Source: a virus
Lineage: Duplodnaviria > Caudoviricetes
Virus record (IMG/VR): IMGVR_UViG_3300046514_000337
Span: 1,423-65,422 of that record
Direction: 5' to 3' (one strand)
Length of the DNA: 64,000 bases
Shown here: one piece after another, positions 1-64,000 of the stretch
Layout of the letters: each line of letters starts with the position of its first letter
How positions within the stretch are numbered: the stretch's first letter is position 1
Made by a program: the position numbers and the translations under genes
The notes under the pieces: model-generated
Seen by the model: the letters and a program-made list of their open reading frames with translations, nothing else
What the model was told of the DNA's origin: nothing
The model's database searches: none

Positions 1-815
1 ACTCGCCATGCGTTGCGCGCTACGCGTTCGGCTTCTTGTTGTCGTAAAGCCTCTGCCCGCTTGCGGTCGAGTTGGGCGAGGCGTTGTTTGTGCAGTTCAG
101 CAGCAATGCGGGCGGCCTTTTGCTCGACGGCGTGCTTTGCGATTGCCGCCGCGGCTGCCTCTGCTTCGCGGGCTTCCTGAGCGCGCTTTTTTACCAGCCA
201 TGCCGCCATCCCCGCTTCGGTTCCCAGTTTCAGTGCCGAAAACAGCCACTCGCGGGGCGCTGCGCGAAGGATAAAGTCGGGGAGAAGAAGCGGGTCAATG
301 GCTTCGCTATTGTGCCGCTTGTGCTGCGATGACAGGTCGATTTCTATCGCCGGCATTTTCAAGCGTGCATATTCGGCGCGCTTTTCCTGACTGACGCGAT
401 GGGCAACATACACTTCCACGGCCAACGCTGTGCGGGCATCGCGCAAGATCGCATCGGGCTGGATCGCACCAGCCCGTATTTCCAGATCGACGCTATCGGC
501 GATGAACTCGGCTGCGTCGCGGATGACCTTACGCCAGCGCTCTACGGTGGCCACAAGGGGGGGGAGCCACACCGAGCGGGCATCGGCGAGCGTCTGCTTT
601 GCAAGTTTGTGGAGCATGGTTTCGAGCGCTCCGCCGCAATCGGCGTCCGCCTCGTGGGCAAAATGGGGGGATCTCTCCATTCCCTTTTTGGCCACGAGGG
701 GCTTGCCGCAATCAGGGCATACGCACCCGCAAGCAAGCCCCCGTTCAACCGTCGTTATATGCAGTAGGCGGCCGTTCGCAGCCAGTCCGTACGCCAACTG
801 TACACCATCGCTCAC
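1..815 (-). CDS. CoiA-like PD-(D/E)XK nuclease with N-terminal Zn finger and C-terminal coiled coil (partial, runs off left edge)
   Basis: Absent from the ORF track because there is no stop in the window. GTG at 815 overlaps the stop of 812..1054. Manual translation gives VERGLACGCVCPDCGKPLVAKKG..HFAH, QPDAIL..LAVEVYVAHRV..K and PAIEIDLS; the frame stays open to base 1. Confidence 0.75.
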   Translation of the reverse strand, partial: MSDGVQLAYGLAANGRLLHITTVERGLACGCVCPDCGKPLVAKKGMERSPHFAHEADADCGGALETMLHKLAKQTLADARSVWLPPLVATVERWRKVIRDAAEFIADSVDLEIRAGAIQPDAILRDARTALAVEVYVAHRVSQEKRAEYARLKMPAIEIDLSSQHKRHNSEAIDPLLLPDFILRAAPREWLFSALKLGTEAGMAAWLVKKRAQEAREAEAAAAAIAKHAVEQKAARIAAELHKQRLAQLDRKRAEALRQQEAERVARNAWR

Positions 816-1054
816 GCGGCCCGTCTCCGCTCTGCCTCGCGGGTGAGCACGCCCGACAGCCAGCGTTCGGCGGCCTCGGCGCGGTCCCATGTGTCGATGG
901 TGCCGCGGTTGAGCGCCGATGCCATGAGTGCGTCAAGGGCTTCGGAGTGCGCGATGAGGCCAGCAGCGACGAAGCGGCCGAGGCGGCGAGCGTAGAGGGA
1001 AAGGGGGACGGGCTTTACTACGGGCGGTGTACTCATGGCGTCGCGTACTCCCAC
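812..1054 (-). CDS. hypothetical phage protein
   Basis: ORF coupled (GTGA overlap) to the downstream CoiA-like gene. Confidence 0.55.
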   Translation of the reverse strand: MGVRDAMSTPPVVKPVPLSLYARRLGRFVAAGLIAHSEALDALMASALNRGTIDTWDRAEAAERWLSGVLTREAERRRAA

Positions 1055-1248
1055 GGGTTGACAAAATCCGTAGGCGCGTTAGATACACGGCTGGTCGGGA
1101 AACCATGCGTGCTCACGCGCGCCCTTAGTTCGAGCCGGTCGATCCTCGCGGGTTGGCCGGCTCGCGGCGTTTCAGGGGGGCGACACTGCGCCGCGCGGTG
1201 CGGCTTGGCAATGCGCGCCCGGTGATCAAGCGGGGCTCTTTCTTGTGG

Positions 1249-1794
1249 CTACGCCGCATTGTCCCGCCGCGGTGCTTTCACCCAGCATATCCGATGGTGC
1301 GCCGGGCAGTAGCTGCTGCCAGCCTTGCGTCGCGCATCGCAGAAAACCGTGTGCCGGCCTTGCGGCTCGTTTTCGATCCATCTGCAGCCGCCCACCATCT
1401 CGGGCAACGGGTAGCTATTGAGCCTCAGAGCGACACCGGCGAGGGTCGTGCCGACGATCGGCGGGCGCCTGTCGGCGTAATGCTCGAGCGGCCGTGCGCG
1501 CCCGCCTGTTCCGTACTGCTCCTTCGGGATGGCGAGGGGTGCGGCGATCTCGGGCTGCGGCTTGGCCATGGGGACGAGCTCCACCAGCTTAGGCGGCACA
1601 GGGAGAGGCTGGCGACGGGTGGGGATCGGGGATGGGCGCGAGGGGAGGCCGAGCCGGCACTTGCGGCCGATGACGGCGTTCTTGCCCTTGGGGCCGAGAC
1701 GGAGGGCGATGGCGATCTTGGTGGTGCTGACGCCCTTAGCCCATAGCTCGCGGAGTTTCAGGTCGCGCCAGGGCTCATCCCAGACGGAGGCCAT
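1249..1794 (-). CDS. gcrA: GcrA-like cell-cycle regulator
   Basis: N-terminal W...LRELWAKGVSTTKIAIAL...KNAVIGRKCRLGL and C-terminal CRWI...FCD...GSSYCPAH match GcrA architecture. Start trimmed to MASVW. Confidence 0.85.
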   Translation of the reverse strand: MASVWDEPWRDLKLRELWAKGVSTTKIAIALRLGPKGKNAVIGRKCRLGLPSRPSPIPTRRQPLPVPPKLVELVPMAKPQPEIAAPLAIPKEQYGTGGRARPLEHYADRRPPIVGTTLAGVALRLNSYPLPEMVGGCRWIENEPQGRHTVFCDARRKAGSSYCPAHHRICWVKAPRRDNAA

Positions 1795-1836
1795 GGCTAC
1801 TCTTCCTTCCTGGCCGACCACGGAGAGTGGCGCAAA

Positions 1837-2145
1837 CTAGCCGGCCCTCCTGATCGGCGACGGCCGCGGCGGGAAATCGTGGCGATGGGATACGCCCGCA
1901 ATTACGTTCTTCGTGACGTTTAATTGCCGCGCGATCTCGCTGACGGAGAAGCCTTCCCTCCACAGTCGGCGCGCCTTGGCGACGAACGCGGCGTCGCGGG
2001 GGATCTGCTCGATGTTGCTGGGTATTCCCCTCTTATGCAGGATTTGCCGCACGCGCTCGCGGGTAATCCCGAATGCTGCGCCGATCTGCTGCAGCGTCAG
2101 CTTTTCCTTCGTGTAGAGGCGAACGATCTCATGGTTTCGCATCAT
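1837..2145 (-). CDS. sigma70 region-4 HTH fused to GcrA N-terminal-like HTH
   Basis: LTLQQIGAAFGITRERVRQI (sigma r4) followed by ARRLWREGFSVSEIARQLNVTKNVIAG (GcrA-N). Confidence 0.75.
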   Translation of the reverse strand: MMRNHEIVRLYTKEKLTLQQIGAAFGITRERVRQILHKRGIPSNIEQIPRDAAFVAKARRLWREGFSVSEIARQLNVTKNVIAGVSHRHDFPPRPSPIRRAG

Positions 2146-2156
2146 GGCGCTCCATT

Positions 2157-2348
2157 TTAGCCGTTTGGCCACCAGAACATCAGCCCATACACAAACAGCA
2201 GGACGCCAGGACAGGCGATAAGCCAACTACCGACGATATAGCTAATGTGCATATCGCTGTATTTCGTGCCTTTAAGAAGGACTACGAGGCCGGCAAAGAA
2301 CAGGAACGGGCCTCCCAGCATCGAAGCCACAAATGGTCCGTTGCCCAT
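2157..2348 (-). CDS. small two-TM membrane protein
   Basis: Two hydrophobic segments; lower GC than the flanks. Confidence 0.5.
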   Translation of the reverse strand: MGNGPFVASMLGGPFLFFAGLVVLLKGTKYSDMHISYIVGSWLIACPGVLLFVYGLMFWWPNG

Positions 2349-2349
2349 A

Positions 2350-2862
2350 TCATTCCTCGTCCAGAAAATCCTGTAAGCGTTTTGCGCTCTCCTCCGCCGC
2401 CTGCTCGCCGGTCGGGAGCCGGTCCCAGCGGCGAGAGGCGCGCTTCGGGGCGGGCCGGACGGACAGGGCGGCGTCGTATTCCATCGCCAGGATGCTCATA
2501 GAGCGCGGCAGATCGGGGAAAATCTCCCGCATGCGTGCATCCACCTCGGCGACGCTCCAGGCTGGGAACCAGTCGAACCCATTGCCAATCATCGCGCACC
2601 CGAAAGCCTTCTCGGCTTCGGTTGGGGTATTGCGCCCCCACTTTAACTCCACCGCCACGCACTTGCCCCGCGCCCATAGCATATAGTCGGAGATCCCCGG
2701 CAGCACGCCCTGGCCTTTCCAGAAGGAGGCTTGTGCCATTCGTTCCTCCGCCGTGCCATCGAAGCGGCGCGCGTGCTCGATCGCGCTGTGAATGGCCGGC
2801 GGGGGGAAGGCGTGCCCCATCCACATGCGCACGCGGGATCTGAGGCGAGCTTCAGGGGTCAC
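2350..2862 (-). CDS. VRR-NUC domain nuclease (Holliday junction resolvase-like)
   Basis: GVLPGISDY...VAVELKWGRNTPTEAEKAF motif; GTG start overlaps the methyltransferase stop. Confidence 0.75.
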   Translation of the reverse strand: MTPEARLRSRVRMWMGHAFPPPAIHSAIEHARRFDGTAEERMAQASFWKGQGVLPGISDYMLWARGKCVAVELKWGRNTPTEAEKAFGCAMIGNGFDWFPAWSVAEVDARMREIFPDLPRSMSILAMEYDAALSVRPAPKRASRRWDRLPTGEQAAEESAKRLQDFLDEE

Positions 2863-4055
2863 TGGTTTGCCACCTCGGCGAACAGCGGTGCATCTCCTGG
2901 AACATCGCGCGGAGTTTGAGGCGAAGCGGCTTGCTGCACTTCGACGTTCGCGAACAATCCGGCGTCGTTCTCTAGACGCTGCCGTCCCATCTCTACGTAC
3001 GCGGGATTGAGTTCTATCCCCACGAAGGACCGCTGGAGACGGCTCGCGACCAGTCCAGTCGTAAATGCACCCGAAAACGGATCGAGGACGGTGCACGGCA
3101 CGGGCGGCGCTTCGGGGCAGCCGCACGTCGACCGCCAGCCGGTTGTGCGCGTGCCGATCGGTTCGTTATAGCTGGTGCCAGCGGTGCCTCTGGAATGCCG
3201 CGCTTCCTGCTTATCGCCGAACCATTTCTCGTGATGGCGGTATTCGGTTTCAGTCGTGCGCACCCACGGCGCCCCGCACTGCGCGCAGCAGCCGCGCTCG
3301 CTGGTGCCAGCACGAATGCACCGCGCGGCCAGTTCGGGAGGGAATGTCGCAAAATGCGCCTCGGGGAACGGAGCGGTCGCGATCTCCCATACGTTGCGGA
3401 CGTTGCGCGTGCCGGTTGGTTCGCGGCGAGATAGGCCGCCATTTCCGTTTGTCGAAACCAGATCGCCATGCAGCGCCGGTCCGCGCATCCGATCGCACTC
3501 GCCCGTTTCCCGCACCGCCTCGGCATCGAAGAAATACCGCGCCGATTTCGTCAGCAGGAAAATGTGCTCGTGCGCCGATGTTGGTCGGTCGGTCACGCTC
3601 TCGGGCATCGGGTTCGGCTTGTGCCAGATGATGTCTGACCGAAGGAACCAGCCATCCGCTTGCAGCGCGAGCGCCACGCGGGCGGGGATCATCATCAGGT
3701 CTTTGGGCTTTAAGCCTTGCGGAATGCCCGCAAAATTAGGCGAACGTCCCGCCTGCTTCCATCCCGCCTCGGTATGGAGAGTGCGCGGCGCATTGTAGGT
3801 GCTGCTGCTGGCGTAGGCATCGCCCAGGTTCAGCCACAACGTCCCGTCATCGCGCAGCACGCGGCGCACCTCGGCGAACACGGCCACCATCTCGGCCACG
3901 TATTCGTGCAGCGTGCGCTCAAGCCCGATCTGCCCGGCGACGCCGTAATCGCGCAGGCCCCAGTAGGGCGGCGAGGTTATGCAGCATTGCACGCTCGCGT
4001 CGGGCAGAGTCGGCAGAAGCGCGCGGCAGTCGCCTTCGAGGACCCGGACGCTCAT
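2859..4055 (-). CDS. DNA N4-C/N6-A methyltransferase (beta class), orphan
   Basis: TSPPYWGLRDY catalytic motif near the N-terminus; HFATFP; VLDPFSG SAM-binding motif near the C-terminus. Confidence 0.92.
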   Translation of the reverse strand: MSVRVLEGDCRALLPTLPDASVQCCITSPPYWGLRDYGVAGQIGLERTLHEYVAEMVAVFAEVRRVLRDDGTLWLNLGDAYASSSTYNAPRTLHTEAGWKQAGRSPNFAGIPQGLKPKDLMMIPARVALALQADGWFLRSDIIWHKPNPMPESVTDRPTSAHEHIFLLTKSARYFFDAEAVRETGECDRMRGPALHGDLVSTNGNGGLSRREPTGTRNVRNVWEIATAPFPEAHFATFPPELAARCIRAGTSERGCCAQCGAPWVRTTETEYRHHEKWFGDKQEARHSRGTAGTSYNEPIGTRTTGWRSTCGCPEAPPVPCTVLDPFSGAFTTGLVASRLQRSFVGIELNPAYVEMGRQRLENDAGLFANVEVQQAASPQTPRDVPGDAPLFAEVANQ

Positions 4056-4056
4056 G

Positions 4057-4296
4057 TCACTTCAGCGGCTCCGTCACGACGCCGCCTGACGTGTGCTTCA
4101 CAAACACGATGCGCCCGCCATCTGCGGCGGAGATCAGGATCATGTCGCCGGACGCCATCATGTCAGTGGCTTTGTCAAAAAATCCGGCAGCGCACACATC
4201 TGCGAGCGTCGCGGCCCCAGCCTTGTAGTGCCAGAGCGTGAAGCCCTGCGCGTAGCTGAGAACCGACGGGTCGCGGATCGCAAAGGGGGCGCTCAT
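4057..4296 (-). CDS. hypothetical protein
   Basis: Compact ORF (SVLSYAQGFTLWHY...GFFD...GDMI) tightly packed in the operon. Confidence 0.65.
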   Translation of the reverse strand: MSAPFAIRDPSVLSYAQGFTLWHYKAGAATLADVCAAGFFDKATDMMASGDMILISAADGGRIVFVKHTSGGVVTEPLK

Positions 4297-4616
4297 TCCG
4301 CGGCGTCGCCCTTCCCGTTGCCCGGCGCGGCTGCCACACCCTCCGGGGCCGGGACAGCGGCGCGCGGCCTGCGGGCGGGCTTGGCCGGTGTCGTCTGTGC
4401 AGCGCTCGGTTTCCGCCCACGTGTCGGTACCACGCCAAAGGCTGCGAGGACCGTCTGTAATGTAGCGTGCTCGGCGCGCGCTGCGTCCGCTCGCGCCGTG
4501 AGCTTGCGCAGCTCGTCATCCAGATTGGCGATACGCTGCCAGGCGGCGTCGAGTTGCGCCGTGATCCGCTCGCGTGCGTCGGCGAGCTGGCGGGCGGGCT
4601 TGATGCGGTCTGTCAT
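4293..4616 (-). CDS. coiled-coil hypothetical protein
   Basis: RBS-like GAAAGGA before MTDRI; heptad pattern; ATGA coupling to the next gene. Confidence 0.6.
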   Translation of the reverse strand: MTDRIKPARQLADARERITAQLDAAWQRIANLDDELRKLTARADAARAEHATLQTVLAAFGVVPTRGRKPSAAQTTPAKPARRPRAAVPAPEGVAAAPGNGKGDAAE

Positions 4617-4949
4617 GGTGTCCTTTCTGGAATTTGGGCCGTGACCATATTTCCGCATACTTCGCAGTAAGCGCATGGGCCGAAGCCTAGAAGCCAAGCG
4701 TCCTCGTCAAGACTAGAGGAGGGGCAATCGTCTCTCTCGCACCGAATATGGCAGAGCATGTCGGGGGCATCGAGGACCCAAGGCTTTGGCGCGCTGCTCA
4801 CGCTCCGACGCCGCGCTGGTCCTGCGGGTCGTACGCTCCCCCGTGTCCGCACTTGCCCATGCCGAAGCGGATGAACACACCGACGCACGCACCAACGCAG
4901 GCGGAGAGGCCGAGAGCCAGTCCGATCAACGGGAGAAAGTAGAGGGCGC

Positions 4950-5153
4950 TCACGTGCGCTTCCCCGGCTCTTCGTGTTTGGCCAACGTATCTAGGAGCCG
5001 CGCTACGTTCCGCAGGGTTGGGCTAGTCTCGCCAATTTCCCACCTGTTCAGAATGCTGACGGCCACACCCGCCTCTTTGCACAACCGGGTGATCGTCAGC
5101 CCCGCCCGTGCAGCGCGCTCTTTGATCTGGGCAGCCGTTGGGAGTTCGCTCAT
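4950..5153 (-). CDS. Cro/XRE-family HTH regulator
   Basis: GLTITRLCKEAGVAVSILNRWEIGETSPTL; first gene of the leftward block. Confidence 0.85.
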   Translation of the reverse strand: MSELPTAAQIKERAARAGLTITRLCKEAGVAVSILNRWEIGETSPTLRNVARLLDTLAKHEEPGKRT

Positions 5154-5159
5154 GCTCCG

Positions 5160-5232
5160 ACCATGCCACGCAGGATATTTGTGTGTCAAGCATCTTTGCG
5201 CTTGACCGCGCATTTGTGCCTATGCTATCAAC
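5160..5232. promoter_or_regulatory. back-to-back divergent sigma70-type promoters
   Basis: Rightward CTTGAC(5201)-N18-CTATCA and leftward TTGACA-N18-CATGGT. The two -35 boxes form GTCAAGC-N8-GCTTGAC; ATTTGTG occurs in both spacers. Confidence 0.65.
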
Positions 5233-5260
5233 ATCCCAGCGAACGCAAGGAGCGTCGATC

Positions 5261-7146
5261 ATGCCAGACACAGACCACCTCGCCAAAGTTGCCGAGACGC
5301 TGGACAGCCTCGCCAAAGAGGCGCTGCTTACGTCGGATCGCGCCATCATCTACCGCCGCGCTCTCACTGAAATACTGGGCGAGACGAACGATACCAAAAT
5401 CCTGAACATTGTCCGCGGCGCTCTGCGCGAAGCGGAGAAACACCAGTGAACCACCCGATGCAGCCGGTTGAGTGGGACGGCAAGGGCGTTATCCGGTTCA
5501 AGCGCAACGCGATCGTGGCGCATTTGCTTGACCTCACCACACTTGCCGGGATCTGCGATCTAAATCGCATTGTCATCGGTGTTGCACGGGGGCAATTCAG
5601 CAACGAGGACCAGGTACAACTCGCGCAACTGCTCGGGTATTCGGTGTCGGGATATGGCGATCTTGATTTTGTGCCGCGCGATGTGGTGCGCCGGGCAGAT
5701 CGCCGAGCCGCAGCCCTGATTGTACGAGAGCCGCCCCGCCAGGAGGACGCACCATGACCGACCGCTTTCACTTTCCTTTCCGTGCCTTCCCCGCGAGCGA
5801 GCGGTGGCGCGAAACTTACGACGCGTGGAAACTGGCGACGCCCGAGGACGATGCCCGTGTGTGCGACGAATGCGGCGGGTGGCTGGCGCGCTCGATCGGC
5901 CCTGGCTGGCACTGCGAGCGGTGCGACGATCTCGACGTTGACCGGCTGCGTGAGGATCGCGAGGAGCGGCGGCGAATGGAGAAGGAGCCGTGAGCGCGAT
6001 GTACATCGAGTGGCACGAACAGTCCCTCCGAAACTCGCGTGATAGTCTGCGAACCGAGCGGCGGCGTTTTGATGCGGCCAAGGTGAACCTCCTGCGCCGC
6101 GAAGCGGAAGTTGCATTCTATGAGCAGCAAATAGAAGCGGCAAAGGCGCGAGGCATGGCGAAATTCGACCGGGATAAATTGCTGATAACGAAGAAGGATC
6201 GCGAGCCGCGAGGAAGCAAATGAAGATCGTGGCCTGTGAGGACAACACCGGCTTCGCGCCGCCCTCGTGCCGTTGGTCGGCGATCGACGAGGACACCTAC
6301 GATGGCGCGCACGACAGCCGCACGCGGAACCAGATCGGTTGGGGCCGCACGGAGGCCGAGGCCATCGCTGATCTCATGCAGCAGTTGGAGGATGATGCGC
6401 CGTGAGCATGGATATTGACGAGGTAGTGGATTGCGACATGGCGAAGCTGCGGCAGATCGCAGACGCAATCCGGGAGGCGCTGATGTGCGTCCGCACGGTC
6501 GGGCCAACGGCGCACGCGTACGTTGCAGGCGAGGATTGGGAGGATTTTCTGGCGCGGCTACAGGACTTGGTGCCGGACGTGTCGGCAGAGGCGGAGGCGC
6601 GGTTGCGGGCGCTGATCGAGGATAAGGCGAGGGCGGGGGAGATAGTGTAATGGATATGCAAATCAATCTTGTGTGCTGCACGGAAAAGAAATGCACGCAG
6701 AAAGATATCGCACTCATCTATGCGATGGCGATGAAGTCAGCGCATCAGAAGGCCGATACGCCTGATTGGCACGCGATCAATCGCGCAATCATCGGACGAT
6801 GGAGCATGTCGGGATTGGAGCGCGTGAAGAAGATGGCGTACGATCTTTTGGCAGGAAAACGCGCGCTATGACCCCCCTCTCCATCTCTGCTCGCCTCGCC
6901 GAGATCCGCCTGCGCCTGCTCGCTGCCCGCCTGCCCAACATGGCGCACGATGTGGACGCCATCATCCTTGACGTGTGCCGGATGGAGCGCACGCTGAACG
7001 AATTAGTCTCTGAGGCGCGGGAGCAGATGCATCTCGCTTTGGCAACGCAGCAGGCGGCGGTGCGGGCTGCTGCGCGTCCGCCGGCGACGGTGCTGCCGTT
7101 CAAGCGCCCCGTGCCGGCGCTTGTTGTGGGGGACGACAGAGCATGA
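5261..7146 (+). CDS. run of eight small coupled early ORFs (5261-5449, 5446-5757, 5754-5993, 5990-6223, 6220-6405, 6402-6650, 6650-6871, ~6868-7146)
   Basis: Consecutive ATGA/GTGA/TAATG overlaps and SD motifs; 5754-5993 has a CxxC...CxxC Zn ribbon. Confidence 0.7.
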
Positions 7147-7676
7147 CCGCCGACATCCAGGCGCGCGCAGATGATCTGGCAGAGCGTGTGGCGCGGGCGT
7201 TATTGGGGGCGCTCAAAAAGAACCCGGACGCCTATGTCGGTGCCGACGATCCGGTTGAACCAATAACAGTCGATGAATGGGGAGGACACCTCGGCGGCGT
7301 AACTTTGGATGGAAGGTTTGATATTGTAGAGGCAGCTCGTGCTGCGATTGAGGCAGTGCGCGGGTCCGCGATGCAGCCGCAACAACCTCCTGCCGACGAG
7401 TTGGCCTCCACCCGCGCCGCCATCGCCGCGCTGGAAAAGCGCGAGGCCGAGTTGCGGACGTTGATGCTCACCGATCCGTCCGCGCGCACGGGGAACAAAG
7501 TGGTCGCCGAAATTGTCACCGTGAAAACCTCACGCGTGGACCTGAAAGAGTTGCGGGCTATGCACGCCGACATCCTAGAGGCTTACACGTTCACGCGCGA
7601 TGTGCAGAAGGTGGAACTGCGCGCGATCAGCGCGGACGGCGAAATCACGAACAGACCCAGACAACGGAGAGCGTAA
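7143..7676 (+). CDS. hypothetical protein (possibly two fused ORFs)
   Basis: ATGA-coupled; C-terminal half has a coiled coil plus RVDLKELR, as seen beside phage recombinases. Confidence 0.6.
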   Translation: MTADIQARADDLAERVARALLGALKKNPDAYVGADDPVEPITVDEWGGHLGGVTLDGRFDIVEAARAAIEAVRGSAMQPQQPPADELASTRAAIAALEKREAELRTLMLTDPSARTGNKVVAEIVTVKTSRVDLKELRAMHADILEAYTFTRDVQKVELRAISADGEITNRPRQRRA

Positions 7677-7677
7677 A

Positions 7678-8151
7678 ATGAAGCCTCTCGCTCCTCGGTG
7701 GAATCATTCCAAGCCGCTCGATGCCGTGTGGCTTTGGCAGCATGTTTCGCCCTGTCCTAACACTGGGTGTTGGTGGTGGACCGCAGCGCTCAGCGAAACT
7801 GGCTATGGTAATGCATCAGTGGCTGGCCGGTTCATTCCCGCCCATCGGGTGGTCTATCAATTAGTCCGGGGAGAAATACCGCGCGGGTTGCATCTGGACC
7901 ATCTGTGTCGTAACCGTGGCTGCGTGAACCCGTTTCATCTTGAGCCGGTATCGGTTGGCGAAAACTCTCGGCGTGGTGACACCGGAAGCTATCTGGCAAA
8001 GATTAATAACGCTAAGACCCAATGCCCGCGCGGCCATCCGTATTCAGGCGATAATCTGTTTGTGACCCGCGCAGGGAAGCGCCTTTGTCGAACTTGCAAG
8101 AGAATGAATGAGCGGGCGCATTATTGGAAAAACAAGGGAGCTACCCCATGA
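7678..8151 (+). CDS. HNH homing endonuclease
   Basis: CWWWT...GYG...AHRVVY...LDHLCRNRGCVNPFHLEPVSVGEN; C-terminal CPRGH...CRTC. Confidence 0.92.
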   Translation: MKPLAPRWNHSKPLDAVWLWQHVSPCPNTGCWWWTAALSETGYGNASVAGRFIPAHRVVYQLVRGEIPRGLHLDHLCRNRGCVNPFHLEPVSVGENSRRGDTGSYLAKINNAKTQCPRGHPYSGDNLFVTRAGKRLCRTCKRMNERAHYWKNKGATP

Positions 8152-9179
8152 GCGGTTCACGCGTCTTGACGGTTTCCGATGTGGAAAGAAAGCTAACGGA
8201 ACTTACTCCGCAGTTTGCTCCTGTTTTACCCCCTGGCATGACACCGGAGAGGTTTGGACGGGTTGCACTCACTGCAATACAGAACGCGCCGAACTTGTTA
8301 AAATGCGAACCAGGGAGCCTCTGGAACGCTTGCATGAAAGCTGCCCAAGATGGCCTGCTCCCTGACGGCAGAGAAGGGGCAATTATTCCTCGTGCTGGGC
8401 AAGCTGTGTGGTCCCCGATGGTGCAGGGACTGATCGCGAAAGCTAAGCGCCGCGGCAGCGTGACAAACCTTGTCGCTAATATCGTCTACGAGGGTGAGCC
8501 GTTTGAGGTGCTGATGGGCGATGAAGATCGCATTCTCCATCGCCGCGAACTCAACCGGGTGCAAAAGGGCAATGAGGTCGCCGTCTACGCCATCGCCACA
8601 CTGAAGGACGGCACGAAAGAGCGCGAGGTGATGACATGGGAGGAGGTTCAGGCGGTACGGCGCATGTCAACGACGCCGAACGCCGGCCCATGGGTCACTT
8701 CGGAAGGAGAGATGGCGCGCAAAACCTGCATTCGCCGCCTGTCGAAGCGGCTGCCTGCGCTTGATGACGACGACGATGATCTGCGGCAAGCGATTGAGCG
8801 TGTGGATGAACTGTATCCATTCGGCAAAAACGCCCCGCAGAAGCCGGCGCCAATCATTGAGCACGCCGCACCGCCCGCGCGTCCTGGCGGGATGGTCGAG
8901 GTTGCCCGCGAGATGGCGAACGGCGACGCGCCTACCGGGCAGACGCTGAAGCAGGTGGTGGCGCGGCTCGTGGTCGATTTCGCGCAGGCGCAGAGTGCCG
9001 GCGGCCTCGCCGACATCGAGGCCCGCGAAGAGACAAAGAAGATCCTCGCGCGCGGGCCGGATAGCGATGCCGCAAAGGCCGTCGTCAAAGCTCGTGATGC
9101 GGCGCGCGAGCGGCTGCTGACGCTGCCGACGGAGGACGAGGGGGACGCCCGCCTCGAGCACAAGATGATGGAGACATGA
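8148..9179 (+). CDS. recT: RecT-family single-strand annealing recombinase
   Basis: PERFGRVALTAI, LLKC...SL...AAQDGLLPDG and EMARKTCIRRLSKRLP motifs. Confidence 0.92.
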   Translation: MSGSRVLTVSDVERKLTELTPQFAPVLPPGMTPERFGRVALTAIQNAPNLLKCEPGSLWNACMKAAQDGLLPDGREGAIIPRAGQAVWSPMVQGLIAKAKRRGSVTNLVANIVYEGEPFEVLMGDEDRILHRRELNRVQKGNEVAVYAIATLKDGTKEREVMTWEEVQAVRRMSTTPNAGPWVTSEGEMARKTCIRRLSKRLPALDDDDDDLRQAIERVDELYPFGKNAPQKPAPIIEHAAPPARPGGMVEVAREMANGDAPTGQTLKQVVARLVVDFAQAQSAGGLADIEAREETKKILARGPDSDAAKAVVKARDAARERLLTLPTEDEGDARLEHKMMET

Positions 9180-10869
9180 CCCCCGCCGAGCGCGACATCG
9201 CAACGCTCGTGGTCGAGATGGCCTTCACGACGGCTTCTCTCGATCGGAGAACCCCCGAATTTCGCGCCGCGTTTCAGCGCCTCAACGCGGCGCTCTATCC
9301 GGCTCCGCCAAGGTGCCCGCTATGCGGCGACGCCGGATGCGACGGCAGAGTTGTCGATTGTCCTATGGGGCTCGTTGAGCCATGACCCGAAAGCGGCTGT
9401 TTCTTAACGATTGGAAAGAGAGGGACGCCTTCGCGCAGTTCGATAAGTTTGTGGCGCAGCACAACGTCACGGTCCTAGCGTCCCAGTACTACCGAATACC
9501 CGAAAGGCTGTGCGTCTGGGTTGAGTACGAAGTGGAACCCGAGTGGCCAGCGTATGCGACCGATGCGGGCTGGTGGCCTGTTCCTGGCACACCGGAAGAC
9601 GCCGCCATAAACGCTGAGATACGAAAGGAAGCAGGGCTGTGACCCCCACTGAGCGCATCGCCCTCCTCAAAGCCGCCGTGCGCTTCGTTCAACTAGTTCA
9701 TGTGCCAGAAATGCGCGGGGCCGATGGCTTCAGTATTCGTGCAGGATATCTGCTCGCACTTGCTGAAGATGGCAGCATGTGGACTGGCGAGGAACACGGT
9801 TACGGTCCCTGGGTATGCACTCGCACCATCGCCGACCGCCTCCGCGCGCCAGAGGGCGAGGCAGTGGGTGGGGCGCAAGCGCCTCCATACGCTGCCGTGA
9901 ACGAGGCGTTCGACGCTGCGCGCGGGTCACATCCAACACTTCGCGCGGTAATGGCGGAACGCACGGCGCAATCGCCCCCGGCCGAGCCGAGCGAGGAGAC
10001 GCTGCGCGAACTGGCCGTGCTATGGTGGTCCAGGCTGTTGTTTTCCGATCTACAACGCACCGGAGAACTGTTCGACAAGTTAGACAAATCTCGATGCGAT
10101 GCGTGGATCGACGCCGCCCTCGCCGCCTGGCGCTTCTACCGCGAGCGCATGGGCAGCGCCCCACCATTGTCGGTCGCGACGGGGCCAACACAGGAGCAAA
10201 TCGCGGAGATCATCGAGCGGGAGCGTGCGACGGTTGAGCAGATGATCTCGGCGATCATCCAGCGCTGGCAGGGCATGCCTCTGACTACTGGCGAGATTTC
10301 GGATGGGGCGGCCTGCGCGATCGTCGCCCTCTTGCTCGACAAGGCCGCCCCGCCGATCCCCGCCGATCTGATCGAGCGCGCGCGGAAGATCGAGGCGCGA
10401 TGGCGGCTCGGCCCCTACGACCACAACGCCGACATCACCGACCTGGTGCGGGATATTGCCGCTCTCGGTGCGGGCGGGGGAGAGGCGTGATGAAACCCGC
10501 TGAGCGCGCGCTGTTGCTGGAACTGGCCCGCGTCATCGAGGGAATACTCGTCGAGCGAGGCCCCGCGGCGGATGCTCCCCGGCTCGTGCTGGCGGGCTTG
10601 CGCGCGGCCGTCGAGCGGGAAGAATGAGCGCTGAGATGGAAGCATGGCGGTGCCCGCATTGCGGCCATCCTGTGTTATCCCCGACGGCGCAGCTTGAACT
10701 TGATTATGCAAAGCGAGAGGCCCCAAAGCGCGGTGGGTTTATCTGGGAGGGAGCGCGCGAAGCATACGAGGCGGGAACCTACAAGGACGAAGTTCTGGAC
10801 GAGCTTCTCGCTGCTGGCGCTATCGTGGCTCACCCCCTGAAGGGCTGGATGATTTCGCAGCGGTTTTGA
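9176..10869 (+). CDS. five coupled hypothetical early ORFs (9176-9385, 9382-9642, 9639-10490, ~10490-10627, 10624-10869)
   Basis: Stop/start overlaps; these end the rightward operon. Confidence 0.65.
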
Positions 10870-10928
10870 GCGCTACCGTGATATCTCCAGCACCAGCACA
10901 CCCCGCGCCACGTTGAGTGATAGGATGC

Positions 10929-11825
10929 TCAGCCGGCGAGCACGGCATTCCGAAACGCGGTTGCACCCGGCCTCGGACTGCCGTCGTTGTTAAACAGGCC
11001 CCACGGTCCAGACCGATCATCGTAAAGCCCGTAATAGATCAGGCCCGCGTTGCCTGCCTTCTTAGATGCGGCGACTGCCCGGGTGACATACTCGCCCGCG
11101 AGTTCCGGTGTGATCGAAGCGCCGCCAGTGCCGATCGGGTAGCCGAACTCCGTGTGGATCACCGACCGCTGCGGCGCCCCCATTTTCGCCAGATCAGTGA
11201 AGCGCGCGATGTCGCTTTCCGGCGGATCACCGTTCTGCGGATAGGTATGGGCATTGCCGAAATTGCAGTAAGCGGACTGGTCTCCGATGTTGGGGTAGTT
11301 CCCTTGATATAGCGGCGGGAACCAGTTGGCCCCGACGCTCAGATTGTTGACCAGCACCCTTGCTGCCTGGCCCGCCGTCCACACATGCGGCTGAAAGCTC
11401 TTTGCCCAGTCGAGAGTCATTCCTTGGCTCGTGGCGTAACTGCCGTCGGGCTCATTGCAGCCAGAAATGTGGGAAATGATCTTCGCCGCGGCGAGTTGCG
11501 GCACTAGCGCGAGCGCCTGCTGGCACAGAGCGGGCGACCCACTTGGCAGATAGTCGATGAACTTCGCGCCCGTGGCGCTGGCTACCTGTTGCCACACGGG
11601 GATGATCGCCGCATCCGAGCAACTGTCGCGGATGAACTTCACGCCGAGATACTGGAGCGCCTTGATGGTCTGCGGGATGTTCGAATATCCGCCGTCCGAC
11701 CAGCCGAGATGCGCATTCACACCCAGGACAAAGCCGCTTGGCGTCGGCGTCGGCGGAATCGGCGGCACAGTAGCCGCGCCGACAATGCTGATCGTATCAC
11801 CCGGGCGGACAATGATGGTGGTCAT
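10929..11825 (-). CDS. clan GH-A (beta/alpha)8 glycoside hydrolase (GH5/GH39-like)
   Basis: GVNAH, NEPD (acid/base), NAHTYP, TEFGY (nucleophile), YGLYD...WGLF; start trimmed to MTTII. Confidence 0.8.
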   Translation of the reverse strand: MTTIIVRPGDTISIVGAATVPPIPPTPTPSGFVLGVNAHLGWSDGGYSNIPQTIKALQYLGVKFIRDSCSDAAIIPVWQQVASATGAKFIDYLPSGSPALCQQALALVPQLAAAKIISHISGCNEPDGSYATSQGMTLDWAKSFQPHVWTAGQAARVLVNNLSVGANWFPPLYQGNYPNIGDQSAYCNFGNAHTYPQNGDPPESDIARFTDLAKMGAPQRSVIHTEFGYPIGTGGASITPELAGEYVTRAVAASKKAGNAGLIYYGLYDDRSGPWGLFNNDGSPRPGATAFRNAVLAG

Positions 11826-11833
11826 GGCTGTAG

Positions 11834-12013
11834 CTATCGAAGCAGAGGTCCGTGTCCAAATGCGCCGAACAAAAGGTAGGCAATAAAGCACGCGAAAGCT
11901 AGCCAACCCAGATGCACCCTAACATACCACGGGGCTGGTGCTGGCGCGGCCGTGAAGATCGCCGCACAGACCGCAAAGACGAAGCTGAAGACAAGAATGA
12001 TCTCGCCGGACAT
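11834..12013 (-). CDS. 59-aa two-TM membrane protein
   Basis: Manual translation MSGEIILVFSFVFAVCAAIF...HLGWLAFACFIAYLLFG; below the ORF-track cutoff. Confidence 0.6.
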   Translation of the reverse strand: MSGEIILVFSFVFAVCAAIFTAAPAPAPWYVRVHLGWLAFACFIAYLLFGAFGHGPLLR

Positions 12014-12118
12014 GTCAGAAGCCTTCCCTATAGACGGTCCGTTACCAAAACCAGAGGAGCCAGTAAACGACGCTGAGAACCTCCGCTATCAGCCCCTCTG
12101 GAATGAGCGACTCAGACT

Positions 12119-12604
12119 TTAGGCTTTCCGGCACTCGCAAACAACAAAGTCCACATCGCCGCCCACGTTGGCTTCGAGCTTTCCGCTAATAACTACGCTC
12201 GCCGTCCCCGCAGGATACTTGATGTCGTAGACGAGCGTGTTGATGATCCCGATGTTGTTTTCCTTCTCGACCATAACGCTTGAGCCAGGCCCGGTCTTAG
12301 TCCCGCCGGGGACAGTCTTCACGAACAGGGCGGCGAGGCCACTAAGGGCCTTCTGGTGGAAGTCGGCATGGAGCTGGGTGATGCCACCAGGGTACGTCAC
12401 CGTGACGCCCCACTCGTAGGCGGCCGAGCCAACGAAGCTGCCCTGGAAAGTGAAGCGATTGGGGGCCAGCAGGAACGTCGTAACGGCGTCGACCGGCCAG
12501 TTGCTCGAAAAAGTCCAATTATCGTAGGTCATCGAGTCAATGGACACCGAGTCCCCGACGAGCTTACTGGCGGCGATGTGCCCTCCGGCTGCAAAGTTGA
12601 GCAT
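12119..12604 (-). CDS. hypothetical beta-rich protein
   Basis: SD GGAGA before MLNFAAGG; typical codon usage. Confidence 0.6.
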   Translation of the reverse strand: MLNFAAGGHIAASKLVGDSVSIDSMTYDNWTFSSNWPVDAVTTFLLAPNRFTFQGSFVGSAAYEWGVTVTYPGGITQLHADFHQKALSGLAALFVKTVPGGTKTGPGSSVMVEKENNIGIINTLVYDIKYPAGTASVVISGKLEANVGGDVDFVVCECRKA

Positions 12605-12654
12605 TTTATTTCTCCATAAGCGGTTGATCGGCACGGCACGGCACGCTCAGAAAT

Positions 12655-12807
12655 CTATAGCCGTCCCACCAACAGCAACACGACGACAATTACGAGGATC
12701 AGCCCGAGCCCACCGCCATAGTAGTGGCCGTACCCGCCGCTGTAGAGACCGACCGGGAAACCTCCCAGGAGGAGCACGAGCAGCAGGACGACTAAAACTA
12801 GGCCCAT
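12655..12807 (-). CDS. DUF3309-like small membrane protein (50 aa)
   Basis: Manual translation MGLVLVVLLLVLLLGGFPVGLYSGGYGHYYGGGLGLILVIVVVLLLVGRL. Confidence 0.8.
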   Translation of the reverse strand: MGLVLVVLLLVLLLGGFPVGLYSGGYGHYYGGGLGLILVIVVVLLLVGRL

Positions 12808-12811
12808 ACCC

Positions 12812-12964
12812 CTACCTCCACGTCGTCGCGAGAACCGCCGCCACGACGGCGACGATCGCTACCGCCCAGAGCCCGGCGAAAAAATACCGCACGGATGATG
12901 GAACGCGCGGGCGGCGAGACTGTTCCGTGTCGGGCTTCCACCGACTGCCGCCTGTTCTCTCCAT
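12812..12964 (-). CDS. 50-aa single-TM protein
   Basis: Manual translation ending YFFAGLWAVAIVAVVAAVLATTWR. Confidence 0.45.
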   Translation of the reverse strand: MERTGGSRWKPDTEQSRRPRVPSSVRYFFAGLWAVAIVAVVAAVLATTWR

Positions 12965-13057
12965 GCTCACCAGGCGTCTCTCGCGCGCTCACCGGCCGGG
13001 GATTGCGCGCAATCAAGCAACGATGGCCCGCAAGAGCGGAAAGCGCGCCGTCAGGCC

Positions 13058-13243
13058 CTACGCCGTTCCTGCCTGCGCGGCCACCTTGGCGTCGAGCGCG
13101 GCCTTCGTAACGCCCAGTGCGTCGAGATCGGCATCGGTAAATTGGACGCCAGAGAACTCCTTTTGGATCAGCGGAATGAGCCCGGCGATCAGCGGCTCAA
13201 GTTGGGCAGCTAACTCAAGGGCGGCGATCAGTGCTGCGGACAT
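13058..13243 (-). CDS. small amphipathic protein (lysis-module associated)
   Basis: ORF with SD directly after the lipoprotein gene. Confidence 0.6.
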   Translation of the reverse strand: MSAALIAALELAAQLEPLIAGLIPLIQKEFSGVQFTDADLDALGVTKAALDAKVAAQAGTA

Positions 13244-13246
13244 GGC

Positions 13247-13618
13247 TCAGTTCCCTTTCTTCACGGCAATATTGTTGGCGCCCAGCGCGGCTATCAGCGC
13301 GTTGATCGCGGTCTGCGCCGCTGCCTGCTCAGCCACCGCGTTGCCGGTTTTGCTCACCGCAGCGAACTTGTCCAGCGCAGCCGACGCTGCCAGACGCGTT
13401 GGCTCGATGGCGGCGATCTGGGCCTTCGTCACCTTGCCTGCCGTGAGCGCGCCCAGGTAGGCGGTATCGGCGGCGATGTAGGCGCCGAGGAGCCCAGCGG
13501 CCACCTGCTCGGCGGCGTTGGTGGTGGGCGTGCTGCCGGGCTGCACGTTGGCGACGGGCGTGCCGCAGGCGGTGAGGCCCAGCGTGAGGGCCGCGGCGAG
13601 GGCGAGGAGGCGGTTCAT
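13247..13618 (-). CDS. lipoprotein (spanin-like candidate)
   Basis: MNRLLALAAALTLGLTA-C lipobox; helical Ala-rich body. Confidence 0.75.
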   Translation of the reverse strand: MNRLLALAAALTLGLTACGTPVANVQPGSTPTTNAAEQVAAGLLGAYIAADTAYLGALTAGKVTKAQIAAIEPTRLAASAALDKFAAVSKTGNAVAEQAAAQTAINALIAALGANNIAVKKGN

Positions 13619-13791
13619 GCTGTTTGCTCCTGATAATCTCGTTCGTCGTTGTCGGTGAACTGCTCGGCGATCAGAGACATGGAATGCGCCCACAGCACGG
13701 CCTTCTGGATAGAGCGCCGCGCCTCGGCATCTTCCAGTGCGGCGGCAAGGAGGTCCGTGAACCACTGATCTTGCTCCACCTGGTCGAGCAT
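13615..13791 (-). CDS. hypothetical protein
   Basis: MLDQVEQ..., coupled at both ends. Confidence 0.5.
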   Translation of the reverse strand: MLDQVEQDQWFTDLLAAALEDAEARRSIQKAVLWAHSMSLIAEQFTDNDERDYQEQTA

Positions 13792-14249
13792 CACGCCGCG
13801 GCCTTCGCCACCGCAGGTACAGCTGCTACCTGTGCCGGGCTCGCGCCTTTGCTGAAGAAGCCGGCGATCGGGCTGGTGGTGACGTACCGCATGACATACG
13901 CCGCCACAGCAGTGCCCACGAGTGCCCCAGCGCCGCTCACCAGGTTGATGGTGTCCTGCGTCCAGCAGGAGGCCGTGGCGGTTGCCGCAGCGCTGCATGC
14001 AAGCCCGTAGTGCGGGATTGCCCAACCCAGCACGAGGCCGATGACGGTGCCCAGAGGCGTCTTGCTGGCGATCAACGCTTTCCCTTCAATGGAAGCCGCC
14101 AGCGCTGGGTCAACCACCTGCAGGCGGTTCACAAGGTCGGGGAGATCCCTCGCTGCTGCAACAGCCGCCGTCACCGGGGCCGTAGCGTGGGCCGCCGTAA
14201 CCGTGCTGAACGGCGCGGGGCTGTCGGGCGTGGTGGTGGTGGCGCTCAT
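13791..14249 (-). CDS. two-TM membrane protein (holin candidate)
   Basis: SKT motif followed by two hydrophobic helices with an intervening Cys pair. Confidence 0.55.
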   Translation of the reverse strand: MSATTTTPDSPAPFSTVTAAHATAPVTAAVAAARDLPDLVNRLQVVDPALAASIEGKALIASKTPLGTVIGLVLGWAIPHYGLACSAAATATASCWTQDTINLVSGAGALVGTAVAAYVMRYVTTSPIAGFFSKGASPAQVAAVPAVAKAAA

Positions 14250-14268
14250 TGAGGACAGGATCTCCGTT

Positions 14269-14556
14269 TCAGCTAATTTCGTCCCGCTCCGGGCGTTCCG
14301 CGGGCCAGTAGCCAGCGGACGGAGGCGAGATGCCCGCTAGTCCCACCCAGGCCGACCTCGGGTGCACTTGCGCCCCCCGGCGGAGGCCCCGCTTTATTTC
14401 CTTCGATTGGATTTGCGCAAGTGACCGCGTAAGGATGCGCGCGCTAGTCCTGGCACTGTTCCCGCGCCTATGGTTTGCGTCGAGCACCACAAGATCGTCG
14501 AGGGACCAAGCGCGATACCCACGCTTAGGTAAGTCGTGGCTAGTGATAGCGCTCAT
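14269..14556 (-). CDS. small HTH-like protein
   Basis: WSLDDL...G.S....ARIL.RS...I..K...GL pattern. Confidence 0.45.
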   Translation of the reverse strand: MSAITSHDLPKRGYRAWSLDDLVVLDANHRRGNSARTSARILTRSLAQIQSKEIKRGLRRGAQVHPRSAWVGLAGISPPSAGYWPAERPERDEIS

Positions 14557-14602
14557 GTGGCGCGTCTCCGTTTCGGCGAGTTTACCACTTTCACACGTCG
14601 TG

Positions 14603-14818
14603 TCATAGTCCGCTCGCGCTCCGTGCGCACGGCCTGTGCGCTGGCACCGGCTCAAGCACCCATCCTTTGTCCGTGCAGTACCGACGCACGTAGGCGATCG
14701 GCTTGCCGGACATCCACTTGATGATCGGCGCGGCCATGGTGACACAGCCATCCTGCGCGACGAACAGGCCGGCGCAGAAATGGCGCGCGGTGATGCGATA
14801 GAGCATATCGGGCATCAT
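14603..14818 (-). CDS. hypothetical protein
   Basis: RITARHFCAGL...AAPIIKWM.GK...YC..KGW; flanked by a 28-bp direct repeat. Confidence 0.65.
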   Translation of the reverse strand: MMPDMLYRITARHFCAGLFVAQDGCVTMAAPIIKWMSGKPIAYVRRYCTDKGWVLEPVPAHRPCARSASGL

Positions 14819-14842
14819 AGTCCGCTCGCGCTCCGTGCGCAC
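14603..14842. repeat. 28-bp perfect direct repeat TCATAGTCCGCTCGCGCTCCGTGCGCAC (14603-14630, 14815-14842)
   Basis: Read directly; both adjacent ORFs end in CARSASGL. Confidence 0.95.
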
Positions 14843-15330
14843 TTCACCTCGCCACCCCAGAAGCAGACATAGGCGCGGCCATCGGGAGGATCGCCATCGG
14901 CCTTCGTCTCCAGCCACACGCGCTCGCTAATCTGCCGCCAATCGTCAGGAGCGTTCGGCCCGAACTGGTCCTTGCCGATCCACGCCCAGCGCGTGCCATC
15001 GTCATTGAATTGGAGCGCGGTGCGCCGGCAGTCCCATGAGCTACAACACAGGCGTCCGTCAGGCGCTGTCAGCGTACGTATCCATCGCGCGATCGGCGAG
15101 TTTGGATCAGCACCCGGCGGCGGCGCGGCCAACGCATCCGTGACGAGCGCCATCTCCACCCCCAGGCACCAAGCGGAGATTGCGACACACACGGCTAGTG
15201 CGAGGATTGCGAGGATGTCGGCGGCACGAGAGGTCCCACGGCCAGTATCAGGTCTTCGTGTCCGAGCGGACGATGGTGGCGTGGGAGCCACGACGCCGCG
15301 GCAATAGCACGTTTGCGGGGGCAGCCGCAA
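14815..15330 (-). CDS. exported or membrane-anchored Cys-rich protein
   Basis: Hydrophobic segment followed by CCSSWDC...YVC...VKC; start uncertain. Confidence 0.65.
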   Translation of the reverse strand: MRLPPQTCYCRGVVAPTPPSSARTRRPDTGRGTSRAADILAILALAVCVAISAWCLGVEMALVTDALAAPPPGADPNSPIARWIRTLTAPDGRLCCSSWDCRRTALQFNDDGTRWAWIGKDQFGPNAPDDWRQISERVWLETKADGDPPDGRAYVCFWGGEVKCARSASGL

Positions 15331-15342
15331 TGAGGATCGGCG

Positions 15343-15618
15343 TCACTTCTCGTGCGGCGAAGCGAACATTGTAGCGCGCTCTAGCGCACCCACGCGCTTC
15401 AACAGATCGTCCACGTTGCGCATCACGACCTGCTGCCGTTCCGCCATGATCTGCCCAGGAGCACTCCCATTCCGCCGCAGGTCATCGACCTGCCGTTCGA
15501 GCATATCTTCCCTGTCAACCTGCCGTCCAACCAGGAAAGCCATCAGCAATGCCTGGCCAACGATAACGATGATCGCCCCGACGTAGACACTGCTGATGCG
15601 GATTTCAGAGCCGGACAT
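15343..15618 (-). CDS. N-terminal TM plus coiled-coil protein (holin-like candidate)
   Basis: One TM segment followed by heptads. Confidence 0.6.
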   Translation of the reverse strand: MSGSEIRISSVYVGAIIVIVGQALLMAFLVGRQVDREDMLERQVDDLRRNGSAPGQIMAERQQVVMRNVDDLLKRVGALERATMFASPHEK

Positions 15619-15640
15619 GCTCGCCCTGGCCCCGGCGCAA

Positions 15641-16354
15641 TCACGGTTTCGGCGCGGCTACGATCGCCCCAGCAGCAGCTGGTGCAGGCAGATAGACTAC
15701 CTGCGGAGTTGCCCCCGGGCGTTGCCCAAACACCAATGGTGCCAGCCCGATCGCTATCGAGACAAGAACCCCCGCGATCAACAGAGCCTGCCCCACCTCA
15801 GCACGATGGTCGACTCGCGTGTCACGCGCGCCAGAAACGCCGCCCTCACCGCGGTTCAGCCGTCCCTCCAGGTTGCGAACGTCCGACTGGAATATCTGCT
15901 TCAAACTCTCGATCTTTTCATTGAGCGACTGCAATTCCTTGGTCGTCGAACCCTCGCTCTTGGTGATCGCGGCGCTGTTGCTCAGGTTCTGGGCGATGTT
16001 CAGCTTCTCTTGCGCTGCAAAGGCGGCTGCCACGGCTGTAGCGGCGGCGATCTTGTCCTCGCGGAAGGCGATCTTCAGCCCCTCGATGCGTTCGTTCGTC
16101 AGCTCCGCCAAGGCGTCCAGCCGCCCCTGGGAAAGCTCCCTCGCATGTCTGATCGAGGCACTGGCGGCAGTGTTGACTGCTTCAAGTTTTACCGAGATTG
16201 TTTCACGATGCGCCTCGGTGTTTTCCTTTGTGCTGGCAAGGACATCGCTAATCGCCTTTTCCATCTCGCGCTTTAGCTTCGCGATCTCGCGCGAGGTGAT
16301 CTCAGTCGGGTCCGGAATCGGGATTGTGGACTGAACGGTTCGCGTCTCAGACAT
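15641..16354 (-). CDS. coiled-coil protein with C-terminal TM
   Basis: Long heptad region followed by ALLIAGVLVSIAIGLAPLVF. Confidence 0.7.
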   Translation of the reverse strand: MSETRTVQSTIPIPDPTEITSREIAKLKREMEKAISDVLASTKENTEAHRETISVKLEAVNTAASASIRHARELSQGRLDALAELTNERIEGLKIAFREDKIAAATAVAAAFAAQEKLNIAQNLSNSAAITKSEGSTTKELQSLNEKIESLKQIFQSDVRNLEGRLNRGEGGVSGARDTRVDHRAEVGQALLIAGVLVSIAIGLAPLVFGQRPGATPQVVYLPAPAAAGAIVAAPKP

Positions 16355-16587
16355 GAGGTTTCTCCCTGCCCCACTCAGCCGTCATGGCCTCCTCGTCAAA
16401 CTCCAGATCCGGCTTGATTTCCTTCAGCACCCCCACCACGAAGCGCAGCCCCCGCTCGCAGCGAAGGTGGTGATCCATGCACTCGTCGAGCCGCCGGCTC
16501 AGCGCCTCCATCCGCTCGTGCAGTATGTCGTCGCTCATCGTGATCGCATCGTCAAATAATAAACGTCGGCGTCGATTTTTTTGAGCT

Positions 16588-17514
16588 TCACGGACGCTGC
16601 CACAGGCTAAAGTTCTTAGCCTGCAACGCCGAAGCAACGTAGGCATTCAGCATAAAAAAGAAATGGTACGTGTCGGCCAACGAGTAGTTCCCCCCCGCCG
16701 AATAACTGGTCGATGCCGTATTCACCCCGTTGAAGAACCAATCCGCCAGGCCCGTTCCGTGGTTCAGGTTCGACGTGACCAACCGCATGCCGTAAGAGTT
16801 CCACCCAGTAGCGCCAGACGATCCAGCCATAACCGAGGATAAATCGTTTACGACGTTGGTATCGCCGGTGTTGATGCCGCTTTGGAATGTCTGATCGTGG
16901 AAGGAACCGGACAGATGCGATCCGTAATATTCCATCGCATCAAACTCGATGTTGTGCTGCACCGACGGGCCAGAGCCGCCGGTCACAAACTCGGTAGTTA
17001 CCGCCCAGAAAGCTGGCCACCACGAACTACCCCCCGGAATGCCAGGCGGCCCAGCCGATCCTTTGGTAAAGCTGTAAGAAATCTCGGCGTAAAACCCGCC
17101 CTGGATCGCGGTGCCGACATACCCCGAACCGCCATCGGTGCGGATGGTTGACAGCTGCTGAGCGTCCCAAGAGTTGTCGCCGAGGAGACTGATCTGGCCG
17201 CTGGAAAGCGTAAACGACGAGGAGGACTGTGGTCCCGGAGAGTTCTGCCAGCCAGAAATCTGTGCGCACTGCGGCCACGTATTGTGGAGGTACCATTGGA
17301 AGCCGCTGGCTCCGGTATCGTTGAGGTCGATCGTGCTCAGGCTAGTCATTGGGTCGAACGCGACCAGCTTCGTATATCCCCACTGGGCCGCTGCCGCCGG
17401 AATGGCAACTGGGGGTGATCCTCGCAGATTCGCAGCAGCCCGCGTGATGATGGCTGGCGCGGCCAGCGCCGATGCCGTCGCGATCAACCTCCGCCGTGGG
17501 ATAAAGAGTGTCAT
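16588..17514 (-). CDS. GH16-family glycoside hydrolase with Tat signal peptide
   Basis: PRRRLI...AAA twin-arginine leader; WWPAFW and EFDAME (ExDxxE) motifs. Confidence 0.75.
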   Translation of the reverse strand: MTLFIPRRRLIATASALAAPAIITRAAANLRGSPPVAIPAAAAQWGYTKLVAFDPMTSLSTIDLNDTGASGFQWYLHNTWPQCAQISGWQNSPGPQSSSSFTLSSGQISLLGDNSWDAQQLSTIRTDGGSGYVGTAIQGGFYAEISYSFTKGSAGPPGIPGGSSWWPAFWAVTTEFVTGGSGPSVQHNIEFDAMEYYGSHLSGSFHDQTFQSGINTGDTNVVNDLSSVMAGSSGATGWNSYGMRLVTSNLNHGTGLADWFFNGVNTASTSYSAGGNYSLADTYHFFFMLNAYVASALQAKNFSLWQRP

Positions 17515-18683
17515 GGTGTGGCGTAGTAGTCTTGCGCGCTGGTGCGATACGCGGCCCGGTCTCCACTACTCATTGCCCCGGTCGCCTCGAAAAACTCCCC
17601 CTCATAGCCTATGCCCACAGTGGAAGAAGAATCACTAATCTGGATCGGTCCTGCGGGATCGGCAAAACCAAAGGTTGTTCCGGCGTTAAGACTGCTGGTC
17701 AGCACGCCATCGACATTGGCGGACGAAGACGCGCCGTTAAACACCACCGACACAGCGTGAACCGTATTATCAGTCGACGTAAAATTACCCGAAGCGGCCC
17801 CAGCGAAAAGGTGCCTTGAATTTGTGCCGGTGCCGAAGATACCAAACCCATGCGACACGAAAACGTCGATACTAGCTAGAGCGTTATCCGAGTACGCCCC
17901 GCCAATGGTGGTTGGTTGTGCGTCTCCGCTGGCCGGATTTGCGCTGGCCATATAGCGCTGGCCGCTGCCCCCGGTGTAAAAGTTGACGCACGGCAGAGTA
18001 GTGTTGATGCAATTAAACGACAGCAGCGGAATTAAGCCCGCGCCAGTTTGCACAAGGTCCGGAAACGAAGCGGCAACCTGGTTATATTGCCGCGTCACAT
18101 TGCACGTCGTTGCAGCGCAGAACGTCGCTGCCCCGGCCGTGTCGAAGTTGCCCGTATTGAGGATGTTGAACGTCTGCGTAGTGCTGTCGGACGCCCGCTT
18201 AATGTCACACGCCTTGTTTGTCCCCGTGGAATAGGCGGCGCTCACACCACGCGCGCAGCTAACGAAATAATGGATCGTCGCAGCCACCGCATCCGCCGGC
18301 AACGCGATCGACGTAAAGATGCCGGAGGTTCCGGAAGCACTCGTATTGTTGTGGTCGCGCACGCTGACAGTATGATTGCCTGTCGGTGCAGCAGGGGCAG
18401 TTGTTGTGAACGAGAATGAGCCGCCGCCAATTGTAGGGCTACTAACCGGATTGTAGCCTCCCGCGTCGAACTCAACATCAATGGCGGTGACGGTGCCGGT
18501 GTAGGTGCCTGAGACCGTCATCTGTGCGCCCGCGTTCGGGTTTGCTGGCGTGGCGACGGTGACGCCTGTTCCGCCGCCGCCGCCAAGCGCACCGCCGGCA
18601 CCGAGCAGGAGCATATCGGCTTGCGCCGATGCCGAGGCCAGAAGCAAAACTCCGGCAAGGAGAGATGCGCGCACAGTCGTCAT
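17511..18683 (-). CDS. secreted protein: Ig-like domain plus ConA/AbfB(GH54)-catalytic-like domain
   Basis: Signal ...LLLASASAQA; SAAYS...ACDIKRASD...FCAATTCNV..YNQ. Confidence 0.65.
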   Translation of the reverse strand: MTTVRASLLAGVLLLASASAQADMLLLGAGGALGGGGGTGVTVATPANPNAGAQMTVSGTYTGTVTAIDVEFDAGGYNPVSSPTIGGGSFSFTTTAPAAPTGNHTVSVRDHNNTSASGTSGIFTSIALPADAVAATIHYFVSCARGVSAAYSTGTNKACDIKRASDSTTQTFNILNTGNFDTAGAATFCAATTCNVTRQYNQVAASFPDLVQTGAGLIPLLSFNCINTTLPCVNFYTGGSGQRYMASANPASGDAQPTTIGGAYSDNALASIDVFVSHGFGIFGTGTNSRHLFAGAASGNFTSTDNTVHAVSVVFNGASSSANVDGVLTSSLNAGTTFGFADPAGPIQISDSSSTVGIGYEGEFFEATGAMSSGDRAAYRTSAQDYYATP

Positions 18684-19564
18684 CAGTGGTCCGAATACGT
18701 TATGAACCCCGAGACATTCCCGGCACCGCTTTGGATTAAGCAAAGATGGTCAGCCGAGACTTTCATCTGGATAATAGGCATGAAACTCGTGGCGGAAAAA
18801 CCACCGTTTGCCGCTACCTGCGTTGTGCCTCCGCTCCCACCAAGAAGGTAAGCGGTTCCTGTCCCGCAAACCGATCCTGTGCCCTCATTAATGGAGATTC
18901 CTTGCTGACTCGCAGATACGAGGACGATCGAACAAATGTAGCCCGTCGCCGACATTGTGTGGAGGTCGGTAGAAGTTGTCTGGTTAACTGCGAGCGTGTT
19001 GGGACAACCGGCGTTTGTCCCAGCTACGATAGCGCCCTGTGCCGCGTTCAGGATGCCCCGCAACAAGCTGTCGACCGTCCACGATCCGCCAGTACCGCTC
19101 GTTGCCGCGCTGTCGCCCTTTGCGCCCAGCGTGACGCTCGATCCGTCGGCAATCGACGTTCCTACCGGCGTCATCGAGGCGATGCCCTGGATGGTGATGA
19201 CATCCGCCGAGGCCGTGCCTGCGGTTCCGAGTGCAGGTTGCTTCGCCGCCGTGGCCGCTCCCGTTGGCAGCGTGATCGTGCCGCTGATGTTGGTGATGTT
19301 CCACGTTCCGCTCTCGGCAGCAAGCAGCGGCGTCATCGAGGCGATGCCCTGAACGGTCAGCACGCCAGCATTGGCCGATCCGGCCGTGCCCAGGATCGAG
19401 AGGCCGGCCGCATCAGAGAGAAGAACCTGTGCTTCTAGAACGCCAGCCCCGACGTCTTTGTAGTGCAGCGTAGTTCCGCTGCCAGCCGTAACCGTGAGGT
19501 TGTCGGCGGCGAAGGCAGAACCGAACGGTAGCGCCAGCAGCGACGCGAGGAAAAGCCGCTTCAT
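18683..19564 (-). CDS. secreted fibre-like protein
   Basis: MKRLFLASLLALPFGSAFA signal; G/S/T-rich; internal repeat TxQGIASMTP (24-bp DNA repeat 19166-19189 / 19328-19351). Confidence 0.7.
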   Translation of the reverse strand: MKRLFLASLLALPFGSAFAADNLTVTAGSGTTLHYKDVGAGVLEAQVLLSDAAGLSILGTAGSANAGVLTVQGIASMTPLLAAESGTWNITNISGTITLPTGAATAAKQPALGTAGTASADVITIQGIASMTPVGTSIADGSSVTLGAKGDSAATSGTGGSWTVDSLLRGILNAAQGAIVAGTNAGCPNTLAVNQTTSTDLHTMSATGYICSIVLVSASQQGISINEGTGSVCGTGTAYLLGGSGGTTQVAANGGFSATSFMPIIQMKVSADHLCLIQSGAGNVSGFITYSDH

Positions 19565-20349
19565 AGCACCACCGCCACATATTGAGAGTTGCAGGCATCG
19601 GAAAAAACGAGGCTGTTGGAGCACCCACCACCGCCGGTGACGGTAAAGCTGCCCGATGTGTTCGCAACAAACGTGTGCGGCTGCTCGCGCACACCGACGA
19701 CATGCGGGCCGGCAGAGGCGATCACTACATCAGCCGCAGTGGAGATCCACGCACCGGCCCCGATCGTAGGCGACACCAGCGCCGCGAAAGCCCCGCCGTC
19801 CACGTTGTAGTCCACGCCGGTCGGCGCGGTGCCCGTGTAGGTGCCGGAGATGTCGAAGCCAACTCCTGCGGTTTGCGGCGATGGCGTCGCCACGGCGATC
19901 GTCTGCGTCGGCGGGGCAGGACTTGTCCCACCACCCCGCATCGACAGGTAGCCCGTGCCAATCTGGATGGTAAGGACCTGCGTGCCGCTGCCCGAAATAC
20001 CAGCCAGGTATGTTGCAGTTCCAACGGCAATTGTCATCTTTTGGCCCGCTGCGACCGGCTGCCCGTTCGCCGTCGTAACCGTTACGCTGCTGTCCCCGAG
20101 GCGGACGAAAACAACGTCCGTGCCGGTATTGGTGATCCCAATGTTTGGGCCACCAGCCGGCAACGCCACGCGCGAACTGCTTCCCGTCGCCGAGAGCGTC
20201 GCGTAGCCTCCCGCAACGCTCACGAACGGCTGCGGCGAGACAACGGGCACGGTAGCCCCGTTTGGGGTGATTGCCGTGCTTTGCGCCCGCGCGCCCCCCG
20301 CCATCCCGACGAGCAGCAGCGTGGCAACAATGAGGAGACGAGCGGCCAT
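19561..20349 (-). CDS. secreted protein with beta-sandwich and Ig-like domain
   Basis: MAARLLIVATLLLVGMAGGARA signal; C-terminal Cys pair. Confidence 0.7.
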   Translation of the reverse strand: MAARLLIVATLLLVGMAGGARAQSTAITPNGATVPVVSPQPFVSVAGGYATLSATGSSSRVALPAGGPNIGITNTGTDVVFVRLGDSSVTVTTANGQPVAAGQKMTIAVGTATYLAGISGSGTQVLTIQIGTGYLSMRGGGTSPAPPTQTIAVATPSPQTAGVGFDISGTYTGTAPTGVDYNVDGGAFAALVSPTIGAGAWISTAADVVIASAGPHVVGVREQPHTFVANTSGSFTVTGGGGCSNSLVFSDACNSQYVAVVL

Positions 20350-20419
20350 CAGAGCACTCCTTCGGAGGTGCGGGGTGTAGCACGGGCGGAGAGGGGATGG
20401 GGAGATATCGGGCATTCAC

Positions 20420-21364
20420 TTAGCACCCCGCCGACGACAGGCCCCACGCAGTCCGCTGATTCGTGCAAAGCGCGGTGCGAACCCCAGCCGTCACCGCGAC
20501 ATTATCTATAAAACCCATCTCCACGGCATTGATCGGATCGGAGGCGGATGCGCTCGGACTAAACGCACGTGACGTGAAGGCTTGCGAGACCCCCGTTACG
20601 GTGCCCGTCGTATCTGCTCCGTCGATGGAAAGCACAGATGATGCACCATTCACAACCCCGATCATCGAGTGCCACACAGTACTGCCCGAAACCGTTATGA
20701 CCCCCGACGCACCGGCAAGCTGATAGCCGCATCCCGTCGCACCACCGCTCGTTTGAACCGTCATTCTATTGCCACTACCCGCGCCATTCCCGCTCTCTAC
20801 CATGGAAAACCACGCGCCAGTTGCACCACATGTGGGCCGCTGAAAGACCTGCATAATCGTGGTTACAACGGAAGATGTGAAAGACGCTCCAACTAAAACC
20901 GAAGTGGTCTGTCCCGTCGGTCCCTGCATGCACGGGAACGAAGTATTAATGCAGTTTGTTATCAACAGCGGTCGGTTTGCTACCGTTGCCTGAGTCCAAT
21001 TGCTACCGCTCCGCGAACCCTGATTATACGCTATCTTCACATTACACCCAGCCCCTGGGCATGTGTGTGTGCCATCCACGACCGCCGCTATGAGGTAGCC
21101 CGTCAATGGATCGCTAATCAAATCCGAACAACCATCATCGACGCCCGCGGTCGAGTGGCAGGCGTTGATAGCCGGCTTCCCGAGTTTCGCCGCACTACAG
21201 GAACGGACCCCTATCCAATCCGTAAATGGAACCCCGTTCTCAATAGCAATATCGCACGATTGATTATACACGACTACCTGCGGGACCGATTGCCACGAGG
21301 CAGCGGCAGGTGGCGGAGACGCCGCCACCAAACCAAACACCGAAGCGATCAGAAGATGCTTCAA
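20420..21364 (-). CDS. secreted ConA/AbfB-like protein, paralog of 17511-18683
   Basis: TTG start overlapping the upstream stop; signal LKHLLIASVFGLVAA; shares CNV...YNQ, PLL..NCINT..PC and NGASS....DG. Confidence 0.65.
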   Translation of the reverse strand: MKHLLIASVFGLVAASPPPAAASWQSVPQVVVYNQSCDIAIENGVPFTDWIGVRSCSAAKLGKPAINACHSTAGVDDGCSDLISDPLTGYLIAAVVDGTHTCPGAGCNVKIAYNQGSRSGSNWTQATVANRPLLITNCINTSFPCMQGPTGQTTSVLVGASFTSSVVTTIMQVFQRPTCGATGAWFSMVESGNGAGSGNRMTVQTSGGATGCGYQLAGASGVITVSGSTVWHSMIGVVNGASSVLSIDGADTTGTVTGVSQAFTSRAFSPSASASDPINAVEMGFIDNVAVTAGVRTALCTNQRTAWGLSSAGC

Positions 21365-22119
21365 AGTTGGTAGCCCCACGCTGTTACCGATACCACCCCG
21401 CCCGTCCCCGGGGCCGCTGACACCACCGCTATTGCCGTGTTTGTCGCGCTCGAGGGCACGCACGGCATGAACACCTCCTCCGTAACCCCTAGCCCTGCCG
21501 CATTCGGAGCCGTCCACTGCGTGAAATTTATCGTCGCCGTGACAACCCCGGTCACCGTCGCATTCCCAGTCGCCGCAGCCGTGGCGTTCGCGCGGATCGA
21601 GAAGCCGCAGATGTAAGTCTTGAGAGTGGCATTCGCAGCGAGCGTCGCTGTCGTTGCGCCCGTCGTCCCCGTTGCTGTGGCCGTGATCGGGATCGCGCCG
21701 TTAGGATACGGACCGGCAGTGTTGCTCGCAATCGTAGCAAGCGATGTGTTGGCGGTGGTTTGGAGCGTCGATGTGGCAGGATTGGCCGGGAAATTGGTGA
21801 CAGATGCATTGACGCCCGGAACCAACACAGCACCAGGCGATGTGCCGTAGTTTGCCATCGCCCCAAGCGTGCCGCCGCCCCATGTCGTAATGCTGTCCAC
21901 CCAGGGCACCGTACCCTGTGTGACCGAACCGCCGCCGCCGCCGCCGCCGCCCGCCGTACATAGCGTGCCGGTCTGATCCATCGTGATGATGCCGAAACCC
22001 AGCGGATAACCAGCCGTGCCGCAGGTGGCAAGGACACGCCCGCTAACGTCCTGAGCGTGTGCGTCCCCCGCCAACCAAGCGATCAGTAGCGCAGCGGCAA
22101 CGAGGAGGCGAGCAGCCAT
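21361..22119 (-). CDS. secreted fibre-like protein
   Basis: MAARLLVAAALLIAWLAGDAHA signal; T/A/G-rich; C-terminal YICGF beta domain resembling that of 18683-19564 (YICSI). Confidence 0.7.
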   Translation of the reverse strand: MAARLLVAAALLIAWLAGDAHAQDVSGRVLATCGTAGYPLGFGIITMDQTGTLCTAGGGGGGGGSVTQGTVPWVDSITTWGGGTLGAMANYGTSPGAVLVPGVNASVTNFPANPATSTLQTTANTSLATIASNTAGPYPNGAIPITATATGTTGATTATLAANATLKTYICGFSIRANATAAATGNATVTGVVTATINFTQWTAPNAAGLGVTEEVFMPCVPSSATNTAIAVVSAAPGTGGVVSVTAWGYQL

Positions 22120-22168
22120 CAGGGCACTCCTTCAGATGTGCGGGGTGTAGCACGGGCGGAGCAGGCGG

Positions 22169-25100
22169 TCACGGCGGGGCTCCCATGGTGATGCGGCCCT
22201 TTGCGTTCTCCTTCATCCTGGCACGCAGGGCGCGGATGTCCTGCCGCTGCTGATATGCTTCCCCGCGCTGTGGATTGGTGATCGACTGCGGGGCCGGTTG
22301 AATGCCGAAGAAGTTGAGCGCCTGCGTCAGCGACGACGCCCCCGCTTCCCACGTTTTCAACCAGCCGCGCCAAGAGAACGGGATGGCTTGGTTCAGCAGG
22401 TATTCAGGGTAGGATACCATCGGATTGTCTACGCCAGGCATATTGATGATGCCGCCGTAGTAATCTCGGTTCTTGCCCAACTCAATGCCGGTCTCAAAAA
22501 GCGGCTGGGTTTTATTTCCGATCGTGCCAAGCGGGTCGTTCTTAAACGCCATCACGTCCTTGATGTAGCCGGGTAGCGTCGTGCGATCTGGCACTCCAGG
22601 CTGCGTTTCTGAGCCAGTCCTTGGGTAAAAGTAGTCCAGCAGCGATTGCGGTCCCTGTCCGGTCATCGCATAATTCAGGAGTGCGCCGTACATGCCGGTG
22701 ATGATCGGCATGGCGATGACATAGGCCATGCGGTTCGTCAGTTCTGGCTTCCGGCCCCGCACCATGTCACCAACGGCCTTCACAGCATCGACACCGCCAC
22801 CGCCGATCTCGCGCACACTGCCGAGGTTCCACCCCACCGAGCGCGTCGTGATGAACGCCAAGTCCTTCGACACCTTGTTCCAGAACAGGTTATCGTAGAC
22901 GAGTTGCCCCATTCTGTTGTCCACGCTGTCCCATGCCTTCGTCATGGCGGCGGCGAACTGTTCGTCGGTGGCTTCTGGATTGCGGCGGAGGAAATCCGAG
23001 GCGAGTTCGGAGAAGACCCCGAGCTTGGCGCGCGGAACCATGACGCCCATAAGCGGCTGATTAAGTGTATCGATGAAACGGCCCACAATACGGAGGGGAG
23101 CAGCGATCGGCGTGTCCTTCGCCATCTGCCAGGCGTCATGCAGTATTCCTGATGGATTTTTCAGATCGCCCATGTTCTTGATGAACGAGCCGGCCGCTGT
23201 GGAGCGGTAGAACGGATCCATGGCAATCCGCCCACCGCCCTTGACGAGCGCCTGCACGAGACGCCGCATCTCTGGGCTGGCGTTCTCCGGGTGTAGATAC
23301 GCCTCCCGCAGTGCCGAGCCGCGCGCCACCGTCGAGAAGATCGTCGTCGGCGACAGCCCCTTGGCCATCGTTCCCAGCCCACGGATCGGCTCACCGCGGC
23401 TCAATTGCTGGATGCCGAGCGCCAGCTTGCTCATCATCGTGTCGAAGGCGATGAACGTGGCGTGGAAGCCGCTGAACGAAAGCTGCGCCGAGTTCAGGGC
23501 ATTGCCGGCCCCGCGAACCGCATCATAGATTGACGAGTGTCCGGCCAATCCGCGCGACACGTAGTTGTTGAAGACGCGCGCCACCTGTTCCGGCGCCCAC
23601 CAATTGCCGTATTCCTTGCGGCCATACTCGCCCGGCTCGGTGACGCGAGGCTGGAATGCTGTGTCGTCGAGCTTTGCGTAACCGGACGCCCGCGCCGCGC
23701 CCTCATCATTGTAGGGCACCCAATGCGCAAGCCCGCTGTTCTTGATGTCCTCAGCCAGCTTCACGCCATGATAGAAGCGCTGCATTTCGTACAGCTTCAG
23801 CAACTGCATCTCGATCGGGTTCTTTGTAACCGGGATCAGCCCGGCATCCATGCCCTCGCGCTGCGTGTCGAACGTGCGCTGCTTCAGGAACGCACCGCTG
23901 CCCTTGAGTGGTGACTTGCCCCGCGCCTGTGCCTGCGCGATGCCTTCGCCACGGGCCTGAGCCGCCGCTTCTTCGGCCTCGATGCCCGCCTTCCACTCTG
24001 GGTAGTTCGCCCAGATATGCCCCATGTAATTCTCGCGCAGCGTCTTCAGGTATTCGGGGCCTAGCGAGCGGATTTTCTGCGCCCACTGTCCCTGCTGCTG
24101 GCGAAGTGCGTCGATGACTTGGTTCAGTTCCGGCGTTGGCTGCGCTTCCCCGCGCTCGCGGCGGTCAGTGATAGCGAGTTGTTCCGCCTCGGGCAGCCGA
24201 GCGATCATGTGCCCGAACCGCTCGAGCGCATCCGTGGATCTGGCGTTCGCTTGGGCACGCTCAGCCGATGACGCGCGGATCAGATGCTCCGTGCTCTTGG
24301 CCTGCGGCCCGCGCGATGTCGGGGAGAAGAGTTGCTTGACCTCATCGGCTACGCGCTTGGCGAAGCCGAGGCGATCTTTGGCGGCGGCGGCGAGCGGCAA
24401 CTCCTTCTCCCGCCGCCCCATCTGTGCCTCTGGCGCCGGCCTCCGCCCCTGCGCCGTCTCAAACCGCTGCGCTGCCGCCTGGCTCTCTGCCAGCGACGGC
24501 GCATGAGCAGCCGGCTCGCGCGCACCGATCTCTCCGCGCTGCATCGCGCCGAACACGTCCTCCGCCGTGCGGAAGCCTCGCCCAGCGAGCGCATTGCGGA
24601 GCCGGTCGAAGAACTGCGTGATCTTCGCCCCGAGCCGCTGGATGATCGGCACCGTGGCCTTCGGTGTCGTGGAGTAGCGCGCGAACTCCTCCGCGATGGC
24701 CTCGCGCATCTGCTGCTGCGGCGTCTGCTCGGGGTAGCGCTCGGCGATGCGGTGCTGCTCTGCCCAGTTGCCTCGTTGCGCTGCCGCCTCGAGCGCCTTC
24801 ATCTCGCCGGGCTTGAACACGCCCAGCGCCTCGAGGGCATGCACCGCTTCGTGGTTCAGGTTCCACGCGGTGCGTTCCGGCTCGATCGCTGCGCGGATCA
24901 GGCGGCCCAGTGTGTAGCCGAACACCTGCTCCTCGTGCCCGTCGGGGAAGCGGACGCGGAAAGCGTCGTGCGCGGCGTCGTACGTCTCAATACGTACGGA
25001 CTTGCCCGCGATGCGTTGAGCGGTCTCTACGGCTGCGCGGACGGCTTCCGGGTGGGGGCGCTCATCGGCTGCTGTTGGCTCACGGCGTCCGAACTCGGGC

Positions 25101-28100
25101 GCGCCTTCATGAACGCCGCCGCCTTCCGGGCGAACGCCTTGATCTCCGCGTCCGACATCGGCTTCTCCTCCGGGTCCGGGTCGCTGATCCAGGGAGCCCA
25201 CTGCGCGGGCGATGGCATCTTCGGGCACTCCTTTGCTGCGGGCGAGGTCACTGATAGCCGTCGCGTAATCGACGTTGATTCCCTCGCTGTCCCGTCCCCC
25301 GAGCTTACCATAAAGCTCCTTCTCCGGATACCACAGAATGGCCTGAAGATCAGCGTTGGTGAGGTTGATCCCCTCTTGCGCGAGCAGCTCGCGGGTTCTG
25401 GCAACGCGCTCTCGTATCCACTGCCGCTGCGCGCCGGATTTGGGTGTCTCGTTAAGACCGTCCTTACCGGCAACCACGCGCTCCGCCGCGAGGACTAGTT
25501 CTGACTTGGTGTACTTGCCAGAGTTGTAGTCTTCGCGGTTAGCGTTGAAGTGCTTTTCATGTGCGTCAAAGATGCGGTTGGCTTCTTTCAGCAACCCCGG
25601 CGTCGTTTGCGGAACCTTCATCTGGTTCAGCGCCATTTCTGTCCGCAGTCGCTCCTGCTGCTTCGCAACCACCTCCGGTGATAGCCCGACCAACGTCCCG
25701 GTAAGCCTTCCCCATGTCCGCATGAACCACAGGTCCATGGCGACCGGATTATAGTTGCCGTTGAGGTTCTGGTAGAAGCCTTGGCCGATCTTTGGCCCGA
25801 GAATGGCCGACCCTTTGACCGCCGTGTCCAGGTTCTCGCCACCAATCTTGTGGCCCATGGCTGTCAGTTCTCTGACCGTGAAGTCCCTGGAAAGGAAGTC
25901 GCGCAAGCCATCTACCCCGCGGCCAGGCGCAATCTGTTCATGCGCGTCCATCAGCGCGTTTAGCTTGGCAAAATTGCGGTTCATCGCCGCCGCTTTTTTT
26001 GCCTTGATGTCCGTCGGGAAACGCCCGTTTTCCTTGAAGTATGCGTAGGCTGGCTCTGCCAACCGCACGTTCAAGGGGACAGTCTCGCCCTGGCTGGTGA
26101 TCGCGAGCGCTGCCGTAAAGCCCATCCGCGCGTTCGGATCTGTCTCGATTTCCGGGTGAATGGTGGTAGCCGCCGCCATCGCCTGGCGCACTTTCCGTGT
26201 GTACCAGTCGAAGCCCGAGCCGCCCGTTCCCCACGCTCGTTGCAACGCTGCTTTGGCTTCGGACGCGAGTGAACGCGACAGCAGTTCATCGGTGTGCGGC
26301 GCGGGACCTTCGATCTTTCCCGACCGAATGCCGAGCATTCTGAGCGCGGATTGACCGCGTTCCATAAGTTGCCGACCTACAGTCGGAACGGCAACCGAGC
26401 GCAATGGCATGGCCGGATAGCGCGGATCAAGAAGATCGAGGGACGAAAGATTACGCTCAAGTTGCTGCCTGACCCCGACTGGATTGGCGCCGGCAAAGCC
26501 GCGGCGTCCGAACAGCGGGTTCTGCTCCGTCTCCTTCGGTGCAAACAGCCCTTCGTCCGCCGGCTTCTGCCCCCCGCGCGGTCCTGCTTGGTCGCGCGCC
26601 GCCTGCGCCTGCACCGCCGATGGCTCGGTGCCCAGCAGCCCAAGTTGGCGCGGATCGTTGCGGATCGTCGGTTCGGCTGTTTGCGCCGTCGCGCGCTCTG
26701 GAGGCAGGATCTGCACCGCCTCGTATGCGCGGTCATAGCGCGCCATGAGGGCGTCACGGGCTTTGCGAGCCGTAAGGTATTCATCATCCCCGATTTTGCG
26801 CGATCGGTAATCAGCCAATGTCTGCTGGTAGGATGGCTCCCCTGCCCGGAATGCTGCGTCCGCATCCGTGAGTTCTTGCCTGATTTGCTGCGGTGATCGT
26901 TCACCCAGTAACGGCGCACCAGATTGCGGCGGAACAGGCAGCCGCCGCCCGAACGGCACATCCTCGACGTTGCTTCCGAACCGCGTCGCCTCGTGGATCG
27001 CCTGCGCAACCGGCATCCCGTACTGCGCAAGCTGCACCGCATGATCCAGCGTCGCCCCGCCGAGCTGCACACCAGCGTCGTCAGCCGCCATGCGCACGTC
27101 TTCCGTCAGCGCCTCACGCCGCGCTTCCTCGCGCCCAGTAACATCAACGCCCGGCGTGATTTGCTCCGGCAGATGATTGCCGTATTGCTTCTGCCCCTTC
27201 AGTTCGCGGCTGACGAGATCAAGGAAATCGCCGATGGTGCTGTCCATTGGCAAGAAGCCAGCCTCGGCCGCAGCCTCCCGCGCGTAGTCGAGTTGCATCC
27301 CAGTTTTGCGCACGAGCCCGGGGCGAGCAATGTGCGCATCCATGGCGCGGAGATCGCCATGCGGCTGCAGACCACCGCGTTCGATTAGGAATGGCAGCAG
27401 CGAGGTACCGGGATCGGGGCGGCCAATTGCACCGATACTGGCGTCATTCGCCGCGCGCGGGGGGCGAAACGCTCCTACGCCTTTCTCGAAAGCATCGACC
27501 GCATGTTTCGCGGCCTGCTGAGGTTCCGCCCCGCTTTCGGATGCTCTACGATATTCGGCCAGTAGATTACTCAGCGTATTTTCGTAGCCGCTAGGTTGGC
27601 GCATCGCTACATTAGGGAAATCTGCGGTCCCTTCCATAAATTCCGCGAACGCCTCATGCGACGCGCTTTCCGCTTCTAAGTGCCCAACTCCGCCTTCCAT
27701 AGCATCGGCATACACGCGGTCGGCGTAATCCCATGCGGCCTGCTCAATCCGTGACGGCGGTTTGACGGCAGGCGTGGAGCGCACCTCCATCGCCGGACGC
27801 TGATCTGGCGGTACGGCTTCGGGCGCAGTTGCAGGCGGGACAGAAGCAACAGGCGGCGTTGCTTCCATAGGCTTCGGTTCAGGTGGTGTAGCCACGGCTT
27901 GCGCCGTCTGTTCCAACTCGGTGCGCGCCGCCTGATCTGCCCGCTCGACCGGCTGAATGGCTGCCGCTGCTGCCGCTGGCTGCTTCACGGCCTCCGTCGC
28001 CGCCACGCGCTGCGCTGCCTCCGGGCCGATGCCGTCCTCGTTTTCGATCTCCTCTGGCGTCCGCACACGCGGCACGGCGGGCGGGGTCTCTGCCGACGGT

Positions 28101-28993
28101 GCCGGCCCCGATGGGTGCCCCGCAAGACGGCTCACAACAGCATGCCCCGCCGCAGGAATCGCCGTCGTCACCGCGGCGTTCAGCGCCGCTTCAGACATCC
28201 CCTCCGTGACCGGCTTACCCTGCTCGACGTTCTCCACACCGCGCTGCGCCACCGCTGCGCCGGGTTGAGCGACGAACGCCTGGAACAGAATGTCCTTCGC
28301 CGCCTGCTTGAACGGAGCCCAGCCGAACAGCGCCCACGATGCGCCCGTGAACGCGCCTTCCTGTCCGGCACGCAACAGCGCCCGATCGAAGGCACCGTTC
28401 GGATCGCCGCCCTTCGCCGTTTCCTCCGCAAGATACGGCGCGAGCGACTGAACCGCTGACACGCCGCCGGCACCCAGTGCAGCCCCTACCAACGGCCCGA
28501 CGGGTCCGGTCGCTTCGGATGTGGTCGCGCCAGCGAGGCCGCCAGCAATGCCTCCGACCAGCGATGGCATGCTCTTCGCCAGCCCGTAAGCGATCTTCGG
28601 CGCGGCGCGCGACGGCGACAGCAAATCGCCGAATGAAAGCGGCTCCGTGTAGTAGGGCTGCGCTTCCTTTGGTGTCGACGGCGCGGTGCCTGCCATTGCC
28701 GCGGGCGCCTGCGACAGTTCCCGAACAGCGCCAGCCACGCCCGAAACAGCGGCGCGCGGAATATCGGAGAGCGACGGCTGCGGCTCCTCCGGCGGTAGAT
28801 CCTCCGCCTTCGCCACAGGGAGCGCCGCGCGCGAGGGGCGACCGCTGCCCTGCTGCGCGTAAAGGTTCCACGGCCCTTGCGCTGGAACAGCAGACGCCGC
28901 TGGGGGCGCTTGCTGATACAACGTCCATGGTCCAGCCGCTGGCGCGATTGGTGCGGCGGTATCGTCCTGTGGGGTGCTATCGAGAGGGGGCAC
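22169..28993 (-). CDS. large polyvalent internal virion/ejection protein (2274 aa)
   Basis: Last gene of the ejection block; hydrophobic Gly-rich N-terminal region; central GPKIG..FYQNL.G...VAMDLW..R domain; HEAVH...EAIAE metallopeptidase; helical C-terminal domain. Confidence 0.8.
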   Translation of the reverse strand: MPPLDSTPQDDTAAPIAPAAGPWTLYQQAPPAASAVPAQGPWNLYAQQGSGRPSRAALPVAKAEDLPPEEPQPSLSDIPRAAVSGVAGAVRELSQAPAAMAGTAPSTPKEAQPYYTEPLSFGDLLSPSRAAPKIAYGLAKSMPSLVGGIAGGLAGATTSEATGPVGPLVGAALGAGGVSAVQSLAPYLAEETAKGGDPNGAFDRALLRAGQEGAFTGASWALFGWAPFKQAAKDILFQAFVAQPGAAVAQRGVENVEQGKPVTEGMSEAALNAAVTTAIPAAGHAVVSRLAGHPSGPAPSAETPPAVPRVRTPEEIENEDGIGPEAAQRVAATEAVKQPAAAAAAIQPVERADQAARTELEQTAQAVATPPEPKPMEATPPVASVPPATAPEAVPPDQRPAMEVRSTPAVKPPSRIEQAAWDYADRVYADAMEGGVGHLEAESASHEAFAEFMEGTADFPNVAMRQPSGYENTLSNLLAEYRRASESGAEPQQAAKHAVDAFEKGVGAFRPPRAANDASIGAIGRPDPGTSLLPFLIERGGLQPHGDLRAMDAHIARPGLVRKTGMQLDYAREAAAEAGFLPMDSTIGDFLDLVSRELKGQKQYGNHLPEQITPGVDVTGREEARREALTEDVRMAADDAGVQLGGATLDHAVQLAQYGMPVAQAIHEATRFGSNVEDVPFGRRLPVPPQSGAPLLGERSPQQIRQELTDADAAFRAGEPSYQQTLADYRSRKIGDDEYLTARKARDALMARYDRAYEAVQILPPERATAQTAEPTIRNDPRQLGLLGTEPSAVQAQAARDQAGPRGGQKPADEGLFAPKETEQNPLFGRRGFAGANPVGVRQQLERNLSSLDLLDPRYPAMPLRSVAVPTVGRQLMERGQSALRMLGIRSGKIEGPAPHTDELLSRSLASEAKAALQRAWGTGGSGFDWYTRKVRQAMAAATTIHPEIETDPNARMGFTAALAITSQGETVPLNVRLAEPAYAYFKENGRFPTDIKAKKAAAMNRNFAKLNALMDAHEQIAPGRGVDGLRDFLSRDFTVRELTAMGHKIGGENLDTAVKGSAILGPKIGQGFYQNLNGNYNPVAMDLWFMRTWGRLTGTLVGLSPEVVAKQQERLRTEMALNQMKVPQTTPGLLKEANRIFDAHEKHFNANREDYNSGKYTKSELVLAAERVVAGKDGLNETPKSGAQRQWIRERVARTRELLAQEGINLTNADLQAILWYPEKELYGKLGGRDSEGINVDYATAISDLARSKGVPEDAIARAVGSLDQRPGPGGEADVGRGDQGVRPEGGGVHEGAPEFGRREPTAADERPHPEAVRAAVETAQRIAGKSVRIETYDAAHDAFRVRFPDGHEEQVFGYTLGRLIRAAIEPERTAWNLNHEAVHALEALGVFKPGEMKALEAAAQRGNWAEQHRIAERYPEQTPQQQMREAIAEEFARYSTTPKATVPIIQRLGAKITQFFDRLRNALAGRGFRTAEDVFGAMQRGEIGAREPAAHAPSLAESQAAAQRFETAQGRRPAPEAQMGRREKELPLAAAAKDRLGFAKRVADEVKQLFSPTSRGPQAKSTEHLIRASSAERAQANARSTDALERFGHMIARLPEAEQLAITDRRERGEAQPTPELNQVIDALRQQQGQWAQKIRSLGPEYLKTLRENYMGHIWANYPEWKAGIEAEEAAAQARGEGIAQAQARGKSPLKGSGAFLKQRTFDTQREGMDAGLIPVTKNPIEMQLLKLYEMQRFYHGVKLAEDIKNSGLAHWVPYNDEGAARASGYAKLDDTAFQPRVTEPGEYGRKEYGNWWAPEQVARVFNNYVSRGLAGHSSIYDAVRGAGNALNSAQLSFSGFHATFIAFDTMMSKLALGIQQLSRGEPIRGLGTMAKGLSPTTIFSTVARGSALREAYLHPENASPEMRRLVQALVKGGGRIAMDPFYRSTAAGSFIKNMGDLKNPSGILHDAWQMAKDTPIAAPLRIVGRFIDTLNQPLMGVMVPRAKLGVFSELASDFLRRNPEATDEQFAAAMTKAWDSVDNRMGQLVYDNLFWNKVSKDLAFITTRSVGWNLGSVREIGGGGVDAVKAVGDMVRGRKPELTNRMAYVIAMPIITGMYGALLNYAMTGQGPQSLLDYFYPRTGSETQPGVPDRTTLPGYIKDVMAFKNDPLGTIGNKTQPLFETGIELGKNRDYYGGIINMPGVDNPMVSYPEYLLNQAIPFSWRGWLKTWEAGASSLTQALNFFGIQPAPQSITNPQRGEAYQQRQDIRALRARMKENAKGRITMGAPP

Positions 28994-28996
28994 TGC

Positions 28997-31900
28997 CTAC
29001 GGCCCCGCTGGCGCCCACGAAGTCTGCACGCTCGGATCGCCGCCGAGGAACTTGAAGCCCTGCACCACATCGCCGACTTTCGGTGCAGGTGGCGGCGCCG
29101 GAGCACCGCTCGGCTGGTTCAGTCCACGCGCCGTCTCCCCTGCCGCATGTGCCTGTGCCGGCGTCAGTTGCGGTTTGCCCATCAGGTCTTTGTAGTTTTC
29201 TTTCAGGTCCTGATCGGTCATCCGCAAGATGCGATCCTGCTCAGCCTTGTCCTTTGCCTGAGCTAATGCGGCCTTCCGTAGTGCGATATTCTGTGCTGCC
29301 ACGTCGCTGCGCGCCGCCTGATCCGGCTTCATGTTGATCGGCTGATCGCCCGATTTCATCGTGCCGGTGCGAGTGTCCATGAACAGCGGCATTCCCTGCC
29401 CATCTGTCCCGACGTAACTGAAGTGCCCGTTTTCAGCCCGCGTCGATGCTGCCTGCGCTGCGAGGTGCGCAGCATACGCTTGATCGCGCGCCGCCATTGA
29501 CTGAACGCGCTGCCCGTAGATGTCCGTGCGGTTCTCCGCATTGTGCGCCATCTGCTGCCGATACTGATCCAACTCCTGCTGCTTGAGCTGGTTGTATTCC
29601 AACTGCTGCTGCCGTAGCTTCTGGTTCTGCGCCCAGGTCAGCCCCTCGAGCGCGCCGTGGCCAATGTTGACGCTGGCATACGGTGACGACCCGCTCAGAA
29701 TACCGAGTCCCGCCGCCATCAGCGCCGCGCCCGGCGTTTGCGTCCAGTCTCCGGTGCCATGCGTACTCGGCGGCCCAAGCGCTCCGTGCGGGGCCGGCGC
29801 GGCTTCCTGCGCATCCTGCGCTGCCGTCACCTGATGCGCTGGTGGAGGCCCAAGCGCCCCATTGCCCGCCGCAGCAGGGCCGCCCGCAACGCTCGTGCCC
29901 ATCGGCTGCGTTATGTCGATGCCTGGCATTGCCGCTTGCAGCGCCTTGACTGTGCGCGGGTCCCATCGCTGCACCGGGATAATGTCGGCTACCATCGTCT
30001 GCGTGTCTTTATCAGCATCGTCAGCGGTGGGGTATTTGCGCAGATCGACGCCAGCCTTCGGGGCGAAATCGCGCCAGGTGCCGTCTGTAATCTGGTAGAA
30101 GCCGCGAGCGCGGCCCGAACTTGTCATGGGACCAGCGCCGTGCTCGCGGCCTGAATTTTCGGCAGCCCCAGTAACATCATGCACGATGTCGAGCGGCCCA
30201 CGGGGCGCACCCAGTACGTTGCCAGCCGAGGCGCCTGGCATCATTAGCGGAGCCTGCGGCGGCCCGAGGGCAGTGGCAGGTTGAGGAGCCGACGGCGGAA
30301 ACATCCTTGCCCCAGAGTAGGTATCCGGCACGGAGTTTGGATTGCGCAACCCGGCGGTTTCGCTCGCAATGTCAAAGTGCGCAGGCAAGTCTAAGGCTGC
30401 ATCAGGCATCGACTCCGGTGGGGGGGCCTGCATATGCTGCCACGCACCGCGAGCACGGCTACCAACCGCTCCCAACGCGCGCGCCATCGGACTGTCCGGT
30501 GCAATGAAAGGCTCCGCTCCAGCATCGCTCGGCCCACCGTAATCGTCATCTGCGACGCCACCGCTCGCCATCCCCATACCCGGCAAGCCGCCCAGCCCCT
30601 GCATCATCGGCTGAGGCTGCTGCGCGAGCGCCGGATCGCTCTGCGGCATCATCTGGCGCCGCCGCAGCACCGCCTGCACCAGCCCGCCCTGCTGCGAGCC
30701 AGGCGGTACACGCGCCTGCAACTCGCGCAGCTTCTCCGTCGGCATCGAGGACAGTTGGTTCAGCGCGTTCCCGTACATCGGGTTGCCAGAGCCGAGCCCC
30801 GCCTGCGATACCGGCGACAGGCCCGGCGTCGGCCCGAGGGCTAGCGGCAGCGCACCGCCGTCGTCGTAGCCGATCGGGCCGCCGAGTGCGCGATGTGGGA
30901 TGCGTCCGCCGCGAGCGCCGCCAGTATAGTACCACCCGGTATCCGCAGCACCCGTCGCACCCGCAAGGCCGGTGTCTATTGCGTTGCCGCCAGAGCCACC
31001 GAACCAGTTCCCCATCCCGTTAAACGCACCGCTGTTGTACAGCCCCAGCCCTGTCAGCCCGAGCCCCGCGGCCTGGCTAGCGATCGATGGCCCCGGCGTC
31101 GTCGTACTGCCCGAACTACCCGCGCCGTCCGCACCCGTCGCCAGCCCCAACTCGAAATTGCTGATCTGATACGGGAACGCCTGCGCCTGCTGAAACTGCT
31201 GATACGGCACGTTCAGTTGCTGCTGCGCCAGCCCCTGCATCTGGTTGCCGATGCCCAACTGCGCATTGGCCCCGCTCAGCCCGAGGCCCTGCGCCTCCTG
31301 CCCCAGGTTCGCCATCCCGAACGCGCCCTGCGACGCCAGCCACGCATTCGCCTCCTGCGAGGACAGCCCCGTGCCGAGCGCGCTCTGATAGGCAGCTTGT
31401 CCTATGTTTCCGAGTTGCCCGAGTGAACCGGCCGCGCCCAGCCCCAACTGCGCATTGGTCGTGCCAGTCTGCATCGCCGCGCCGAGCGCCTGCCCGTAGC
31501 CAGACTGCAGCACGTTCGCGAGCGAAGCATTGTTGGCGAGATCCTGTTGACCCGCGAGCGTCGATTGCGCGATGGCCGCCCGGTCGCCGCCGAACGCGCC
31601 AGCACCGACAGCCGAGCCAACAAGTTGCTGCTGCTGGATGGCATCGTTTTGCTTTTGCAGCGCTTGCAGCGAGGACGTGACGTTCTGCGTGTACGGCGAC
31701 ATGAAATTCTGCACGCCGAACTGGCCGCCGAGCGGATTCATGCCCTGCCCAGCCGTAGTCGCGAACTGCGATGCCGGCCCTAAGTAGCCTTGCAGTGCCG
31801 GATTGGAATACTGTCCTACGGTGGACGCCGGGTTGACGCCGGAGGTGCTCGCGTTAATGAGGTTCGCGGCTTGGCCTAGGTATGGCTGCGCGAGGCTAGA

Positions 31901-32155
31901 GGCGGCGTTGATGTTTCCAAATGCCGCCTGTTGCTCGGGGTTGAAGCCAGCAACGAGGGGGCTGTTGTACGTGGGATATGGAGCCTGAGCTACGTTAGTC
32001 CCGGTGTTAATGGCTGTCTGGTACGCTGCCTGGGCAAGTGGGTTCGGCGTCGTCGTCTGGGTGACAGTCGAGTTATTGCCACCACCCTTACTTCCAAACA
32101 GGAGAATAGAAGCGCGGTCTAGATATCTCGCAAAGCCTGTGTTACTCTGGCTCAT
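28997..32155 (-). CDS. ejection (DNA transfer/pilot) protein with lysozyme/transglycosylase-like domain
   Basis: GSKGGG..TVTQTT N-terminus; Q/G/A-rich; AENSG...ARGFYQITDGTW motif. Confidence 0.75.
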   Translation of the reverse strand: MSQSNTGFARYLDRASILLFGSKGGGNNSTVTQTTTPNPLAQAAYQTAINTGTNVAQAPYPTYNSPLVAGFNPEQQAAFGNINAASSLAQPYLGQAANLINASTSGVNPASTVGQYSNPALQGYLGPASQFATTAGQGMNPLGGQFGVQNFMSPYTQNVTSSLQALQKQNDAIQQQQLVGSAVGAGAFGGDRAAIAQSTLAGQQDLANNASLANVLQSGYGQALGAAMQTGTTNAQLGLGAAGSLGQLGNIGQAAYQSALGTGLSSQEANAWLASQGAFGMANLGQEAQGLGLSGANAQLGIGNQMQGLAQQQLNVPYQQFQQAQAFPYQISNFELGLATGADGAGSSGSTTTPGPSIASQAAGLGLTGLGLYNSGAFNGMGNWFGGSGGNAIDTGLAGATGAADTGWYYTGGARGGRIPHRALGGPIGYDDGGALPLALGPTPGLSPVSQAGLGSGNPMYGNALNQLSSMPTEKLRELQARVPPGSQQGGLVQAVLRRRQMMPQSDPALAQQPQPMMQGLGGLPGMGMASGGVADDDYGGPSDAGAEPFIAPDSPMARALGAVGSRARGAWQHMQAPPPESMPDAALDLPAHFDIASETAGLRNPNSVPDTYSGARMFPPSAPQPATALGPPQAPLMMPGASAGNVLGAPRGPLDIVHDVTGAAENSGREHGAGPMTSSGRARGFYQITDGTWRDFAPKAGVDLRKYPTADDADKDTQTMVADIIPVQRWDPRTVKALQAAMPGIDITQPMGTSVAGGPAAAGNGALGPPPAHQVTAAQDAQEAAPAPHGALGPPSTHGTGDWTQTPGAALMAAGLGILSGSSPYASVNIGHGALEGLTWAQNQKLRQQQLEYNQLKQQELDQYRQQMAHNAENRTDIYGQRVQSMAARDQAYAAHLAAQAASTRAENGHFSYVGTDGQGMPLFMDTRTGTMKSGDQPINMKPDQAARSDVAAQNIALRKAALAQAKDKAEQDRILRMTDQDLKENYKDLMGKPQLTPAQAHAAGETARGLNQPSGAPAPPPAPKVGDVVQGFKFLGGDPSVQTSWAPAGP

Positions 32156-32181
32156 CGCCGTCCCACCGTAGAGGCAATGGC

Positions 32182-32700
32182 ATGCTCACCGCCGAAAGGC
32201 TGCGGGAAGTTATTCGATATGACCCGGAGAGCGGACTCATTTATCCGCTGCAGCAACCAAATCGCCCAAAACGAAATGACCTTGGACGCTCCGTAGGAAG
32301 AATGAGCGTTCATGGCTACGTCAGGCACAAAATCGAAGGCAAAGACCGCTGGGTTCACCGCTTGGCGTGGCTTTATATGACCGGAGAATGGCCGGCCGCT
32401 GAGGTCGATCACGTTAACGGCGTTAGACACGACAACAGATGGGGCAATTTGCGAGCCGCTACCAAAGCGGAAAATGCTAAGAATAATAGAGGCAAATCGG
32501 TAAATGGGTACCTTAAGGGCACCTATCCGCACTATCGCAAATGGTCCGCCGCGTTGCGGGTTAATGGCAAGCGCTTGTTGCTGGGCTATTTTGCTACCGA
32601 GATTGAGGCACATAACGCCTATATGGAGGCAGCGAGAAAACACTACGGAGTCTTCGCCACACGCGGGAAGGTGGCAAATCAGCGCGGCATTCATGACTGA
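32182..32700 (+). CDS. HNH homing endonuclease with AP2-like C-terminus, antisense to the late operon
   Basis: LTAERLRE..YDPESG; HRLAWLYMTGEWP..EVDHVNG.RHDNRWGNLR; LGYFAT..EAH.AY. Confidence 0.92.
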   Translation: MLTAERLREVIRYDPESGLIYPLQQPNRPKRNDLGRSVGRMSVHGYVRHKIEGKDRWVHRLAWLYMTGEWPAAEVDHVNGVRHDNRWGNLRAATKAENAKNNRGKSVNGYLKGTYPHYRKWSAALRVNGKRLLLGYFATEIEAHNAYMEAARKHYGVFATRGKVANQRGIHD

Positions 32701-33089
32701 ATGTCCCTCATCATTACGAGGCCGTACCTCGTCCATCCACGCTTAGCTAAAAACGGCTCCCATCCTTCGCGTCCGCACTCCGTCAGCGCCGTGCAGCCCT
32801 GTTGGCGCGCGAACTCCTCCATCTGGGGAATGAGGGAAAGGCAAGCGTCCAGTTCGCCGATCGCAAGCCAGATGTTCATCACCTTGCGGCGGGGATAAAC
32901 CGTAACTTCGGTGATGCACGCGCCCCTGTCATCACCGAAGAACTGCGCAGCGCCGCGCTGGATCATGGCGATGATGTCGCCGACTGTGTGTGTGTCGCCC
33001 GCGCGGCGAAGGGCACGGAGCAGCGGCGTCCGAAGCGCCAGAAGCGCGTCGATCCGCGGATCGGTCTGGAATGCGACGGCTTCGCTCAC
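32691..33089 (-). CDS. GNAT-like virion assembly protein
   Basis: CITEV..YPR..NIWLAIGEL...EEFARQQGC......GREGW; located before the ejection genes. Confidence 0.7.
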   Translation of the reverse strand: MSEAVAFQTDPRIDALLALRTPLLRALRRAGDTHTVGDIIAMIQRGAAQFFGDDRGACITEVTVYPRRKVMNIWLAIGELDACLSLIPQMEEFARQQGCTALTECGREGWEPFLAKRGWTRYGLVMMRDIQS

Positions 33090-33544
33090 GCCGCCCTCAC
33101 CAGAAACATCGAGCCGGCCCGTGCCCCGTTCTTGGCGAACAGGCGCGATTTGCCGCCGTCCCCATCGGTCCAGTCCATCAGGTAAACGCGCAGCCCCAAC
33201 TGTGCGCCGAACCAGTCCGAGAACTTCACCAGATCGGCGGCGTGGCTGGACTTCCGGTGGTCAGAATGCACGTGGCCTCCGAAGAACGACATCACCGCGT
33301 AGTCGTCCGAATACCACCAATTTTGGATATGAAGTCCAATAGCGGCAACGACAATATTGCCCTCTTTGATTATCCCAAACACGGGATTCACCCGCTTGGT
33401 GATGGCGTTCGTGACCGTGTTCCACACCTTCTCAGTGTTCACCGGCGCGTGCCGCATTTCCTCGTGCGCGGAGATGCAGAACGTGTAGAGCGCGTCGGCA
33501 TCCGCCTCGGTGGCGATTTTCACGCTGGTTGGACACGCGATCAT
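33086..33544 (-). CDS. GNAT-like protein
   Basis: VKIATEAD start; WWYSD...HVHSDHRKS..A..L motif. Confidence 0.65.
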   Translation of the reverse strand: MIACPTSVKIATEADADALYTFCISAHEEMRHAPVNTEKVWNTVTNAITKRVNPVFGIIKEGNIVVAAIGLHIQNWWYSDDYAVMSFFGGHVHSDHRKSSHAADLVKFSDWFGAQLGLRVYLMDWTDGDGGKSRLFAKNGARAGSMFLVRAA

Positions 33545-35166
33545 TTCTGCGGCCCCGGCAAACGCTTAATGACAGAAATGTTATGTTTTCGGAACTTCAC
33601 GATGAAATCGTCGAGGAGCGCATGGCCGTGCTCTAAACTCTTGCCAGAGAGCTTCATCACTTCCTCCGGGGACACTATTCGCTCTCCCCCGGCCACGATT
33701 ACAGGGACGAGCCCCTTCGTTCGCCCGCCGCGCGAGAAGTGGTGCGCTCCGACCATGCGTGGCGCTGACGGTGGCCGAGGTAGCGTGCCGTGCAGCTTAG
33801 GCATCGGCAACGAGGTCCCGAACGGCCCCTGATGGATCATCGCATCAAACTGATGCGCGCCAGAAGCGGTGTTTCCCTGTCCCATGCCGGACATTATGTC
33901 AGCAGGCATAACATAGCTGCCATGTGGCAGCGAAAGCGGGATGTGATCGCTCCGCCCCCCTATGGGGCTATTAATCAGCCCCGACGGGTGTTCCGTGTTC
34001 CGCGCCTCGTTGCGCTCAAACCATGGTGCGGCCTGTCCCATCGGCATCATGCCGCCGCCGTTCGCGCGCTTTTTGATCCGGCCACCGCGGGCCTGACCGC
34101 CGCCCGTGATGTCGCCCATACCCTGGCCGCTCTCAAGGCCAGCGCCCAGCGCGTTAATTCCCAGGTCGCCAGCCACGGCCTGCGCGCCTGGATCCTGCGA
34201 CGTGCCTGGGTCAAATCCCCCAATTGCGCCGCCGATGCCCCCCCCCACCAACGAACCCAATGGTCCGAGCCCCAAGACAGAGCCAATCCCGGCGCCTATC
34301 TTTGCTCCAGTGCCAGAAAAGCCAAACGACGGTCCCTGGCCGCCGATGATATCTACCACCGATGGGTTGCCACCCCCGACCCCCGCATTGACGCCGCCGA
34401 CCTCGGCGTTCCCCGCGCCCTCCGGCCCGCTCCCGGGTTGCCCGGCTTGTCCAGACGGCTGCGCACTGGCGGCTGGCGCCCCCGCCTGCTGCCCCCCGAT
34501 ATTCAGCCCCCGCTGCGCCAGCGTCCGTAGCGCTGCCTGTGTCCCTGGCGTCAGCGCCCCCGTCATCGGATCGAGGCTGAAGTCACCCGTCTGCGGGGTG
34601 TTCATAAAGCCAGCGGAGTTGATGCCCATGTCGCTGGGCACCTGCGGGCTGTAGCGCGGCAGGTTCGCGAGGTTCACGGGGCTACCGGCGGTGCCGGCCA
34701 GATAGGACGGAGCCTGCGGGAGAGGTCCGGCAGGCGACTGTCCCGCTGGCGACTGCCCCGAGGAACCGCCTGGCGGGGCAAACACGTCCCGCGCATACTG
34801 CTGGGCCCCCGCATGGGCTGCGGCGATGGCATCGTAGCCGGCCTGGATCGCATCACTCTGGCTGACACCACCGCCGCCAGCAGGCGACTGCCCCGACGGA
34901 GTGCCCGTACCGAAAACCCCCTGCGCATACTGCTGCGCCCCTGTACGGGCTGCAGCAATGGCATCGAAGGCAGCCTGCATAGGATCGCTCTGGCCGACTC
35001 CACCGCCCGCGGCACGCTTCTTCACCCGCGCGTTCGCTGTGGCGATGGCCAGGCCCTCGTCGCCTGTCCGCTTCAGGATGGCGTTGGCAATGCGCGCCGC
35101 GTGCGCCGACTGCCCTGGGGAGAGCGCTCGGTTGTGCTTTCGGAAGCTGGCTTGGTCCCAAGGCAT
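33541..35166 (-). CDS. putative internal virion protein with ChaB/YdaT-like N-terminus and a GRSDHIP...GSYV domain
   Basis: MPW...ARIANAIL..GDEGLAIATAN; ~44-aa tandem repeat; C-terminal GGRSDHIPLSLPHGSYVMPAD and VAGGERIVSPEEV. Confidence 0.65.
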   Translation of the reverse strand: MPWDQASFRKHNRALSPGQSAHAARIANAILKRTGDEGLAIATANARVKKRAAGGGVGQSDPMQAAFDAIAAARTGAQQYAQGVFGTGTPSGQSPAGGGGVSQSDAIQAGYDAIAAAHAGAQQYARDVFAPPGGSSGQSPAGQSPAGPLPQAPSYLAGTAGSPVNLANLPRYSPQVPSDMGINSAGFMNTPQTGDFSLDPMTGALTPGTQAALRTLAQRGLNIGGQQAGAPAASAQPSGQAGQPGSGPEGAGNAEVGGVNAGVGGGNPSVVDIIGGQGPSFGFSGTGAKIGAGIGSVLGLGPLGSLVGGGIGGAIGGFDPGTSQDPGAQAVAGDLGINALGAGLESGQGMGDITGGGQARGGRIKKRANGGGMMPMGQAAPWFERNEARNTEHPSGLINSPIGGRSDHIPLSLPHGSYVMPADIMSGMGQGNTASGAHQFDAMIHQGPFGTSLPMPKLHGTLPRPPSAPRMVGAHHFSRGGRTKGLVPVIVAGGERIVSPEEVMKLSGKSLEHGHALLDDFIVKFRKHNISVIKRLPGPQK

Positions 35167-35229
35167 TACCGCCGCTCCTTCACGCAGCGCCGGAAGGATA
35201 GCGGGTTATCCCCCGTTTTTCCAGCGGTC

Positions 35230-35682
35230 TTATTTTAGATACCATATCGTCGCCACGACCGACGCGCTGCCCCATGCCGCCGAGGCCACGTAAACGGTCT
35301 GCGGAGCCGTCCACGCCTGGAGCAGGAACGCGCTCACCGGCACGATCGAGTTGGCCGCCACGGCCGTCGCACCCAGGATCTGTGCCCCACCCGGTGACGT
35401 GCCGAGCGACACGCTGACGTTGTGTCCCGCCGTCTCGCGCAGCGTCACGGCGATAATGATGGCGTTGGCCGGGATCGTGTCGAGCGCCCCGTTCGCGCCG
35501 AACGCGCCAGATGCTTTGTCGATCGGGGAGTTCGCCTCGTCGATTGCGGCATCGGCCGCAAAGGAGCGCTCGATCTGCGCCATGGCGTTGTTGAACGTAC
35601 TGGCGTCTACCTGCGGCCCGCGGGCACGCGGATATGGCGGTGCCGAAAGAATGCCGCTTCTACCTTTGACACTCCCGCTCAT
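35230..35682 (-). CDS. tail-associated hypothetical protein
   Basis: Coupled to the tail tubular gene; C-terminal beta sandwich. Confidence 0.6.
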   Translation of the reverse strand: MSGSVKGRSGILSAPPYPRARGPQVDASTFNNAMAQIERSFAADAAIDEANSPIDKASGAFGANGALDTIPANAIIIAVTLRETAGHNVSVSLGTSPGGAQILGATAVAANSIVPVSAFLLQAWTAPQTVYVASAAWGSASVVATIWYLK

Positions 35683-37247
35683 CGGCGGCCGTCAGAAGCG
35701 ACGCGGATGCGCGTGCGGCCGAGGCGCCACGGGAGCGTGCTCCCATTATTTGAGAAACGAAAGGCGATTTGGCGGCCCCGCATGCGGAAATTCACGTTTC
35801 CGACCGCGGGGTTGAACGCATACGGCCCATATGCAGTCGGGGGGTTAACCGTCGGATAATCGGAACCGTAAACCGTAACCTGCCCGCTAGTGCTCGCGCC
35901 AATCTGATCTGCGATGAGCCAATCAACGAACGAGAAATTTTCGCCGTTGGACATGTCCATAAACCCACTCGAAAGCGTCCATGGCAGAGCCAAAGGGAAT
36001 GAGCCGAGGGCTAACTCAAACGGCGCTCCTGTTTCTTGCTTCCAGACCTTACCCGCATCGTCAACACCGATCGGATACCCAAGCGTGGGGACGAAATCCG
36101 TCATAGCATTGCGCCCAACCGAAGGGCTGCTGATTGACGTTCCGTAGCCCCATGTGCCATTCAGCACATTGTACGAAACGTAGGTGTCGCAAGCAGTGCT
36201 GCTGGGATTAGAGGGGAAATCCCACCGGATCTCCTGGTATTTGCTGTTCGTGGATGCCGATACTGCAGTCGCCGCTATCGAGTTTGGCAGCACGGTATCA
36301 ATGCAGAACTGCCTAATTGGGCATACAAGCGGACGAACAACACCGTCGTAAGAGAAAAACTCGCCGTTGGAAGACCACCAAAACGCCTGTCCACCCAGCG
36401 TTGCTGCAGCCAGCGGCCCGATGCTTCCGCAGCCCGTGCCAAGTTGCTGGAACCCGTAAATCAAATTTCCGCCTTCAAACTGCATCGAATAAAGAGCCGA
36501 GTCCGTCAGCGGCAACAACTGTCCCTGCGCCGGTAGGATCGTCATAATCTGCGAACCCTGCGTCAGTCGGAAGCTGCCGGCCGCATTCGTCGCCAGCGGA
36601 ACCCAGGATGTGTAATCGCTGTAGTCAGTCCATGCGATGAGCATAGGGTCCTGAACGCCTGTCCATCCCGCCGCTGCTCCGTCTTTGTTCACACCCCACG
36701 CAATCAACTGCTGCGCTGGGCTCGACACGACGCAGCCGTTACAGTTCAGTGGAGCACCGCTTATTGCGGCTGCCGGGAGGTAGGCATTCGTCGGAGGCCA
36801 CGCATAGATCGTGGTGCCTGGCGTTGTGCCACTGAGCCTGCGCACAGCGACAAGATTTTGGCCGAAGTTATCAATGGCCCACGACGCGACGCCAGCAACA
36901 TAACCAGCGGGAGTGATATCGTGCGCTGTCGTGTAATCGAAAGCATAGAGTTTGCTCGACGTACCTATGGCGAGAAGCGGCGTAATCGTACCCGCTGTTA
37001 TCGCGCCCGGTAGCGGCGACCATGCATGCAATCCACGCGGAGACCCCGCTACGCTCGTAAACTGTCCCCACCCGCCGATTACCTCTGGCAGGCCCTGCGC
37101 ATCGGCGGGAAATCGTATGAGACTCGAACTAGGAGTGAAACCCACGGCACTATCGTATTGCTGACCAAGGAACCATCCGGTCTCCAGCACAAGCGGCGTA
37201 ACCTGACTGAAAAGACCGGGGTGGAATTTGAGGCTTTCGAATGGCAT
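35679..37247 (-). CDS. tail tubular/nozzle protein (P22 gp10 / T7 gp12-like)
   Basis: Beta-propeller-like repeats; DNFGQNLV; RMRGRQIAFR...WRLG..R...DGRR end; synteny. Confidence 0.75.
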   Translation of the reverse strand: MPFESLKFHPGLFSQVTPLVLETGWFLGQQYDSAVGFTPSSSLIRFPADAQGLPEVIGGWGQFTSVAGSPRGLHAWSPLPGAITAGTITPLLAIGTSSKLYAFDYTTAHDITPAGYVAGVASWAIDNFGQNLVAVRRLSGTTPGTTIYAWPPTNAYLPAAAISGAPLNCNGCVVSSPAQQLIAWGVNKDGAAAGWTGVQDPMLIAWTDYSDYTSWVPLATNAAGSFRLTQGSQIMTILPAQGQLLPLTDSALYSMQFEGGNLIYGFQQLGTGCGSIGPLAAATLGGQAFWWSSNGEFFSYDGVVRPLVCPIRQFCIDTVLPNSIAATAVSASTNSKYQEIRWDFPSNPSSTACDTYVSYNVLNGTWGYGTSISSPSVGRNAMTDFVPTLGYPIGVDDAGKVWKQETGAPFELALGSFPLALPWTLSSGFMDMSNGENFSFVDWLIADQIGASTSGQVTVYGSDYPTVNPPTAYGPYAFNPAVGNVNFRMRGRQIAFRFSNNGSTLPWRLGRTRIRVASDGRR

Positions 37248-37249
37248 CG

Positions 37250-37960
37250 TTACTGCCTCGGCGGCGTCGCAGCGCGCGATGGCATCTGGCTCGACCAGCT
37301 AGCCGCCGTGTACGAGCGGCGCGCTTCCTCCATGTCGATGCCTTCCATCAGTTTCGTGAACTGGCTCTCCCAATACGGTGCGGCCTGCGGATCATCGCTG
37401 CTGGCTGTGAGGTAGTCCTTGCGCCATCCGCTCAGATTCACCATGCACGCCGCCACAAAAGCTTCCGGCAGATTGTCGCACAACCAGGTCGTCGTCACGG
37501 TCGCAGAGATCGGAGGAGGACGGTACACGCCGAATACGTCCGTGCCATACGCGCTATCTGGATATGGCCCGATCAGCGCAGTTTGGGTGTCCAGCATTGT
37601 GTAGTCAGACGGCAGTCCCGTGACCGATGGATCGCCCCACACCATATCCAAGTACGGCTTTGACTGCTGCGTCAGCGGCCTCAGCGCCGAACCGACTTTG
37701 ATGTTGATCTGCTCCACCACAACCAGCGCTGTGGTCAGAGCGCTCAGATCCACGATTCTGCTCCCGAGCGTCAGCGCCGGCCCATTTTGTGACGTGCTGA
37801 ACTGGAGGAAATCCACCATCCTACAGATGCGGTTGTTGGCGTAGGATATAGCCAGGGGAAGCGCGATGATGAAGTCGGGATCGGTCGGCACCCCTGCCGA
37901 CTGCAACGACAGCGGCACGAGGTAGTCGGCGAGAGTGGTTACAAGCGTCGGATAATCCAT
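37250..37960 (-). CDS. head-tail adaptor / tail tubular protein A-like
   Basis: MDY..L...L..Y; IGPYPDSAY; TTWL.DN.PE; synteny. Confidence 0.7.
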   Translation of the reverse strand: MDYPTLVTTLADYLVPLSLQSAGVPTDPDFIIALPLAISYANNRICRMVDFLQFSTSQNGPALTLGSRIVDLSALTTALVVVEQINIKVGSALRPLTQQSKPYLDMVWGDPSVTGLPSDYTMLDTQTALIGPYPDSAYGTDVFGVYRPPPISATVTTTWLCDNLPEAFVAACMVNLSGWRKDYLTASSDDPQAAPYWESQFTKLMEGIDMEEARRSYTAASWSSQMPSRAATPPRQ

Positions 37961-37988
37961 TATGATGCCCACAACGGAGGAGACAGAG

Positions 37989-38162
37989 ATGGACGAAGAC
38001 AGGTTTGTGGTTGCCGGGTGCCATGAGTGTGGCGACCGCGCGTATCATGCAGCGGCGGACGTTGAGCGCGGCCTGCGGTGCAGCAACTGTGACGCCCCGC
38101 TGGTAGCGTTGCTCGATGTGACCCTGGACGAGATTGCGCCATACACATGGGCATCTAGTTAG
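37989..38162 (+). CDS. small Zn-ribbon protein, antisense insertion
   Basis: SD GGAGGAG; CHEC...CSNC. Confidence 0.55.
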   Translation: MDEDRFVVAGCHECGDRAYHAAADVERGLRCSNCDAPLVALLDVTLDEIAPYTWASS

Positions 38163-41103
38163 CCGCCATAATTTGCCAATTTACGCCGTCAGACTGGAGC
38201 GTACAGTATTTCCCGGCGGTTGCCGCTAGGATCGCCGTGCCGGCTGCTCCACCCGCCAGAGGCACCACATTAGTAGTCGCGCTCGCAACCGCATGTGCAG
38301 CAATCAACTTCAGGTTCAGGATGCGGCCGAAATACGATGCAGCCGCGAGAAGCGTGAGGGTGAGATCGCCGCTCGGATTGAGAACCAGCGAGAAGTCAGC
38401 CTCCGTCTGAGTGTACGTCGTATTCGTAACCGGCCTATTCGTCGCCGCGATGCCTCCCGCCGAATGCACGCCATGCGCGTCTATGGAAGCCGCTACCCCC
38501 ATGACAACAGAGCCGCGCGCTGCGGTCGAGCCGTTTACCGGCGTGGAGAACGTGACGCCAGGAAAGACTGTGTAGCCAGAGCCAGCAAGAGTAACGGCGA
38601 CGCCGGTTCCGTCCTTCCTCACGCCCCACGCCAGCGGGCTTATGACGAGGCCCGTGCCAGAGCCGCCGGTGGTTGTCGTAGCCCCGACGGGGGGATAAAC
38701 AGAGTAGCTCCCAGGCGTAAGTCCGGTGAATGAGGTAACGCCGCCCGCGCCATCCACGCTGGCCACTCTCAACTGCGCCGCAGTACTATGGGTACCGCCG
38801 ACGAGCGTAGGGATGTCGCCGACCACGTATCCAGTGCCCGGCGTGATGATATGCTGATCGCTCAGCCACTGCATCGCTGTGACCGTTGCGGTGGCGCTTA
38901 CGCCAGCAGAGGCGTCAATCGCGACCGTTGGGTAATCGGGATTAGTGTAGTTCCCAAATACGTTGACCGTGATCGAGGCCACGGTGCCATCAGACGCGCT
39001 GATAGCCCCTATGGATTGGATGCCCGCACTAACCTGCAGCGTCCCGGCAACGCTTGCGTTGTTTTGCTCCATTATGTTGTAGGAAAATAACTCCGGCCCC
39101 CCAGCCCCGATTATCACAACAAAACCAGTCATATCTGCGGGGGTATTATTTGACCAACGCTGCTTGATGCCCTCGGGACCAAGCACAATGCCGGAAAAAG
39201 TCACGTTGGTTGGGTTGCTAAAGTACTCAGCGGTCGTGCTGTTGAAGGCGACATTGATCAGCGTACTGAACATCCGTACGTTGACGATGCCAGGCTGCGA
39301 GGTGTCGAACAACTGTTCCGTGATGGCACATGCCGCGTCGCTGAACTCAAACCGGCTGAACTGAGGCGTGCCATAGCCACTCGTCGGCCCCTTGCGGAAC
39401 GATACCACATGCCGGGCCTGCTCGACGTGACACATCTTCGCCTGCAAACCAGCTGTGACACCGCAAAGTGCCGAAACGATAATAACGAAAACATCCTGTT
39501 GGCAGAAGAAATACGAGTTGCTGTAGTCATGGTCAGCGCCACCGAGCATCCACACGCCGCACCCGTTCGGATGGTGGTTGATTATGGATAGCTGGCCGGG
39601 GTTGCCGCCTTGGAAGGGTTGCGCGTGGTCTTTCGTTGCAGCGTTGGTGATGTACTTCGACGTGACATTCCAGAAGCTGCTGTTGCACGTATCCACAATC
39701 CGGCAATAGGGCGCGTTGAAACCGCCTCGGACTAGACCAATGTCGGTAGCCTCGGAACAGAACGAATAATCAAAGCCTGCATCCGCGAACGTGCCCTCGA
39801 TAATGAGCTGATCGAAGGTGTTCGCCGGCGCAACTATAGTGTTGGAGACGCGGCCATATTGGTAGGACCAGCGCGGGATGAATGTTGCGTCTCCGGTAAT
39901 TGTCAGGTTGATGTTGGCGACAGCGGCCGAGCCAAGTTCGTCAAATACCGGCAATCCCGCCGCCGCCGAATAGATCTTTGCGCGCTGCCCGTCAATGGTG
40001 AGGCGCGACAAGCCCGTAAAGTTCAAGCTATCCAGAACAAGATAGTCACCGCCAAAGGCGAACACCAACTTGCCATAGATCGCATTGCGGCCCGACGCGT
40101 CAGGTACCGATTGCGCGCGCATCGCTGCCGAAGCGGCGTTGATCGCTGGCGCGTTGTCGGTGCCGATGACCACGGTGGGTGCCGTCCACGATACGTTGAA
40201 CGTAACTCCGGTGCCTGGGCCAGTCGCACTTACGGGGTTCGCGGGAACGGCAGAGTAACCGCCCGGCACGGTCACGGCGGCAATTGACCCAGGCTGGCCC
40301 TGGATTTGAACGTTGTTCGCACCCATAACGATAGCAACGGTCGCGCCGACAAGGCCGCTGACGCCGCCGACATCGACAATCGGCTCGGCCGCTAAGTTGG
40401 GCGGATTGGCCTGATAGATGCCGGGAGTTGTCGGGGTAGCAACGACGCTCGCAAGCACGCCGCCCGTGATCGTGCCGGTGAAGCGAAACTGGGTTGCGGC
40501 TGGCGACGTGCCGATGAAGGTATAAACCCCGTCGATGCCTCCGGTGCCGTTAGTATTGCGCGCTACAGTGTTGACCTTCGTCGTCTGCACCGTCACCTGG
40601 GCAGGCACCACAAAAGTCCCACCAAGCAGCGTGTAAACGTCGAGGGGACTGACGCCGGTGCCGGCGGCAGCGATTGTGGGATTGCCGGTCGCCTGGAAAG
40701 CAACGCCTGACAGCGCTGTTGTCGCGGCGCCAGAGAGCGTGATCTGGCTGGCCAAAGCATTTACCGAAACGACGGGAGCAAGAAGCCCCGTGCCCCCCGG
40801 GCCGCCAAGAGGCAGGATCGCGATTTGGCCAGGAACGACGGTGCTTACGTCGGCGCCCGCGATCGTAAGCACCGAACCGCCAGCGTCAATGGACAGCGTG
40901 CCAGAGTACTGCTTGCGATCGCCCTTCGCACCGTAGGTGCTGACGGAAAACTCCGTCGCGCCGCCGAGCATGTCGGCCAACGAGTACCGCAGCACCGGAG
41001 CCGTGGCAGAACCTGATGTGGCGGCCAGGAATTGCTCCAGCCCCGTCATCGGTCGCGAGCCGAGAGGCGTGTTGTTCCATAGGTTCGGGTAGGCGCCGCT
41101 CAT
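38155..41103 (-). CDS. tailspike / receptor-binding protein (beta-helix)
   Basis: VSTYGAKGD...GTDNAPAINAA (split pectate-lyase-3-type motif); repeated GTGY..GD modules; no signal peptide. Confidence 0.8.
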   Translation of the reverse strand: MSGAYPNLWNNTPLGSRPMTGLEQFLAATSGSATAPVLRYSLADMLGGATEFSVSTYGAKGDRKQYSGTLSIDAGGSVLTIAGADVSTVVPGQIAILPLGGPGGTGLLAPVVSVNALASQITLSGAATTALSGVAFQATGNPTIAAAGTGVSPLDVYTLLGGTFVVPAQVTVQTTKVNTVARNTNGTGGIDGVYTFIGTSPAATQFRFTGTITGGVLASVVATPTTPGIYQANPPNLAAEPIVDVGGVSGLVGATVAIVMGANNVQIQGQPGSIAAVTVPGGYSAVPANPVSATGPGTGVTFNVSWTAPTVVIGTDNAPAINAASAAMRAQSVPDASGRNAIYGKLVFAFGGDYLVLDSLNFTGLSRLTIDGQRAKIYSAAAGLPVFDELGSAAVANINLTITGDATFIPRWSYQYGRVSNTIVAPANTFDQLIIEGTFADAGFDYSFCSEATDIGLVRGGFNAPYCRIVDTCNSSFWNVTSKYITNAATKDHAQPFQGGNPGQLSIINHHPNGCGVWMLGGADHDYSNSYFFCQQDVFVIIVSALCGVTAGLQAKMCHVEQARHVVSFRKGPTSGYGTPQFSRFEFSDAACAITEQLFDTSQPGIVNVRMFSTLINVAFNSTTAEYFSNPTNVTFSGIVLGPEGIKQRWSNNTPADMTGFVVIIGAGGPELFSYNIMEQNNASVAGTLQVSAGIQSIGAISASDGTVASITVNVFGNYTNPDYPTVAIDASAGVSATATVTAMQWLSDQHIITPGTGYVVGDIPTLVGGTHSTAAQLRVASVDGAGGVTSFTGLTPGSYSVYPPVGATTTTGGSGTGLVISPLAWGVRKDGTGVAVTLAGSGYTVFPGVTFSTPVNGSTAARGSVVMGVAASIDAHGVHSAGGIAATNRPVTNTTYTQTEADFSLVLNPSGDLTLTLLAAASYFGRILNLKLIAAHAVASATTNVVPLAGGAAGTAILAATAGKYCTLQSDGVNWQIMAAN

Positions 41104-41113
41104 CTGACGTCCT

Positions 41114-41503
41114 TCATGGCGGGATCACGCGCTCAGGTGTGTTCGCACCGATCTGCGGCGCAATCGCATTGATGACTGAGCTATCGTTCCTTCGGATGAT
41201 CGCCCCGTTGTTATCAGTCAGCACGTAAATTTGCATCGGAGGCCCGATGTCCAAATCCGGTCGCGGATTCCAGATCGGCAGCGGATCGGGGGGCGGAACG
41301 TATGTGCGAAGCTGCGCCTGCGGGATATCGAGGCAACCCGGGCACACGAGAATGCGCAGATTCGCCAGTTGGGCGCCGCGCCAGTCGTACTGCCAAGTCA
41401 GCCGACTGTGGTTGTACCACAGGCCGCATCTATCGCAGCATCCAAACGCGCGGGGCCTGCGCGATGATATCTGAACTCGACCTCGGGCTTGGACGAACGC
41501 CAT
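41114..41503 (-). CDS. Cys-rich phage neck/tail protein
   Basis: CDRCG...QYDWRG...ILVCPGCLDIPQAQL...DPLPIWNPRPD. Confidence 0.7.
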   Translation of the reverse strand: MAFVQARGRVQISSRRPRAFGCCDRCGLWYNHSRLTWQYDWRGAQLANLRILVCPGCLDIPQAQLRTYVPPPDPLPIWNPRPDLDIGPPMQIYVLTDNNGAIIRRNDSSVINAIAPQIGANTPERVIPP

Positions 41504-41748
41504 CAGGGTTTAGCCGCTCCCTTCGCGGCTGCCAGTTCGTCCTGCGCCTTCTTCAACTCGGCGGTGAGCTGTTGGATTTTCACCTGCGCGTCCATGAGCG
41601 ACACCTTGGCGCTCAGGCACGCCATTGCCTCCTGGCCGATCACCTGGGCGGCGAACGGCGAGGTCTGCGTATCCTGCGCCGCGCATGGCGCTACTGCCAA
41701 GACCGCCAGACCCACAGCCGCCAACAGTGCGCGCATGATCTTTCCCAT
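41503..41748 (-). CDS. small secreted coiled-coil protein
   Basis: MRALLAAVGLAVLAVAPCAAQ signal; heptads. Confidence 0.65.
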   Translation of the reverse strand: MGKIMRALLAAVGLAVLAVAPCAAQDTQTSPFAAQVIGQEAMACLSAKVSLMDAQVKIQQLTAELKKAQDELAAAKGAAKP

Positions 41749-43133
41749 CAGCAGTGCGTCACGATGCCGCCGACGCTGGCGAAGCTGATGGTCGGGGCAC
41801 CAGAGCACGACACGCCGGCGGTTGCCCCGGAACTAAAGACGCCGGTTGCGGAAATCGCGGCCTTCGTCACGCCGGCCACCTGGTAGAGCAGCGACGTGCT
41901 GCCGGTGTCGTAAAGCAGCGTATTCCGCGCCGCTGGGGATAGCGTTGTGTCGTCGCCGTTGAACTCGATTGCCTGCCCCGCGTCCATATTCAAACCAAAC
42001 ACCGGGGCACTTGAGCCCGTCGGCGCAATCGCACCACGCGCATCGTAGGCACTATAAGTCTGCGTGCTTTTTGCGAACCCGAAAGCGCTTCCGAAATTAG
42101 TATGATCGTCGTGAGTGATGCTGCCAGCGGGATCAGTCGTCGAAAGCCAAACTCCTAGGCCGATCTGGGTCTGAGTAGTGTCTGTGGTAATTTGCCGAAT
42201 GCCCGCCAGATGTATCCCGCTGCGGATACCCGCGCCGCCAATCCAGGAAGGGTTGGTGGCATCGTCGGCCTTGTTGGTGCTCACATCTAATTCCAAGGCG
42301 TTAAGTAATGCGTTCCCGGTCGAAGACGTTACATCAGTCAGATCAAGAGCCGACGAAATACTGCCCTTGATCCACGCATTCGATCCGACGTTGCGGATGC
42401 CTGTAAAAAAACCACCGAGGCAAAACCCCGAGACCGTCGAATTGCTCGTGCATTTCCCGACGATGTTCCACTCATTGCTGCCATCAGTGGCTGCAGCAGT
42501 GGTTTCGACGCCAAGCGCCCGCACGATATTGGCGAGTGTACCGCCGCCAGTGGTAACGCGCAGAATACGGAACGCCGAGTAGTCTGCCGGTTGCGCCGCG
42601 TTCATGTTGAAGATCAGGCCGCCGCCCGTGGGAAGAAACAGCCCCGGCAGGCCGCCGACCGTGGTGAGTGGCCCTAGCGCCTTCCCAATCGCCGTGCCAA
42701 ACCCGGTGATCGTCGTGCCAGCGACCGTCAAATTCCCGGTGCTCGAAAGCGTCGTGAATGCGCCAGCACCCGGCGTTACCCCACCGATCGCTGCGCCATC
42801 AATGGTGCCGCCAGTGAACGCAACCCCTCCGCTCAAAAGGGTGGCGAACGTCCCGGTAGTGGCACCGAGCGTCGTGAACAGCCCCGTGTTTGGTATCACG
42901 TTGCCAATCGGAGGCGGCGTGCTCCATGGAACCGCCCCACCCCCCACCGCCGCCTGGATCTGCGAAATCGTGAATTTGACGGTGTTGCCGCTCTGGCCAC
43001 CAAGCACAAGGTCGTTGGCGCCTGGCGTCGTGCCGGCGGTGCAACTGTAGGGGAGGACGCCAGTGCAGCTTGCCTGGGCAGCCAGCGGGCTGGCGAAGGC
43101 GGCGGCGAGGCCGAGCCAGAAGAGCGGTTTCAT
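41748..43133 (-). CDS. tail-fibre-like protein with Sec signal peptide
   Basis: MKPLFWLGLAAAFASPLAAQA; TPPPIG..PNTG.FTTL and IDGAAIGGVTP.AGAFTTL fibre repeats; ends GVSC...GGIVTHC. Confidence 0.75.
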   Translation of the reverse strand: MKPLFWLGLAAAFASPLAAQASCTGVLPYSCTAGTTPGANDLVLGGQSGNTVKFTISQIQAAVGGGAVPWSTPPPIGNVIPNTGLFTTLGATTGTFATLLSGGVAFTGGTIDGAAIGGVTPGAGAFTTLSSTGNLTVAGTTITGFGTAIGKALGPLTTVGGLPGLFLPTGGGLIFNMNAAQPADYSAFRILRVTTGGGTLANIVRALGVETTAAATDGSNEWNIVGKCTSNSTVSGFCLGGFFTGIRNVGSNAWIKGSISSALDLTDVTSSTGNALLNALELDVSTNKADDATNPSWIGGAGIRSGIHLAGIRQITTDTTQTQIGLGVWLSTTDPAGSITHDDHTNFGSAFGFAKSTQTYSAYDARGAIAPTGSSAPVFGLNMDAGQAIEFNGDDTTLSPAARNTLLYDTGSTSLLYQVAGVTKAAISATGVFSSGATAGVSCSGAPTISFASVGGIVTHC

Positions 43134-43134
43134 G

Positions 43135-43899
43135 TTAGCGATCATAATAACTGGCCAAGCCGGGGGCAATGTAGATGGACACAACCTCCCTTTCCGCGAT
43201 CCGCGCTCGCTGGTAGCTTGCAGCGGCCTTTGCTGTCAGCGCGGCGGACATTTCCGGCGCATAGGTGTAGGAAAGCTCGACCGCCAGCGCGTCTACGTAG
43301 GCCATCAACCAACGAGCGGGTATCGCTACCTGTGTGCCACCTGCCAGCGTTGCATCCTGCGACTTTTTAAACCGCCAGTAGAAAAGAACGTATGGTCCAT
43401 TCCGGTCCGGCACGGGATAGAGATGGATGACAGGCGATATGAGCCGGTCAAACCAATAAGTTGTGGTAGGAGCCTGCAAGAACGGGTTCGGGTATGACGC
43501 AAACTCGCTACGCCCAACCGGAAAGATCACCCGATTGTTTGCGAACTGCGTGCTGCCGTTCGCCATCAGCGCGCCGCTCTCGTCCACCAGCGGAACGCCT
43601 ACATTGTCCGTCAGAAAGCCGGATGCCTGGGTCTGCACATAGGCATCGGCAACCATGATCGTATCCGGCGGGCACTGCACAATCTGCTGCCCCTGAGCCA
43701 GCGGGGCCGTTTGCAGGTCCACATCCCACAGCAGGGGCTGGTCAGTACTCCAATCGCTAAGTATCAGGTTTGCCGCCATATAGGCGTCGGCCAGATGCTC
43801 CTGAAGGACGGCAGTGCGGCGCACCTTCACGCGGCCAAGCGCGTAAACCGCGAGGCCGCCGAGCGCCGGATTGAAGGTGGTGGTGCCGGTGGTAGTGAT
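43135..43899 (-). CDS. head-tail connector-like protein (probable ATC start)
   Basis: The frame extends 23 codons upstream of the tracked GTG to an ATC behind GGAGG; ANLILSDWS...LW, YWFDRLISP..LYPVPD. Confidence 0.7.
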   Translation of the reverse strand: MTTTGTTTFNPALGGLAVYALGRVKVRRTAVLQEHLADAYMAANLILSDWSTDQPLLWDVDLQTAPLAQGQQIVQCPPDTIMVADAYVQTQASGFLTDNVGVPLVDESGALMANGSTQFANNRVIFPVGRSEFASYPNPFLQAPTTTYWFDRLISPVIHLYPVPDRNGPYVLFYWRFKKSQDATLAGGTQVAIPARWLMAYVDALAVELSYTYAPEMSAALTAKAAASYQRARIAEREVVSIYIAPGLASYYDR

Positions 43900-43954
43900 G
43901 GCGCGCCTCCTGCCCGCAGACTAGAGCCGGGCGGCGGGCTCCGCCAGTGTTACC

Positions 43955-44293
43955 TCAGCGGGACGACATCCCCTGGATCGTGCGGAACGTGATGCTGCCG
44001 CCCGACGGGCCGGTGGTGACGTTGATCCGCAGGAACTGGATCGGCTCGGTGATGAGGCCGTTGGCGTTGCCTGTGGCCGCCGTCACCACGTCGGTCCATA
44101 CCGGAGCCGCCACCGTATTCACGTCATCGAAGGTCTGCTGCACGCTGAAGGTGCCCGTAACCGCCGTGCCCAAATTCTCAACGCTCCAGGAAAGCCCGAA
44201 CGGAGTCTGCATCCAATCGCAGTTGTAGGGCGCCTGGGCCCCTGCCGGCGAGCCGGTCCCCACGTTCGCCACGGTTTGCACGCGGAGAGCCAT
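43955..44293 (-). CDS. small beta-rich structural protein
   Basis: FSVQQTFDD...PIQFLRINVT; synteny. Confidence 0.65.
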   Translation of the reverse strand: MALRVQTVANVGTGSPAGAQAPYNCDWMQTPFGLSWSVENLGTAVTGTFSVQQTFDDVNTVAAPVWTDVVTAATGNANGLITEPIQFLRINVTTGPSGGSITFRTIQGMSSR

Positions 44294-45063
44294 CAGGAGC
44301 CTCGCCCGATGTCAGGATACTTCGCATGAACCTTCGCGCGCACGGTCGCCTTCTGCGCCGGAGAGCCGTGCTGCGATACCCGCGCGAGGGCGTTTCTGGC
44401 GTGAGAGGCATCTGGGATCGGATACGAGCCAGACCCAGCCCCCTTCGGTCCCGCGCCCTTGCCTGGCAGCGCGAAATCGCTCTTGGGGAGATGCTGACGC
44501 TCGGAGGCAGTCAGACGCCCCCCGCCAGCCAGCTTGATCGGCTTGTGCTCGCCGCCGTGCTCCGCCGTCTCATGCTGGCGGATCGCGCTACGGATCATCG
44601 AGGCATCGGCTGCCCGGTCGTCGTGTGTTTCACGTGAAACACTCCCGCCGCGCGCCCGGTTATGCACCGCCGGCAGCGCGCCAGGCTCGTCGATCGTCGG
44701 ACGCGCGGGCTGGTCATGCGCAGCGGCGTTGAACCGCTCCTTGATCGAGCCGCCAGCCGCGCGTTGCCGATAGCGATCAATGTTGTGCTGGGCAGCATCG
44801 CCTATGCGGTGCGAGTCCTCGATCAGTCCAGAAACAGCACCGAGCGAATCGCTCGGGCCGACATTTGACGCAGTTGGACCTGGATATGGCTCGCCGCTTG
44901 GCCACGCCTTGCCGCGCGAGTAGATGTCGTCATTGGCCGAACCGCCCGTCGCCCGCTTCTTCGCCGGAGCACGATCCAGCCGCCGCTTTGCGCCCTGGCC
45001 CTCTACCGAGCCGCCAAAGGCACGCCGCAACCGCTTCGCGTAGAGCTTCTCATGCGGCTGCAT
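44293..45063 (-). CDS. basic AxGG-repeat protein with C-terminal DUF6582-like domain
   Basis: ER..LPKSDFALP...YPIPDASHARNALARVSQ. Confidence 0.65.
   Translation of the reverse strand: MQPHEKLYAKRLRRAFGGSVEGQGAKRRLDRAPAKKRATGGSANDDIYSRGKAWPSGEPYPGPTASNVGPSDSLGAVSGLIEDSHRIGDAAQHNIDRYRQRAAGGSIKERFNAAAHDQPARPTIDEPGALPAVHNRARGGSVSRETHDDRAADASMIRSAIRQHETAEHGGEHKPIKLAGGGRLTASERQHLPKSDFALPGKGAGPKGAGSGSYPIPDASHARNALARVSQHGSPAQKATVRAKVHAKYPDIGRGS
44626..44641. promoter_or_regulatory. parS site TGTTTCACGTGAAACA
   Basis: Perfect 16-bp palindrome matching the bacterial parS consensus; lies within a CDS (encodes VSRET). Confidence 0.85.
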
Positions 45064-45236
45064 CTAGGCTCTCGCTCGTCGCGTCACATTGGAGCTGCAC
45101 GCACGCCTCCAATGAGGCTGGGTGCCTAACTATGGCGGCGCTGTCTGGCAACAGGATATAACTGCCATCGTCCGACAGTTCCCCGCGCTCATCTTCCCAG
45201 TGTAGTCGCCGCTCGATAACCACCACGCCACCGACC

Positions 45237-45680
45237 TCAGTCGTCCCGCTTGTCGGTCGAGGTCTGCAGCGAAGCCCCCGACGGCGCCGTCAGCCGGGCA
45301 GCCGACGTCATGGGCGACGTGTCCGCACCAATCCCGCCGCCACGCTTGCGCCCTGGCACGCGGTCCATCCTGTGATGCCGCGGGGCCTTTCCATCAACGT
45401 GCATCGGCATCGAGCCATGATGCACACCGCCGCCGCGCTTCAGTGCGATCGGGCCGCCTTGCTGCAGCACAATCGGGCCGCCTTGGGCGCGCTTGTGATG
45501 CTTCGCCCGGCCGCCGTGCTTGTGGCCGCCGTACCCGCCGGCCATGGCGTCCTTCTCGGTCTTCGACCCGACCGCGTTGTACTTCTGCGATCCGCGGCCT
45601 TCCTTCTCGTCCTCGGCCAGCTCCTCCATGCGCGACTCCTCAGCACCGCCGCCAGAAGCCCTCTTGTGGTGTGCCATCAA
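45237..45680 (-). CDS. basic His/Gly-rich AxGG-repeat protein
   Basis: Strong SD; six xxGG motifs. Confidence 0.7.
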   Translation of the reverse strand: MMAHHKRASGGGAEESRMEELAEDEKEGRGSQKYNAVGSKTEKDAMAGGYGGHKHGGRAKHHKRAQGGPIVLQQGGPIALKRGGGVHHGSMPMHVDGKAPRHHRMDRVPGRKRGGGIGADTSPMTSAARLTAPSGASLQTSTDKRDD

Positions 45681-45692
45681 CTGGCCTCCTTA

Positions 45693-46964
45693 TTAAAACT
45701 GCGCGTTGCCCATGAGCGAGGTCGCGCTCACGGCATTCGCCAAGATCATCTCCGACAGCGAGTTCCGCACGCCCATCGAAAGAATGACGCCCGTGAATGC
45801 CGTGCCTGAGTGGGATCCGTTCGAGGCGGTCGAGCCGATGCCTCCGCCGAGGCCGCCGATCGCCGATGTCTGGATCGTGCCGCGCACATCAGCCGTCGTG
45901 GCCGTGCTCGCCGTGCCGGAGGCCAGACCTGCAGTGAAGCCCGTGGCAGCCACGTTCATGCCAGCGTTCCACCAAACCTCGGTGTTCTCGATCTGCGCCG
46001 CCCTCGTCGCGAAGCCGAATACATCCGATGTGCCCACCGCATAGGTGTAAGTAGCATCAGTGAAGGCCGGTGTCACTGACGCAATGTACTTGAACGCCTT
46101 GATGCCATAGGTCGTGACCGATGTGCCCGGCACGCTCGTGATCGTCTCCGTCATGGCCTGGCCGTAGACGTCGTAGCCCTTGACGGTAAGCGCGCCGCCA
46201 GCGCCCAGCGCGTTGTTGCAGGTGATGACCACGCCCCGCGCAATCGCCTGCCGCGGATCGAGGAACAGCCCGGGCCCCGAGGCAAAGTAAGGAGCCGCCG
46301 CCGTAGGCACGCCTGCCGAGCCGCCTTCGATCGGCTGCCAGATATTGCCCGTGCCAACCCGTGCGCCGCCTGTCGCCGCCGAAAACGGCGCCGTGCTCGT
46401 CATCACCGCTACCGTCGCCGAGGTGATGCTCTGCACCGTCGTCATCCACGGCGTGGTGGTCGTCGCGATGGCCGCAAACACCAGCGGCATGCCGGGCACC
46501 AGCACCGACGTATCCGCAAATGTCACGTTGGCCGAGCCACTCACCAGCGTGGCCAGCCCAAACCCGAAGTCGAGGCACAGCGCCGGCGTGACGATCGTCT
46601 GACCGCCGTATCCGTTGCCCGTTGCCGATATCGGCGAAATCGGGATGTTCGCCACCGCGCCGAAGGACGGCACCGCCAGCGTCATCGCTACGCCGCTCGC
46701 CACCGTATGCGCAGCCGCAATATTTGTGGTGAGGTGCGCCGCTGGCGTTCCAACCGCCGAGCGGTAAAGCGCGGCATTGAACAGCGCCGGAGCAATGCCC
46801 TTAAAGCCCCCCGCGCGTTCCTTGTCGAAGATAAACCGCGGATCGGGCACGCCGTAGCCGTGGTAGAACATCGACGGGCCGAGACCCTGCTCGCCGCCCG
46901 CGACGCCGCCCGCAGAGAGCGAGCCGTAGGCAACGAACGGGCCTTGACCACCTGTCATTGCCAT
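45693..46964 (-). CDS. putative capsid-associated structural protein
   Basis: 423-aa beta-rich ORF directly after the major capsid gene. Confidence 0.7.
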   Translation of the reverse strand: MAMTGGQGPFVAYGSLSAGGVAGGEQGLGPSMFYHGYGVPDPRFIFDKERAGGFKGIAPALFNAALYRSAVGTPAAHLTTNIAAAHTVASGVAMTLAVPSFGAVANIPISPISATGNGYGGQTIVTPALCLDFGFGLATLVSGSANVTFADTSVLVPGMPLVFAAIATTTTPWMTTVQSITSATVAVMTSTAPFSAATGGARVGTGNIWQPIEGGSAGVPTAAAPYFASGPGLFLDPRQAIARGVVITCNNALGAGGALTVKGYDVYGQAMTETITSVPGTSVTTYGIKAFKYIASVTPAFTDATYTYAVGTSDVFGFATRAAQIENTEVWWNAGMNVAATGFTAGLASGTASTATTADVRGTIQTSAIGGLGGGIGSTASNGSHSGTAFTGVILSMGVRNSLSEMILANAVSATSLMGNAQF

Positions 46965-47013
46965 TTCAGGCGCTCCTTAGTTGGCAGGTCATGCTATTTC
47001 TTCCCCACCACGG

Positions 47014-47928
47014 TCAAGATGTGGGGAACGTGCCCCAAATACCTCTTGGGTTTTTATACCCAGCAAAGTACCTTTCGTAGCCTTTCACTAATAGGTTATC
47101 AGTCGAGTCATCCACCCACATGGACATCTCGAACTCCTGCCGCTGCAGGTAGAGCAGCCCGTCGTAGTTCGTCTGCACGAACCAGGCGAAGTTCGACGTG
47201 AAGAAGTCCATGACCTCGTAGCCGTCGGGGAGCGAGCCGGTGGCGCGCATGGCGTTGGCATCGTTGTCCGCGGTGCCGGGGCGCAGCGTCGTGTGCCACA
47301 GGCGCGCGGCGACCCACTCGTTGTAGGGATGCACGAGCAGCCGGCGCCCCCGCCAGAAGCCCTTCAGGCCCGCTTGATCGCGGAACAGCGTGCGGATCGA
47401 GGTGAGTGCGGTGAGGAGCGCCGCTTCGTTCAGGTCGAGTTGCGCGCTCGACGGCGTGTTCGCCCAGGTGCCATAGTCGTAGGGATGCGACGCGGAGCAC
47501 ATGGCCACGCCGTCCCCCTGGACCGCACCATTATAGACATTGGCGGTGTTCAGGACGTTGGCAGCCTGGATTTCCTTGTACTGCGCGAAGCTCTCGTGCA
47601 AGCCAAGGTTGGAGGCCGGGAACTCCGCTTCATACAGGTTGTCGTCGATCGCCTTGCGGGTGATGGCGTAGCCCAGCCCCACCTCGAAGTGCTCGTGGTT
47701 ATAGATGAAGCGCTCGCCGGCGTTGTTGTCCATGTAGGTCGCGGCGCCCTCGGTCTTGAGAGCAGCGAGACCCATGTAGCGGTTCTCGGCGGTGCGCTCG
47801 ATGCCGAGGTTCGACTTGCCTTGCCAGAAGATTTTGCTCCACTGAGTCGGGATCTGCTCGTATTTGCCTTCGATGCCGCGGAGGCCGGGGCGGGTGAGGT
47901 CGTAGATGGAGGCGACTGAAATGGCCAT
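47014..47928 (-). CDS. major capsid protein (HK97 fold)
   Basis: MAI.....L.RPGL; K.EG....D; GLGYAIT.KAIDDNLY; GDGV...SASHP; KGYERY; strongest codon bias. Confidence 0.88.
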   Translation of the reverse strand: MAISVASIYDLTRPGLRGIEGKYEQIPTQWSKIFWQGKSNLGIERTAENRYMGLAALKTEGAATYMDNNAGERFIYNHEHFEVGLGYAITRKAIDDNLYEAEFPASNLGLHESFAQYKEIQAANVLNTANVYNGAVQGDGVAMCSASHPYDYGTWANTPSSAQLDLNEAALLTALTSIRTLFRDQAGLKGFWRGRRLLVHPYNEWVAARLWHTTLRPGTADNDANAMRATGSLPDGYEVMDFFTSNFAWFVQTNYDGLLYLQRQEFEMSMWVDDSTDNLLVKGYERYFAGYKNPRGIWGTFPTS

Positions 47929-47940
47929 TGCTTCGCCTCC

Positions 47941-48585
47941 TTATGCGACTGCTGTGACGGTGCGGGTTTCGGCGAAGTTGAACATCACCACCACCCAGTT
48001 GTAGGCGGTCGTGTCGTCCACACCCGGAGAGCCCACCTCGAGGAAGTCACTGGCAAGGCCAACGATGCGGAAGGGCAGCGTCGTGCCCGCCGAAGCGACC
48101 GCCGTGAAAAGATCGATGTAGCAGGACGACTGCCCGGTCGTGGTGTTGCCGACGTTCGAGGCGCCCGTGTAGTTGATGTCCACGGTATTGCCGACGTTGG
48201 CGATCGTGGCTGGGCTGACGGTGCCGCTCGAGGCCCCGGTCTGCGCGAGAAACCGCGCGTTGGGGTTCGTGAAGATATTGGCCGGGAACGGGTTGGCGAG
48301 GGCGTCGCTCGTGCCCGGCCAGAACTTCGACATCACCGGGATTTTCCCGGCGATGGAGTAGTATTCGCAGTCCCAGAAGACGCCGGCCGCCTGGGCGCTT
48401 GAGCCCGCCGCCATCTGGCGGATGTAGCCGGCCTCCGTGGAGGTGCCCGTGACGACCGGATCGCCGCGAAAGATCGCGGTCGTGTCGGTCTTCAGGATTT
48501 TCCGGGGATTGAAGCTGAAGTTCGTGACCGTGCCGTCGCCAGACCAGAGCGGCATCAGGCCGAATGGAAGATTGGTGTTTGCCAC
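47941..48585 (-). CDS. capsid decoration/cement protein
   Basis: ANTNLPFGL.P, TAIFRGDPV, TLPFRIVG; immediately upstream of the major capsid gene. Confidence 0.7.
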   Translation of the reverse strand: MANTNLPFGLMPLWSGDGTVTNFSFNPRKILKTDTTAIFRGDPVVTGTSTEAGYIRQMAAGSSAQAAGVFWDCEYYSIAGKIPVMSKFWPGTSDALANPFPANIFTNPNARFLAQTGASSGTVSPATIANVGNTVDINYTGASNVGNTTTGQSSCYIDLFTAVASAGTTLPFRIVGLASDFLEVGSPGVDDTTAYNWVVVMFNFAETRTVTAVA

Positions 48586-48599
48586 GGGCAACAGCCTCC

Positions 48600-48725
48600 A
48601 TCGCTCGGAAGCTGGTGGCGGGCTCCGCCTGGGCTACCGATGATGAGGCTTGGTTCCCGGCATGGGAACGGTCGCGGCCGACGCGGCGGCCAGACCCCTC
48701 GAATGCCTCCAGCGCGGAGGCGGCG
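48600..48725 (-). other. structured leader with three tandem GC hairpins
   Basis: Stems at 48653-48669, 48676-48691 and 48705-48721. Confidence 0.6.
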
Positions 48726-48845
48726 GGACGTTAGGCGCAAGCGGTGAGACAGGTCAAGCTAATTGTTCTAGAGAAAGCGGGGAGGCAGTGGTTCCCGCCG
48801 CTGGCCTCCCCTAAGCCTGCACCCTTATGCAGAAGGATGCAGCTA

Positions 48846-49201
48846 TGAGCGTCGTAGAAATACGCGAAACCACCGTAACACAGGATTTATCTGGCGCAAT
48901 CGTTCAGCTTCGGATTTCCGACGCAAAGCTGCCAGACGACCCTGCCGAAATTCGTCTAACCATTCAGGCGGCAGTTCCGGCATTCGAACTGCCTTTGCTC
49001 GCACAGGTTCAGGGGGATGCGCTAAAGGCAGCATCATCTGTACCACGTGTTGCCGAGGCTTGCGCCCGTCATTTTCCCTCCGTTACTCTCAGCGCACGTC
49101 AAGAGGATTGTTGCTGCGGGCCGGAGTATACACCGGCTATGGCGGTGTTCCTCCGCCTCGGCATGCCGGCGATCAACCCGGCTTTCGGCAATGTAGTCTA
49201 G
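48846..49201 (+). CDS. antisense hypothetical ORF (moron-like, possibly degraded)
   Basis: Protein-like N-terminal half with lower GC; C-terminal half looks off-frame. Confidence 0.4.
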
Positions 49202-49257
49202 CCTTTCCGCGCGTGTCCTCTCCACGCCGCCGCAGCGTCTACGCTATACCACGAAAC

Positions 49258-49836
49258 TTACTCAATAGCCATCCCATCGCTGATCGGCATCCGCGTCACG
49301 CGCACGCTCGGCGCGATGCCCGGATGGTTCCGTGGCCCGGTGCCAGACGGTGCCGTCGCCAGCATGGCGTTCGCGTTCTGCTTCGCCAGCTTCGACTTCA
49401 GGTATGCGCCACGATGGCGGTTGTATGCCTCGTTCTCCGGCAGTTCGTAGAGCCGCTGACCCTCAAGTTCGATCGCGCCCTGATGGCCAGGCGGCATGAA
49501 CAACCCATCATGCCGTGAGGCCGGCACGGGCCGCCAGCCATTGCGCTCGGCCCGCTGCGCACGGCGGTTCGTGTCCGGCATGCCGTAGACTTCGGTGCGA
49601 AACCACTGGTACACCATGCCGGCGGGGATGATTTCCTCCGGCACCTCGAACTGCAGCGTCTCGTCCTCAAAGCCGCGCGCGATGATCTCCTCGTCCGTCA
49701 GGCGGCGCGATTGCAGACCATGCGGCTGCAGCGGCTCGCTGAGCGGCTTCTGCGCCGCCGTCAGCTCAGCATCCATAACGCTGGCGTCGAGACGGAGCGG
49801 CTTCTTAGCCGAGGGAGCATCAGCCGAGGTGCTCAT
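49258..49836 (-). CDS. head-module hypothetical protein
   Basis: IP.GMVYQW.R..V.G...GWRPVPASRH. Confidence 0.7.
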   Translation of the reverse strand: MSTSADAPSAKKPLRLDASVMDAELTAAQKPLSEPLQPHGLQSRRLTDEEIIARGFEDETLQFEVPEEIIPAGMVYQWFRTEVYGMPDTNRRAQRAERNGWRPVPASRHDGLFMPPGHQGAIELEGQRLYELPENEAYNRHRGAYLKSKLAKQNANAMLATAPSGTGPRNHPGIAPSVRVTRMPISDGMAIE

Positions 49837-50804
49837 CGTGCGTTCCTCCACGGATTGCCTCTCTTGAAGCCCTCGCTCCCAGTGGCCTGCTCCATGCGCA
49901 ACGCCTCAGCCCAGGACTGTGATACGAGCTGCATGTCGGGCACCTGCCGCCCATTCTCCTTCTTCGTAAAGCCCCATACCTTCATGGCGTGATCCACGAA
50001 CTCCTTGGGAATGTGATCTCCTCTCGGGCGCGTTTGGCTGTGGAGAGAAGCCGTCTGCCGTCCGGGCGCGGCCTGCGGAATCTGGCGCTGGCCACCGTTG
50101 GGAGGTGCCGGCTGCTCTGGATTGGTCAACCCTGCTGTCCTTTCGACGAACTGGAAATACTCCGGACTGTTTTGAGTGAGACCGCTCCCCATCGCGAGAG
50201 AATGAGCGCCGACAACACGAGCCTGGAACGCCGGATCGGTGTAGAACAGCGGACGGCCATCGGAGCCTACGTGGCTTCGTATCCAAGTCGCCGCCCGGGC
50301 ATCGCGCGTTGCCAGATCGGCTTCAATCGGATCGGCACCATCCTGCGGCTGTTGTTGCCTAGGCTGTTGCGCTGGCTCGCGAAGCTGCTGATTGCGCCGC
50401 GCCTCCATCTCCCGCTTGCCGGCCTCGAGTTGCGTAATCCGCGCTCCCACCTGCCCGGCCTGCACCGACAGATCCGCCACCTTCTCGAAATCGCCGGCTT
50501 CACCGGCAGCCTTCATCTGCCCCCGGATCAGATCGGCCTGGCGCAACTCGGCATCAAGCGCATTGCTGACTGAGGCGAAGTCCGATGTCTCCCGCTCCTG
50601 CGTGACGGTCTGCAACTGCTCGGTGACGTTGGCGACCTGCGCTTGCGCCGACCGGAGGCTCGCCTGATAGCGCCGTTCACGCTCGACGCGATCCGTCTCG
50701 AACTGCGCCTTGATCGCATCGATGGACGTAGCGGGGTCGGCGGGATCTGGCTTGTCGTCGATCGGTTCTTGTTCGGGCGGGGCGGCTTCTGCTGTTTCGC
50801 TCAT
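49833..50804 (-). CDS. scaffolding-like protein
   Basis: Acidic coiled coil; A.EAGDFEK; upstream of the capsid genes. Confidence 0.7.
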   Translation of the reverse strand: MSETAEAAPPEQEPIDDKPDPADPATSIDAIKAQFETDRVERERRYQASLRSAQAQVANVTEQLQTVTQERETSDFASVSNALDAELRQADLIRGQMKAAGEAGDFEKVADLSVQAGQVGARITQLEAGKREMEARRNQQLREPAQQPRQQQPQDGADPIEADLATRDARAATWIRSHVGSDGRPLFYTDPAFQARVVGAHSLAMGSGLTQNSPEYFQFVERTAGLTNPEQPAPPNGGQRQIPQAAPGRQTASLHSQTRPRGDHIPKEFVDHAMKVWGFTKKENGRQVPDMQLVSQSWAEALRMEQATGSEGFKRGNPWRNAR

Positions 50805-51367
50805 CAGAACACCACATCCGGCCGCGACACTGGCATTTTGATCGCCCGCTCATTCACGAAGTGCAGGCAGTTCACGCCGTTGATCGAAAGCCTGAACCCG
50901 TTGGCATCACCGCGGCGGAAGATCACCCAGTCATTCACCTCGAACTTGTCGGCGTCGGTCCACGTCAGTTGGGGCGTCTCCTCGAAACACCGCGCCCCCA
51001 TCTTCAGCACCAGCCCAACATGGCCCTGGTAGATGTCCTCATCGAGAACCCGATCAGGCCGCTGGATGCTTTCCCACGGGAACTTGTCGGGCCGCTTGTA
51101 CACCGCCACCAGAACCGCGTTCAGCGTCACCCGCACCGTATTCAGCGCCCACCCGACTTGATCGCGAATACGCTGCTTTTCGGACTCAAAGAACGCCATC
51201 GCCTCCGCCGTGTTGGGGCCGACCTCGACGCCAGGAACACGCTGCGGCGGGGCATCCTCGGCTTCTGCAGCAGCCATCGCGGCCGCACGCTGTTCCTCCG
51301 CCCGCCGCGCGTTCCGCTCCTGCATCCGCGCCTCACCGATATGCCTCGGCAACACCAAACTAGACAC
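50804..51367 (-). CDS. GroES-like co-chaperonin
   Basis: VLV...VGLVLKMG..CF...EVNDWVIF...INGV....NE..I. Confidence 0.7.
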   Translation of the reverse strand: MSSLVLPRHIGEARMQERNARRAEEQRAAAMAAAEAEDAPPQRVPGVEVGPNTAEAMAFFESEKQRIRDQVGWALNTVRVTLNAVLVAVYKRPDKFPWESIQRPDRVLDEDIYQGHVGLVLKMGARCFEETPQLTWTDADKFEVNDWVIFRRGDANGFRLSINGVNCLHFVNERAIKMPVSRPDVVF

Positions 51368-51668
51368 CGTACAGCGGCTCCTTCTTTTCTACGGCCTCGG
51401 GCTCGCCGCTCGCCTCGCGCTCAGCCTCCCTGATGGCCTTCAATGCGTTCGAGTACCCGCGCAGTTCCCCTACCGCCTCGCGATAGGCTTCCAGCGTTGG
51501 GAGCGTGCCTTCCGTCAGCGCGCCGCGCACCCGCTCGGAATGCTCCTGCAATAGGCGCGTCAACCGGCCAATGACCGTCTGCTCGGCGTAGGTCAGCGAC
51601 GGCTTCGGCTGCGGGATAACCCCCTGTTTGAGAGGCGCCCAGGCGTCGGGGTTGAGATCGATCCTCAT
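51360..51668 (-). CDS. hypothetical head-module protein
   Basis: YR..VG.LRG...AL..I helical motif. Confidence 0.65.
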   Translation of the reverse strand: MRIDLNPDAWAPLKQGVIPQPKPSLTYAEQTVIGRLTRLLQEHSERVRGALTEGTLPTLEAYREAVGELRGYSNALKAIREAEREASGEPEAVEKKEPLYGV

Positions 51669-51684
51669 TGTTTCACGTGAAACA
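51669..51684. promoter_or_regulatory. parS site TGTTTCACGTGAAACA
   Basis: Second perfect copy; intergenic, abutting the ATG at 51668. Confidence 0.85.
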
Positions 51685-51695
51685 TTTGGCAGACC

Positions 51696-52250
51696 CTAGT
51701 CAATCCGCATCTCTTTCTTTTGGGCAATCGACTTCTCGATCCGCCCCAACCCGCCGCCCGAGCCGGCATCCATCTTCGGCGGCTTCACCGCGCCGCCGCC
51801 CTTCATTCCAGGCGGGCGCATACCGGGCGGCGGTGGCATCCCGCCAGGGGGCGAACCCATCGGACGCGGCGGCATAGCGCCCGGGGGCATTCCACCCGGC
51901 GGTCCACCGGGCGGACCCCCCGGAGGCCCACCCATCTGCGGCATCGGAGGCCGCGCCGGAACCGGAACCGGCACCGCCTGCGGAGCGGACTGCTGCGCCG
52001 GTGGCACCAGCACGTTCACGCTCACATGCGCCTTCCCCTTGTGGCGATCGGCGCGCTTCTTGCTCGCACCACCCTCCACCGCCCCACCGTCAGCGTAGCC
52101 GGCACGATGATCCGGCTTCGAGTGATGCTTGCCGTGCGTCCCAGTGCGGGCATGGGGCACAGAACCCCCGCGACTTACCCCTGCCCGTTCCGCAATCCGC
52201 CCACCGCGAGCCTCGGCGCACGCCGAACGCATGCTGCGATAGTCAGTCAT
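51696..52250 (-). CDS. Pro/Gly-rich AxGG-repeat protein
   Basis: ARGGRI, SRGGSV, ADGGAV, KGGGAV; ends AGSGGGLGRIEK. Confidence 0.7.
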   Translation of the reverse strand: MTDYRSMRSACAEARGGRIAERAGVSRGGSVPHARTGTHGKHHSKPDHRAGYADGGAVEGGASKKRADRHKGKAHVSVNVLVPPAQQSAPQAVPVPVPARPPMPQMGGPPGGPPGGPPGGMPPGAMPPRPMGSPPGGMPPPPGMRPPGMKGGGAVKPPKMDAGSGGGLGRIEKSIAQKKEMRID

Positions 52251-53085
52251 GTGATGTCCTTCCATCAAAGACGGCAGTTCCGTCCTTATCAAGATATAGC
52301 GGTGGAACCGAGGGCCGGACCGGCGGGACAAGCTCTATTGGCCCTCCGTGCAGCTTCATCAACGCATCCATCGCCGCAATGAGGTAATCCGTTGGATCAC
52401 GCAACCCAACCCGCAACGGTTTCCCATCCTCCCCGATACGGCAACGCATCCCATTCTTTAGTGCCTGCGCCACTTGGCTGGCAGCCTCGAATGCAATGGA
52501 TGCCTCAGCCATCACGCACTCCCCTGCAGGTTGTCGAGAATTGCAGCCTGTTCGGCCCAGTTCGTCACAGCCTCGAACGCCTCATCGCACATGCAATGAA
52601 CCTCCAAAAACACGTCCGCCCCGGTTACAGACCGCAACACCGGGAATTTGCGAACGATGCCCTCGATTAAGTCCAACAGCGTCAGCCCGCGGTCATAGAG
52701 CGCGGCAATTTCCTCGGGAACCTCAGCACCGCAGGCGACTGCCATATCGAGAACAGCACGAGAGCATTCCCGCTGTTCCGCTCCCGCAGCAAGCAACGCC
52801 TGCAAGCGCTCTTCGTGCGACCGCTCAACCATCGGACACCCATAGGCGCTTCCACTGCCGCGCCCGACCCTTCACCCTGTCGCCCCCGTAATCCATGAAA
52901 GCAACCAGCGTGTCGCCCAGCACCCGCCAGCGGTACGGGCCCTGGTCGTAAACAACCTCGCCATTCGTGCCCGCCCATCGCGCGGCTTTCGCCGGAATGG
53001 GCGGGACATCAGCCCGGGAAATGAAGACACAGCCCTCTGGCATCATGTCCCGGTGCCCGAGATCAATGATTAGCGTTACGCTCAC
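52243..53085 (-). CDS. three small coupled hypothetical ORFs (52243-52515, 52512-52832, 52825-53085)
   Basis: Overlapping stops and starts. Confidence 0.55.
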
Positions 53086-53789
53086 GCGCCCGCCGGCACC
53101 GCCGCCGTTGTCTCGAAACTCCCAGAGACACCCGACACGCCAGGATTGGCACGATCACGAACCGCCAGCACATGCGATCCAGCCGCCGGCGCCGCTGCCT
53201 TGAACGACCACTTCTCCGCTTCGATAGTGGCACCCTCCGCCGGGACCCACCCGCTGCCGTCGAACTCGTAATCCAGCGCAGCCGGTGCTGCACCAGCATA
53301 CGTGCCGGTGTAGGTCGTCTCAGTCCCCGCCACTGCAGCAGCCGGCAGATCAACCACGATGGCCTCCTTACCCACGACCGGCGCCGTACCCGCAAAAAGT
53401 GCGTGGACATCCGTCGCCAGCACCGCGATCGTACAGTTACCGCGCGCCGCAACGCCAGCCTTCGCTGCCAGTTCGAGATCCAGAAGATCAGCCGCCGTCG
53501 GCTCCGTCGCCCGCCAAACCGTCCATTCGAGGTTGCCCTCAACGTAGAACTCCACGAGGAACCCAACCTTCTGCCGACCGCTCCTGACGACGATCGTAGG
53601 CAGAACCACCGGAAGAGCCTCCCGCGCCTTCTCCGCCGCCGCAGCGCGCTCCTCCGCCGCCGCCTGCTTCTCCTTGGCCGCGGCATCGGCCTTGGCCTTC
53701 ACCGCATTCGGATCGCTGCCAACCGCCGCCGACGGCGTAGGGATGGGCGGCCAGATCGTAGCGGTCGGCGTAGTGAGGGTCGTTGACAT
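53082..53789 (-). CDS. protein with C-terminal Ig-like domain
   Basis: TGTYAGAAPAALDYEFDG...WSF...AGSHVLAVRD; strong SD. Confidence 0.7.
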   Translation of the reverse strand: MSTTLTTPTATIWPPIPTPSAAVGSDPNAVKAKADAAAKEKQAAAEERAAAAEKAREALPVVLPTIVVRSGRQKVGFLVEFYVEGNLEWTVWRATEPTAADLLDLELAAKAGVAARGNCTIAVLATDVHALFAGTAPVVGKEAIVVDLPAAAVAGTETTYTGTYAGAAPAALDYEFDGSGWVPAEGATIEAEKWSFKAAAPAAGSHVLAVRDRANPGVSGVSGSFETTAAVPAGA

Positions 53790-53851
53790 GCTATTTAGCC
53801 TCCTGATGCCGGGGAACTACCCGGAGTTGTAGGGGAAGATAGCGGGTTGCC

Positions 53852-54106
53852 TCAAGCTCGTGCATCCCAAAACCAATAACGACGGTTGCCATCGCGGGCA
53901 TACATCAGATTCGAGAGCCAATCGCCCTCAAACCATGTTTGAACGCCATCAGCGCGTCGCTTAATGTCCAATTCCTTCCGGGGATGAAGCTCCGCCAGAA
54001 GATCGCGGCCGTTCACATGGCTGAAACTGGCATGTACAAGCGCATCAAAGCGCTTTTGCTTCTCGTCCGCCGACAGAGCCAGTAATTCAGCTTTGGTAGC
54101 CATCAT
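53852..54106 (-). CDS. hypothetical protein
   Basis: MMATKAELL..., coupled to the portal stop. Confidence 0.5.
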   Translation of the reverse strand: MMATKAELLALSADEKQKRFDALVHASFSHVNGRDLLAELHPRKELDIKRRADGVQTWFEGDWLSNLMYARDGNRRYWFWDARA

Positions 54107-56526
54107 TATGGCCCTCCCCCCGGTTGAGGTCGCGTTGCCAGTCCAGCCGCAGCAACAGCGTGGTCGTCCGCGTGCGCAACCATCTCGTGCTGTAGCCTCA
54201 ATCTCTCCGTCTGCTCGCGCGTCATATCGATCTCGGTCTTCGCCGCACGATCCGCCGCACGGTCCTGGCTCTCGACCATCGCCTCGTGCGCCCGCAACTG
54301 CTGATCGGCCCCAACCGCCGACCCTTCCGCCGCCGTCTTCTGCGTCTGCGCCCCCAGCAGCGGCACCTTCGCATCGGCCTCCTTCGCCCGCGCCTGCGCC
54401 GTCGCAATCGACGCCTGCGCCTGCATCATCTTCGCCTGCGTCGCCTGCGGATCCGGTGGCTTCGCGCCGGCCCCACCAGCCGCCGCTGCCTGCTGCGCCT
54501 GGAACGCCTCGAACTCCTCCTGCGTGTTCAGAAGCGAGTCCGTGCTCGTGACACCCATGCCGCGCAGAACCCACTCCGCCGTAGGCACCACCTTGAACAC
54601 CCCCGGCGGTGTCTGCAGCGCCATCTGGAACACCGCCATCCGCTGCATCACCCGATGCAACATCGACGGCGTATTCGGATCAGCCGCCGGCACCAGATCG
54701 TAATCGTCCAGCGCCGCCAGCAGCGTAGCCTCATCCCACTGACGCGCCGGCTTCTTATTGTGACGCCAAAACGCCTCCGGGTCCTCACGCAACCGCTCGG
54801 CAATCAGCCCAAACTCCTCCGCCTGCGCCGCATGCAGCCGCTTAAACACCGCACCCGTCAGCTTCGTCGCCTCGATGATGTTCGCCATCACCGTCCCGAC
54901 CGGAGCGTTCTGCACACCCTCGCCCGTCGGTACATTCGGCCGCGACCCCACCCGAGCCGCCGCCTGCGCCACATTGTCCAGCAGCGACAACCCCGCAGGC
55001 TGCGGCCCCTTGTACGGCAGCGGCGAGATCATGTTCCCGATGGGCTGCCCACCAGTCTGAATCGGAACACCGGCCCCAGGCGCAACCCGGAAGATGTTCG
55101 TCAGTTGCTTCCCCAGCACATCCACATACAAAAAGCCCGGGAAGTTGGAAAACATCATCGAATCGAGCATCAGCCGCCATCCGGCCGTCAGTGCCATCGT
55201 CGTATTGCCGAGGATGTGCATCAGCCCGATGCCGTAAAAACTAAGGACCGGCGCAAACGAATACTTCACAAACGTCCGCCGAGCCGCAAAGTCCTTGTCG
55301 CCAGGCATCCAGTCGCGCCGAATCTCGAACACCTGTCGACTGTCCCGGTCCATCGATACCTTGTACGGGCGCGGCACCCGGATTTCGCCGTCGTCCGTAA
55401 ACCCGCCACCGTTCCCCGGCGCCCCATCATCCAACCCACGGATATTCAGTTTCGTATAGCACTCCCAGACCGTGTGCGGCTTGTCTTCAGGACGCTGCGC
55501 GCTGCGATCATACCCCTGCGCCTCAGCCACAGCCTCCTGCACAGGATTCTGCACATACAGGGGCTGGCTAATCCGCCCCTCCGCGTATACCCCCGCTTCC
55601 ATCAGCTTCAGGATATCGTCCTTCAGCTTCTCCATTTCGTGCGTTACTCGCGGCGCATTCGCCGTGTCAGTCACACCAGCATCGACAATCAGATCCTTGG
55701 AACTGATGCTCTCGCTCACCGGACGACGCCGCAGTGGGCAGTTGAACACCTTCTTAAACGCACATCCCAGCAACCCAACCACGAACGCCATCTGGTCAGT
55801 ATCTGGGTAATACTCCGTCGCCGTATTCGTCAGAAAGTGGTTCAGGTCCTTCTCGAGATCCGCCGCCAGCTCATCGCCCATATCCAGGGCTGGGCCGCCG
55901 TTGTGCCCCATCCCGGCTTCGTTCGCCGCCATAACAGCCTGAACCGCCGTATCCACGTTCTCCGGCGCGATCACACCAGCCGTCGCCATCGCCTGCACAG
56001 CGAACCGAACAACCTCCTCCGGCACCCCACTCGGAGCCGTGGCGTCGTTCCGCACCTTTACCGGACCATCCGCCGGCAGCATCTCACCCCTGAAATCCGA
56101 CTGAAACCCAAGACACGCCTCGAGCAGCAGCGGATGCCGAACCGTGCTCATCCCCTCCAGAGGCGCACCACTCCCACCCGCATCGCTCCGCGGCGGCTCC
56201 AACCGCAGCCCAAGCATCCGAATGGCCTCGGCCGTCATCTCCATCACCCCGCGCCGGCTGGCGATGTCCGCCGTCACCCCGCGCCAGACCTCATCCCCGA
56301 TCCGCGCCACCTCGTTCTGGTCCAGCACGTCCACCAGGTTCGCGAAGTGCTTCCCGTTCCCCGCACGCTTCGCCGGTCGCCACTCTTCCTCGGGCAGTTC
56401 GTCGATCGAGTTGTCGTCGTTGAGGATCAGCAGGCCGCCGGTATCGGGGTTGACCGTCCCCTCGCGCCCGTCCGGGGCGGTACCGTACTCGGTGTCCTCA
56501 CGGGGGCGGAGGTTTACGACGACCAT
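54106..56526 (-). CDS. portal protein (P22-like podoviral)
   Basis: HFANL, STVRHPLL.EA...FQ, G.AFKKV, FYGIGL.HILG, APVGT; Q/A-rich C-terminal barrel. Confidence 0.9.
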   Translation of the reverse strand: MVVVNLRPREDTEYGTAPDGREGTVNPDTGGLLILNDDNSIDELPEEEWRPAKRAGNGKHFANLVDVLDQNEVARIGDEVWRGVTADIASRRGVMEMTAEAIRMLGLRLEPPRSDAGGSGAPLEGMSTVRHPLLLEACLGFQSDFRGEMLPADGPVKVRNDATAPSGVPEEVVRFAVQAMATAGVIAPENVDTAVQAVMAANEAGMGHNGGPALDMGDELAADLEKDLNHFLTNTATEYYPDTDQMAFVVGLLGCAFKKVFNCPLRRRPVSESISSKDLIVDAGVTDTANAPRVTHEMEKLKDDILKLMEAGVYAEGRISQPLYVQNPVQEAVAEAQGYDRSAQRPEDKPHTVWECYTKLNIRGLDDGAPGNGGGFTDDGEIRVPRPYKVSMDRDSRQVFEIRRDWMPGDKDFAARRTFVKYSFAPVLSFYGIGLMHILGNTTMALTAGWRLMLDSMMFSNFPGFLYVDVLGKQLTNIFRVAPGAGVPIQTGGQPIGNMISPLPYKGPQPAGLSLLDNVAQAAARVGSRPNVPTGEGVQNAPVGTVMANIIEATKLTGAVFKRLHAAQAEEFGLIAERLREDPEAFWRHNKKPARQWDEATLLAALDDYDLVPAADPNTPSMLHRVMQRMAVFQMALQTPPGVFKVVPTAEWVLRGMGVTSTDSLLNTQEEFEAFQAQQAAAAGGAGAKPPDPQATQAKMMQAQASIATAQARAKEADAKVPLLGAQTQKTAAEGSAVGADQQLRAHEAMVESQDRAADRAAKTEIDMTREQTERLRLQHEMVAHADDHAVAAAGLATRPQPGGGP

Positions 56527-58102
56527 CAGGCCGCCACCTCATACATCGTGTCCGTTACCGTCACCAGATGCCCAACGGCGGGTTTCCACTTAACAAAACC
56601 GCAGTCCAAAGCGTGGCGGAAGCCAGCCTCAGTCGCAACGAGTTCTATGCGGCCATCCGCAGCGTCGCGCGCCTCACACAACCCGGCGTCAATCAACTCC
56701 ATAACAGACGATAAACTACCCGCGTCAACCTTCCACCGGCCTAGCACCACGGCCTCCTGCAGTATCGCCACATGGTGACGACGAAGGGGTTCGACGCCGA
56801 TCATAAACCCGCCAGTTACCACACCACAGCCGAGATGTCACCCAATCCGTTCAGACGCTCACCACGCCTCACGCTCCAGTAGATCCTCGTGCCACCAGTT
56901 CTCCAACCATGGGTCCAAAATAAAACCGGCAGCCGCCACTTCTTCCGCCGTCACCCAGCCGTCAAGGATCGCCTCCCGGAAAATAACCGGGCGGTTCAGA
57001 AGATAAGCACGCAGAAACTTCCGACGGACAGATCGCTCAGCGTCAGTCGCATCGGGGGGAAGGCACAGTTGAATACCCACCGACCGCGCCAATTCTGCGG
57101 CCAGATGCGATTCTTGCCAGACGCCCATCACTCAATCTCCAACTCCGCCGCGTGCAGCCGCCCCAGCCGCCGCCCCACCCCCGCCACATTCGGCGACGGA
57201 AGCCACTCGTCCGTCCGCAGCGGGCCAGCACGAACCATGTCCCCCGTGATCCGCCCGTAGATCCCACGCCCCGCCTCGATCATCGCATCCTGCTGCGCCA
57301 TCCGCCCCTCAGCCGCCCACTTCTGTCGCACGTAGGCCGCCTCCGTCTCCCGCGCTACCTCCGCCATCCGCTCACGCCACGCCGCCAAATCCTCCCGATA
57401 CTGGCGAGCAAACATACGGGCGCGAGCGGGGTTCATGCCAAAGCAGGCTTCAGAGCATCAATCGCCGCCCGCGCGGCCGCGTCCTCCACGCCCGCCTCCC
57501 AACGCGTGTAGATCAACCCATACTTCCCGCAATTGCCGCACCCATTCACGCAGGCAATGCTCGTCCCCTCGTGAACCTCACTCTCCCACCCGCATTGGCG
57601 ACACGAGAAAACAGTGCGGTTTTCGCGCCCAGTGCGCATCACCCCAACCCCTCCATCAACTTCCCAACACACTCAGGCACCGGATACACATCCCCCAAGT
57701 CAAACAACTCCGCCACCAGCCGATCCCGCTCCGCCAAATCCACACCTCCCACCATCTCGCCCCTCCTCACACGCCGCACCAACTCATACGACCAGCCCCC
57801 AGCAACGGGCAGCGCACGTACATGATCCACAATCCACAACTCCCCACCAATCTTCGTCACATACCGATGCCGCCGAAATACCAACTCCCCACCCGCCGGA
57901 GGCAACCACGCCAAGGGTAGAGCGTGCTTCACGCTTCATCCCATGGCAACTCGCCCATCGGGATAGGATCAATCTCGCAATCCCCATACGTTACCCGAGG
58001 CCGACAGCGACCACTCCACTCGCTCTCGCCAACCAGACGAGCCGGCTCACTCACCCGCGTTACATCCTCCCACACTCGTTCACCCGGGGTCATGCCGCCT
58101 AG
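56526..58102 (-). CDS. cluster of small hypothetical ORFs between TerL and portal (56526-56822, 56859-57131, 57128-57436, 57433-57672, 57639-57932)
   Basis: Mostly coupled; 57433-57672 has two CxxC pairs. Confidence 0.55.
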
Positions 58103-59742
58103 GTCCTGTATAGGGGTTGAAGCCGCCCAGCCCGATCATCTGCCATCGCCCCCAACCGATCCGCCTCCACAGCCTCAACCTCCCGCATCAGCATCCCGTT
58201 GTCCCGCATCCATCGAAGCGCGCTCGTTACAGCATCGCACCTATCATCATGCCGCCCACGCGGAAACAAACTAATCTCACGGATCGTATCCTCACACCAC
58301 TCAGGCCACGCCAGTTCGTCCGTCCCCGCACGCAACACCCGAGGCGCATACACCATCCCATCCTCAAACAACGGCACAACACTCATCACCCGCGACACCT
58401 TATCGTACCCTCGCCGCCCCGCCACACTCCCACGCGGATCAGTCATCGTTATCGAATACGGCTTGCCTTGAAACACCCGACCCAGTTCCTGCACCACACT
58501 ATATCCCGTCGCCTTGTTCTCAACCAGCAACGTATTCACCTTATACCGCCGAGCCGTCTCATCTATCCGCTGAACCGCATCATTCAACGCCATCCGATCA
58601 GCCCAACACCGAATCAACATCACCTTCGGCATTCCATGACGCTGCTCGGTGAACGTCCCCAAAACCGCCATCGCCGTCGGATCGTTCACCGTGCGCTCAG
58701 TGAACGCCCCGTCAACCCACGCCACCACAAAATCAAACCGGGGAAATTTCGGCGCGCTCACATCAACAGGGTCCCACGGCTGCCACCAGTCATCCCGAAT
58801 GATCGCCCCACCACGCGGCACCGGCAACTGCTGAAACTGAGACGCTACCGCATATTGCCCCATCGCACGCTTGTCGCGCTCGACAACCCACGCCGGGAAA
58901 CGCTCAGGGAAACACAACTCCCCTCGCACCTCCCACCATTGCCGGTCGTTCCGACCAGGCTCCAAGTCCTCAACCGTCCGCGGCTCTCTCCAACCTATCG
59001 ACGTCTCGCACCGCCGCTCGTCCAACTCCATCGGGATCATCAGGTGCGTGTAGTCCCCACCATCACTCAACAGCGTCCCCGTCGCATCATCCTCATGCGT
59101 CCGCTGCTCAATCGCCACAATCGCACTCGCCTGCGGATCGTTCATACGTGTCGGCAGCGTCTCCCGAATGTACCGCTGCGCCACCCCGCGAACCACAGGA
59201 CTGTCCGCCTGCTTCACCGAAATCAAGTCATCCAACAGCACCCGATCGCCGCGCTCCCCCGTCCCCACCCCATCCACCGACGTCGCCAGCTTCCACCCCG
59301 TCTTGTCATTCGCCAGCTTGCCTACCCCCGTCTGCGTCACCTCAAACCGATCGCCCCAATACTTCGTAAACATCGGCGACCGTAGCAACTGAAGCGCCCT
59401 CCCATTGTCGCGCTCTGTCAGCGATGACGTATACGACACACACACATACCGCATCGACGGATGCCGCACCCACTCCCAGCACGGCCAGAATACCTGCGTC
59501 GTCAAACTCTTCGACATCCCAGGAGGGCAGTTGATAATCAGCCGCGCTATCTCCCCTGTCGTCACCGCCTCAAGATGTTCGCAAATCGCCCCGATCGCCC
59601 AACCGTTTACGAACGGACGCGATGGCTCTACCGCACTCCAGCAAAAACGTATGAAATCAATCAGCCGCTCCTCAGCCTGCGCCGCACGCAGAAACTCAAT
59701 GTCCGCAGCCGTCAGCCCGCCTAGGTCAAGCGGGGCCGCCAC
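58099..59742 (-). CDS. terL: terminase large subunit
   Basis: INCPPGMSKS (Walker A), GERGDRVLLDD (Walker B), QRTHEDD, FPRGRHDDRCDA nuclease motif; GTG start with SD. Confidence 0.95.
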   Translation of the reverse strand: MAAPLDLGGLTAADIEFLRAAQAEERLIDFIRFCWSAVEPSRPFVNGWAIGAICEHLEAVTTGEIARLIINCPPGMSKSLTTQVFWPCWEWVRHPSMRYVCVSYTSSLTERDNGRALQLLRSPMFTKYWGDRFEVTQTGVGKLANDKTGWKLATSVDGVGTGERGDRVLLDDLISVKQADSPVVRGVAQRYIRETLPTRMNDPQASAIVAIEQRTHEDDATGTLLSDGGDYTHLMIPMELDERRCETSIGWREPRTVEDLEPGRNDRQWWEVRGELCFPERFPAWVVERDKRAMGQYAVASQFQQLPVPRGGAIIRDDWWQPWDPVDVSAPKFPRFDFVVAWVDGAFTERTVNDPTAMAVLGTFTEQRHGMPKVMLIRCWADRMALNDAVQRIDETARRYKVNTLLVENKATGYSVVQELGRVFQGKPYSITMTDPRGSVAGRRGYDKVSRVMSVVPLFEDGMVYAPRVLRAGTDELAWPEWCEDTIREISLFPRGRHDDRCDAVTSALRWMRDNGMLMREVEAVEADRLGAMADDRAGRLQPLYRT

Positions 59743-60911
59743 GCCGCCGATCCTCCGCCGCCTGCAACTCACGCAGGAACGCAACCTCCGCAACCGTCAA
59801 ACCACCGCGCCACTTGCGCCGCCCCGGAGGCACCAGCCGCCCCCGCTCCATCCGCCCCGCCTGCCGCAGCATCGACGACGCCATCCGCAAGTTCCCCGCC
59901 ACATCACCCACGCCGCCGAGCCGCGCCACGCGATGCGCCAGCGTCTCCGCCTCCATCGCCAGACGCTCGATCTCTGCCTGGCGGAGGGGGTCAAGTAACA
60001 TCGCCCAGCTCCGTCAGCCCGTCGAGCGTCTCCCGGTGCCGCCGCTCCCGCACCTCCGCCTCCGCCCACGTCTCACGCAGTCGCCGCACACACACGTCGT
60101 GCATCGCCACCGCATCCCGGTTCGCATTCGCAAACCGCGGACCGCTCACCGATGTCAGCGCCGCCAGCGCCTTGAAGTGCGCCATCGCCGCGCGCAACTG
60201 CTCCTCCGAGATCGGCGCGTGCGTCACCAGCGCGTTTGCAGTCTGGATCGTCATTCGCACTTCGTCAGTCATTCCACATCCTCCGCCGCATCCTCCCGCG
60301 CTAACCTCTCCGCCTCCGCAAATGCCCCACGAACAGGCCAACGAGCCAGCATCCGCACCATAGGATTCGCATGGTCAAGCAGCGGGTGGCCATACGGCGG
60401 CGGCGCAACCCACCCCAGCCGCACCCAATCAGCCAGCACCGTTTCAGGATCGTCGGGTTGCCAGGGTACGTATGGCGCGTATGGCGCATCAGTCATCCCA
60501 CATCCTCCGCCGCTGCCCCAAGCCAGAACGCATACCGCGCCACCGCCGCCGCGCGCGCCGCATCCATCGCATCGGTGTCACAAAGAGGAACATCGTACAG
60601 AGAACGTGACTCACAAAAGGTCATCGGCCGTGCGCGCCCCTTCAAGTAGACGAACTCTCCGGTTCGTATATCAACGCCAGCGGTAACGAATGGGTACTCT
60701 ACCATGCCATATCCCGGTGCCGATTAATCTCCGCATTCAGCCGGGCGTACAGAACGCGGTTGGTTTGCACGAGTTCGCAATGTGGCGGATTGCAGTCCAG
60801 CGTGATGCGAACATACTCGCGCCAACGCTCGAGCGCCGACAGCACGAGGTCATCTTCATGGGGTTCGGGCAGCCCTACCACGTCTGACACATCCACTGTC
60901 CCGCCATCCAA
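59726..60911 (-). CDS. small coupled hypothetical ORFs (59726-60001, 59991-60272, 60269-60496, 60493-60705, 60699-~60890)
   Basis: ATGA overlaps. Confidence 0.55.
60265..60513. repeat. 25-bp direct repeat TCAGTCATYCCACATCCTCCGCCGC (60265-60289, 60489-60513)
   Basis: Read directly, one mismatch; encodes the AAEDV(E/G)-stop / MTD junction. Confidence 0.9.
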
Positions 60912-61087
60912 TGGCAGTTGGTGCTCACCGGACGCGCCGGCGTGTAACTGCCATATGCTCCCATCATCCCGAGCCCGGTTTGAATCAACAGCTGGTTCGT
61001 CGCCGGGGTGCCGTAGCTATAGCCGCCCTGCGCGCCGGGCCCACACGCCGCTACCGCCAGCGTCGCCGCAAGGACCATCCACCGCAT
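60875..61087 (-). CDS. small lipoprotein
   Basis: MRWMVLAATLAVAA-C lipobox; C-terminal Cys pair. Confidence 0.65.
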   Translation of the reverse strand: MRWMVLAATLAVAACGPGAQGGYSYGTPATNQLLIQTGLGMMGAYGSYTPARPVSTNCHWMAGQWMCQTW

Positions 61088-61613
61088 CTCTCTACCCTCC
61101 GCCATCACGGGGCGCAATTATGCGCGTCGGCGGCCGCAGGATCAAGCGCAATCGACATACCGCCATGGGAGCCAGCATGCGAAAGGCATCACCATCATGG
61201 TGATACCTTCACGCATGACCCGTCTCACTGTCGCCTGGCGGTTCGTTCATCTTGTTACCCCCACATCCAGCGGAGCCCTGCCGTACACAATCACAAGACA
61301 CCGGCAATCGGTCGTTTGTAAACGATGTCGGCATTCTGTACGCCAACTAACATCGATCACGTCACGCATGCCCTGGCTCATGATCGGTAACGCGGACGAC
61401 GCGCCAAATCTGAGCGCCGTCAGGAGCCCGGCCAGCGCGCACCAGCATCGTGCCCACGCTGCTCACCAGACCCTCGATCGATTCAAGCGCGCGCTCAATC
61501 TCGGCCGCAGTGAGTCGGCAACAGCGCGAGGCTAGTTCGGCAGCGGTGTTCCTGTCGGTCGCCATCGCTAGTTCGTTCCTCTCTTGTTCTAGGAGAACGT
61601 TTGATCAGGGACC

Positions 61614-62018
61614 TTAAGAGCGTTCGTCCGGCTCCTTAAGGCCACCATCAGGCTCCGCTTCCTCCGCAACCGCCTCGAGCTGCTGAACCTGCGCCGTGGC
61701 CATAATGTCGAGAATCTGTTGGCGCTGCTGATACGAGAGACCGCGCAGCATGTCACGGCGGCGTTCCATGTTCGGATCCGGCGTTTCCTGTATCGCAACA
61801 GCGGCAAGGCGCGGATGAACGTAGGGTGCTGCAGCAACAGCCATCGCAACTTGATCGGCGGTCAGCTCCATCGCCCAACGTACACCGTTCATGCGCGCGA
61901 GCATGACCTCAATCGGCGTGCGTTGAAAGCGCGCGAGCCACGGGATTGCAGCTGAAGCAATGCGTTTCAGCTCACCGGTTTTGACGTTTTGGATACCTTT
62001 ACGGCTCACAGATTCCAC
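61614..62018 (-). CDS. terminase small subunit (putative)
   Basis: RKG..N.KT...TPIEVML..M...A.AAAPYVHPRL; first gene of the late region. Confidence 0.65.
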   Translation of the reverse strand: MESVSRKGIQNVKTGELKRIASAAIPWLARFQRTPIEVMLARMNGVRWAMELTADQVAMAVAAAPYVHPRLAAVAIQETPDPNMERRRDMLRGLSYQQRQQILDIMATAQVQQLEAVAEEAEPDGGLKEPDERS

Positions 62019-62160
62019 TCATAGCACGAAGCTCGACGCAAGCGGCTGAATACTCGTGCATCACCATGAAAGCAAGGACTTGCAAATTGCGGTAACTAGA
62101 TCGTAACAGCGAATACCCAAATCACATACCTCGCGGCACGAGCCATGCACATTATCCCTA

Positions 62161-62325
62161 TTGCGGAACGGGGACAATTGGCGCATAAATGCATGTGTCG
62201 AGGCAATCAGGCCCGGCGAGGAGAACCACCACAGTCCTTAGCACCGCAGCCCTGAGTGCAACTGGGGCGGTTTGAGCCGCCCCTCACCTGCCGGGCGCGT
62301 CCCGGCGAACTGAGGAGAAACCACA
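62161..62325 (+). promoter_or_regulatory. promoter and structured leader of the small rightward operon
   Basis: TTGCGG-N17-CATAAA; hairpin GGGGCGG-N6-CCGCCCC; duplicated SD block. Confidence 0.5.
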
Positions 62326-63051
62326 ATGTCACGCTTTCATGACTTCACCAGCTACAGCAACTACGGCAACAGCGCATCGCGCGCTGAAACACTGCGGATA
62401 GCGTCAACGATCGACCTAGATGCGATCGACGTGGACGTGTTCTTCGGGCCGATCGGCAGTTGCGGGTTCAGGAGTGGCACTTGGACCGCCCGGTATGACG
62501 GCGAGACCTGGCGGTTCTTTTCCAGCGTTCCGCACAGCAGCGACCTGGATACGCAACGCGCGAGGCTCCAGCACGACGCGGCCTTGAGCATTGCCGGCAT
62601 TTGGGCAAACCGCACGCGGGCGGCTGGGGAGGGCTGAGCGATGACCGACATAGCAGCTCGCAACCGTGCGATCAAGGCGACGCTGGAGGCGGTGTTTGGG
62701 CGGGGGAAGGTGACGGTGCGTGGGAGCCGTGGCACGGCCTACGGGTGGGTGCGGGTGGCGATCGACTGGACGCCGCTTGACACGGACCAGGCTCGCGAGA
62801 TGCGGGAGCATGTGTGGGCGCTGCTGGTGGCGGCCGGACCGGGCAAGGAGATCGGGACGTACGGGTACGACGATCCTGGTTCCGACTATGGGTATGGGCG
62901 GAAGATCAACATCGACTTCCACCGCTGCCGGTACTTCCGGACGGCGCGACACGGGGACGGCACGCTGTTGGTGCTGTTGGACGGGTATGGTGCGGATTGG
63001 ATGCCGCAGGCGGAAGCGGACGCGCTGCGGGCTGGGGCGGAACCGACATGA
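62326..63051 (+). CDS. two hypothetical ORFs (62326-62637, 62641-63051)
   Basis: Strong SD before 62326; tight spacing. Confidence 0.65.
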
Positions 63052-63389
63052 CCGCCGCGCGCGGCCCTTCTGGGGGCGCTGGGGAGCCTGTGGGCATGGG
63101 GGTGGGGGAAACTTCCCCCCCGCTTCCCGAGGGGCCTGGGCAGGCTCCTGGCGGCCCGCTGACGTGCGGGGATCGCGAGGCGGCGTTGTGGGCCCTGGGG
63201 TGGTCGCCTGGGCAGTTGGCTCGGCTGCTGGGGTATTCGACGGGGACTGTGAAGCGTTGGCTGGCGGAGCCTGCGGCGCTGGTGCCGCCCGAGGTTGACG
63301 CGTGGCTGGGGCGGATGGCGGCGGTGCTGGACGCGGATCCGCCGCCTGTGCGGATGCGTCGGCGCCTCATGCGGAGCCGTTTGGATTAG
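63048..63389 (+). CDS. small HTH regulator
   Basis: ALGWSPGQLARLLGYSTGTVKRW...VPPEVDAWL. Confidence 0.7.
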   Translation: MTAARGPSGGAGEPVGMGVGETSPPLPEGPGQAPGGPLTCGDREAALWALGWSPGQLARLLGYSTGTVKRWLAEPAALVPPEVDAWLGRMAAVLDADPPPVRMRRRLMRSRLD

Positions 63390-63714
63390 CGAGCGCGAGG
63401 AGGATTTCGCGCTTGGCGTAGTCGCGGAGTTCGCGGTTGTTCGCCATCAGCCTGACGACCTTCTGGGAGCGCAGGGCGGTGAGGATATCGGCGCGCATGC
63501 GTTCGGAGAAGTCTTCGGGGAAGAAGCCCAGGACAGCGACGAAAACGTCTGGGGGGACATCACGGGCGGCCTCGGGGGGGATGTGCAGCGGGACCCCGAG
63601 GACCGTGTGGTATGGGCAGACCTGGTAGACCTGGCGGAGGGTTGCCGGCTTTCCGCGCCTGATTTGGCTGATGAGGCGGCGGACTTTGCGGTCGTGGGCC
63701 TGTGCGTTCGACAT
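63367..63714 (-). CDS. hypothetical protein
   Basis: SD GGAG before MSNAQ. Confidence 0.55.
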   Translation of the reverse strand: MSNAQAHDRKVRRLISQIRRGKPATLRQVYQVCPYHTVLGVPLHIPPEAARDVPPDVFVAVLGFFPEDFSERMRADILTALRSQKVVRLMANNRELRDYAKREILLALANPNGSA

Positions 63715-63754
63715 TGGGGTGGTCTCCGGGGCTGGTCCAGTCGTCCAATTTTTA

Positions 63755-63985
63755 AGACGGCGTAATTTGGCTGATGAGGAGGGGGTAAGGCGCCTTACGG
63801 GGTGAAATGGCGGATTTCCGCGCCATTACACTACTTACGGGACTTTCAGCGGGTTCTATTAAAGCGCTGTACAACGTCGGAGTGAGTGTCGTTTTTATAT
63901 GCGCGTTCCCCTATTACGTGTAATATGTGTAAGTGTGTAAGGAACATAGGGGTTATAGGCGTTTGCTGTGTCTTACGGAGATTCT
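63755..63985. repeat. AT-richer region with clustered TTAC/GTAA repeats and palindromes (candidate replication origin)
   Basis: GTAAGGCGCCTTAC at 63785-63798; TATTAC-GT-GTAATA at ~63912; several CTTACGG/GTAAG copies. Confidence 0.55.
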
Positions 63986-64000
63986 GGTTTAAGATCGTCG

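What the first reader, a model, noticed from the sequence alone, without database searches (positions are those of the whole stretch)
16588..22119. Six consecutive late genes encode Sec/Tat-exported, Cys-paired fibre, lectin and glycanase proteins
Seen: directly after the ejection genes, where podoviruses place fibres, all six ORFs begin with signal peptides (five Sec-type, one Tat), are G/S/T-rich beta proteins, and most have paired Cys. Known: tailed virions assemble in the cytoplasm and their fibres normally lack signal peptides; disulfides form in the periplasm. Inference: a candidate undescribed system in which appendages fold in the periplasm and join the virion at lysis, or a phage-encoded surface or matrix-remodelling apparatus. 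This is the best candidate for a novel system in the window.
Basis: partly seen in the sequence, partly recalled or inferred. Interest (0 to 1): 0.9.

Follow-up and report, generated by a model that had tools for sequence, protein, structure and literature searches.

The report
Phage fibre-like proteins carrying export signals
An uncultured soil phage puts bacterial secretion signals and paired cysteines on six neighbouring host-recognition-type proteins, so they probably fold outside the cytoplasm where the phage particle is built; no paper that I searched describes this for tailed phages.

Summary
Six minus-strand genes (22119-16588) follow the ejection-protein genes of a 65-kb podovirus record. 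They are linked by start/stop overlaps, and each begins with a Sec-type leader. The last leader is Tat-like. Five proteins have an even number of cysteines, all in the mature part.

The leaders look real for four reasons. Homologues of three of the six (P2, P4, P6) keep them. Among the top 150 relatives of one protein, 61 carry a leader and have about seven times the cysteine density of the 81 without. A conserved N-terminal motif starts at the predicted cleavage site in leader-bearing relatives and at residue 2 in leaderless ones. Two of the six share a duplicated ribosome-site-plus-leader cassette that ends at the cleavage site.

The labels "fibre", "lectin" and "glycanase" are only partly supported: there is a fibre-repeat family with a jelly-roll tip, a GH16-like fold with the ExDxxE motif, and a marginal GH54 match.

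Export is well supported. Whether the proteins then dock on particles at lysis or act freely on the envelope is open.

This scan has noted the same theme on other DNA. I found no paper describing it for tailed phages.

The parts
22124..22147 (-). Upstream copy 1 of a duplicated junction element containing the GAAGGAG ribosome site. It continues into the P1 leader.
   Evidence: The 24-nt pattern occurs twice in the window against 0.01 expected. The alignment with the P3 copy stays similar up to the leader cleavage site and then stops.
21361..22119 (-). P1, 252 aa. Sec-type leader MAARLLVAAALLIAWLAGDAHA|QD, a Gly run, a fibre-like middle and a C-terminal beta-sandwich. Four Cys.
   Evidence: The nearest Atlas clusters are viral hypothetical proteins (0.92-0.93), and the C-terminal 115-252 resembles CBM-like sandwiches at low TM. 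A segment recurs in leader-bearing fibres P0123 and L057/L058.
20420..21364 (-). P2, 314 aa. Leader MKHLLIASVFGLVAASPPPAAA|SW and 12 Cys. Its beta-sandwich domain is paralogous to the C-terminal part of P5.
   Evidence: Atlas clusters at 0.98 are viral, and 48-80% of their members carry PF09206. Homologues P0161 and P0162 also carry leaders.
20354..20377 (-). Copy 2 of the junction element, upstream of P3.
19561..20349 (-). P3, 262 aa. Leader MAARLLIVATLLLVGMAGGARA|QS, an Ig-like domain shared with P5, and 2 Cys near the C-terminus.
   Evidence: The leader is 61% identical to that of P1 over residues 1-23 only.
18683..19564 (-). P4, 293 aa. Leader MKRLFLASLLALPFGSAFA|ADN, a conserved N-domain, fibre repeats (LPTGAATAAKQ...VQGIASMTP) and a 4-Cys jelly-roll tip.
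   Evidence: 2889 representative homologues at E<=1e-3. Alignment A1. The tip model reaches pLDDT about 70 and gives jelly-roll matches of Z<=7.6, which is not specific. The motif sits at the cleavage site.
17511..18683 (-). P5, 390 aa. Leader MTTVRASLLAGVLLLASASAQA|DM, an Ig-like domain, a beta-sandwich domain and 6 Cys.
   Evidence: The C-terminal fragment P0001 matches PF09206 at 25.6 bits (cut-off 25) over 58 of 315 profile positions. Homologue P0003 has a leader.
16588..17514 (-). P6, 308 aa. Tat-like leader MTLFIPRRRLIATASALAAPAIITRAAA|NL, a GH16-like beta-sandwich with WPAFW and E-F-D-A-M-E, and 1 Cys.
   Evidence: Four homologues all carry Sec or lipoprotein leaders and keep ExDxxE.
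22169..28993 (-). Context: 2274-aa virion or ejection-type giant protein immediately upstream.
   Evidence: No family hit. Its last 600 aa have relatives in 47 viral loci.
28997..32155 (-). Context: 1052-aa DNA ejection protein.
   Evidence: PHROG 4287, E 1e-13.
41748..43133 (-). Seventh leader-bearing fibre-like protein (MKPLFWLGLAAAFASPLAAQA|SC), with Cys at both ends. It lies between the adaptor-like gene and the leaderless 982-aa spike gene.

Best explanation
The six genes form a late, translationally coupled block. Its products are exported from the infected cell's cytoplasm: five by Sec and P6 probably by Tat. The leaders are cleaved, the proteins fold in the periplasm, and five of them form disulfides there.

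The mature proteins are built from receptor-recognition-type modules:
- fibre repeats with a jelly-roll tip (P4, and parts of P1);
- Ig-like domains (P3, P5);
- ConA-type beta-sandwiches (P2, P5);
- a GH16-like sandwich that keeps the catalytic ExDxxE motif (P6).

I judge it most likely that they bind or cut host envelope or matrix glycans outside the cytoplasm, late in infection and after release at lysis. Examples would be destroying or masking receptors, or clearing matrix around the burst cell. They would not be built into the particle in the cytoplasm.

Shown here: the gene structure, the leader-like N-termini and their conservation, and the leader-cysteine link.
Inferred: actual export, leader cleavage, disulfide formation, glycan targets and the biological role.

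My odds for the export step alone are about 0.85. My odds for the whole statement, including 'acts free rather than on the particle', are 0.45.
For: 1. Leaders on all six. Under strict settings only one other ORF of 74 is flagged.
2. Leaders are conserved in relatives:
- P4: 10 of the 14 similar-sized relatives that I read begin with a leader, for example P0029, P0123, P0048 and P0062.
- P6: all 4 of 4 relatives carry one: P0155 Sec, P0156 with a lipobox (LTGC), P0157 and L056 Sec-like.
- P2: both of 2 relatives.
- P5: P0003.
3. Of the 150 best P4 representatives, 61 are leader-positive, 81 are leaderless with a Met start, and 9 do not start with Met. These rows sum to 151 as printed, because one Val-start row is also among the 61. 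Median Cys per 1000 aa is 13.4 against 1.9 (Mann-Whitney p 2e-14). Fifty of the 61 have an even, non-zero Cys count.
4. The N-domain motif ADNxxxxTxGxG begins at or within one residue of the script's cleavage site in all 11 leader-bearing members that have it. It begins at residue 2 in all 9 leaderless members that have it.
5. P1 and P3 share an upstream element plus leader at the DNA level, and the similarity ends at the cleavage site.
6. P6, the only Tat-like protein, is the only one without a Cys pair. Its Sec or lipoprotein homologues keep a 2-Cys loop that P6 lacks.
7. Evidence for action off the particle: a lipoprotein form exists in the P6 family. The P4 tip domain is found on membrane-anchored proteins in Acidobacteriota genomes. 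The phage also has a leaderless 982-aa spike. L051, a relative, carries a leader-bearing protein with a true Pfam GH16 hit (34.5 bits) in the same slot.
Against: - No signal-peptide predictor was available; the calls rest on my own rule script.
- The Tat reading of P6 depends on choosing the ATG start.
- The Cys-leader correlation is not corrected for shared ancestry. Many leader-positive hits share one 4-Cys tip domain.
- Disulfides can also form in particles after release. The abstract of PMC13576161 (search listing) describes cysteine cross-links in a siphovirus tail.
- Enzyme and lectin activity is unproven. GH16 is not reached in Pfam, and the profile match to a solved GH16 is E 0.01. Both structure models are poor (pLDDT 47 and 51).
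- Evidence against 'acts free': the block sits in the slot where 24 of 29 relatives with a large ORF there have only leaderless large ORFs. A leaderless P4-type fibre sits among the structural genes of a related podovirus, L122. The leader-bearing subfamily keeps a conserved N-domain with variable distal parts, as particle-docking fibres do. A seventh leader-bearing fibre gene lies inside the neck/tail operon.
Confidence: 0.45

Rival explanations
1. Periplasm-matured appendages. Some or all of the six (most plausibly P4, P1 and P3, together with the 41748-43133 protein) are true virion fibres. They fold and form disulfides in the periplasm and dock onto cytoplasm-built particles only when lysis mixes the two compartments.
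For: - The block sits in the receptor-binding-protein slot of the late operon and is translationally coupled.
- The P4 family includes leaderless fibres inside structural modules (L122).
- The same N-terminal motif starts at the cleavage site in leader-bearing members and at residue 2 in leaderless ones.
- The N-domain is conserved while the distal parts vary.
- Runs of leader-bearing genes lie inside structural modules of unrelated phage contigs: L056 has four directly after the capsid genes, and L057/L058 have seven.
- A seventh leader-bearing fibre gene lies between the adaptor and spike genes.
Against: - I found no precedent in the papers searched.
- No docking partner is identified.
- The phage has a leaderless spike that could suffice for infection.
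- A lipoprotein form exists in the P6 family, and the P4 tip occurs on membrane-anchored cell proteins.
- None of P1, P4 or P5 has a relative among 50,697 cultured phage records, so no proteome can be consulted.
Confidence: 0.33
2. Secreted carbohydrate-active 'auxiliary' or conversion genes. The block would be cargo that benefits the host or lysogen (nutrient release, adhesion, biofilm matrix) rather than part of the infection machinery.
For: - Leader-bearing CAZymes are known in prophages: 3261 of 64,678 (5%) in PMC13507307 (passages read).
- P6 is GH16-like and P2/P5 are ConA/GH54-like.
- The region has a lower G+C content than its flanks (0.58-0.62 against 0.62-0.64).
- None of the 47 relatives carries homologues of the six.
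Against: - There is no promoter or terminator signal above chance around the block.
- The genes are coupled by overlaps and follow the late genes after only 49 nt.
- No integrase was seen among the 10 further proteins that I scanned in Pfam. That scan was not exhaustive.
- P4 and P1 are fibre-repeat proteins and not enzymes.
Confidence: 0.1
3. Not exported. The hydrophobic N-termini would be structural segments (trimer initiation, burial in the tail) or membrane tethers that are never cleaved.
For: - No dedicated predictor was run.
- Several cores are rich in Ala, Ser and Gly. From my own knowledge, this is also typical of signal-arrest-release domains, which stay uncleaved.
Against: - Each leader has the full n/h/c layout with small residues at -3 and -1.
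- Leaderless homologues start exactly where the leader ends.
- Leader presence goes with a roughly seven-fold higher Cys density.
- Leader types vary within one family: Sec, lipobox and Tat-like.
- The leader cassette is duplicated as a unit.
Confidence: 0.07

Closest known systems
Leaderless tail fibres and spikes of podoviruses that lie after the ejection/internal-core genes (T7 gp17-type slot, from my own knowledge; here the relatives L006, L014, L048 and the L122 fibre)
   Same: - Position at the end of the late structural operon.
- Modular build with a conserved N-terminus and variable distal domains.
- Fibre repeats and a jelly-roll tip.
   Different: All six carry export leaders, and five have paired Cys. 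There is no Pfam or PHROG fibre family hit.
Bdellovibrio bacteriovorus MAT (mosaic adhesive trimer) fibres (PMC10769870; abstract and passages read)
   Same: [quoted passage not shown] They are exported and displayed outside the cytoplasm.
   Different: MATs are encoded by a bacterium and displayed on its own surface. I did not test for sequence homology, the S74 chaperone-protease domain or a trimeric beta-helix. Here the genes sit in a phage late operon.
Small exported phage proteins encoded next to tail or receptor-binding genes (T5 Llp, Cor, lambda Lom/Bor; recalled, no call)
   Same: Sec or lipoprotein leaders on phage proteins encoded beside the host-recognition genes. Their known roles are receptor masking and surface change.
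   Different: Those are single, small lipoproteins or outer-membrane proteins. They are not runs of 250-390-aa fibre, Ig or beta-sandwich proteins.
Exported phage lysis enzymes (Sec-secreted and signal-arrest-release endolysins; PMC7312051 and PMC8541568, search listing only)
   Same: Late phage proteins that use the host Sec system to reach the periplasm before lysis.
   Different: Those have muralytic domains. None was found in the six.
Glycoside hydrolase family 16 (beta-glucanases, carrageenases)
   Same: - WPAFW and ExDxxE are conserved in P6 and its 4 homologues.
- The best PDB sequence-profile match is a GH16 (8va4, E 0.01).
- The Foldseek top hits are GH16 enzymes (E 1e-6).
   Different: There is no Pfam PF00722 hit for P6 or its 4 homologues. 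The model is poor (pLDDT 51) and TM scores are 0.3-0.47. Membership is not established.
Leader-bearing prophage CAZymes (PMC13507307; passages read)
   Same: Phage-borne glycan-active proteins with SignalP-predicted leaders.
   Different: That study reports scattered auxiliary genes after excluding tail fibres. It does not describe a coupled six-gene block in the fibre slot.

Membership tests
Sec-type signal peptide | A positively charged n-region, an uncharged hydrophobic h-region of about 9-18 residues, and small residues at -3 and -1 within about 35 residues of the start. | tested here: met
   My own rule script passes P1-P5. In the strict window-wide run, 6 of 74 ORFs are flagged. SignalP was not available.
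Sec-type signal peptide | The leader is dispensable for the fold: homologues exist without it and begin at the cleavage site. | tested here: met
   For the P4 family, the motif lies at or within one residue of the script's cleavage site in 11 of 11 leader-bearing members. It lies at residue 2 in 9 of 9 leaderless members.
Tat signal peptide (P6) | A twin-arginine motif before a weakly hydrophobic core, with a basic residue in the c-region. | tested here: inconclusive
   RRRLI, an Ala/Ser/Thr-rich core and R before AAA are present if the ATG at 17514 is used. A public gene call starts nine codons later. The consensus S/T-R-R-x-F-L-K is recalled and only partly matched.
GH16 | Match to Pfam PF00722 above its gathering score. 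| tested here: not met
   No hit at E<=1 for P6 or for its 4 homologues.
GH16 | The catalytic ExDxxE motif on a beta-strand of a ConA-type sandwich. | tested here: met
   E190, D192 and E195 are invariant in alignment A2 of 5 sequences. They align to the EIDIME of 8va4.
GH16 | The beta-jelly-roll fold of the family. | tested here: inconclusive
   The Foldseek top hits are GH16 enzymes at E 1e-6, but TM is 0.3-0.47 on a model with pLDDT 51. Lectins and alginate lyases score close behind.
GH54 ArabFuran-catal (PF09206), for P2 and P5 | Pfam match over the catalytic domain. | tested here: inconclusive
   Full-length P2 and P5 give no hit. The P5 C-terminal fragment scores 25.6 bits against a cut-off of 25 but covers only profile positions 21-78 of 315. 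P0003 scores 40.4 bits over positions 14-87. Atlas clusters near P2 carry PF09206 in 48-80% of members. The catalytic residues lie outside the matched part.
Phage tail fibre families (PHROGs/Pfam) | Match to an annotated fibre family. | tested here: not met
   No PHROG or Pfam fibre hit for the six, nor a PHROG hit for 10 leaderless P4 relatives. The 'fibre' label rests on the repeat build, the tip fold and the genomic position.
MAT superfamily (Bdellovibrio) | A signal peptide followed directly by a conserved N-domain, with mosaic distal parts. | tested here: met
   The P4 subfamily shows this layout. This is a likeness in layout only.
MAT superfamily (Bdellovibrio) | Sequence homology of the roughly 130-aa N-domain, a trimeric beta-helix, and the S74 domain in part of the family. 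| not tested
   No MAT sequence was fetched or compared.

The most novel reading that the evidence does not exclude
A tailed phage matures part of its host-recognition gear in the periplasm. Sec/Tat-exported, disulfide-bonded fibres and lectin-like proteins would meet and dock onto cytoplasm-built particles only at lysis. This would be a two-compartment assembly route for tailed phages. Leader-bearing members of the same fibre family and runs of leader-bearing genes in other viral contigs suggest it may be widespread in soil phages.
Probability: 0.3. Interest if true: 0.9.

Novelty: new variant of a known kind. Interest (0 to 1): 0.7.

Why it matters
Tailed-phage particles are held to assemble wholly in the cytoplasm, and their fibres to lack leaders. 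A coupled block of six exported fibre, Ig and beta-sandwich proteins in the fibre slot means one of two things. Either host-recognition parts can be made in another compartment and added late, or phages deploy a set of free, receptor-type proteins in the envelope of the dying cell.

The wider pattern supports this being more than a one-off. In the same fibre family, 61 of 150 representatives carry a leader. Several other viral contigs also hold runs of leader-bearing genes.

Either reading changes how receptor-binding proteins of uncultured soil phages should be predicted, expressed (periplasmic, oxidising conditions) and used for host-range work. Both are directly testable with fusion reporters and particle proteomics.

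Tried and rejected
FAMILY AND SIMILARITY SEARCHES THAT GAVE NOTHING USABLE
- Pfam and PHROGs on the six proteins gave nothing above threshold.
- Pfam and PHROGs on the flanking small genes gave nothing.
- blastn of the block against 50,697 cultured phage records found no match.
- tblastn of the giant-protein C-terminus, P4, P5 and P1 against the same records found no match. No cultured relative with a virion proteome can therefore be consulted.
- tblastn of the six against the 47 related loci found no homologues.
- PHROGs on 10 leaderless P4 relatives found nothing.

OTHER TESTS WITHOUT A RESULT
- The promoter/terminator scan of 13000-23500 was at chance level.
- Complex prediction, three copies of P4 residues 140-293: no answer. 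It counts neither for nor against.
- The look-up of sequencing runs listed no RNA holder.
- Read laying on four DNA runs showed contigs identical to the window over nearly all of the block. The only different contigs were a few short, low-depth ones in run X22. This gave no information on selection or expression.
- The fold search with the P4 model gave only generic jelly-roll rows at Z<=7.6, so I name no specific family.
- GC3-based gene calling did not separate real genes from shadow ORFs. I used ORF length, overlaps and ribosome sites instead.

LIMITS ON WHAT I COULD SEE
- Supplementary files of papers were not opened. Those of PMC13507307 and PMC10769870 might list leader-bearing fibre-like proteins.

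IDEA CONSIDERED AND SET ASIDE
I considered that the six are a lysis device. No muralytic domain was found, and a separate membrane-protein cluster follows at 13791-16354.

Full report
WHAT THE WINDOW IS. The window is most of a 65,422-base linear viral record that CheckV rates about 90% complete. On the minus strand it carries:
- a terminase (58099-59793) and a portal-like gene (54106-56526);
- a tail-tube 'stabilization protein' type gene (35679-37247, PHROG 3287, E 1e-53) whose relatives lie in LUZ24-type and marine podoviruses;
- a 1052-aa DNA ejection protein (PHROG 4287) followed by a 2274-aa giant protein.

The six genes of the finding follow 49 nt after the giant protein. A cluster of small membrane proteins lies downstream of them.

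THE OBSERVATION. With the most plausible starts, the six genes are P1 22119-21361, P2 21364-20420, P3 20349-19561, P4 19564-18683, P5 18683-17511 and P6 17514-16588. P1/P2, P3/P4, P4/P5 and P5/P6 overlap by 4, 4, 1 and 4 nt. P1 and P3 each have GAAGGAG upstream.

All six N-termini pass a rule script that I wrote. It requires a charged n-region, an uncharged hydrophobic core and small residues at -3 and -1. Under strict settings the script flags 6 of 74 ORFs in the whole window: five of the six, plus one fibre-like gene at 41748-43184. P2 is missed there only because its leader starts at codon 52 of the maximal ORF. This is not SignalP.

P6 has RRR, a weak core and an Arg before the AAA site, which fits a Tat leader. 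That holds only with the ATG start; a public gene call uses a later TTG.

Mature Cys counts are 4, 12, 2, 4, 6 and 1.

ARE THE LEADERS REAL? Four independent lines say yes.

First, homologues keep them. Ten of the 14 similar-sized P4 relatives that I read begin with a classical leader. All four P6 relatives do, with different leader types including a lipobox. Both P2 relatives and the P5 relative P0003 do as well.

Second, I classified the 150 best of 2889 P4 representatives. Sixty-one are leader-positive and 81 are leaderless with a Met start. Nine do not start with Met. The rows sum to 151 as printed because one Val-start row is also in the 61. Median Cys density is 13.4 against 1.9 per 1000 residues (p 2e-14), and 50 of the 61 have an even, non-zero count. 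Shared ancestry inflates this statistic, because many positives share one 4-Cys tip domain.

Third, the N-domain motif ADNxxxxTxGxG starts at or within one residue of the script's cleavage site in all 11 leader-bearing members that have it. It starts at residue 2 in all 9 leaderless members that have it. The leader is therefore a precise add-on to an otherwise ordinary N-terminus.

Fourth, P1 and P3 share about 100 nt of DNA comprising an upstream element, the ribosome site and the leader. The similarity stops at the cleavage site. The 24-nt core of the element occurs exactly twice in the window, against 0.01 expected. The block thus reads as two coupled units, P1-P2 and P3-P6, each headed by the same leader cassette.

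WHAT THE MATURE PROTEINS ARE.
- P4 belongs to a very large family built from repeats (…SGTWNITNVSGTVSLPTGAATAAKQPALGTAGTASADVITVQGIASMT…). The repeats occur up to about ten times in proteins of up to 2336 aa. P4's last 110 residues model as a jelly roll with only generic matches.
- Leaderless members lie among structural genes of phage contigs. One example is a related podovirus, L122, where a leaderless member sits next to the adaptor gene.
- P1 shares a segment with leader-bearing fibres. It has a CBM-like C-terminal sandwich in the Atlas model, at low TM.
- P3 and P5 share an Ig-like domain. The same domain occurs in a leaderless head-module protein (53082-53789) and three times in a leaderless 683-aa protein.
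- P2 and the C-terminal part of P5 are paralogous. They resemble viral proteins annotated with the GH54 catalytic-domain family. The Pfam match is marginal and covers only about 60 of 315 positions.
- P6 and its four relatives keep WPAFW and ExDxxE. A profile of the five finds a solved GH16 at E 0.01, and the weak model finds GH16 enzymes first. Pfam GH16 is not reached.

So 'fibre' is reasonable for P4 and partly for P1. 'Lectin/glycanase' is a lead for P2, P5 and P6 and is not established.

IS THIS PECULIAR TO ONE PHAGE? No.
- Among the 47 loci that encode a relative of the giant protein, none has homologues of the six, so the slot is variable.
- Forty-two of those loci have at least 3.5 kb downstream. 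Of these, 29 carry an ORF of 250 aa or more in the slot. In 24 all such ORFs are leaderless, and in 5 at least one carries a leader.
- One of the five, L051, carries a leader-bearing protein with a true Pfam GH16 hit. Another, L013, has four leader-bearing genes in a row.
- Several relatives also have leader-bearing proteins of 600-1045 aa upstream, in the spike position.
- Unrelated viral contigs with P4-type tips show the same pattern. L056 has four consecutive leader-bearing genes directly after terminase, portal and capsid genes, including a P4 and a P6 homologue. L057/L058 have seven in a row.
- The block itself is present, nearly letter for letter, in contigs of 24 soil and rhizosphere runs, some of which may be its source.
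- The P4 tip domain occurs in 31 genome loci, 28 of them Acidobacteriota by record title. In the two such proteins that I read it sits on membrane-anchored proteins. This is a host lead and shows the domain working outside the cytoplasm.

WHAT HAPPENS AFTER EXPORT? This is the open step.

For docking onto particles at lysis:
- the position in the fibre slot and the coupling to late genes;
- the conserved N-domain with variable distal parts;
- the leaderless relatives in structural modules;
- the seventh leader-bearing fibre gene between the adaptor and spike genes.

For free action in the envelope or matrix:
- the lipoprotein form in the P6 family;
- the enzyme-like and lectin-like members;
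- the membrane-anchored bacterial homologues;
- the presence of a leaderless 982-aa spike.

I put export at about 0.85, free action at about 0.45-0.5 and docking of at least one member at about 0.3-0.35. The homotrimer test gave no answer and counts for nothing.

WHAT IS KNOWN. Seven full-text searches found no description of exported tail fibres in tailed phages. The closest published parallels are:
- the exported, phage-fibre-like MAT proteins of Bdellovibrio, which likewise have a conserved domain directly after the signal peptide (PMC10769870, passages read);
- leader-bearing prophage CAZymes, about 5% of those surveyed (PMC13507307, passages read);
- Sec-dependent endolysins (search listings only).

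Llp, Cor, Lom/Bor and filamentous-phage pIII are recalled parallels that I did not check here.

Earlier notes of this scan report the same theme in many other genomes and reached the same partial verdict. I did not test those notes beyond reading the MAT paper that one of them named.

VERDICT. This is a new variant of a known kind: receptor-recognition proteins of a tailed phage that are fitted for export. The bolder reading, two-compartment assembly, is not excluded.

Noticed in passing
window 41503-43133 (minus strand): A 461-aa fibre-like protein with a Sec-type leader and Cys at both ends (41748-43133). It is followed by a small leader-bearing coiled-coil protein (about 41503-41748). Both sit between the adaptor-like gene (43135-43830) and the leaderless 982-aa spike (38155-41103).
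   Followed up: partly
window 20354-20377 and 22124-22147: A 24-nt element upstream of P1 and P3 occurs exactly twice in the window. Together with the leader it forms a duplicated cassette of about 100 nt that ends at the cleavage site. It may also be a regulatory or translational element.
   Followed up: partly
window 53082-53789: A leaderless head-module protein carries the same Ig-like domain as P3 and P5 (42% identity to P5 over residues 43-158).
   Followed up: partly
L062-L092 (for example L072:7005-10611, L088:6366-8327): In the eight Acidobacteriota/Terriglobia loci that I read, two show the P4 4-Cys tip domain ending a 430-441-aa protein. That protein has a conserved cytoplasmic N-terminus (MRIKIIG...), one membrane span and fibre-like repeats. 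In one of these two loci, and downstream of the match in five others, lies a beta-helix protein of about 720-830 aa, and in five of these six it ends in GCCD or GCCQ. One Methylomirabilota locus (L088) holds a 653-aa form of the anchored protein. This may be a cell-surface fibre system or a prophage remnant.
   Followed up: no
L051:12749-14407: A distant relative of this phage has, 1.2 kb after its giant protein, a 552-aa leader-bearing protein with a Pfam GH16 domain (34.5 bits).
   Followed up: partly
L013:13979-17742; L057:3734-11229; L056:7427-10853: Runs of four, seven and four consecutive leader-bearing genes in other viral contigs. The L056 run lies directly after the terminase, portal and capsid genes and includes homologues of both P4 and P6.
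   Followed up: partly
L011, L012, L033/L044, L035 (upstream of the giant protein): Low-GC relatives carry proteins of 669-1045 aa with classical leaders in the spike position. One (L012:3511-5877) has PD40/SGL beta-propeller hits.
   Followed up: no
window 16000-22600 in runs X20, X22, X23, X24: Contigs of four soil or rhizosphere runs match the block with 0 differences over nearly all of it. 24 runs hold 88% or more of its sampled words. The phage appears widespread in one type of habitat, but the runs may belong to one campaign.
   Followed up: partly
window 32152-32736 and 8124-9179, 2859-4055: Other content seen while annotating: a RecT recombinase (8124-9179) and an N6/N4 DNA methylase (2859-4055). 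No integrase was found among the proteins that I scanned.
   Followed up: no

Follow-up and report, generated by a model that had tools for sequence, protein, structure and literature searches.

A recurrent Ala-x-Gly-Gly heptad in probably ejected proteins of a podophage: a candidate processing joint resembling the cleavage site of the T5 tape measure protein

In both phages and animal viruses, some particle-internal proteins carry short signals that are cleaved in the course of maturation. The internal proteins of phage T4 carry a capsid targeting sequence that is cut by the prohead protease, and the sites of the adenovirus protease, which are of the xGG type, contain Gly-Gly. Among tail proteins, the tape measure protein pb2 of T5 is cut after R1127 to yield pb2* and pb2C (Linares et al., 2023; PMC10038345), and the stretch after the cut is there termed a metallopeptidase motif with muralytic activity. 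Lambda gpH is processed to gpH* and gpHC, with a cut site that the available part of the source does not map to a residue (PMC12617516). In the tail-associated lysin of TP901-1 and Tuc2009, a Gly-rich motif located before the catalytic domain is proteolytically processed, and Gly-to-Arg changes block this processing (PMC11409707). For the polyvalent proteins of phages and conjugative elements, processing via zincin-like metallopeptidase domains was predicted (Iyer et al., 2017; PMC5512222).

The locus considered here lies in a window of 64,000 nucleotides (the whole stretch of viral DNA that was analysed), which is a nearly complete 65-kb podophage genome with its late genes in T7-like order. 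The assignment to podophages rests on this gene order and on SU10-type adaptor and portal matches. Anchored by the portal gene (54106..56526, minus strand), the order runs portal, cargo block, GroES-like gene, scaffold-like gene, capsid, adaptor, tail, and ejection genes. Searches of the window against Pfam and PHROGs returned no tail tube or tape measure family, and thus no carrier of the long-tailed, tape-measure kind. Nor is a standard prohead protease visible, as the original prediction had stated: scans of the late proteins against Pfam, PHROGs, and NCBIfam yielded no peptidase family, although the absence of a match does not exclude a protease.

Five late proteins, all encoded on the minus strand, carry the heptad (a bulky or basic residue, Ala, x, Gly, Gly, x, Val or Ile), and all 20 of the peptides originally quoted were recovered from their ORFs, each in its assigned place. 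Enrichment above a Gly-rich background, the proposed check, was borne out by composition-preserving shuffles. The consensus [RYFK]A.GG.[VI] was fixed independently of the window, and thus not fitted to it; the 2,207 aa of the five proteins contain seven copies where 0.07 would be expected, a count reached in 0/500 shuffles, and there is none in the remaining 55 ORFs (15,655 aa; 0.31 expected). The bare A.GG pattern occurs 19 times in the five proteins against 7.8 expected (reached by 0/500 shuffles) and 13 times in the other ORFs against 18.6 expected. Patterns devised post hoc, with the data already seen, gave 9-13 occurrences against about 0.6 expected, and nine [RK]A.GG copies are present in the window, KRANGGGMM among them. 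The three ARGGRI copies, whose flanks are unrelated, show synonymous differences and are thus not recent DNA duplicates. The proteins to which the motif is restricted are probably particle-internal or ejected. A 2,274-aa giant protein adjoining the ejection genes (22169..28993, minus strand) was excluded as a carrier; it holds a single weak copy, LVKGGGRIAM (aa about 1916-1925), and showed no enrichment in the shuffle test.

Three of the carriers are small and basic (pI 10.1-11.2), with abundant Arg, Lys, and His. The 51696 protein (211 aa, or 184 aa from Met28; 51696..52331, minus strand), encoded between the portal and scaffold genes, is Gly/Pro-rich with a pI of 11.2 and carries ARGGRI, SRGGSV, YADGGAV, MKGGGAV, and VEGGASKKRADR. 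The His- and Gly-rich 45237 protein (147 aa, pI 10.1; 45237..45680, minus strand), for which Pfam, PHROGs, and NCBIfam gave no family, carries RASGG (aa 7-11), RAQGGPI, KRGGGV, KRGGGI, and VDGKAPRHHRMDR. An array of four R-A-x-G-G-S-[VIA] heptads, at aa 14, 37, 101, and 136, is found in the 44293 protein (256 aa; 44293..45063, minus strand), where 0.09 would be expected from shuffles. A fifth copy, KLAGGGRLT (aa 178), stands immediately ahead of a small C-terminal domain (aa 182-248; 44320..44520, minus strand; phrog_16160, E 2.4e-12), which elsewhere is a stand-alone protein of 62-106 aa that starts just past the Gly-Gly position. The basic composition of these proteins, together with the ARGGR- and KRGGG-type copies, would suit RGG-box-like repeats that condense or escort packaged DNA, with the motif in the binding surface; in the available part of the source, the ejection proteins of cyanophage A4 use Arg and Lys to contact DNA (PMC12002296). 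Such nucleic acid binding is nevertheless very improbable as an explanation of the motif: it is at odds with the acidic variants YADGG and YDDGG and with the copies in 28997, itself an acidic protein (pI 5.5), and tape measure proteins carry the motif too, as do the stretches that separate enzyme domains.

In the 28997 ejection protein (1,052 aa; 28997..32155, minus strand), the N-terminal part matches phrog_4287 and also the N-terminus of the "internal virion protein D" of MW202675, the nearest phage. Behind this domain lies a heptad cluster, ARGGRI-PH-RALGGPI-G-YDDGGAL (aa 414-436; 30848..30916, minus strand), and a further copy, MASGGVA, is found at aa 529-535 (30551-30571, minus strand). 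The MW202675 counterpart has heptads at aa 347, 434, 442, and 508, between the N-terminal part and an SLT domain. Heptads separate the enzyme domains of the polyvalent cargo proteins of this phage: copies at aa 51, 217, 412, and 555 flank GNAT (64-121), Peptidase_M15 (294-378), and ART-PolyVal (569-721) domains, with another at aa 725 ahead of InPase (734-865). A 382-aa MW202675 protein with about 13 motif copies is syntenic with the 51696 protein, to which it bears weak similarity (E 0.002). In its multidomain cargo (GNAT, Peptidase_M15, ART-PolyVal; InPase), encoded between the portal and scaffold genes, MW202675 resembles the polyvalent systems of Iyer et al. (2017). By contrast, no enzyme domain was recognised in the five window proteins, for which Pfam gave no domain at all, and none of the five was found to hold the two or more effector or enzyme domains that mark polyvalent proteins; the words glycine, linker, and tape measure are absent from the available text of PMC5512222.

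The 33541 protein (541 aa; 33541..35166, minus strand), which belongs to the ejection cluster, consists of an N-terminal helical domain, a heptad, a variable, Gly-rich region that includes a hydrophobic stretch resembling a glycine zipper, a pair of heptads, and a two-unit C-terminal domain. The first heptad, RAAGGGV (aa 51-57; 34996..35016, minus strand), follows the N-terminal domain. The hydrophobic stretch (aa 286-318; 34213..34311, minus strand), matched by Pfam Gly-zipper_Omp in one of 19 family members (E 0.005), lies upstream of the tandem heptads ARGGRI (aa 359-364) and KRANGGGMM (aa 366-374; 34054..34092, minus strand). In the structure model, all four heptads of this protein fall in segments of pLDDT <50 between confident modules, and heptad sites are thus predicted to be disordered stretches at module borders. 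Residues A52, G54, and G55 are invariant in 19 homologues, in which G361/362 and G371/372 are also conserved; the invariance of the Gly-Gly pairs and A52 amid variable flanks indicates purifying selection on the heptads, as do the synonymous differences among the ARGGRI copies. Over the N-terminal parts of 157 members of the family, 66 strict heptads were counted against 0.8 expected. The preferences are position-specific, with Ala at -2, a bulky or basic residue at -3, and Val, Ile, or Pro at +2.

One view of these sites is that the Gly-Gly pairs are passive hinges, flexible joints for fold-back or channel threading that nothing specifically recognises. The sites do lie in disordered, Gly-rich inter-module regions, and passage through a narrow channel is required of ejected proteins according to the available part of a review (PMC8954989). 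However, the preferences on both sides of Gly-Gly, the roughly 100-fold enrichment over composition, and the exact invariance of Gly-Gly across 164 sequences of the 33541 C-terminal domain, which exceeds the needs of a linker, render a passive role unlikely.

A precedent for cutting is offered by T5, whose record reads FVPR|AEGGMMYPG around the mapped cut; PR|AEGGMM is of the same heptad type as KRANGGGMM of 33541. In both proteins the heptad lies between a hydrophobic stretch and a small C-terminal module (for the T5 layout, the available part of PMC10038345), and both exit the virion via the tail. We propose, with a probability of about 0.4, that the heptads are processing joints of ejected proteins and that 33541 corresponds, in this podophage, to the C-terminal end of tape measure proteins. 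The heptad would be a conserved joint of phage proteins that exit through the tail channel, whether these are the tape measure proteins of long-tailed phages or the ejection and cargo proteins of short-tailed phages. The chains would be cleaved, or would at least bend, immediately ahead of the Ala, as in T5 pb2, either during particle assembly or after ejection. Cutting would free modules and would leave short basic peptides in place of the three small basic proteins, and 33541 would have the layout of a tape measure end, with its hydrophobic glycine-zipper stretch, KR-ANGGGMM, and a module of two Gly-Gly/hairpin units. Support comes from the enrichment and its restriction to five late proteins, the purifying selection on Gly-Gly, the border positions in 33541, in MW202675, and ahead of the stand-alone 44293 C-terminal domains, and the T5 cut at a matching site. 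That any copy is cut in this phage, as well as when and by what agent, we infer by analogy.

The analogy has its limits. T5 is long-tailed and has one copy, at the cut, in one 1,219-aa tail protein, whereas about 20 copies in five proteins are found in this short-tailed phage. A cut mapped to the residue is known for T5 only, and no protease was found in the window by Pfam, PHROGs, or NCBIfam; both points count against processing. Among 336 copies of the 33541 family, Ala is preceded by a basic residue in only about one in three, and by Met, Tyr, Phe, or Leu in 43%, which would be odd for a single Arg-specific cut. The processed motif of the TP901-1 and Tuc2009 lysin, NGGGNSGGGD, lacks the Ala and the flanking hydrophobic positions in the available part of its description and is a single site in one protein. 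The heptad also departs from the signals on particle-internal proteins named at the outset: it is internal and repeated rather than an N-terminal leader as in T4, the T5 cut precedes Ala rather than following Gly-Gly as in adenovirus, and no prohead or adenain-like protease was detected here. The capsid-sorting role originally envisaged does not account for the presence of the motif in tape measure proteins, as these belong to the tail.

The C-terminal domain of 33541 (aa 385-541; 33544..34014, minus strand) comprises two repeats of Gly-Gly, a beta-hairpin, and helices, joined by a disordered loop with FSRGG and ending in LPGPxK; GRSDHIPLSLPHGSYV occupies aa 404-419 of the protein. It defines a conserved, hitherto undescribed family of at least 1,959 clusters, in which its position is always C-terminal and for which there is no Pfam model. 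Across 164 members, R21, D23, D39, E111, and R142 are identical in all (164/164), and N48 (161), D135 (161), and H131 (159) nearly so. The loop between the units contains a heptad in every member, and an upstream heptad is present in nearly all. Among 30 long family members, ART-PolyVal was found in two above the Pfam cut-off and weakly, below the cut-off, in a third. The domain was modelled with a pLDDT of 81.5; Foldseek gave no PDB fold match (best E 2), VIA-align wide gave a best Z of 3.1 and no chain with Z>=5, and BFVD matches were to uncharacterised phage proteins only.

A single unit in gp066c of Caulobacter phage RW matches domain profile A2 (E 8e-11), and one in a 340-aa protein of pelagiphage HTVC027P also matches the domain profile (E 2e-5). 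A search with the RW unit gave 17 non-Caulobacter matches, of which 12 are annotated as tape measure proteins (E 6e-4 to 7e-6). By this transitive route, from profile A2 through RW gp066c to the tape measure records, the domain is identified as two copies of a Gly-Gly/hairpin unit found inside tape measure proteins, in line with the original suggestion that it is of the type that follows a Gly-Gly motif there. These matches favour our processing-joint reading, as does the heptad excess in 80 IMG/VR loci with the domain, where other same-strand ORFs hold 55 strict heptads against 6.5 expected; counting against it, only 34/80 loci have a strict heptad in another ORF, many of the loci being fragments. 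Unit 2 aligned weakly with lambda gpH 729-772 (hhalign E 5.4e-4, probability 30%), and gpH has a hydrophobic stretch at a position equivalent to that of the 33541 glycine-zipper stretch. Pfam Tape_meas_lam_C (PF09718) covers gpH 627-701, upstream of the gpH heptads, and matched neither the five proteins nor 19 33541-family members at E<=10. The full domain had no match at E<=1 in motif-bearing CRP-902, T5, and lambda. A comparison of the domain with T5 pb2C by hhalign detected no likeness (E 0.36), which also counts against our reading.

Could the domain itself, together with single units in tape measure proteins, be an enzyme that cuts heptads? It would act in trans in this phage, as the original proposal has it in its strong form, and in tape measure proteins either in cis or within the oligomer. 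The pattern of conserved residues would fit catalysis or ligand binding, motif-bearing proteins co-occur with the domain, and a heptad lies in the inter-unit loop of every member and, in nearly all, upstream as well; moreover, what catalyses the lambda cut is described as not known, and the T5 post-cut stretch was called muralytic (PMC10038345, available part). We nonetheless consider this improbable: the confident model gave no match to a known peptidase fold in the Foldseek and VIA-align searches, the two units share no single set of acidic or His residues, CRP-902 has motif-like copies with no domain, and the conserved residues are equally compatible with peptidoglycan hydrolysis or binding. 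More speculative still is a version in which the unit is a new self-processing peptidase cutting just before the heptad Ala, doubled in the 33541-type domain and single in tape measure proteins, where units would pair on oligomerisation, and acting in trans on podophage cargo but within the oligomer in tape measure proteins. If true, it would explain the lambda gpH and T5 pb2 cuts and would point to a cargo-maturation system common to long- and short-tailed phages.

Some copies stand where cutting would achieve nothing, which counts against processing: RW gp066c ends in RYMDGGRV, and L036, a protein with the C-terminal domain, starts with MYAQGGLI, 4 nt past the preceding stop. Whole heptads kept at protein ends, with nothing beyond, are better suited to an uncut docking tag, a short strand that would bind a partner (the 33541-type domain, portal or core, scaffold, or other heptads in an oligomer) and recruit or stack proteins inside the particle, the multi-copy small proteins serving as multivalent cargo glue. 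Further features point the same way: the arrays, with 4-5 copies in a single disordered basic protein of this phage and about 13 in the 382-aa protein of MW202675; the GGRIGY..GG-type pairs with eight-residue spacing in the window, MW202675, and HTVC027P; and the mixed bulky residues before Ala, which suit a pocket better than one protease specificity. Co-occurrence of the domain with 44293-like proteins that bear the motif (6/9 contigs vs 0/11; Fisher p 0.002, uncorrected for relatedness) fits as well, although it may merely reflect lineage. Docking is a possibility that we hold to be somewhat doubtful, as it has no known partner, tape measure and capsid-borne proteins have no obvious one in common, and T5 is cut exactly at the heptad.

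A second shared motif had also been noted, and V[ED]G..[RK]..D[RK] indeed occurs once each in the 44293, 45237, and 51696 proteins (0.000-0.004 expected in each), with an additional match in the terminase.

Phages inject proteins carried in the particle ahead of or together with the DNA. Little is understood of how such proteins are loaded, held unfolded or jointed, and then released, and it is here that a short peptide heptad (a bulky or basic residue, Ala, any residue, Gly, Gly, any residue, Val or Ile) is relevant. The original prediction had described an AxGG motif recurring in five late proteins, all encoded on the minus strand and named here by their window starts (28997, 33541, 44293, 45237, and 51696), and all 20 of the peptide strings quoted were confirmed in the genes stated. 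The strict form [RYFK]A.GG.[VI], fixed independently of this window, is found in seven copies across the five proteins (2,207 aa), where 0.07 would be expected, placing the heptad above its composition background; none of 500 composition-preserving shuffles reached seven copies, and the remaining 55 ORFs (15,655 aa) contain none. Patterns written post hoc, after inspection of the data, gave 9–13 copies against about 0.6 expected. ARGGRI occurs three times with differing synonymous sites and unrelated flanks, indicating that the peptide was kept by selection rather than copied as DNA. In the early region, a 161-aa ORF (about 12118–12604, minus strand), which lies outside the gene list used for the motif counts, begins MLNFAAGGHI; this perfect N-terminal heptad may be due to chance or to a spurious ORF.

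The source record comprises 65,422 bases, of which the window spans bases 1423–65422. Its minus-strand late genes run from terminase (58099–59793) and portal (54106–56526) through a short block of small genes to a GroES-like gene (50804–51367), which directly precedes a coiled-coil scaffold-like gene (49833–50804). These are followed by the capsid gene (47014–47928), an SU10-type adaptor (43135–43830), the tail genes, and an ejection cluster consisting of 33541, two small genes, 28997 (a match to the PHROG "DNA ejection protein"), and its giant neighbor 22169. The closest phage record is MW202675, whose portal is 43% identical; remoter relatives are the roseophages CRP-901/902, the pelagiphages HTVC023P/027P, and Caulobacter phages of the RW group.

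The heptad is conserved and lies at module borders. Across 19 homologues of 33541, little or no variation is seen at A52, G54, and G55 or in the Gly-Gly pairs that follow, and the Gly-rich region around the motifs varies freely in length. AlphaFold modeling of the whole 33541 protein puts each of its four heptads in a low-confidence stretch (pLDDT below 50) that separates modules predicted with more confidence; a fold search with this model (pLDDT 47.9) returned only generic helical rows for aa 39–137 and was uninformative. Heptads that serve as passive hinges between such modules would be one explanation, ranked third and improbable. In MW202675, the motif is abundant in four large portal-to-scaffold proteins and two ejection proteins. 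Two of the four are polyvalent proteins: one carries GNAT (64–121), Peptidase_M15 (294–378), and ART-PolyVal (569–721) domains with heptads at 51, 217, 412, and 555, and the other an InPase domain (734–865) with a copy at 725. The "internal virion protein D" of MW202675 (9188–12745 of locus L001, plus strand) has an SLT domain at 601–694 and a segment of Peptidase_S74, the self-cleaving chaperone of endosialidase, at aa 277–327, just upstream of its first heptad (aa 347); 28997 resembles this protein in the N-terminal 320 residues only.

A second pattern, V[ED]G..[RK]..D[RK], is present in one copy apiece in the three small basic proteins 44293, 45237, and 51696, and was seen again by eye in MW202675 and IMG/VR relatives. 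A reading in which the repeats of such basic proteins bind DNA was ranked last and is very improbable. Written as V-[ED]-G-x(3-6)-[RK]-x-D-[RK], the pattern sits between one heptad and the next (approximately 45004–44950, 45398–45360, and 52079–52044 of the window, and also within 7830–8978 of locus L002), the two motifs together making up a unit of about 25 residues that repeats.

The C-terminal domain of 33541 (residues 385–541) belongs to a large uncharacterized phage family. Of 1.84 billion cluster representatives searched, 1,959 matched these residues at E ≤ 1e-3, and 1,414 did so at E ≤ 1e-10; clustering was at 50% identity, and 1,959 is a lower bound. No more than 12 residues follow the domain in any of 164 proteins (no more than five in 162), which span 156 to 1,216 aa; a dedicated search found no fused forms above 947 aa, itself weak evidence. 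The AlphaFold model of the domain (pLDDT 81.5, pTM 0.70, from a 41-sequence alignment) predicts a duplicated unit made up of one Gly-Gly, a β-hairpin, and two helices. The disordered loop joining the two copies itself bears a heptad (FSRGG in 33541, F-A-x-G-G in the family), the two glycines of which are conserved in 164 and 163 of 164 sequences. In domain numbering, R21, D23, D39, E111, and R142 are identical in all 164, and N48, H131, and D135 in 159–161. With these eight nearly invariant polar residues, the family merits structure determination and assay.

No curated family in Pfam, NCBIfam, or PHROG covers the domain. Its model has no counterpart in the PDB, with a best Foldseek E of 2 and a best VIA Z of 3.1 (2.7, non-significant, for chain 9k2v_E of the cyanophage A4 pre-ejectosome), and PDB sequence searches with 33541 and with the domain profile had no matches at E ≤ 10. 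BFVD yielded uncharacterized phage proteins only and the ESM Atlas unnamed viral clusters only, the closest named entry (crAss cargo protein 1, score 0.85) being a lead only. ART-PolyVal scored above the Pfam cut-off in two of 30 long family members, with a third weak and below it. That the domain is an enzyme acting on AxGG motifs in trans, an activity that had been proposed together with simple binding, ranks fourth and is distinctly unlikely.

The domain had also been described as the kind found after the motif in tape measure proteins (TMPs), and this remark is supported through an intermediate. The domain profile matches a single unit in gp066c of Caulobacter phage RW (unit 1 only, E 8e-11), and the RW unit in turn matches TMP-annotated records in 12 of 17 non-Caulobacter cases, from phages of Arthrobacter, Rhodococcus, Nitrincola, and cyanobacteria. 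Another single unit occurs in a 340-aa protein of HTVC027P (unit 2 only, E 2e-5). The profile had no matches at E ≤ 1 in CRP-902, T5, or lambda; hhalign gave a weak alignment of unit 2 with residues 729–772 of the lambda TMP gpH (E 5.4e-4, probability 30%) and no likeness between the domain and T5 pb2C (E 0.36).

The domain and motif-bearing proteins go together. At 80 of the at least 587 IMG/VR domain loci found, the strict-heptad count in other ORFs is 55 on the same strand, where 6.5 would be expected, and zero on the opposite strand; only 34 of the 80 loci have such an ORF, and many of the 80 are fragments. Within the family proteins themselves, 66 strict heptads (0.8 expected) lie N-terminal to the domain, counted over the 157 of 164 proteins in which it is preceded by 30 or more residues. 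A further comparison used the C-terminal domain of 44293 (phrog_16160, about 70 aa; 44320–44520, minus strand), with relatives in 25 IMG/VR loci (L010–L034). Five loci were excluded (L018, L019, and L021 repeat L020, L025 repeats L024, and L031 has a broken frame), and the 44293-like ORFs of the other 20 contigs were sorted by eye into heptad-bearing and bare, with the ambiguous L034 counted as motif-less. The 33541 domain profile matched six of the nine heptad-bearing contigs, the other three being fragments (12–37% complete), and none of the 11 bare-domain contigs, a set that includes six with a completeness of 99% or more (Fisher p 0.002, relatedness ignored); this co-occurrence may be a lineage effect. 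This small domain, phrog_16160, is found widely in phages and has the conserved pattern YPI..HARNALAR..KVHAKYPDI. At one locus (L016, 2050–3696, plus strand), such a domain is surrounded by at least 12 Gly-Gly copies in a 548-aa ORF, the Pro-rich tail of which resembles the end of 51696 (GSGLGRLQK versus GGGLGRIEK). Interpretation of this ORF as a 45237/44293/51696 fusion is without statistical support, with motif-level BLASTP matches only (E 0.03–0.08).

We favor the heptad as a processing joint, with a probability of roughly 40%. The T5 record reads FVPR/AEGGMMYPG at the pb2 cut (the stroke marks the cut, after R1127; PMC10038345), such that cleavage falls just before the heptad Ala; in 33541, aa 366–377 (KRANGGGMMPMG) lie behind a glycine-zipper-like hydrophobic stretch. 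That the motif lies at borders also favors processing, as do stand-alone genes that begin just after it. Indeed, phrog_16160 often stands alone (62–106 aa), starting at residues that correspond to those right after Gly-Gly in longer forms, where heptads run ahead of the domain. Predicted processing of polyvalent proteins, as given in PMC5512222, was likewise counted in favor. The "cleavage" of the JBD30 tape measure was set aside as evidence for cutting, as PMC11445458 offers it as a prediction and not as data.

Several observations argue against cutting or for an uncut docking tag, the second-ranked and somewhat unlikely reading. RW gp066c terminates in a complete heptad (RYMDGGRV), and one domain protein begins with Met and a complete heptad 4 nt past the preceding stop. 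Ahead of Ala, about a third of 336 copies have a basic residue and 43% have Met, Tyr, Phe, or Leu. The window shows no protease; Pfam gave no matches at E ≤ 1 for its small late proteins of unassigned function, and no adenain-like, LexA-like, or host-type protease was detected. To our knowledge, none of the corresponding cuts fits cleavage before Ala.

The closest known cases are the T5 pb2 and lambda gpH cuts, the TP901-1 tail lysin, and the polyvalent proteins. PMC12617516 states that the catalyst of the classical gpH cut is unknown, and PMC11409707 describes a Gly-rich processing site in the TP901-1 lysin. A literature search, with supplements and subscription journals (among them the 2008 paper on T5 pb2) outside its reach, turned up no account treating the heptad as a shared element. 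The words glycine, linker, and tape measure are absent from PMC5512222, glycine and Gly from the text of an ejection-protein review, and the motif from the accessible part of the cyanophage A4 paper. Among the matches listed, no paper paired Gly-Gly wording with that of tape measure or ejection proteins, and tape measure, glycine-rich, and proteolytic terms returned only the cases already cited here. What is new here is the characterization of the domain family and of its build from two units, together with the link to tape-measure units and the co-occurrence with motif-bearing proteins. A short sequence code common to tape measure, podophage ejection, and polyvalent cargo proteins would be one handle on all three, and predicts cut or docking sites that are testable in lambda, T5, or Caulobacter phages.

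Elsewhere in the window, a cell-cycle-control module resembling those of alphaproteobacteria (1249–4055, minus strand) comprises an N6/N4 DNA methylase gene and a pair of GcrA-like regulator genes, of which one is fused to a sigma-70 region 4 HTH; it hints at an alphaproteobacterial host. Counterparts of the GroES-like gene are annotated as co-chaperonin GroES in MW202675, CRP-902, HTVC027P, and Caulobacter phage RW, and its order with the scaffold-like gene is kept throughout the clade. The two small genes between 33541 and the ejection protein (32691–33544, minus strand) have no Pfam matches; the equivalent position in MW202675 holds a "putative acetyltransferase," and at another locus (L036) the domain protein is also directly trailed by a gene. 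Amid the tail genes, a Cys-rich 129-aa protein (41114–41503, minus strand) with two CxxC pairs is zinc-ribbon-like and matches no family. Across the portal and terminase region (52000–62000), GC skew is strongly negative (to −0.35), far more so than in the rest of the window.

What the first reader, a model, noticed from the sequence alone, without database searches (positions are those of the whole stretch)
32152..32700. Antisense HNH gene whose opposite strand is a stop-free 180-codon bridge coupled at both ends
Seen: on the minus strand an ATG at 32694 overlaps the GNAT stop (ATGA), stays open across the whole lower-GC HNH gene, and its TGA at 32152 overlaps the pilot-protein ATG (ATGA). 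Inference: the homing endonuclease avoids polarity in an essential operon by carrying a ribosome-conducting antisense ORF, an intron-free way to be a harmless insertion.
Basis: partly seen in the sequence, partly recalled or inferred. Interest (0 to 1): 0.7.

Follow-up and report, generated by a model that had tools for sequence, protein, structure and literature searches.

The report
Stop-free mirror frame across backward HNH
A selfish HNH endonuclease gene sits backwards between two normally abutting virion genes of a soil phage, and its opposite strand is an open frame running exactly from the end of one gene to the start of the next, which may let ribosomes cross the insert or may be a codon-usage by-product.

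Summary
Observation confirmed. The + strand ORF 32182-32700 is an HNH_3/AP2 homing endonuclease. The minus-strand ORF (ATG 32694 to TGA 32152, 180 codons) overlaps the stop of the GNAT-like gene and the start of the ejection ("pilot") gene by ATGA at each end.

It is the frame -1 mirror of the HNH. Only sense TTA/CTA/TCA can close it, and the HNH has none.

Chance of that: 0.23-0.31 with this phage's codon usage, 0.02-0.065 judged from 85 non-embedded homologues.

Five distinct related phages lack the HNH, and the two flanking genes abut there. So it is an insertion into a coupled junction, and the ejection gene has a new start with 21 extra codons.

Among 14 other backward-embedded HNH contexts, 4 have open mirror frames (0.8-1.35 expected) and 5 have the mirror stop overlapping the next start. 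A second set (5 contexts, 0 open), T4 segD and a likely stop-creating natural variant (V38L) argue against necessity.

No RNA or ribosome data exist. I put a translated ribosome bridge at 0.48 and a by-product at 0.44.

This scan noted the same pattern on other DNA (at least 7 notes). I found no paper describing it.

The parts
32182..32700 (+). HNH_3 / AP2-like homing endonuclease gene (172 aa), antisense to the surrounding operon. It has no TTA, CTA or TCA codon among 13 Leu and 5 Ser codons.
   Evidence: Pfam HNH_3 E 3.8e-17, AP2 below cut-off. Codon counts. 189 relatives in viral contigs at 37-47% identity for the 80 kept. 517 proteins at E<=1e-10.
32152..32694 (-). Frame -1 mirror ORF ('bridge'): ATG 32694 to TGA 32152, 180 codons. 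The frame stays open up to an ATG at 32736.
   Evidence: No Pfam or PHROG family. The 180-aa product was called as a gene on one 1179-nt contig, and partial forms (153 and 126 aa) on two other short contigs.
32691..33089 (-). GNAT-like small gene (132 aa, phrog_22172) upstream in the operon. Its last 10 bases overlap the 3' end of the HNH, and its TGA is inside the upstream ATGA.
28997..32155 (-). DNA ejection ('pilot') protein gene (1052 aa, phrog_4287). Its ATG is inside the downstream ATGA.
   Evidence: N-terminal alignment with L083 (71% identity) and L082.
32093..32155 (-). 21 extra N-terminal codons of the ejection gene (MSQSNTGFARYLDRASILLFG), absent from the HNH-free relative L083. Where L083 has its ATG the window has GGA. 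ATG 32155 is the first ATG/GTG/TTG after the in-frame stop at 32188..32186.
32156..32181 (.). 26-nt divergent spacer. CCCACC 32162-32167 is GGTGGG on the minus strand, 8 nt before the ejection-gene ATG. AGAGG 32170-32174 lies 7 nt before the HNH ATG.
   Evidence: Duplex energies -6.2 and -5.8 kcal/mol, within the range of the operon's other starts.
33086..33544 (-). Acetyltransferase-like gene (152 aa, phrog_1249). It overlaps its neighbours by ATGA and GTGA, which shows that this operon habitually overlaps stop and start.

Best explanation
A free-standing HNH/AP2 homing endonuclease gene was inserted backwards into the tightly coupled junction between a GNAT-like gene and the DNA-ejection gene of a soil phage. 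The insertion replaced the ejection gene's start with a new ATG 63 nt further upstream.

On the operon's mRNA the insert reads as a 180-codon frame -1 ORF. Proposed course: ribosomes that finish the GNAT-like gene restart at the overlapping ATG (ATGA), translate a functionless polypeptide across the insert, stop at the TGA that overlaps the ejection gene's ATG, and restart there.

This would keep the messenger covered and the downstream start accessible. Translational coupling would be preserved, and a C-rich 540-nt untranslated stretch that could cause polarity would be avoided.

Shown: the geometry, the insertion, the lack of stop-making codons, and a family-level trend. Inferred: translation, coupling, any effect on polarity, and selection at this locus.
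For: 1. Exact ATGA at both ends and 180 in-frame codons.

2. The HNH uses other A-ending codons at 16 of 75 but stop-making TTA/CTA/TCA at 0 of 16 Leu/Ser4 codons. In 85 non-embedded homologues the two rates are equal (ratio 1.01), giving P(0 of 16) = 0.021. Regression models give 0.038-0.065.

3. 5 of 5 distinct relatives lack the HNH, and the acetyltransferase/GNAT-like gene abuts the ejection gene there. In L083 the junction is TGA-A-ATG. The operon overlaps stop and start at several junctions.

4. The bridge RNA is C-rich (C/G 1.13) while the flanking mRNA is G-rich (0.88-0.89).

5. Among 98 distinct close homologues, 13 are embedded backwards (9 contexts). Of these, 7 of 13 have open mirror frames against 13 of 85 others. 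Stop-making codons are 5 of 149 against 216 of 1169 at GC3 0.45-0.75, while control A-ending codons are alike (116/669 against 973/4860). Flanks of the open cases are real genes by PHROGs.

6. Pooled, window excluded: 4 of 14 contexts are open against 0.80 expected (P 0.003), or 1.35 after calibration (P 0.022).

7. The mirror stop overlaps the next gene's start in 5 of 14 contexts, against 4 of 46 other divergent pairs (P 0.025). L222 also has ATGA at the upstream end.
Against: 1. Frame -1 ORFs are the commonest long antisense ORFs. With this phage's codon usage P(open) is 0.23-0.31, and 1642 of 6689 172-codon windows are free. Shadows up to 830 aa occur elsewhere in the window.

2. The family trend was found post hoc with a crude ORF caller. 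My first classification gave 0 of 8. The model under-predicts open frames in controls (5.9 expected, 13 seen).

3. In the independent set of 51 further HNH_3 genes, 5 are embedded backwards and 0 are open, with stop-making codons at 21 of 114 against 80 of 390 in co-oriented genes. Only part of their flanks could be verified.

4. 10 of 14 backward contexts are closed, so a bridge is not needed for persistence. T4 segD has 9 stop-making codons and at least 15 stops in every operon-strand frame.

5. Stop/start overlap also occurs in 3 of 10 closed contexts, so it does not by itself mark a working bridge.

6. A 172-aa variant on a 65,439-nt contig has V38L. Codon 38 is GTA, so a single change to Leu must give CTA or TTA, a stop in the bridge. 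I could not fetch its DNA.

7. The ejection gene has its own SD-like GGTGG of ordinary strength.
Confidence: 0.48

Rival explanations
1. By-product. The HNH insertion is real, but the opposite-strand ORF is only the frame -1 shadow that G+C-rich codon usage leaves open. It is not translated, or its translation does not matter. The ejection gene is translated from its own ribosome-binding site. The two ATGA overlaps are coincidence, or a trace of how the cassette went in (for example microhomology at an ancestral ATGA junction, which leaves ATGA on both sides; the frames then match with chance about 1 in 9 by my estimate).
For: In-register geometry. P(open) 0.23-0.31 with the phage's usage, and 24.5% of 172-codon windows free. 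19 of 80 homologues are open, tracking GC3, with 7 of 25 non-embedded homologues open at GC3 0.63-0.75. Long antiparallel frame -1 ORFs are reported as frequent and mostly not under selection (bioRxiv 10.1101/724807, passages read). The replication set is negative, segD has no bridge and there is the V38L variant. The SD-like site before the ejection gene is of ordinary strength. The finding was picked from a very large scan, so rare coincidences are expected.
Against: The HNH's own GC3 is 0.58, not the phage's roughly 0.7-0.8, and it uses other A-ending codons freely (16 of 75), so P(open) judged from homologues is 0.02-0.065. Exact ATGA at both ends in the right frame is about 1e-3 or less under independence (my estimate). 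The new start codon of the ejection gene lies in DNA absent from L083, so the downstream ATGA is not simply the L083-type junction. There is an excess of open frames and of stop/start overlaps in backward-embedded close homologues.
Confidence: 0.44
2. The minus-strand ORF encodes a protein with a function of its own: a true antiparallel overlapping gene sharing all its codons with the HNH.
For: It has a start, a stop and operon-like coupling. Gene callers chose it on one short contig, and partial forms on two others.
Against: No Pfam or PHROG family. Its sequence is fully dictated by the HNH. The whole segment is absent from 5 of 5 relatives, so the operon does not need such a protein. Mirror frames of homologous HNH genes are interrupted in most cases (61 of 80).
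Confidence: 0.03

Closest known systems
Frame -1 antiparallel ('shadow') ORFs opposite prokaryotic genes (bioRxiv 10.1101/724807; passages read)
   Same: The ORF is in register with the sense codons. Its stops can arise only opposite TTA, CTA and TCA, which are rare Leu/Ser codons in G+C-rich genomes.
   Different: Here the shadow starts and ends exactly on the stop and start of the flanking operon genes. It also lies over a lower-G+C mobile gene that uses other A-ending codons freely.
Free-standing homing endonuclease genes of T4-type phages, especially segD, the only T4 one oriented against its neighbours (genes 23/24) (review PMC2988022; passages read)
   Same: A selfish endonuclease gene in an intergenic position between essential virion genes. 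Like segD, it is antisense to them. The review states that such inserts must fit into host gene expression.
   Different: segD is GIY-YIG, and it has 9 stop-making codons and no open operon-strand frame. The accommodations the review describes are promoters, terminators and RNA structures, not an opposite-strand ORF.
ShiLan-type hidden HNH insertions in actinophage methylase genes (PMC11855218; abstract and passages read)
   Same: An HNH gene inserted so that the host's reading of the messenger meets no stop across the insert.
   Different: In ShiLan the HNH is on the same strand in another frame, the insert lies inside one gene, and it is read in frame as part of that protein. Here the HNH is on the opposite strand and the open frame is a separate ORF between two genes.
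Ambigrammatic narnaviruses, with a reverse ORF over the RdRp gene (PMC8316113; only title and start of abstract seen in the listing)
   Same: A stop-free ORF on the strand opposite a real gene. It is discussed as mattering through its translation rather than its product.
   Different: Those are RNA viruses of eukaryotes with a genome-length reverse ORF. There is no operon, no flanking genes and no mobile insert.
Translational coupling through overlapping stop and start codons (ATGA, TGATG) in bacterial and phage operons (textbook knowledge, recalled)
   Same: The same overlap motifs occur at both ends of the mirror ORF, and at three other junctions of this operon.
   Different: The coupled middle ORF would be a non-gene: the mirror image of a selfish gene.

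Membership tests
HNH_3 homing endonuclease (Pfam PF13392), free-standing | HNH_3 domain above Pfam's gathering score | tested here: met
   62.1 bits against 24.8, residues 56-99, profile positions 1-45 of 46.
HNH_3 homing endonuclease (Pfam PF13392), free-standing | DNA-binding module (AP2-type) after the nuclease domain | tested here: inconclusive
   AP2 at 19.5 bits, below the cut-off of 33.3. Many homologues carry a precomputed PF00847 hit.
HNH_3 homing endonuclease (Pfam PF13392), free-standing | Sporadic presence: absent from the same site in related genomes | tested here: met
   No HNH match in 6 loci (5 distinct relatives), in which the flanking genes abut.
HNH_3 homing endonuclease (Pfam PF13392), free-standing | Site-specific cleavage and homing | not testable with these tools
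Frame -1 shadow ORF by codon bias | In register with the sense codons, and open merely because TTA/CTA/TCA are rare at the gene's own codon usage | tested here: inconclusive
   The register is met. P(open) is 0.23-0.31 with the phage's usage, but 0.02-0.065 with the usage of homologues or of the gene's other A-ending codons.
Translationally coupled ORF of an operon | Stop/start overlap with both neighbours on the same strand | tested here: met
   ATGA at 32691-32694 and at 32152-32155.
Translationally coupled ORF of an operon | The ORF is translated and downstream expression depends on it | not testable with these tools
   No RNA run is listed and there are no ribosome data.
Ambigram-like reverse ORF kept open by selection | The open mirror frame is conserved across diverged relatives that carry the gene in the same setting | tested here: inconclusive
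   No relative carries the HNH at this junction, and contigs of 4 runs are identical. In analogous settings 4 of 14 contexts are open against 0.8-1.35 expected. The replication subset gives 0 of 5.
ShiLan-type read-through HNH insertion | Insert lies inside a host gene and is read in frame with it, with the HNH on the same strand in another frame | tested here: not met
   The HNH is on the opposite strand, and the mirror ORF is in a different frame from both neighbours and bounded by their stop and start.

The most novel reading that the evidence does not exclude
Backward-inserted homing endonuclease genes in phage operons are tolerated because, or as long as, their frame -1 mirror is a translatable ORF. 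That ORF hands ribosomes from the gene before the insert to the gene after it. It is a DNA-phage counterpart of ambigrammatic coding, in which selection acts on the absence of three sense codons (TTA, CTA, TCA) in the selfish gene and on stop/start overlaps at its borders. This window would be a clean example, with ATGA at both ends and a new start codon for the ejection gene supplied by the insert.
Probability: 0.45. Interest if true: 0.8.

Novelty: new variant of a known kind. Interest (0 to 1): 0.6.

Why it matters
If the bridge is real, it is a simple way, so far undescribed in the papers I could search, for a selfish gene to sit in the 'wrong' orientation inside an essential, translationally coupled operon without harming it. 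It would mean that synonymous codon choice in a mobile gene is shaped by the strand it does not encode. It would also mean that gene callers and annotators should expect translated non-genes in phage operons, and that antisense stop content can be used to date or classify endonuclease insertions.

It is directly testable with reporter fusions and ribosome profiling. If it is not real, the case is a useful warning. In G+C-rich phage DNA, frame -1 shadows can look perfectly 'coupled' by chance.

Tried and rejected
**Close relatives carrying the same insert.** None was found.
- blastn of 30500-34500 against GenBank phages: no match.
- Single-protein scans of viral contigs with the 132-aa and 152-aa neighbours: nothing.
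- Metagenome contigs with the GNAT-like alignment: nothing.
- Genome contigs with the ejection-protein alignment: nothing.

Purifying selection on the mirror frame at this locus could therefore not be measured.

**Sequencing runs.** 24 DNA holders were listed and no RNA holder. Contigs of 4 runs laid on 31800-33100 showed no differing letter. This says nothing on expression or on variation.

**Promoter and terminator scan of 31500-33300.** 0 promoter-like sites. 1 terminator-like hairpin (32288..32263, minus strand) against 1.8 expected, which is chance level.

**First context classification of homologues.** Without the GC3 rule it gave 0 of 8 open. I rejected it because three of its 'backward' flanks had the GC1>GC3 signature of shadow ORFs and four true backward cases had been missed. 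The revised calls were checked with PHROGs for the open cases.

**Reading the mirror ORF as a protein family.** No Pfam or PHROG hit.

**DNA of the V38L variant.** Not obtainable. An exact-pattern scan of metagenome contigs found nothing.

**Not used.** No structure prediction, complex prediction, atlas search or covariance model was run. None would bear on translation of the frame.

**Papers.** Table S3 of bioRxiv 10.1101/724807 (its list of antiparallel ORFs with stop avoidance) might hold phage or endonuclease cases that I could not see. Searches that found no description of an antisense bridge over an endonuclease gene. Searches found the related literature cited.
Full report
**What is there**

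The window is most of a 65,422-base viral record, about 90% complete. Genes from about 22 kb to 60 kb lie on the minus strand and often overlap stop-to-start.

One ORF points the other way. The + strand ORF 32182..32700 (172 aa) matches Pfam HNH_3 (E 3.8e-17, 62.1 bits, cut-off 24.8) and, below its cut-off, AP2. It has 189 relatives in viral contigs (the best 80 are 37-47% identical) and 517 proteins at E<=1e-10 in the large protein collection. Its G+C is 0.53 against 0.65-0.72 around it.

On the minus strand, upstream of it, lies a 132-aa GNAT-like gene (phrog_22172), itself preceded by a 152-aa acetyltransferase-like gene (phrog_1249). Downstream on that strand lies a 1052-aa DNA ejection protein (phrog_4287), followed by a 2274-aa protein.

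- The minus-strand ATG 32694..32692 shares ATGA with the TGA of the GNAT-like gene.
- The frame runs 180 codons without a stop.
- Its TGA 32154..32152 shares ATGA with the ATG of the ejection gene.
- The frame is open 14 codons further up, to an ATG at 32736.

Only sense TTA, CTA or TCA could close it. The HNH has 13 Leu and 5 Ser codons and none of those three. The other two minus frames have 14 and 16 stops.

**Chance**

Frame -1 ORFs are the usual long antisense ORFs of G+C-rich genes (bioRxiv 10.1101/724807, passages read).

- In 20 genes of this window, TTA+CTA+TCA make up 86 of 10,030 codons.
- P(none in 172 codons) is 0.23. Given the HNH's Leu and Ser content it is 0.31.
- 1642 of 6689 172-codon windows are free.
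- Shadows up to 830 aa occur elsewhere in the window.

But the HNH does not share the phage's codon usage. Its GC3 is 0.58 and it uses other A-ending codons at 16 of 75. In 85 non-embedded homologues, stop-making and control A-ending codons are used at equal rates (ratio 1.01). That gives P(0 of 16) = 0.021. Regression on homologues gives 0.038-0.065. Empirically 3 of 26 such homologues at GC3 0.53-0.63 are open.

The two exact overlaps add, by my estimate, about 0.1 and 0.03-0.05. This uses +4 = A in 7 of 20 genes and a one-in-three frame match. If the cassette went in by microhomology at an ancestral ATGA junction, they would add about 1 in 9 together. The finding was also selected from a very large scan.

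**It is an insertion into a coupled junction**

Six loci from five distinct related phages have the acetyltransferase or GNAT-like gene directly before the ejection gene, and no HNH (tblastn; ORFs).

- The closest is L083 (58% identical in the GNAT-like protein, 71% in the ejection N-terminus). Its junction reads TGA-A-ATG.
- The others, as called: L088/L089 a 2-nt gap, L086 an 11-nt gap, and L082 and L085 overlaps.

Against L083, the window's ejection protein has 21 extra N-terminal residues (20 aligned to a gap plus the start Met), and a GGA codon where L083 has its ATG. The first start codon after the in-frame stop at 32188..32186 is the ATG at 32155. So the gene now starts in DNA that L083 lacks. 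DNA similarity to L083 ends near 32716 and resumes near 32080.

The new start has an SD-like GGTGG (-6.2 kcal/mol), ordinary for this operon. On the operon's strand the insert is C-rich (C/G 1.13 against 0.88-0.89 in the flanks). This is the composition expected of the antisense of any gene, and of Rho-sensitive RNA. The latter point is established knowledge that I recall, not something tested here.

**Homologues elsewhere: discovery set**

I pooled 98 distinct close homologues. I classed their neighbours with a simple ORF caller plus a GC3>GC1 rule for G+C-rich loci.

- Thirteen loci (nine independent contexts) are embedded backwards.
- 7 of 13 have open mirror frames, against 13 of 85 others.
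- At GC3 0.45-0.75, stop-making codons are 5 of 149 Leu/Ser4 codons in the backward class against 216 of 1169 in the rest. Control A-ending codons are alike (116 of 669 against 973 of 4860).
- PHROG hits confirm that the flanks of the open cases are real minus-strand genes: head closure, head-tail adaptor, major head protein, RNase H, helicase and others.

The open cases are these:
- A group of related insertions (L102, L106, L024) at 72-87% DNA identity, whose low-G+C member L004 is closed.
- A second group (L136, L235), open at GC3 0.48-0.55.
- L162 and L222.

Closed: L233 (4 stops at GC3 0.72), L228 (1), L099 (1), L209 (7), L160 (6).

**Replication set**

Scanning 65 of the same viral records with PF13392 gave 119 matches. 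Of these, 67 were the discovery genes and 51 were new, distinct and complete.

- Five are embedded backwards and none is open.
- Their stop-making codons (21 of 114) equal those of co-oriented genes (80 of 390).
- Only some of their flanks could be verified.

T4 segD is the one T4 endonuclease gene oriented against its neighbours (PMC2988022). It has 9 stop-making codons and 15 or more stops in every operon-strand frame. So a bridge is not a general requirement.

**Pooled test**

With the window excluded and one conservative representative per context, 4 of 14 contexts are open against 0.80 expected (P 0.003). After inflating expectations by the factor 1.7, by which the model under-predicts open frames in controls, the expectation is 1.35 (P 0.022). 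This trend was noticed post hoc. My first, cruder classification gave 0 of 8.

**The ends**

In 5 of 14 contexts the first mirror-frame stop after the HNH start overlaps a start codon of the downstream gene:
- L102 and L106: ATGA.
- L136/L235: TGATG.
- L209: TTGA.
- L228: ATGA.
- L294: ATGA.

The count is 6 of 15 junctions if L106, whose downstream gene is unrelated to that of L102, is counted apart. This compares with 4 of 46 other divergent ORF pairs called the same way (P 0.025, or 0.010 for the junction count).

Three of these are closed frames. So the overlap alone does not show a working bridge. It may be a trace of past bridges or have another cause. L222 has ATGA between the RNase H stop and a mirror-frame ATG at the upstream end.

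**Variation at the locus**

The HNH protein cluster holds 33 contigs with the window's sequence and one 65,439-nt contig with V38L. Codon 38 is GTA. A single change to Leu must therefore give CTA or TTA, either of which is a stop in the bridge, 47 codons before its end. This is weak evidence that the open frame is dispensable.

**Verdict**

The structure is real and the insertion is real. The geometry is exactly what a ribosome relay would need. Neither translation nor selection is shown at this locus, and the comparative evidence is mixed.

- Translated bridge: 0.48.
- By-product of codon usage and of the insertion event: 0.44.
- Mirror protein with its own function: 0.03.
- The remaining 0.05 I leave unassigned.

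The nearest published things are frame -1 shadow ORFs, T4 segD, the same-strand ShiLan read-through insertions (PMC11855218) and ambigrammatic narnaviruses (PMC8316113, listing only). My searches found no paper describing an antisense bridge over an endonuclease gene.

Other agents of this scan noted the same pattern in at least seven other genomes. I used those notes as leads to the ShiLan and narnavirus papers and did not count them as evidence.

Noticed in passing
window 32093-32155 (minus strand): The ejection protein has 21 N-terminal residues that the HNH-free relative L083 lacks, and a GGA codon where L083 has its ATG. The insert, or the recombination that brought it, seems to have supplied a new start for an essential gene.
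   Followed up: partly
protein P0130 (65,439-nt contig, not fetched); window codon 32293-32295: A natural V38L variant of the HNH. From GTA, a single change to Leu must give CTA or TTA, which would put a stop in the mirror frame.
   Followed up: partly
L004, L014/L102, L058/L106: about 35-60 nt before the HNH start: A stretch of about 26 nt is conserved at the DNA level upstream of related backward HNH genes whose coding DNA is only 65-72% identical. It may be a promoter, an operator or the enzyme's own target. Not analysed.
   Followed up: no
L004, L102, L106, L024, L162, L233: 3' end of the HNH: In three independent contexts the HNH stop and the stop of the convergent upstream operon gene overlap by exactly 4 nt (TTAA, CTAG or CTAA type). 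In the window the overlap is 10 nt. Backward HNH genes sit flush against the preceding gene.
   Followed up: no
107 divergent ORF pairs in all held loci: The distance between divergent start codons is in phase 0 (gap = 2 mod 3) in 52 of 107 pairs, and in 23 of 46 pairs that do not involve an HNH. One third would be expected. It may be an artefact of my ORF caller or a real bias. Unexplained.
   Followed up: partly
window 54286-56778 (+) opposite 54106-56526 (-), and 58117-59385 (+) opposite 58099-59793 (-): Very long frame -1 shadow ORFs (830 and 422 aa) opposite ordinary genes of the same phage. The 806-codon gene has a single TTA/CTA/TCA codon.
   Followed up: yes
L136/L235, between the HNH start and the head-closure gene start: An AT-rich TATATATAC stretch, promoter-like for the HNH, is crossed by the mirror frame without a stop (read as K-Y-I-Y-P), while another minus frame has a stop there.
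   Followed up: no
window 32263-32288 (minus strand): A terminator-like hairpin with a weak T tail lies inside the bridge region. The scan found 1 against 1.8 expected by chance.
   Followed up: yes

Follow-up and report, generated by a model that had tools for sequence, protein, structure and literature searches.

In the textbook view, tailed-phage particles are both synthesised and assembled inside the cytoplasm. In the window analysed here, the whole 64,000-nucleotide stretch from a short-tailed phage of 65 kb, two adjoining genes on the minus strand encode a tail-fibre-like protein and a small protein that both start with apparent secretion signals. The locus raises the question of whether an exported fibre still belongs to the virion, or serves the phage in some other way.

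The larger gene (41748..43133, minus strand) encodes a putative exported tail-fibre-type protein of 461 aa, assigned from its sequence, cysteine positions, homologues and profile family. A predicted Sec signal (residues 1–21) is followed by a Cys loop (23–31), a DLVLGGQ..GNTVK motif and fibre repeats (76–129). Behind these come the tip domain, ~300 aa long (about 140–440), and a C-terminal Cys pair. The preliminary description of this sequence had pointed to fibre repeats, a GGIVT end and Cys pairs at both termini, and all of these were found. There are two IG..P..G.FTTL repeats (residues 76–89 and 116–129), with a weak match to phrog_892 'tail fiber protein' spanning both (E 0.005), and the protein ends GGIVTHC. 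The cysteines fall into three local pairs, at 23/31, 443/461 and, internally, 228/238. No known particle anchor was recognised in this protein with Pfam or PHROGs.

The neighbouring gene (41503..41748, minus strand) encodes a small protein of 81 aa. A predicted signal occupies about residues 1–24, and the mature part, helical and ~57 aa long, closes with AAKP. The N-terminus of the whole protein reads MGKIMRALLAAVGLAVLAVAPCAA/QD (the slash marks the predicted cleavage site), followed by a helical segment rich in Ala, Gln and Lys. A match to I/LWEQ scored 22.7 bits, below the 27.5-bit cut-off, and was discarded as coiled-coil noise. The protein was also considered as a spanin or Lpp-like lipoprotein, and this was dropped since lipobox and partner gene are both missing: no lipobox ORF lies inside or adjoining 41503–41748, as a two-component spanin would require, and no spanin PHROG matched at E ≤ 1. 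Pfam and PHROG searches with the fibre and the small protein gave nothing usable.

Secretion signals were called with a heuristic of our own together with conservation in homologues, not with SignalP. The Sec/SPI design was taken as a positive n-region, an uncharged h-region of ~10–16 residues and small residues at −3/−1. By this heuristic the fibre, with the N-terminus MKPLFWLGLAAAFASPLAAQA/SC, has Lys2, the uncharged hydrophobic run LFWLGLAAAFASPLAA and then A-Q-A/S, and the small protein has K3/R6, ALLAAVGLAVLAVAP and then C-A-A/Q, in line with the signals earlier proposed for both. Signal-like N-termini were present in all seven aligned homologues of the fibre, where the sequence diverges while the physico-chemical n/h/c design is kept. 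Five aligned proteins, the window's and four homologues, have a Cys loop right behind the AxA site; conservation of this kind speaks against chance signals. The hydrophobic segment is translated, because no ATG, GTG or TTG codon separates it from the conserved Cys loop, so a true start downstream of the segment, which the preliminary description had named as an alternative, falls away. A signal-less isoform starting at an internal GTG (codon 43) was considered and set aside, as no Shine–Dalgarno-like sequence was found before that codon. The canonical lipobox, [LVI][ASTVI][GAS]C, is absent from both proteins, the fibre reading Q-A-S-C and the small protein V-A-P-C. Both proteins are very probably exported, and, given the secretion signals at their N-termini, their place of action is most likely not the cytoplasm, where particles are built, but outside it.

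A profile search with the C-terminal domain of ~300 aa gave 514 representatives at E ≤ 1e-3, which together make up an unnamed family. Signal-class members, as judged by our own heuristic, make up 42 of 137 full-length representatives. Cysteine lies within the last six residues in 15/42 of these versus 3/95 other members (Fisher p = 1e-6), and the cysteine count is even and non-zero in 33/42 versus 46/95 (p = 0.0013); an AxA site followed by X-Cys-loop-Cys was seen in 7 of the 42. When ten signal-less members were scanned, six had a Pfam match at E ≤ 0.01, to collagen repeats, pectate-lyase-like domains or Peptidase_S74. Six of the same ten matched a PHROG, in five cases tail fibre, tail or tail spike and in one (P0064) a family of unknown function only. 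Judged by these partners, the family domain is genuinely a tip module of tail fibres. Metagenomic signal-less fibres and spikes such as P0013, P0027, P0023, P0038 and P0016 have the same tip domain (profile E-values between 1e-77 and 1e-104) but, unlike the window's protein, begin with particle-anchor, collagen or spike modules. The fibre likeness reported earlier is real, the C-terminal domain also belonging to bona fide tail fibres and spikes. Eight family members have the N-terminus YTxTPxLxLxKP, as in the fibre of the kin phage L008; this sequence, taken as a particle anchor, is absent from the window's fibre, which has the signal in its place.

These comparisons strongly indicate that the larger gene encodes a receptor-binding protein of the tail-fibre type, and they suggest that a Sec signal peptide has taken the place of its usual N-terminal particle anchor. 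The family is well defined, and the particle anchor appears to have been exchanged repeatedly for a secretion signal, with paired cysteines gained alongside. A cluster look-up of ten signal-class members returned only singletons, on contigs of 1.7–19 kb with uninformative names.

The fibre and small genes lie between an adaptor-like gene and a gene for a Zn-ribbon-like protein. The adaptor-like protein (43135..43830, minus strand; 231 aa, without a signal) matched PF24175 SU10_adaptor at E 2.9e-5 and 25 bits, under the 27-bit cut-off, as well as phrog_12985, and is 61% identical in kin L007–L012. The fibre ATG, at 43133, is 1 nt past the adaptor TAA. The small gene overlaps both neighbours, its ATG sharing bases with the fibre TGA (TGATG) and its TGA with the ATG of the following gene, which encodes the CxxC...CxxC Zn-ribbon-like protein (41114..41503, minus strand; 129 aa). 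Beyond it is a tailspike-like protein of 982 aa (38155..41103, minus strand), which matched no Pfam family and is 62–64% identical to L001:33–2927; as first described, it lacks a signal, having no hydrophobic N-terminus. The fibre gene is translationally coupled to its neighbours and is therefore made late.

A weak sigma-70-like promoter match (TTGCCC-17-TATGAT, 9/12; 43141..43169, minus strand) lies within the end of the adaptor gene, just upstream of the fibre ATG. Promoter-like sites in the region numbered 4, compared with 2.2 ± 1.3 in shuffled sequences, which is not significant. No terminator was found at the end of the cassette formed by the fibre and small genes, and its GC3 (0.70) is the same as that of its neighbours. 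The pair thus shows neither the promoter and terminator of its own nor the deviating base composition of a classic moron, and it behaves like a late structural gene.

The preliminary description had taken the position of the pair inside the core neck/tail operon as a hint that its products are true virion parts. The kin do not bear this out. The Zn-ribbon gene directly follows the adaptor gene, without the pair, in L008, L009 and L010, and in L007 an HNH-type endonuclease gene stands between the two. These four are the contigs that reach the junction among kin with an 87.5%-identical capsid protein; three of the four lack the pair there, the fourth being the endonuclease-bearing one. A virion fibre would be expected to keep its position within the tail module among close kin, and such conservation was not found. 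An otherwise unrelated phage contig, L001, has nothing in common with the window except the tailspike and the fibre; a small gene with a signal comes after the fibre, and the order differs. In the L001 fibre the signal runs almost directly into the tip domain, and shaft and anchor are missing. The small gene 3′ of it encodes 85 aa, with a signal, a helical part and an AAAKPKD end; BLASTP found no similarity between this positional analogue and the window's small protein.

Being present or absent among collinear kin and occurring in an unrelated backbone, the pair shows the distribution of a moron or accessory gene. Because the junction is empty or endonuclease-bearing in kin, and tailspike, fibre and small gene occur together in L001, the pair is, as far as genome comparison can tell, a mobile host-recognition cassette and not a core neck/tail part. 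The same comparison strongly indicates that the junction holding the fibre gene, within the late operon, is prone to insertions. The 982-aa tailspike is, by its occurrence in both loci, co-inherited with the cassette, which would make the pair a portable two-gene unit travelling with a tailspike.

Genomic context came from one homologue, L001, the other homologues being on short metagenome contigs. A viral-contig search with the window's own protein found L001 and two weak repeat-only matches (L002 and L003). Three queries added no further contexts among viral contigs, and three related-locus queries found no relatives among genome contigs. The GFGTAIG..LGP motif, searched as a degenerate DNA pattern, had no match in viral contigs; its single matches elsewhere, in a membrane protein (L005, genomes) and a porin (L006, metagenomes), were dismissed as chance.

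The reading we prefer, with some hesitation, gives the fibre an accessory role: exported, and encoded with a helper in a mobile cassette, this receptor-binding protein would mask or modify receptors. The fibre would leave the cytoplasm via Sec, be cleaved after AQA and, in its mature form, fold in the periplasm while forming three disulfides, all local. As helper or tether it would have the small exported helical protein that is encoded behind it in every known context. Its tip would then meet, in the envelope, the glycan or receptor to which fibres carrying the same tip attach from outside, and would bind or possibly cut it. Infected cells and their debris would thereby have their receptors masked or modified, resulting in superinfection exclusion and sparing progeny from dead-end adsorption. 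T5 Llp does likewise for FhuA. The signal-less tailspike already present in the phage supports an accessory role, as does the L001 form without shaft or anchor. Against receptor masking, Sec reaches the periplasm only, and a route to the cell surface is not evident. The window's fibre has also retained its shaft repeats, for which a mere decoy would have no use, and the resemblance of the cassette to a late structural gene, with no convincing promoter or terminator and a GC3 of 0.70, likewise argues against an accessory protein. AF2 models reached pLDDT 39.8 for the full-length fibre (8 alignment rows) and pLDDT 65.4 with pTM 0.46 for the tip domain (71 rows), and Foldseek found no match in PDB or BFVD at E ≤ 0.001. 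If the exported form does mask or modify receptors, it would be a new kind of phage-made decoy derived from the phage's own recognition module.

Exported products of genes adjoining a receptor-binding gene include T5 Llp, phi80/N15 Cor and lambda Lom, whose target is the envelope or the receptor of the phage itself. All are small, either lipoproteins or proteins of the outer membrane, and not fibre-like, and the window's proteins differ from the Llp/Cor type in having no canonical lipobox. Phages of Porphyromonas gingivalis carry genes with SPI-type signals, whose products, it is proposed, may modify the host outer membrane (PMC10367356); the passages on them there do not describe them as fibre-like or as part of the tail module. 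Phage-tail-fibre-like proteins that likewise have a Sec signal are the MAT fibres of Bdellovibrio bacteriovorus, trimeric adhesins with varied tips and, in some, disulphides, according to the passages of Caulton et al. 2024 (PMC10769870) on these fibres. Foldseek matches of our models to the Bdellovibrio MAT structures were not significant (E 1.6–2.4).

It is possible, though rather doubtful, that the protein is instead a virion fibre matured in the periplasm, in keeping with the assembly after export that the preliminary description had inferred. It would be exported, form disulfides in the periplasm with the help of the small protein, and dock on finished particles once holin lesions have connected cytoplasm and periplasm, or after lysis. 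The tip domain shared with true fibres, the retained shaft repeats, the tight coupling to late structural genes and the location of the cassette within the tail module in both known contexts (the window and L001) all favour this route. Large proteins with signal-like N-termini are encoded in a row in the late region of two cultured phages of a Bacteroidota host, Cellulophaga phages phi18:3 (gp085–gp087; KC821620) and phi46:3 (gp079–gp083; KC821622), and the GenBank note on phi18:3 gp085–gp087 reads 'structural protein, experimental MS/MS proteomics'. This counts for a virion fibre and against an accessory protein, but MS/MS of virion preparations can also detect co-purifying envelope proteins, and tblastn with the window's fibre, which matched none of 50,697 phage records, found no sequence relation to these proteins. 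In 7 of 47 kin loci, as read from the heuristic list, the gene for the ejection protein is directly followed by large signal-bearing ORFs. On the other side, the closest kin lack the cassette at the same position, the L001 form has neither shaft nor anchor, and a tailspike without a signal is already encoded by the phage. Neither a docking domain nor, in literature searches, any description of such a route was found.

The host of the window's phage is likely a diderm, since the genome has a GcrA-like gene. In general form, the proposal would be that tailed phages of diderm hosts route some recognition fibres via Sec, with periplasmic disulfide folding alongside a small partner and docking at holin lesions or lysis, the window's cassette being a portable unit and about a third of the 514-member family using the route; we consider this rather unlikely. 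If the exported fibre does join the particle, it would do so by a new assembly route. Both this and the decoy reading bear on host-range prediction from fibre genes and on fibre engineering.

An improbable third reading makes the protein an exported glycan-cutting enzyme for egress, whose tip, a depolymerase or lyase, would act from within at a late stage of infection, loosening capsule, EPS or LPS and letting progeny escape. Near-invariant acidic and basic positions across 71 members (D129, E146, D155, R169 and others, tip numbering) would suit an active site, but they may be structural and not catalytic. The tip domain gave no Pfam, PHROG or PDB profile match, with 0 matches of the tip profile to PDB sequences at E ≤ 1. 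Among ESM Atlas language-model look-alikes, mostly unnamed clusters, were phage hyaluronidase clusters at 0.83–0.85, scores that lie below the tool's evidence level and are a lead only. The same genome also encodes a protein with a Tat signal and, by visual inspection, GH16-like motifs, which would fit this reading.

That the fibre protein is not exported, the hydrophobic N-terminus being an uncleaved membrane anchor or chance and assembly proceeding in the cytoplasm as for ordinary fibres, is very improbable: the fibre h-region is only moderately hydrophobic (mean Kyte–Doolittle 1.74 across 15 residues) and the signal calls are heuristic, but the n/h/c design is kept in homologues despite sequence divergence, the AxA site directly precedes the conserved Cys loop, and the signal class shows an excess of paired cysteines. 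Applied strictly to the window, the heuristic flagged 8 of 67 gene-like ORFs, none of which encodes a core head or tail protein.

The fibre gene of the window phage (41748-43133, minus strand) encodes 461 amino acids and starts with an ATG at 43133, one base past the TAA of the adaptor gene. Its product opens with Lys2, an uncharged hydrophobic run, A-Q-A and Ser22-Cys23, carries two IG..P..G.FTTL repeats (residues 76-89 and 116-129) that are matched weakly by phrog_892 'tail fiber protein', and ends in GGIVTHC. Its six cysteines fall by position into three local pairs, 23/31, 228/238 and 443/461. The fibre repeats, GGIVT end, N-terminal signal and terminal cysteine pairs reported in the preliminary description were thus all found in this ORF, with 228/238 as an additional, internal pair. 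The small gene (41503-41748, minus strand; 81 amino acids), which completes the cassette, shares a TGATG overlap with each of its two neighbours. It had been called signal-bearing and the tailspike signal-free; the small protein starts with a signal-like sequence and continues as a helical segment, and the 982-amino-acid tailspike-like protein has no hydrophobic N-terminus.

No ATG, GTG or TTG was found between the hydrophobic run of the fibre and its Cys loop. In this loop AxA and one further residue precede a first Cys, a second Cys comes after another 7-12 residues, and a D[LI]VLGG-type motif follows. The same loop is present in the metagenomic relatives P0004, P0034, P0054 and P0020, and follows AxA in 7 of the 42 family members with signal-like N-termini. 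The missing start codon and the recurrence of the loop therefore indicate that the N-terminal region is coding and that translation from any possible start takes in the hydrophobic segment, which leaves no room for the downstream start considered earlier. Signals were called with a crude heuristic of our own, and conservation was weighted above scores; all seven aligned homologues, divergent in sequence, have signal-like N-termini, so the signal is kept among them. Sec-type signals on both proteins are strongly indicated, and export of the cassette proteins is, as judged from sequence, very likely.

To define the family, an eight-sequence profile was searched against 1.84 billion representatives, yielding 514 proteins at E <= 1e-3, of which 91 reached E <= 1e-30. 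They have in common a ~300-amino-acid domain (query residues ~140-440) with no Pfam, PHROG or PDB relative. Ten members lacking a signal were scanned. Six had Pfam matches, to collagen repeats, pectate-lyase-like domains or the Peptidase_S74 chaperone, and six had PHROG matches, five to tail fibre, tail or tail spike families and one to a family of unknown function only. An N-terminus of the form YTxTPxLxLxKP, which by its position alone we take to be a particle anchor, occurs in eight members and also heads the fibre of L008, a kin phage. These matches and shared N-termini therefore identify the domain as a genuine tail-fibre tip, and a fibre-type tip on the large cassette protein is strongly indicated.

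N-terminal classes were assigned to 137 stored representatives of at least 250 amino acids, drawn from the 150 best hits plus earlier hits after removal of 15 shorter or fragmentary rows and of P0007 and P0009, which matched through repeats only. The classes were signal (42), collagen-like (12), YTxTPxLxLxKP (8) and other (75). A cysteine within the last six residues was present in 15/42 signal-class proteins and 3/95 others (p = 1e-6), and an even, non-zero cysteine count in 33/42 and 46/95 (p = 0.0013). Two or more cysteines were found at similar frequency (35/42 and 75/95, p = 0.65), and overall cysteine density differed weakly (Mann-Whitney p = 0.039). Replacement of an anchor by a signal, with gain of a terminal cysteine pair, is what would be expected upon export to an oxidising compartment.

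The preliminary description had placed the pair in the core neck/tail operon. Six kin contigs from IMG/VR (L007-L012) share with the window a capsid protein at 87.5% and an adaptor at 61% identity, and four of them extend beyond the adaptor gene. The Zn-ribbon gene of L008, L009 and L010 begins 6 nt past the point where the tblastn match to the adaptor ends. L007 has between these two genes, on the opposite strand, a 201-amino-acid gene (9144-9749, minus strand) whose putative product is, by our own motif reading, HNH-type and homing-endonuclease-like, which argues that the junction accepts insertions. The signal-bearing genes of the window occupy exactly this junction. Membership of a core operon is thus contradicted by the kin, and synteny gives no support to the pair being a core virion part. 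The CxxC...CxxC protein (118-129 amino acids; window 41114-41503, minus strand; L008 9652-10008) is conserved beside the adaptor gene across this phage group at 50-55% identity and could belong to the tail or neck.

At E <= 1e-5, the IMG/VR contig L001 has just two ORFs in common with the window: its tailspike is 62-64% identical and its fibre 50%. The gene order there is tailspike, signal-bearing fibre, and then a gene for 85 amino acids that comprise a signal and a helical part and finish with AAAKPKD; in the L001 fibre the signal leads almost directly to the tip domain, with no shaft. Between the two small proteins BLASTP finds no similarity, and they correspond in position and composition only. 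What travels is therefore a set of three, namely the tailspike, the exported tip protein and its small exported companion, a combination that typifies host-recognition modules as well as exclusion genes tracking a receptor-binding gene. Neither a convincing promoter nor a convincing terminator was found for the cassette itself, its GC3 equals that of neighbouring genes, and it is read together with the late genes. The evidence strongly indicates that the pair is accessory and mobile, and translationally coupled inside the late operon. By eye, the first ~50 residues of the tailspike (38155-41103, minus strand) resemble the start of a separate 88-amino-acid protein that occupies the corresponding position in L008 (10008-10274), which suggests a spike body grafted on a conserved N-terminal anchor.

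The cassette would thus be a portable unit carrying a tail-fibre tip module in exported form. The signals would be cleaved and the fibre disulfides formed in the periplasm, and the product may be an accessory receptor-binding protein: on the infected cell and on debris from it, the receptor glycan would be masked or modified. We favour this explanation, tentatively as a whole, because kin phages manage without the cassette, because the L001 form has no docking part and because the phage owns a signal-less spike. The main rival, which we hold less likely, builds on the earlier proposal of virion parts assembled after export: the fibre would mature in the periplasm and attach to particles when the two compartments are joined by holin lesions or by lysis. 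It has one possible outside precedent, in Cellulophaga phage phi18:3. There gp085, gp086 and gp087 carry the GenBank note 'structural protein, annotation based on experimental MS/MS proteomics analysis' and start with classic signal-like N-termini, as do gp079-gp083 of phi46:3; however, these are GenBank notes, and co-purifying envelope proteins could account for them. Both masking and docking can be tested, which gives the system its real interest. An exported egress enzyme is improbable, and the absence of any export is highly improbable. Our literature searches found no description of Sec-exported tail fibres in tailed phages. Phage genes with signal peptides are described in PMC10367356, where outer-membrane modification is suggested, and the Bdellovibrio MAT adhesins, according to PMC10769870, likewise carry signals and resemble phage fibres.

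The record is a single contig of 65,422 bases, of which the window covers 64,000. The phage is short-tailed, with a large terminase (58099-59793; phrog_38, E 9e-78), a portal (54106-56526; phrog_1216, with a SU10_portal match below its cut-off), the adaptor-like protein (43135-43830; SU10_adaptor 25 bits, cut-off 27), a nozzle or 'stabilisation' protein (35679-37247; phrog_3287, E 1e-53; tblastn matches named 'phage stabilization protein') and a 1052-amino-acid ejection protein (28997-32155, minus strand). A giant 2274-amino-acid protein without recognised family we take to be a second ejection protein; the two (22169-32155, minus strand) contain no cysteine across 3326 residues. Other genes encode a GcrA-like cell-cycle regulator (1249-1821, minus strand; PF07750, E 7e-14), an N6/N4 DNA methylase (2859-4055, minus strand) and a RecT recombinase (8124-9179, plus strand). 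The GcrA-like gene hints, from the known occurrence of GcrA, at an alphaproteobacterial host, which would be diderm. No integrase was found among the ORFs scanned in the window, where the left arm was sampled in part. Possible lysis or spanin candidates are two proteins with lipoprotein-like N-termini (...LTAC, 13247-13765; ...VAAC, 60875-61117) and one with a TM segment and coiled coil (15343-15618), all on the minus strand. A 150-amino-acid ORF (35230-35682) lacks a membrane anchor, and its Rz-like match is weak (E 5e-4).

Directly after the giant protein lie six consecutive genes (16588-22119, minus strand), all with signal-like N-termini and none with a Pfam or PHROG family. At the end of the run, 16588-17514 encodes a protein with a twin-arginine-type leader, one cysteine, and WPAFWA and EFDAME motifs that, in our own reading, look GH16-like. 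The four Sec-type proteins counted have 4, 2, 4 and 6 cysteines, all even numbers, the 365-amino-acid one (20420-21517) being left out. A search with the C-terminus of the giant protein gave 47 kin loci, none of which contained the tip domain. In 30 of these loci the heuristic picked out one or more downstream ORFs, many of them small membrane proteins, and the closest GenBank relative, MW202675, had no signal-bearing ORFs in the block after the ejection gene. We judged large signal-bearing ORFs directly after the ejection gene convincing in seven loci (L017, L019, L028, L043, L046, L051 and L062), from phages of widely differing GC content (0.36-0.61). These ORFs encode ~300-775 amino acids with classic signal-like N-termini, and L028 has four in a row.
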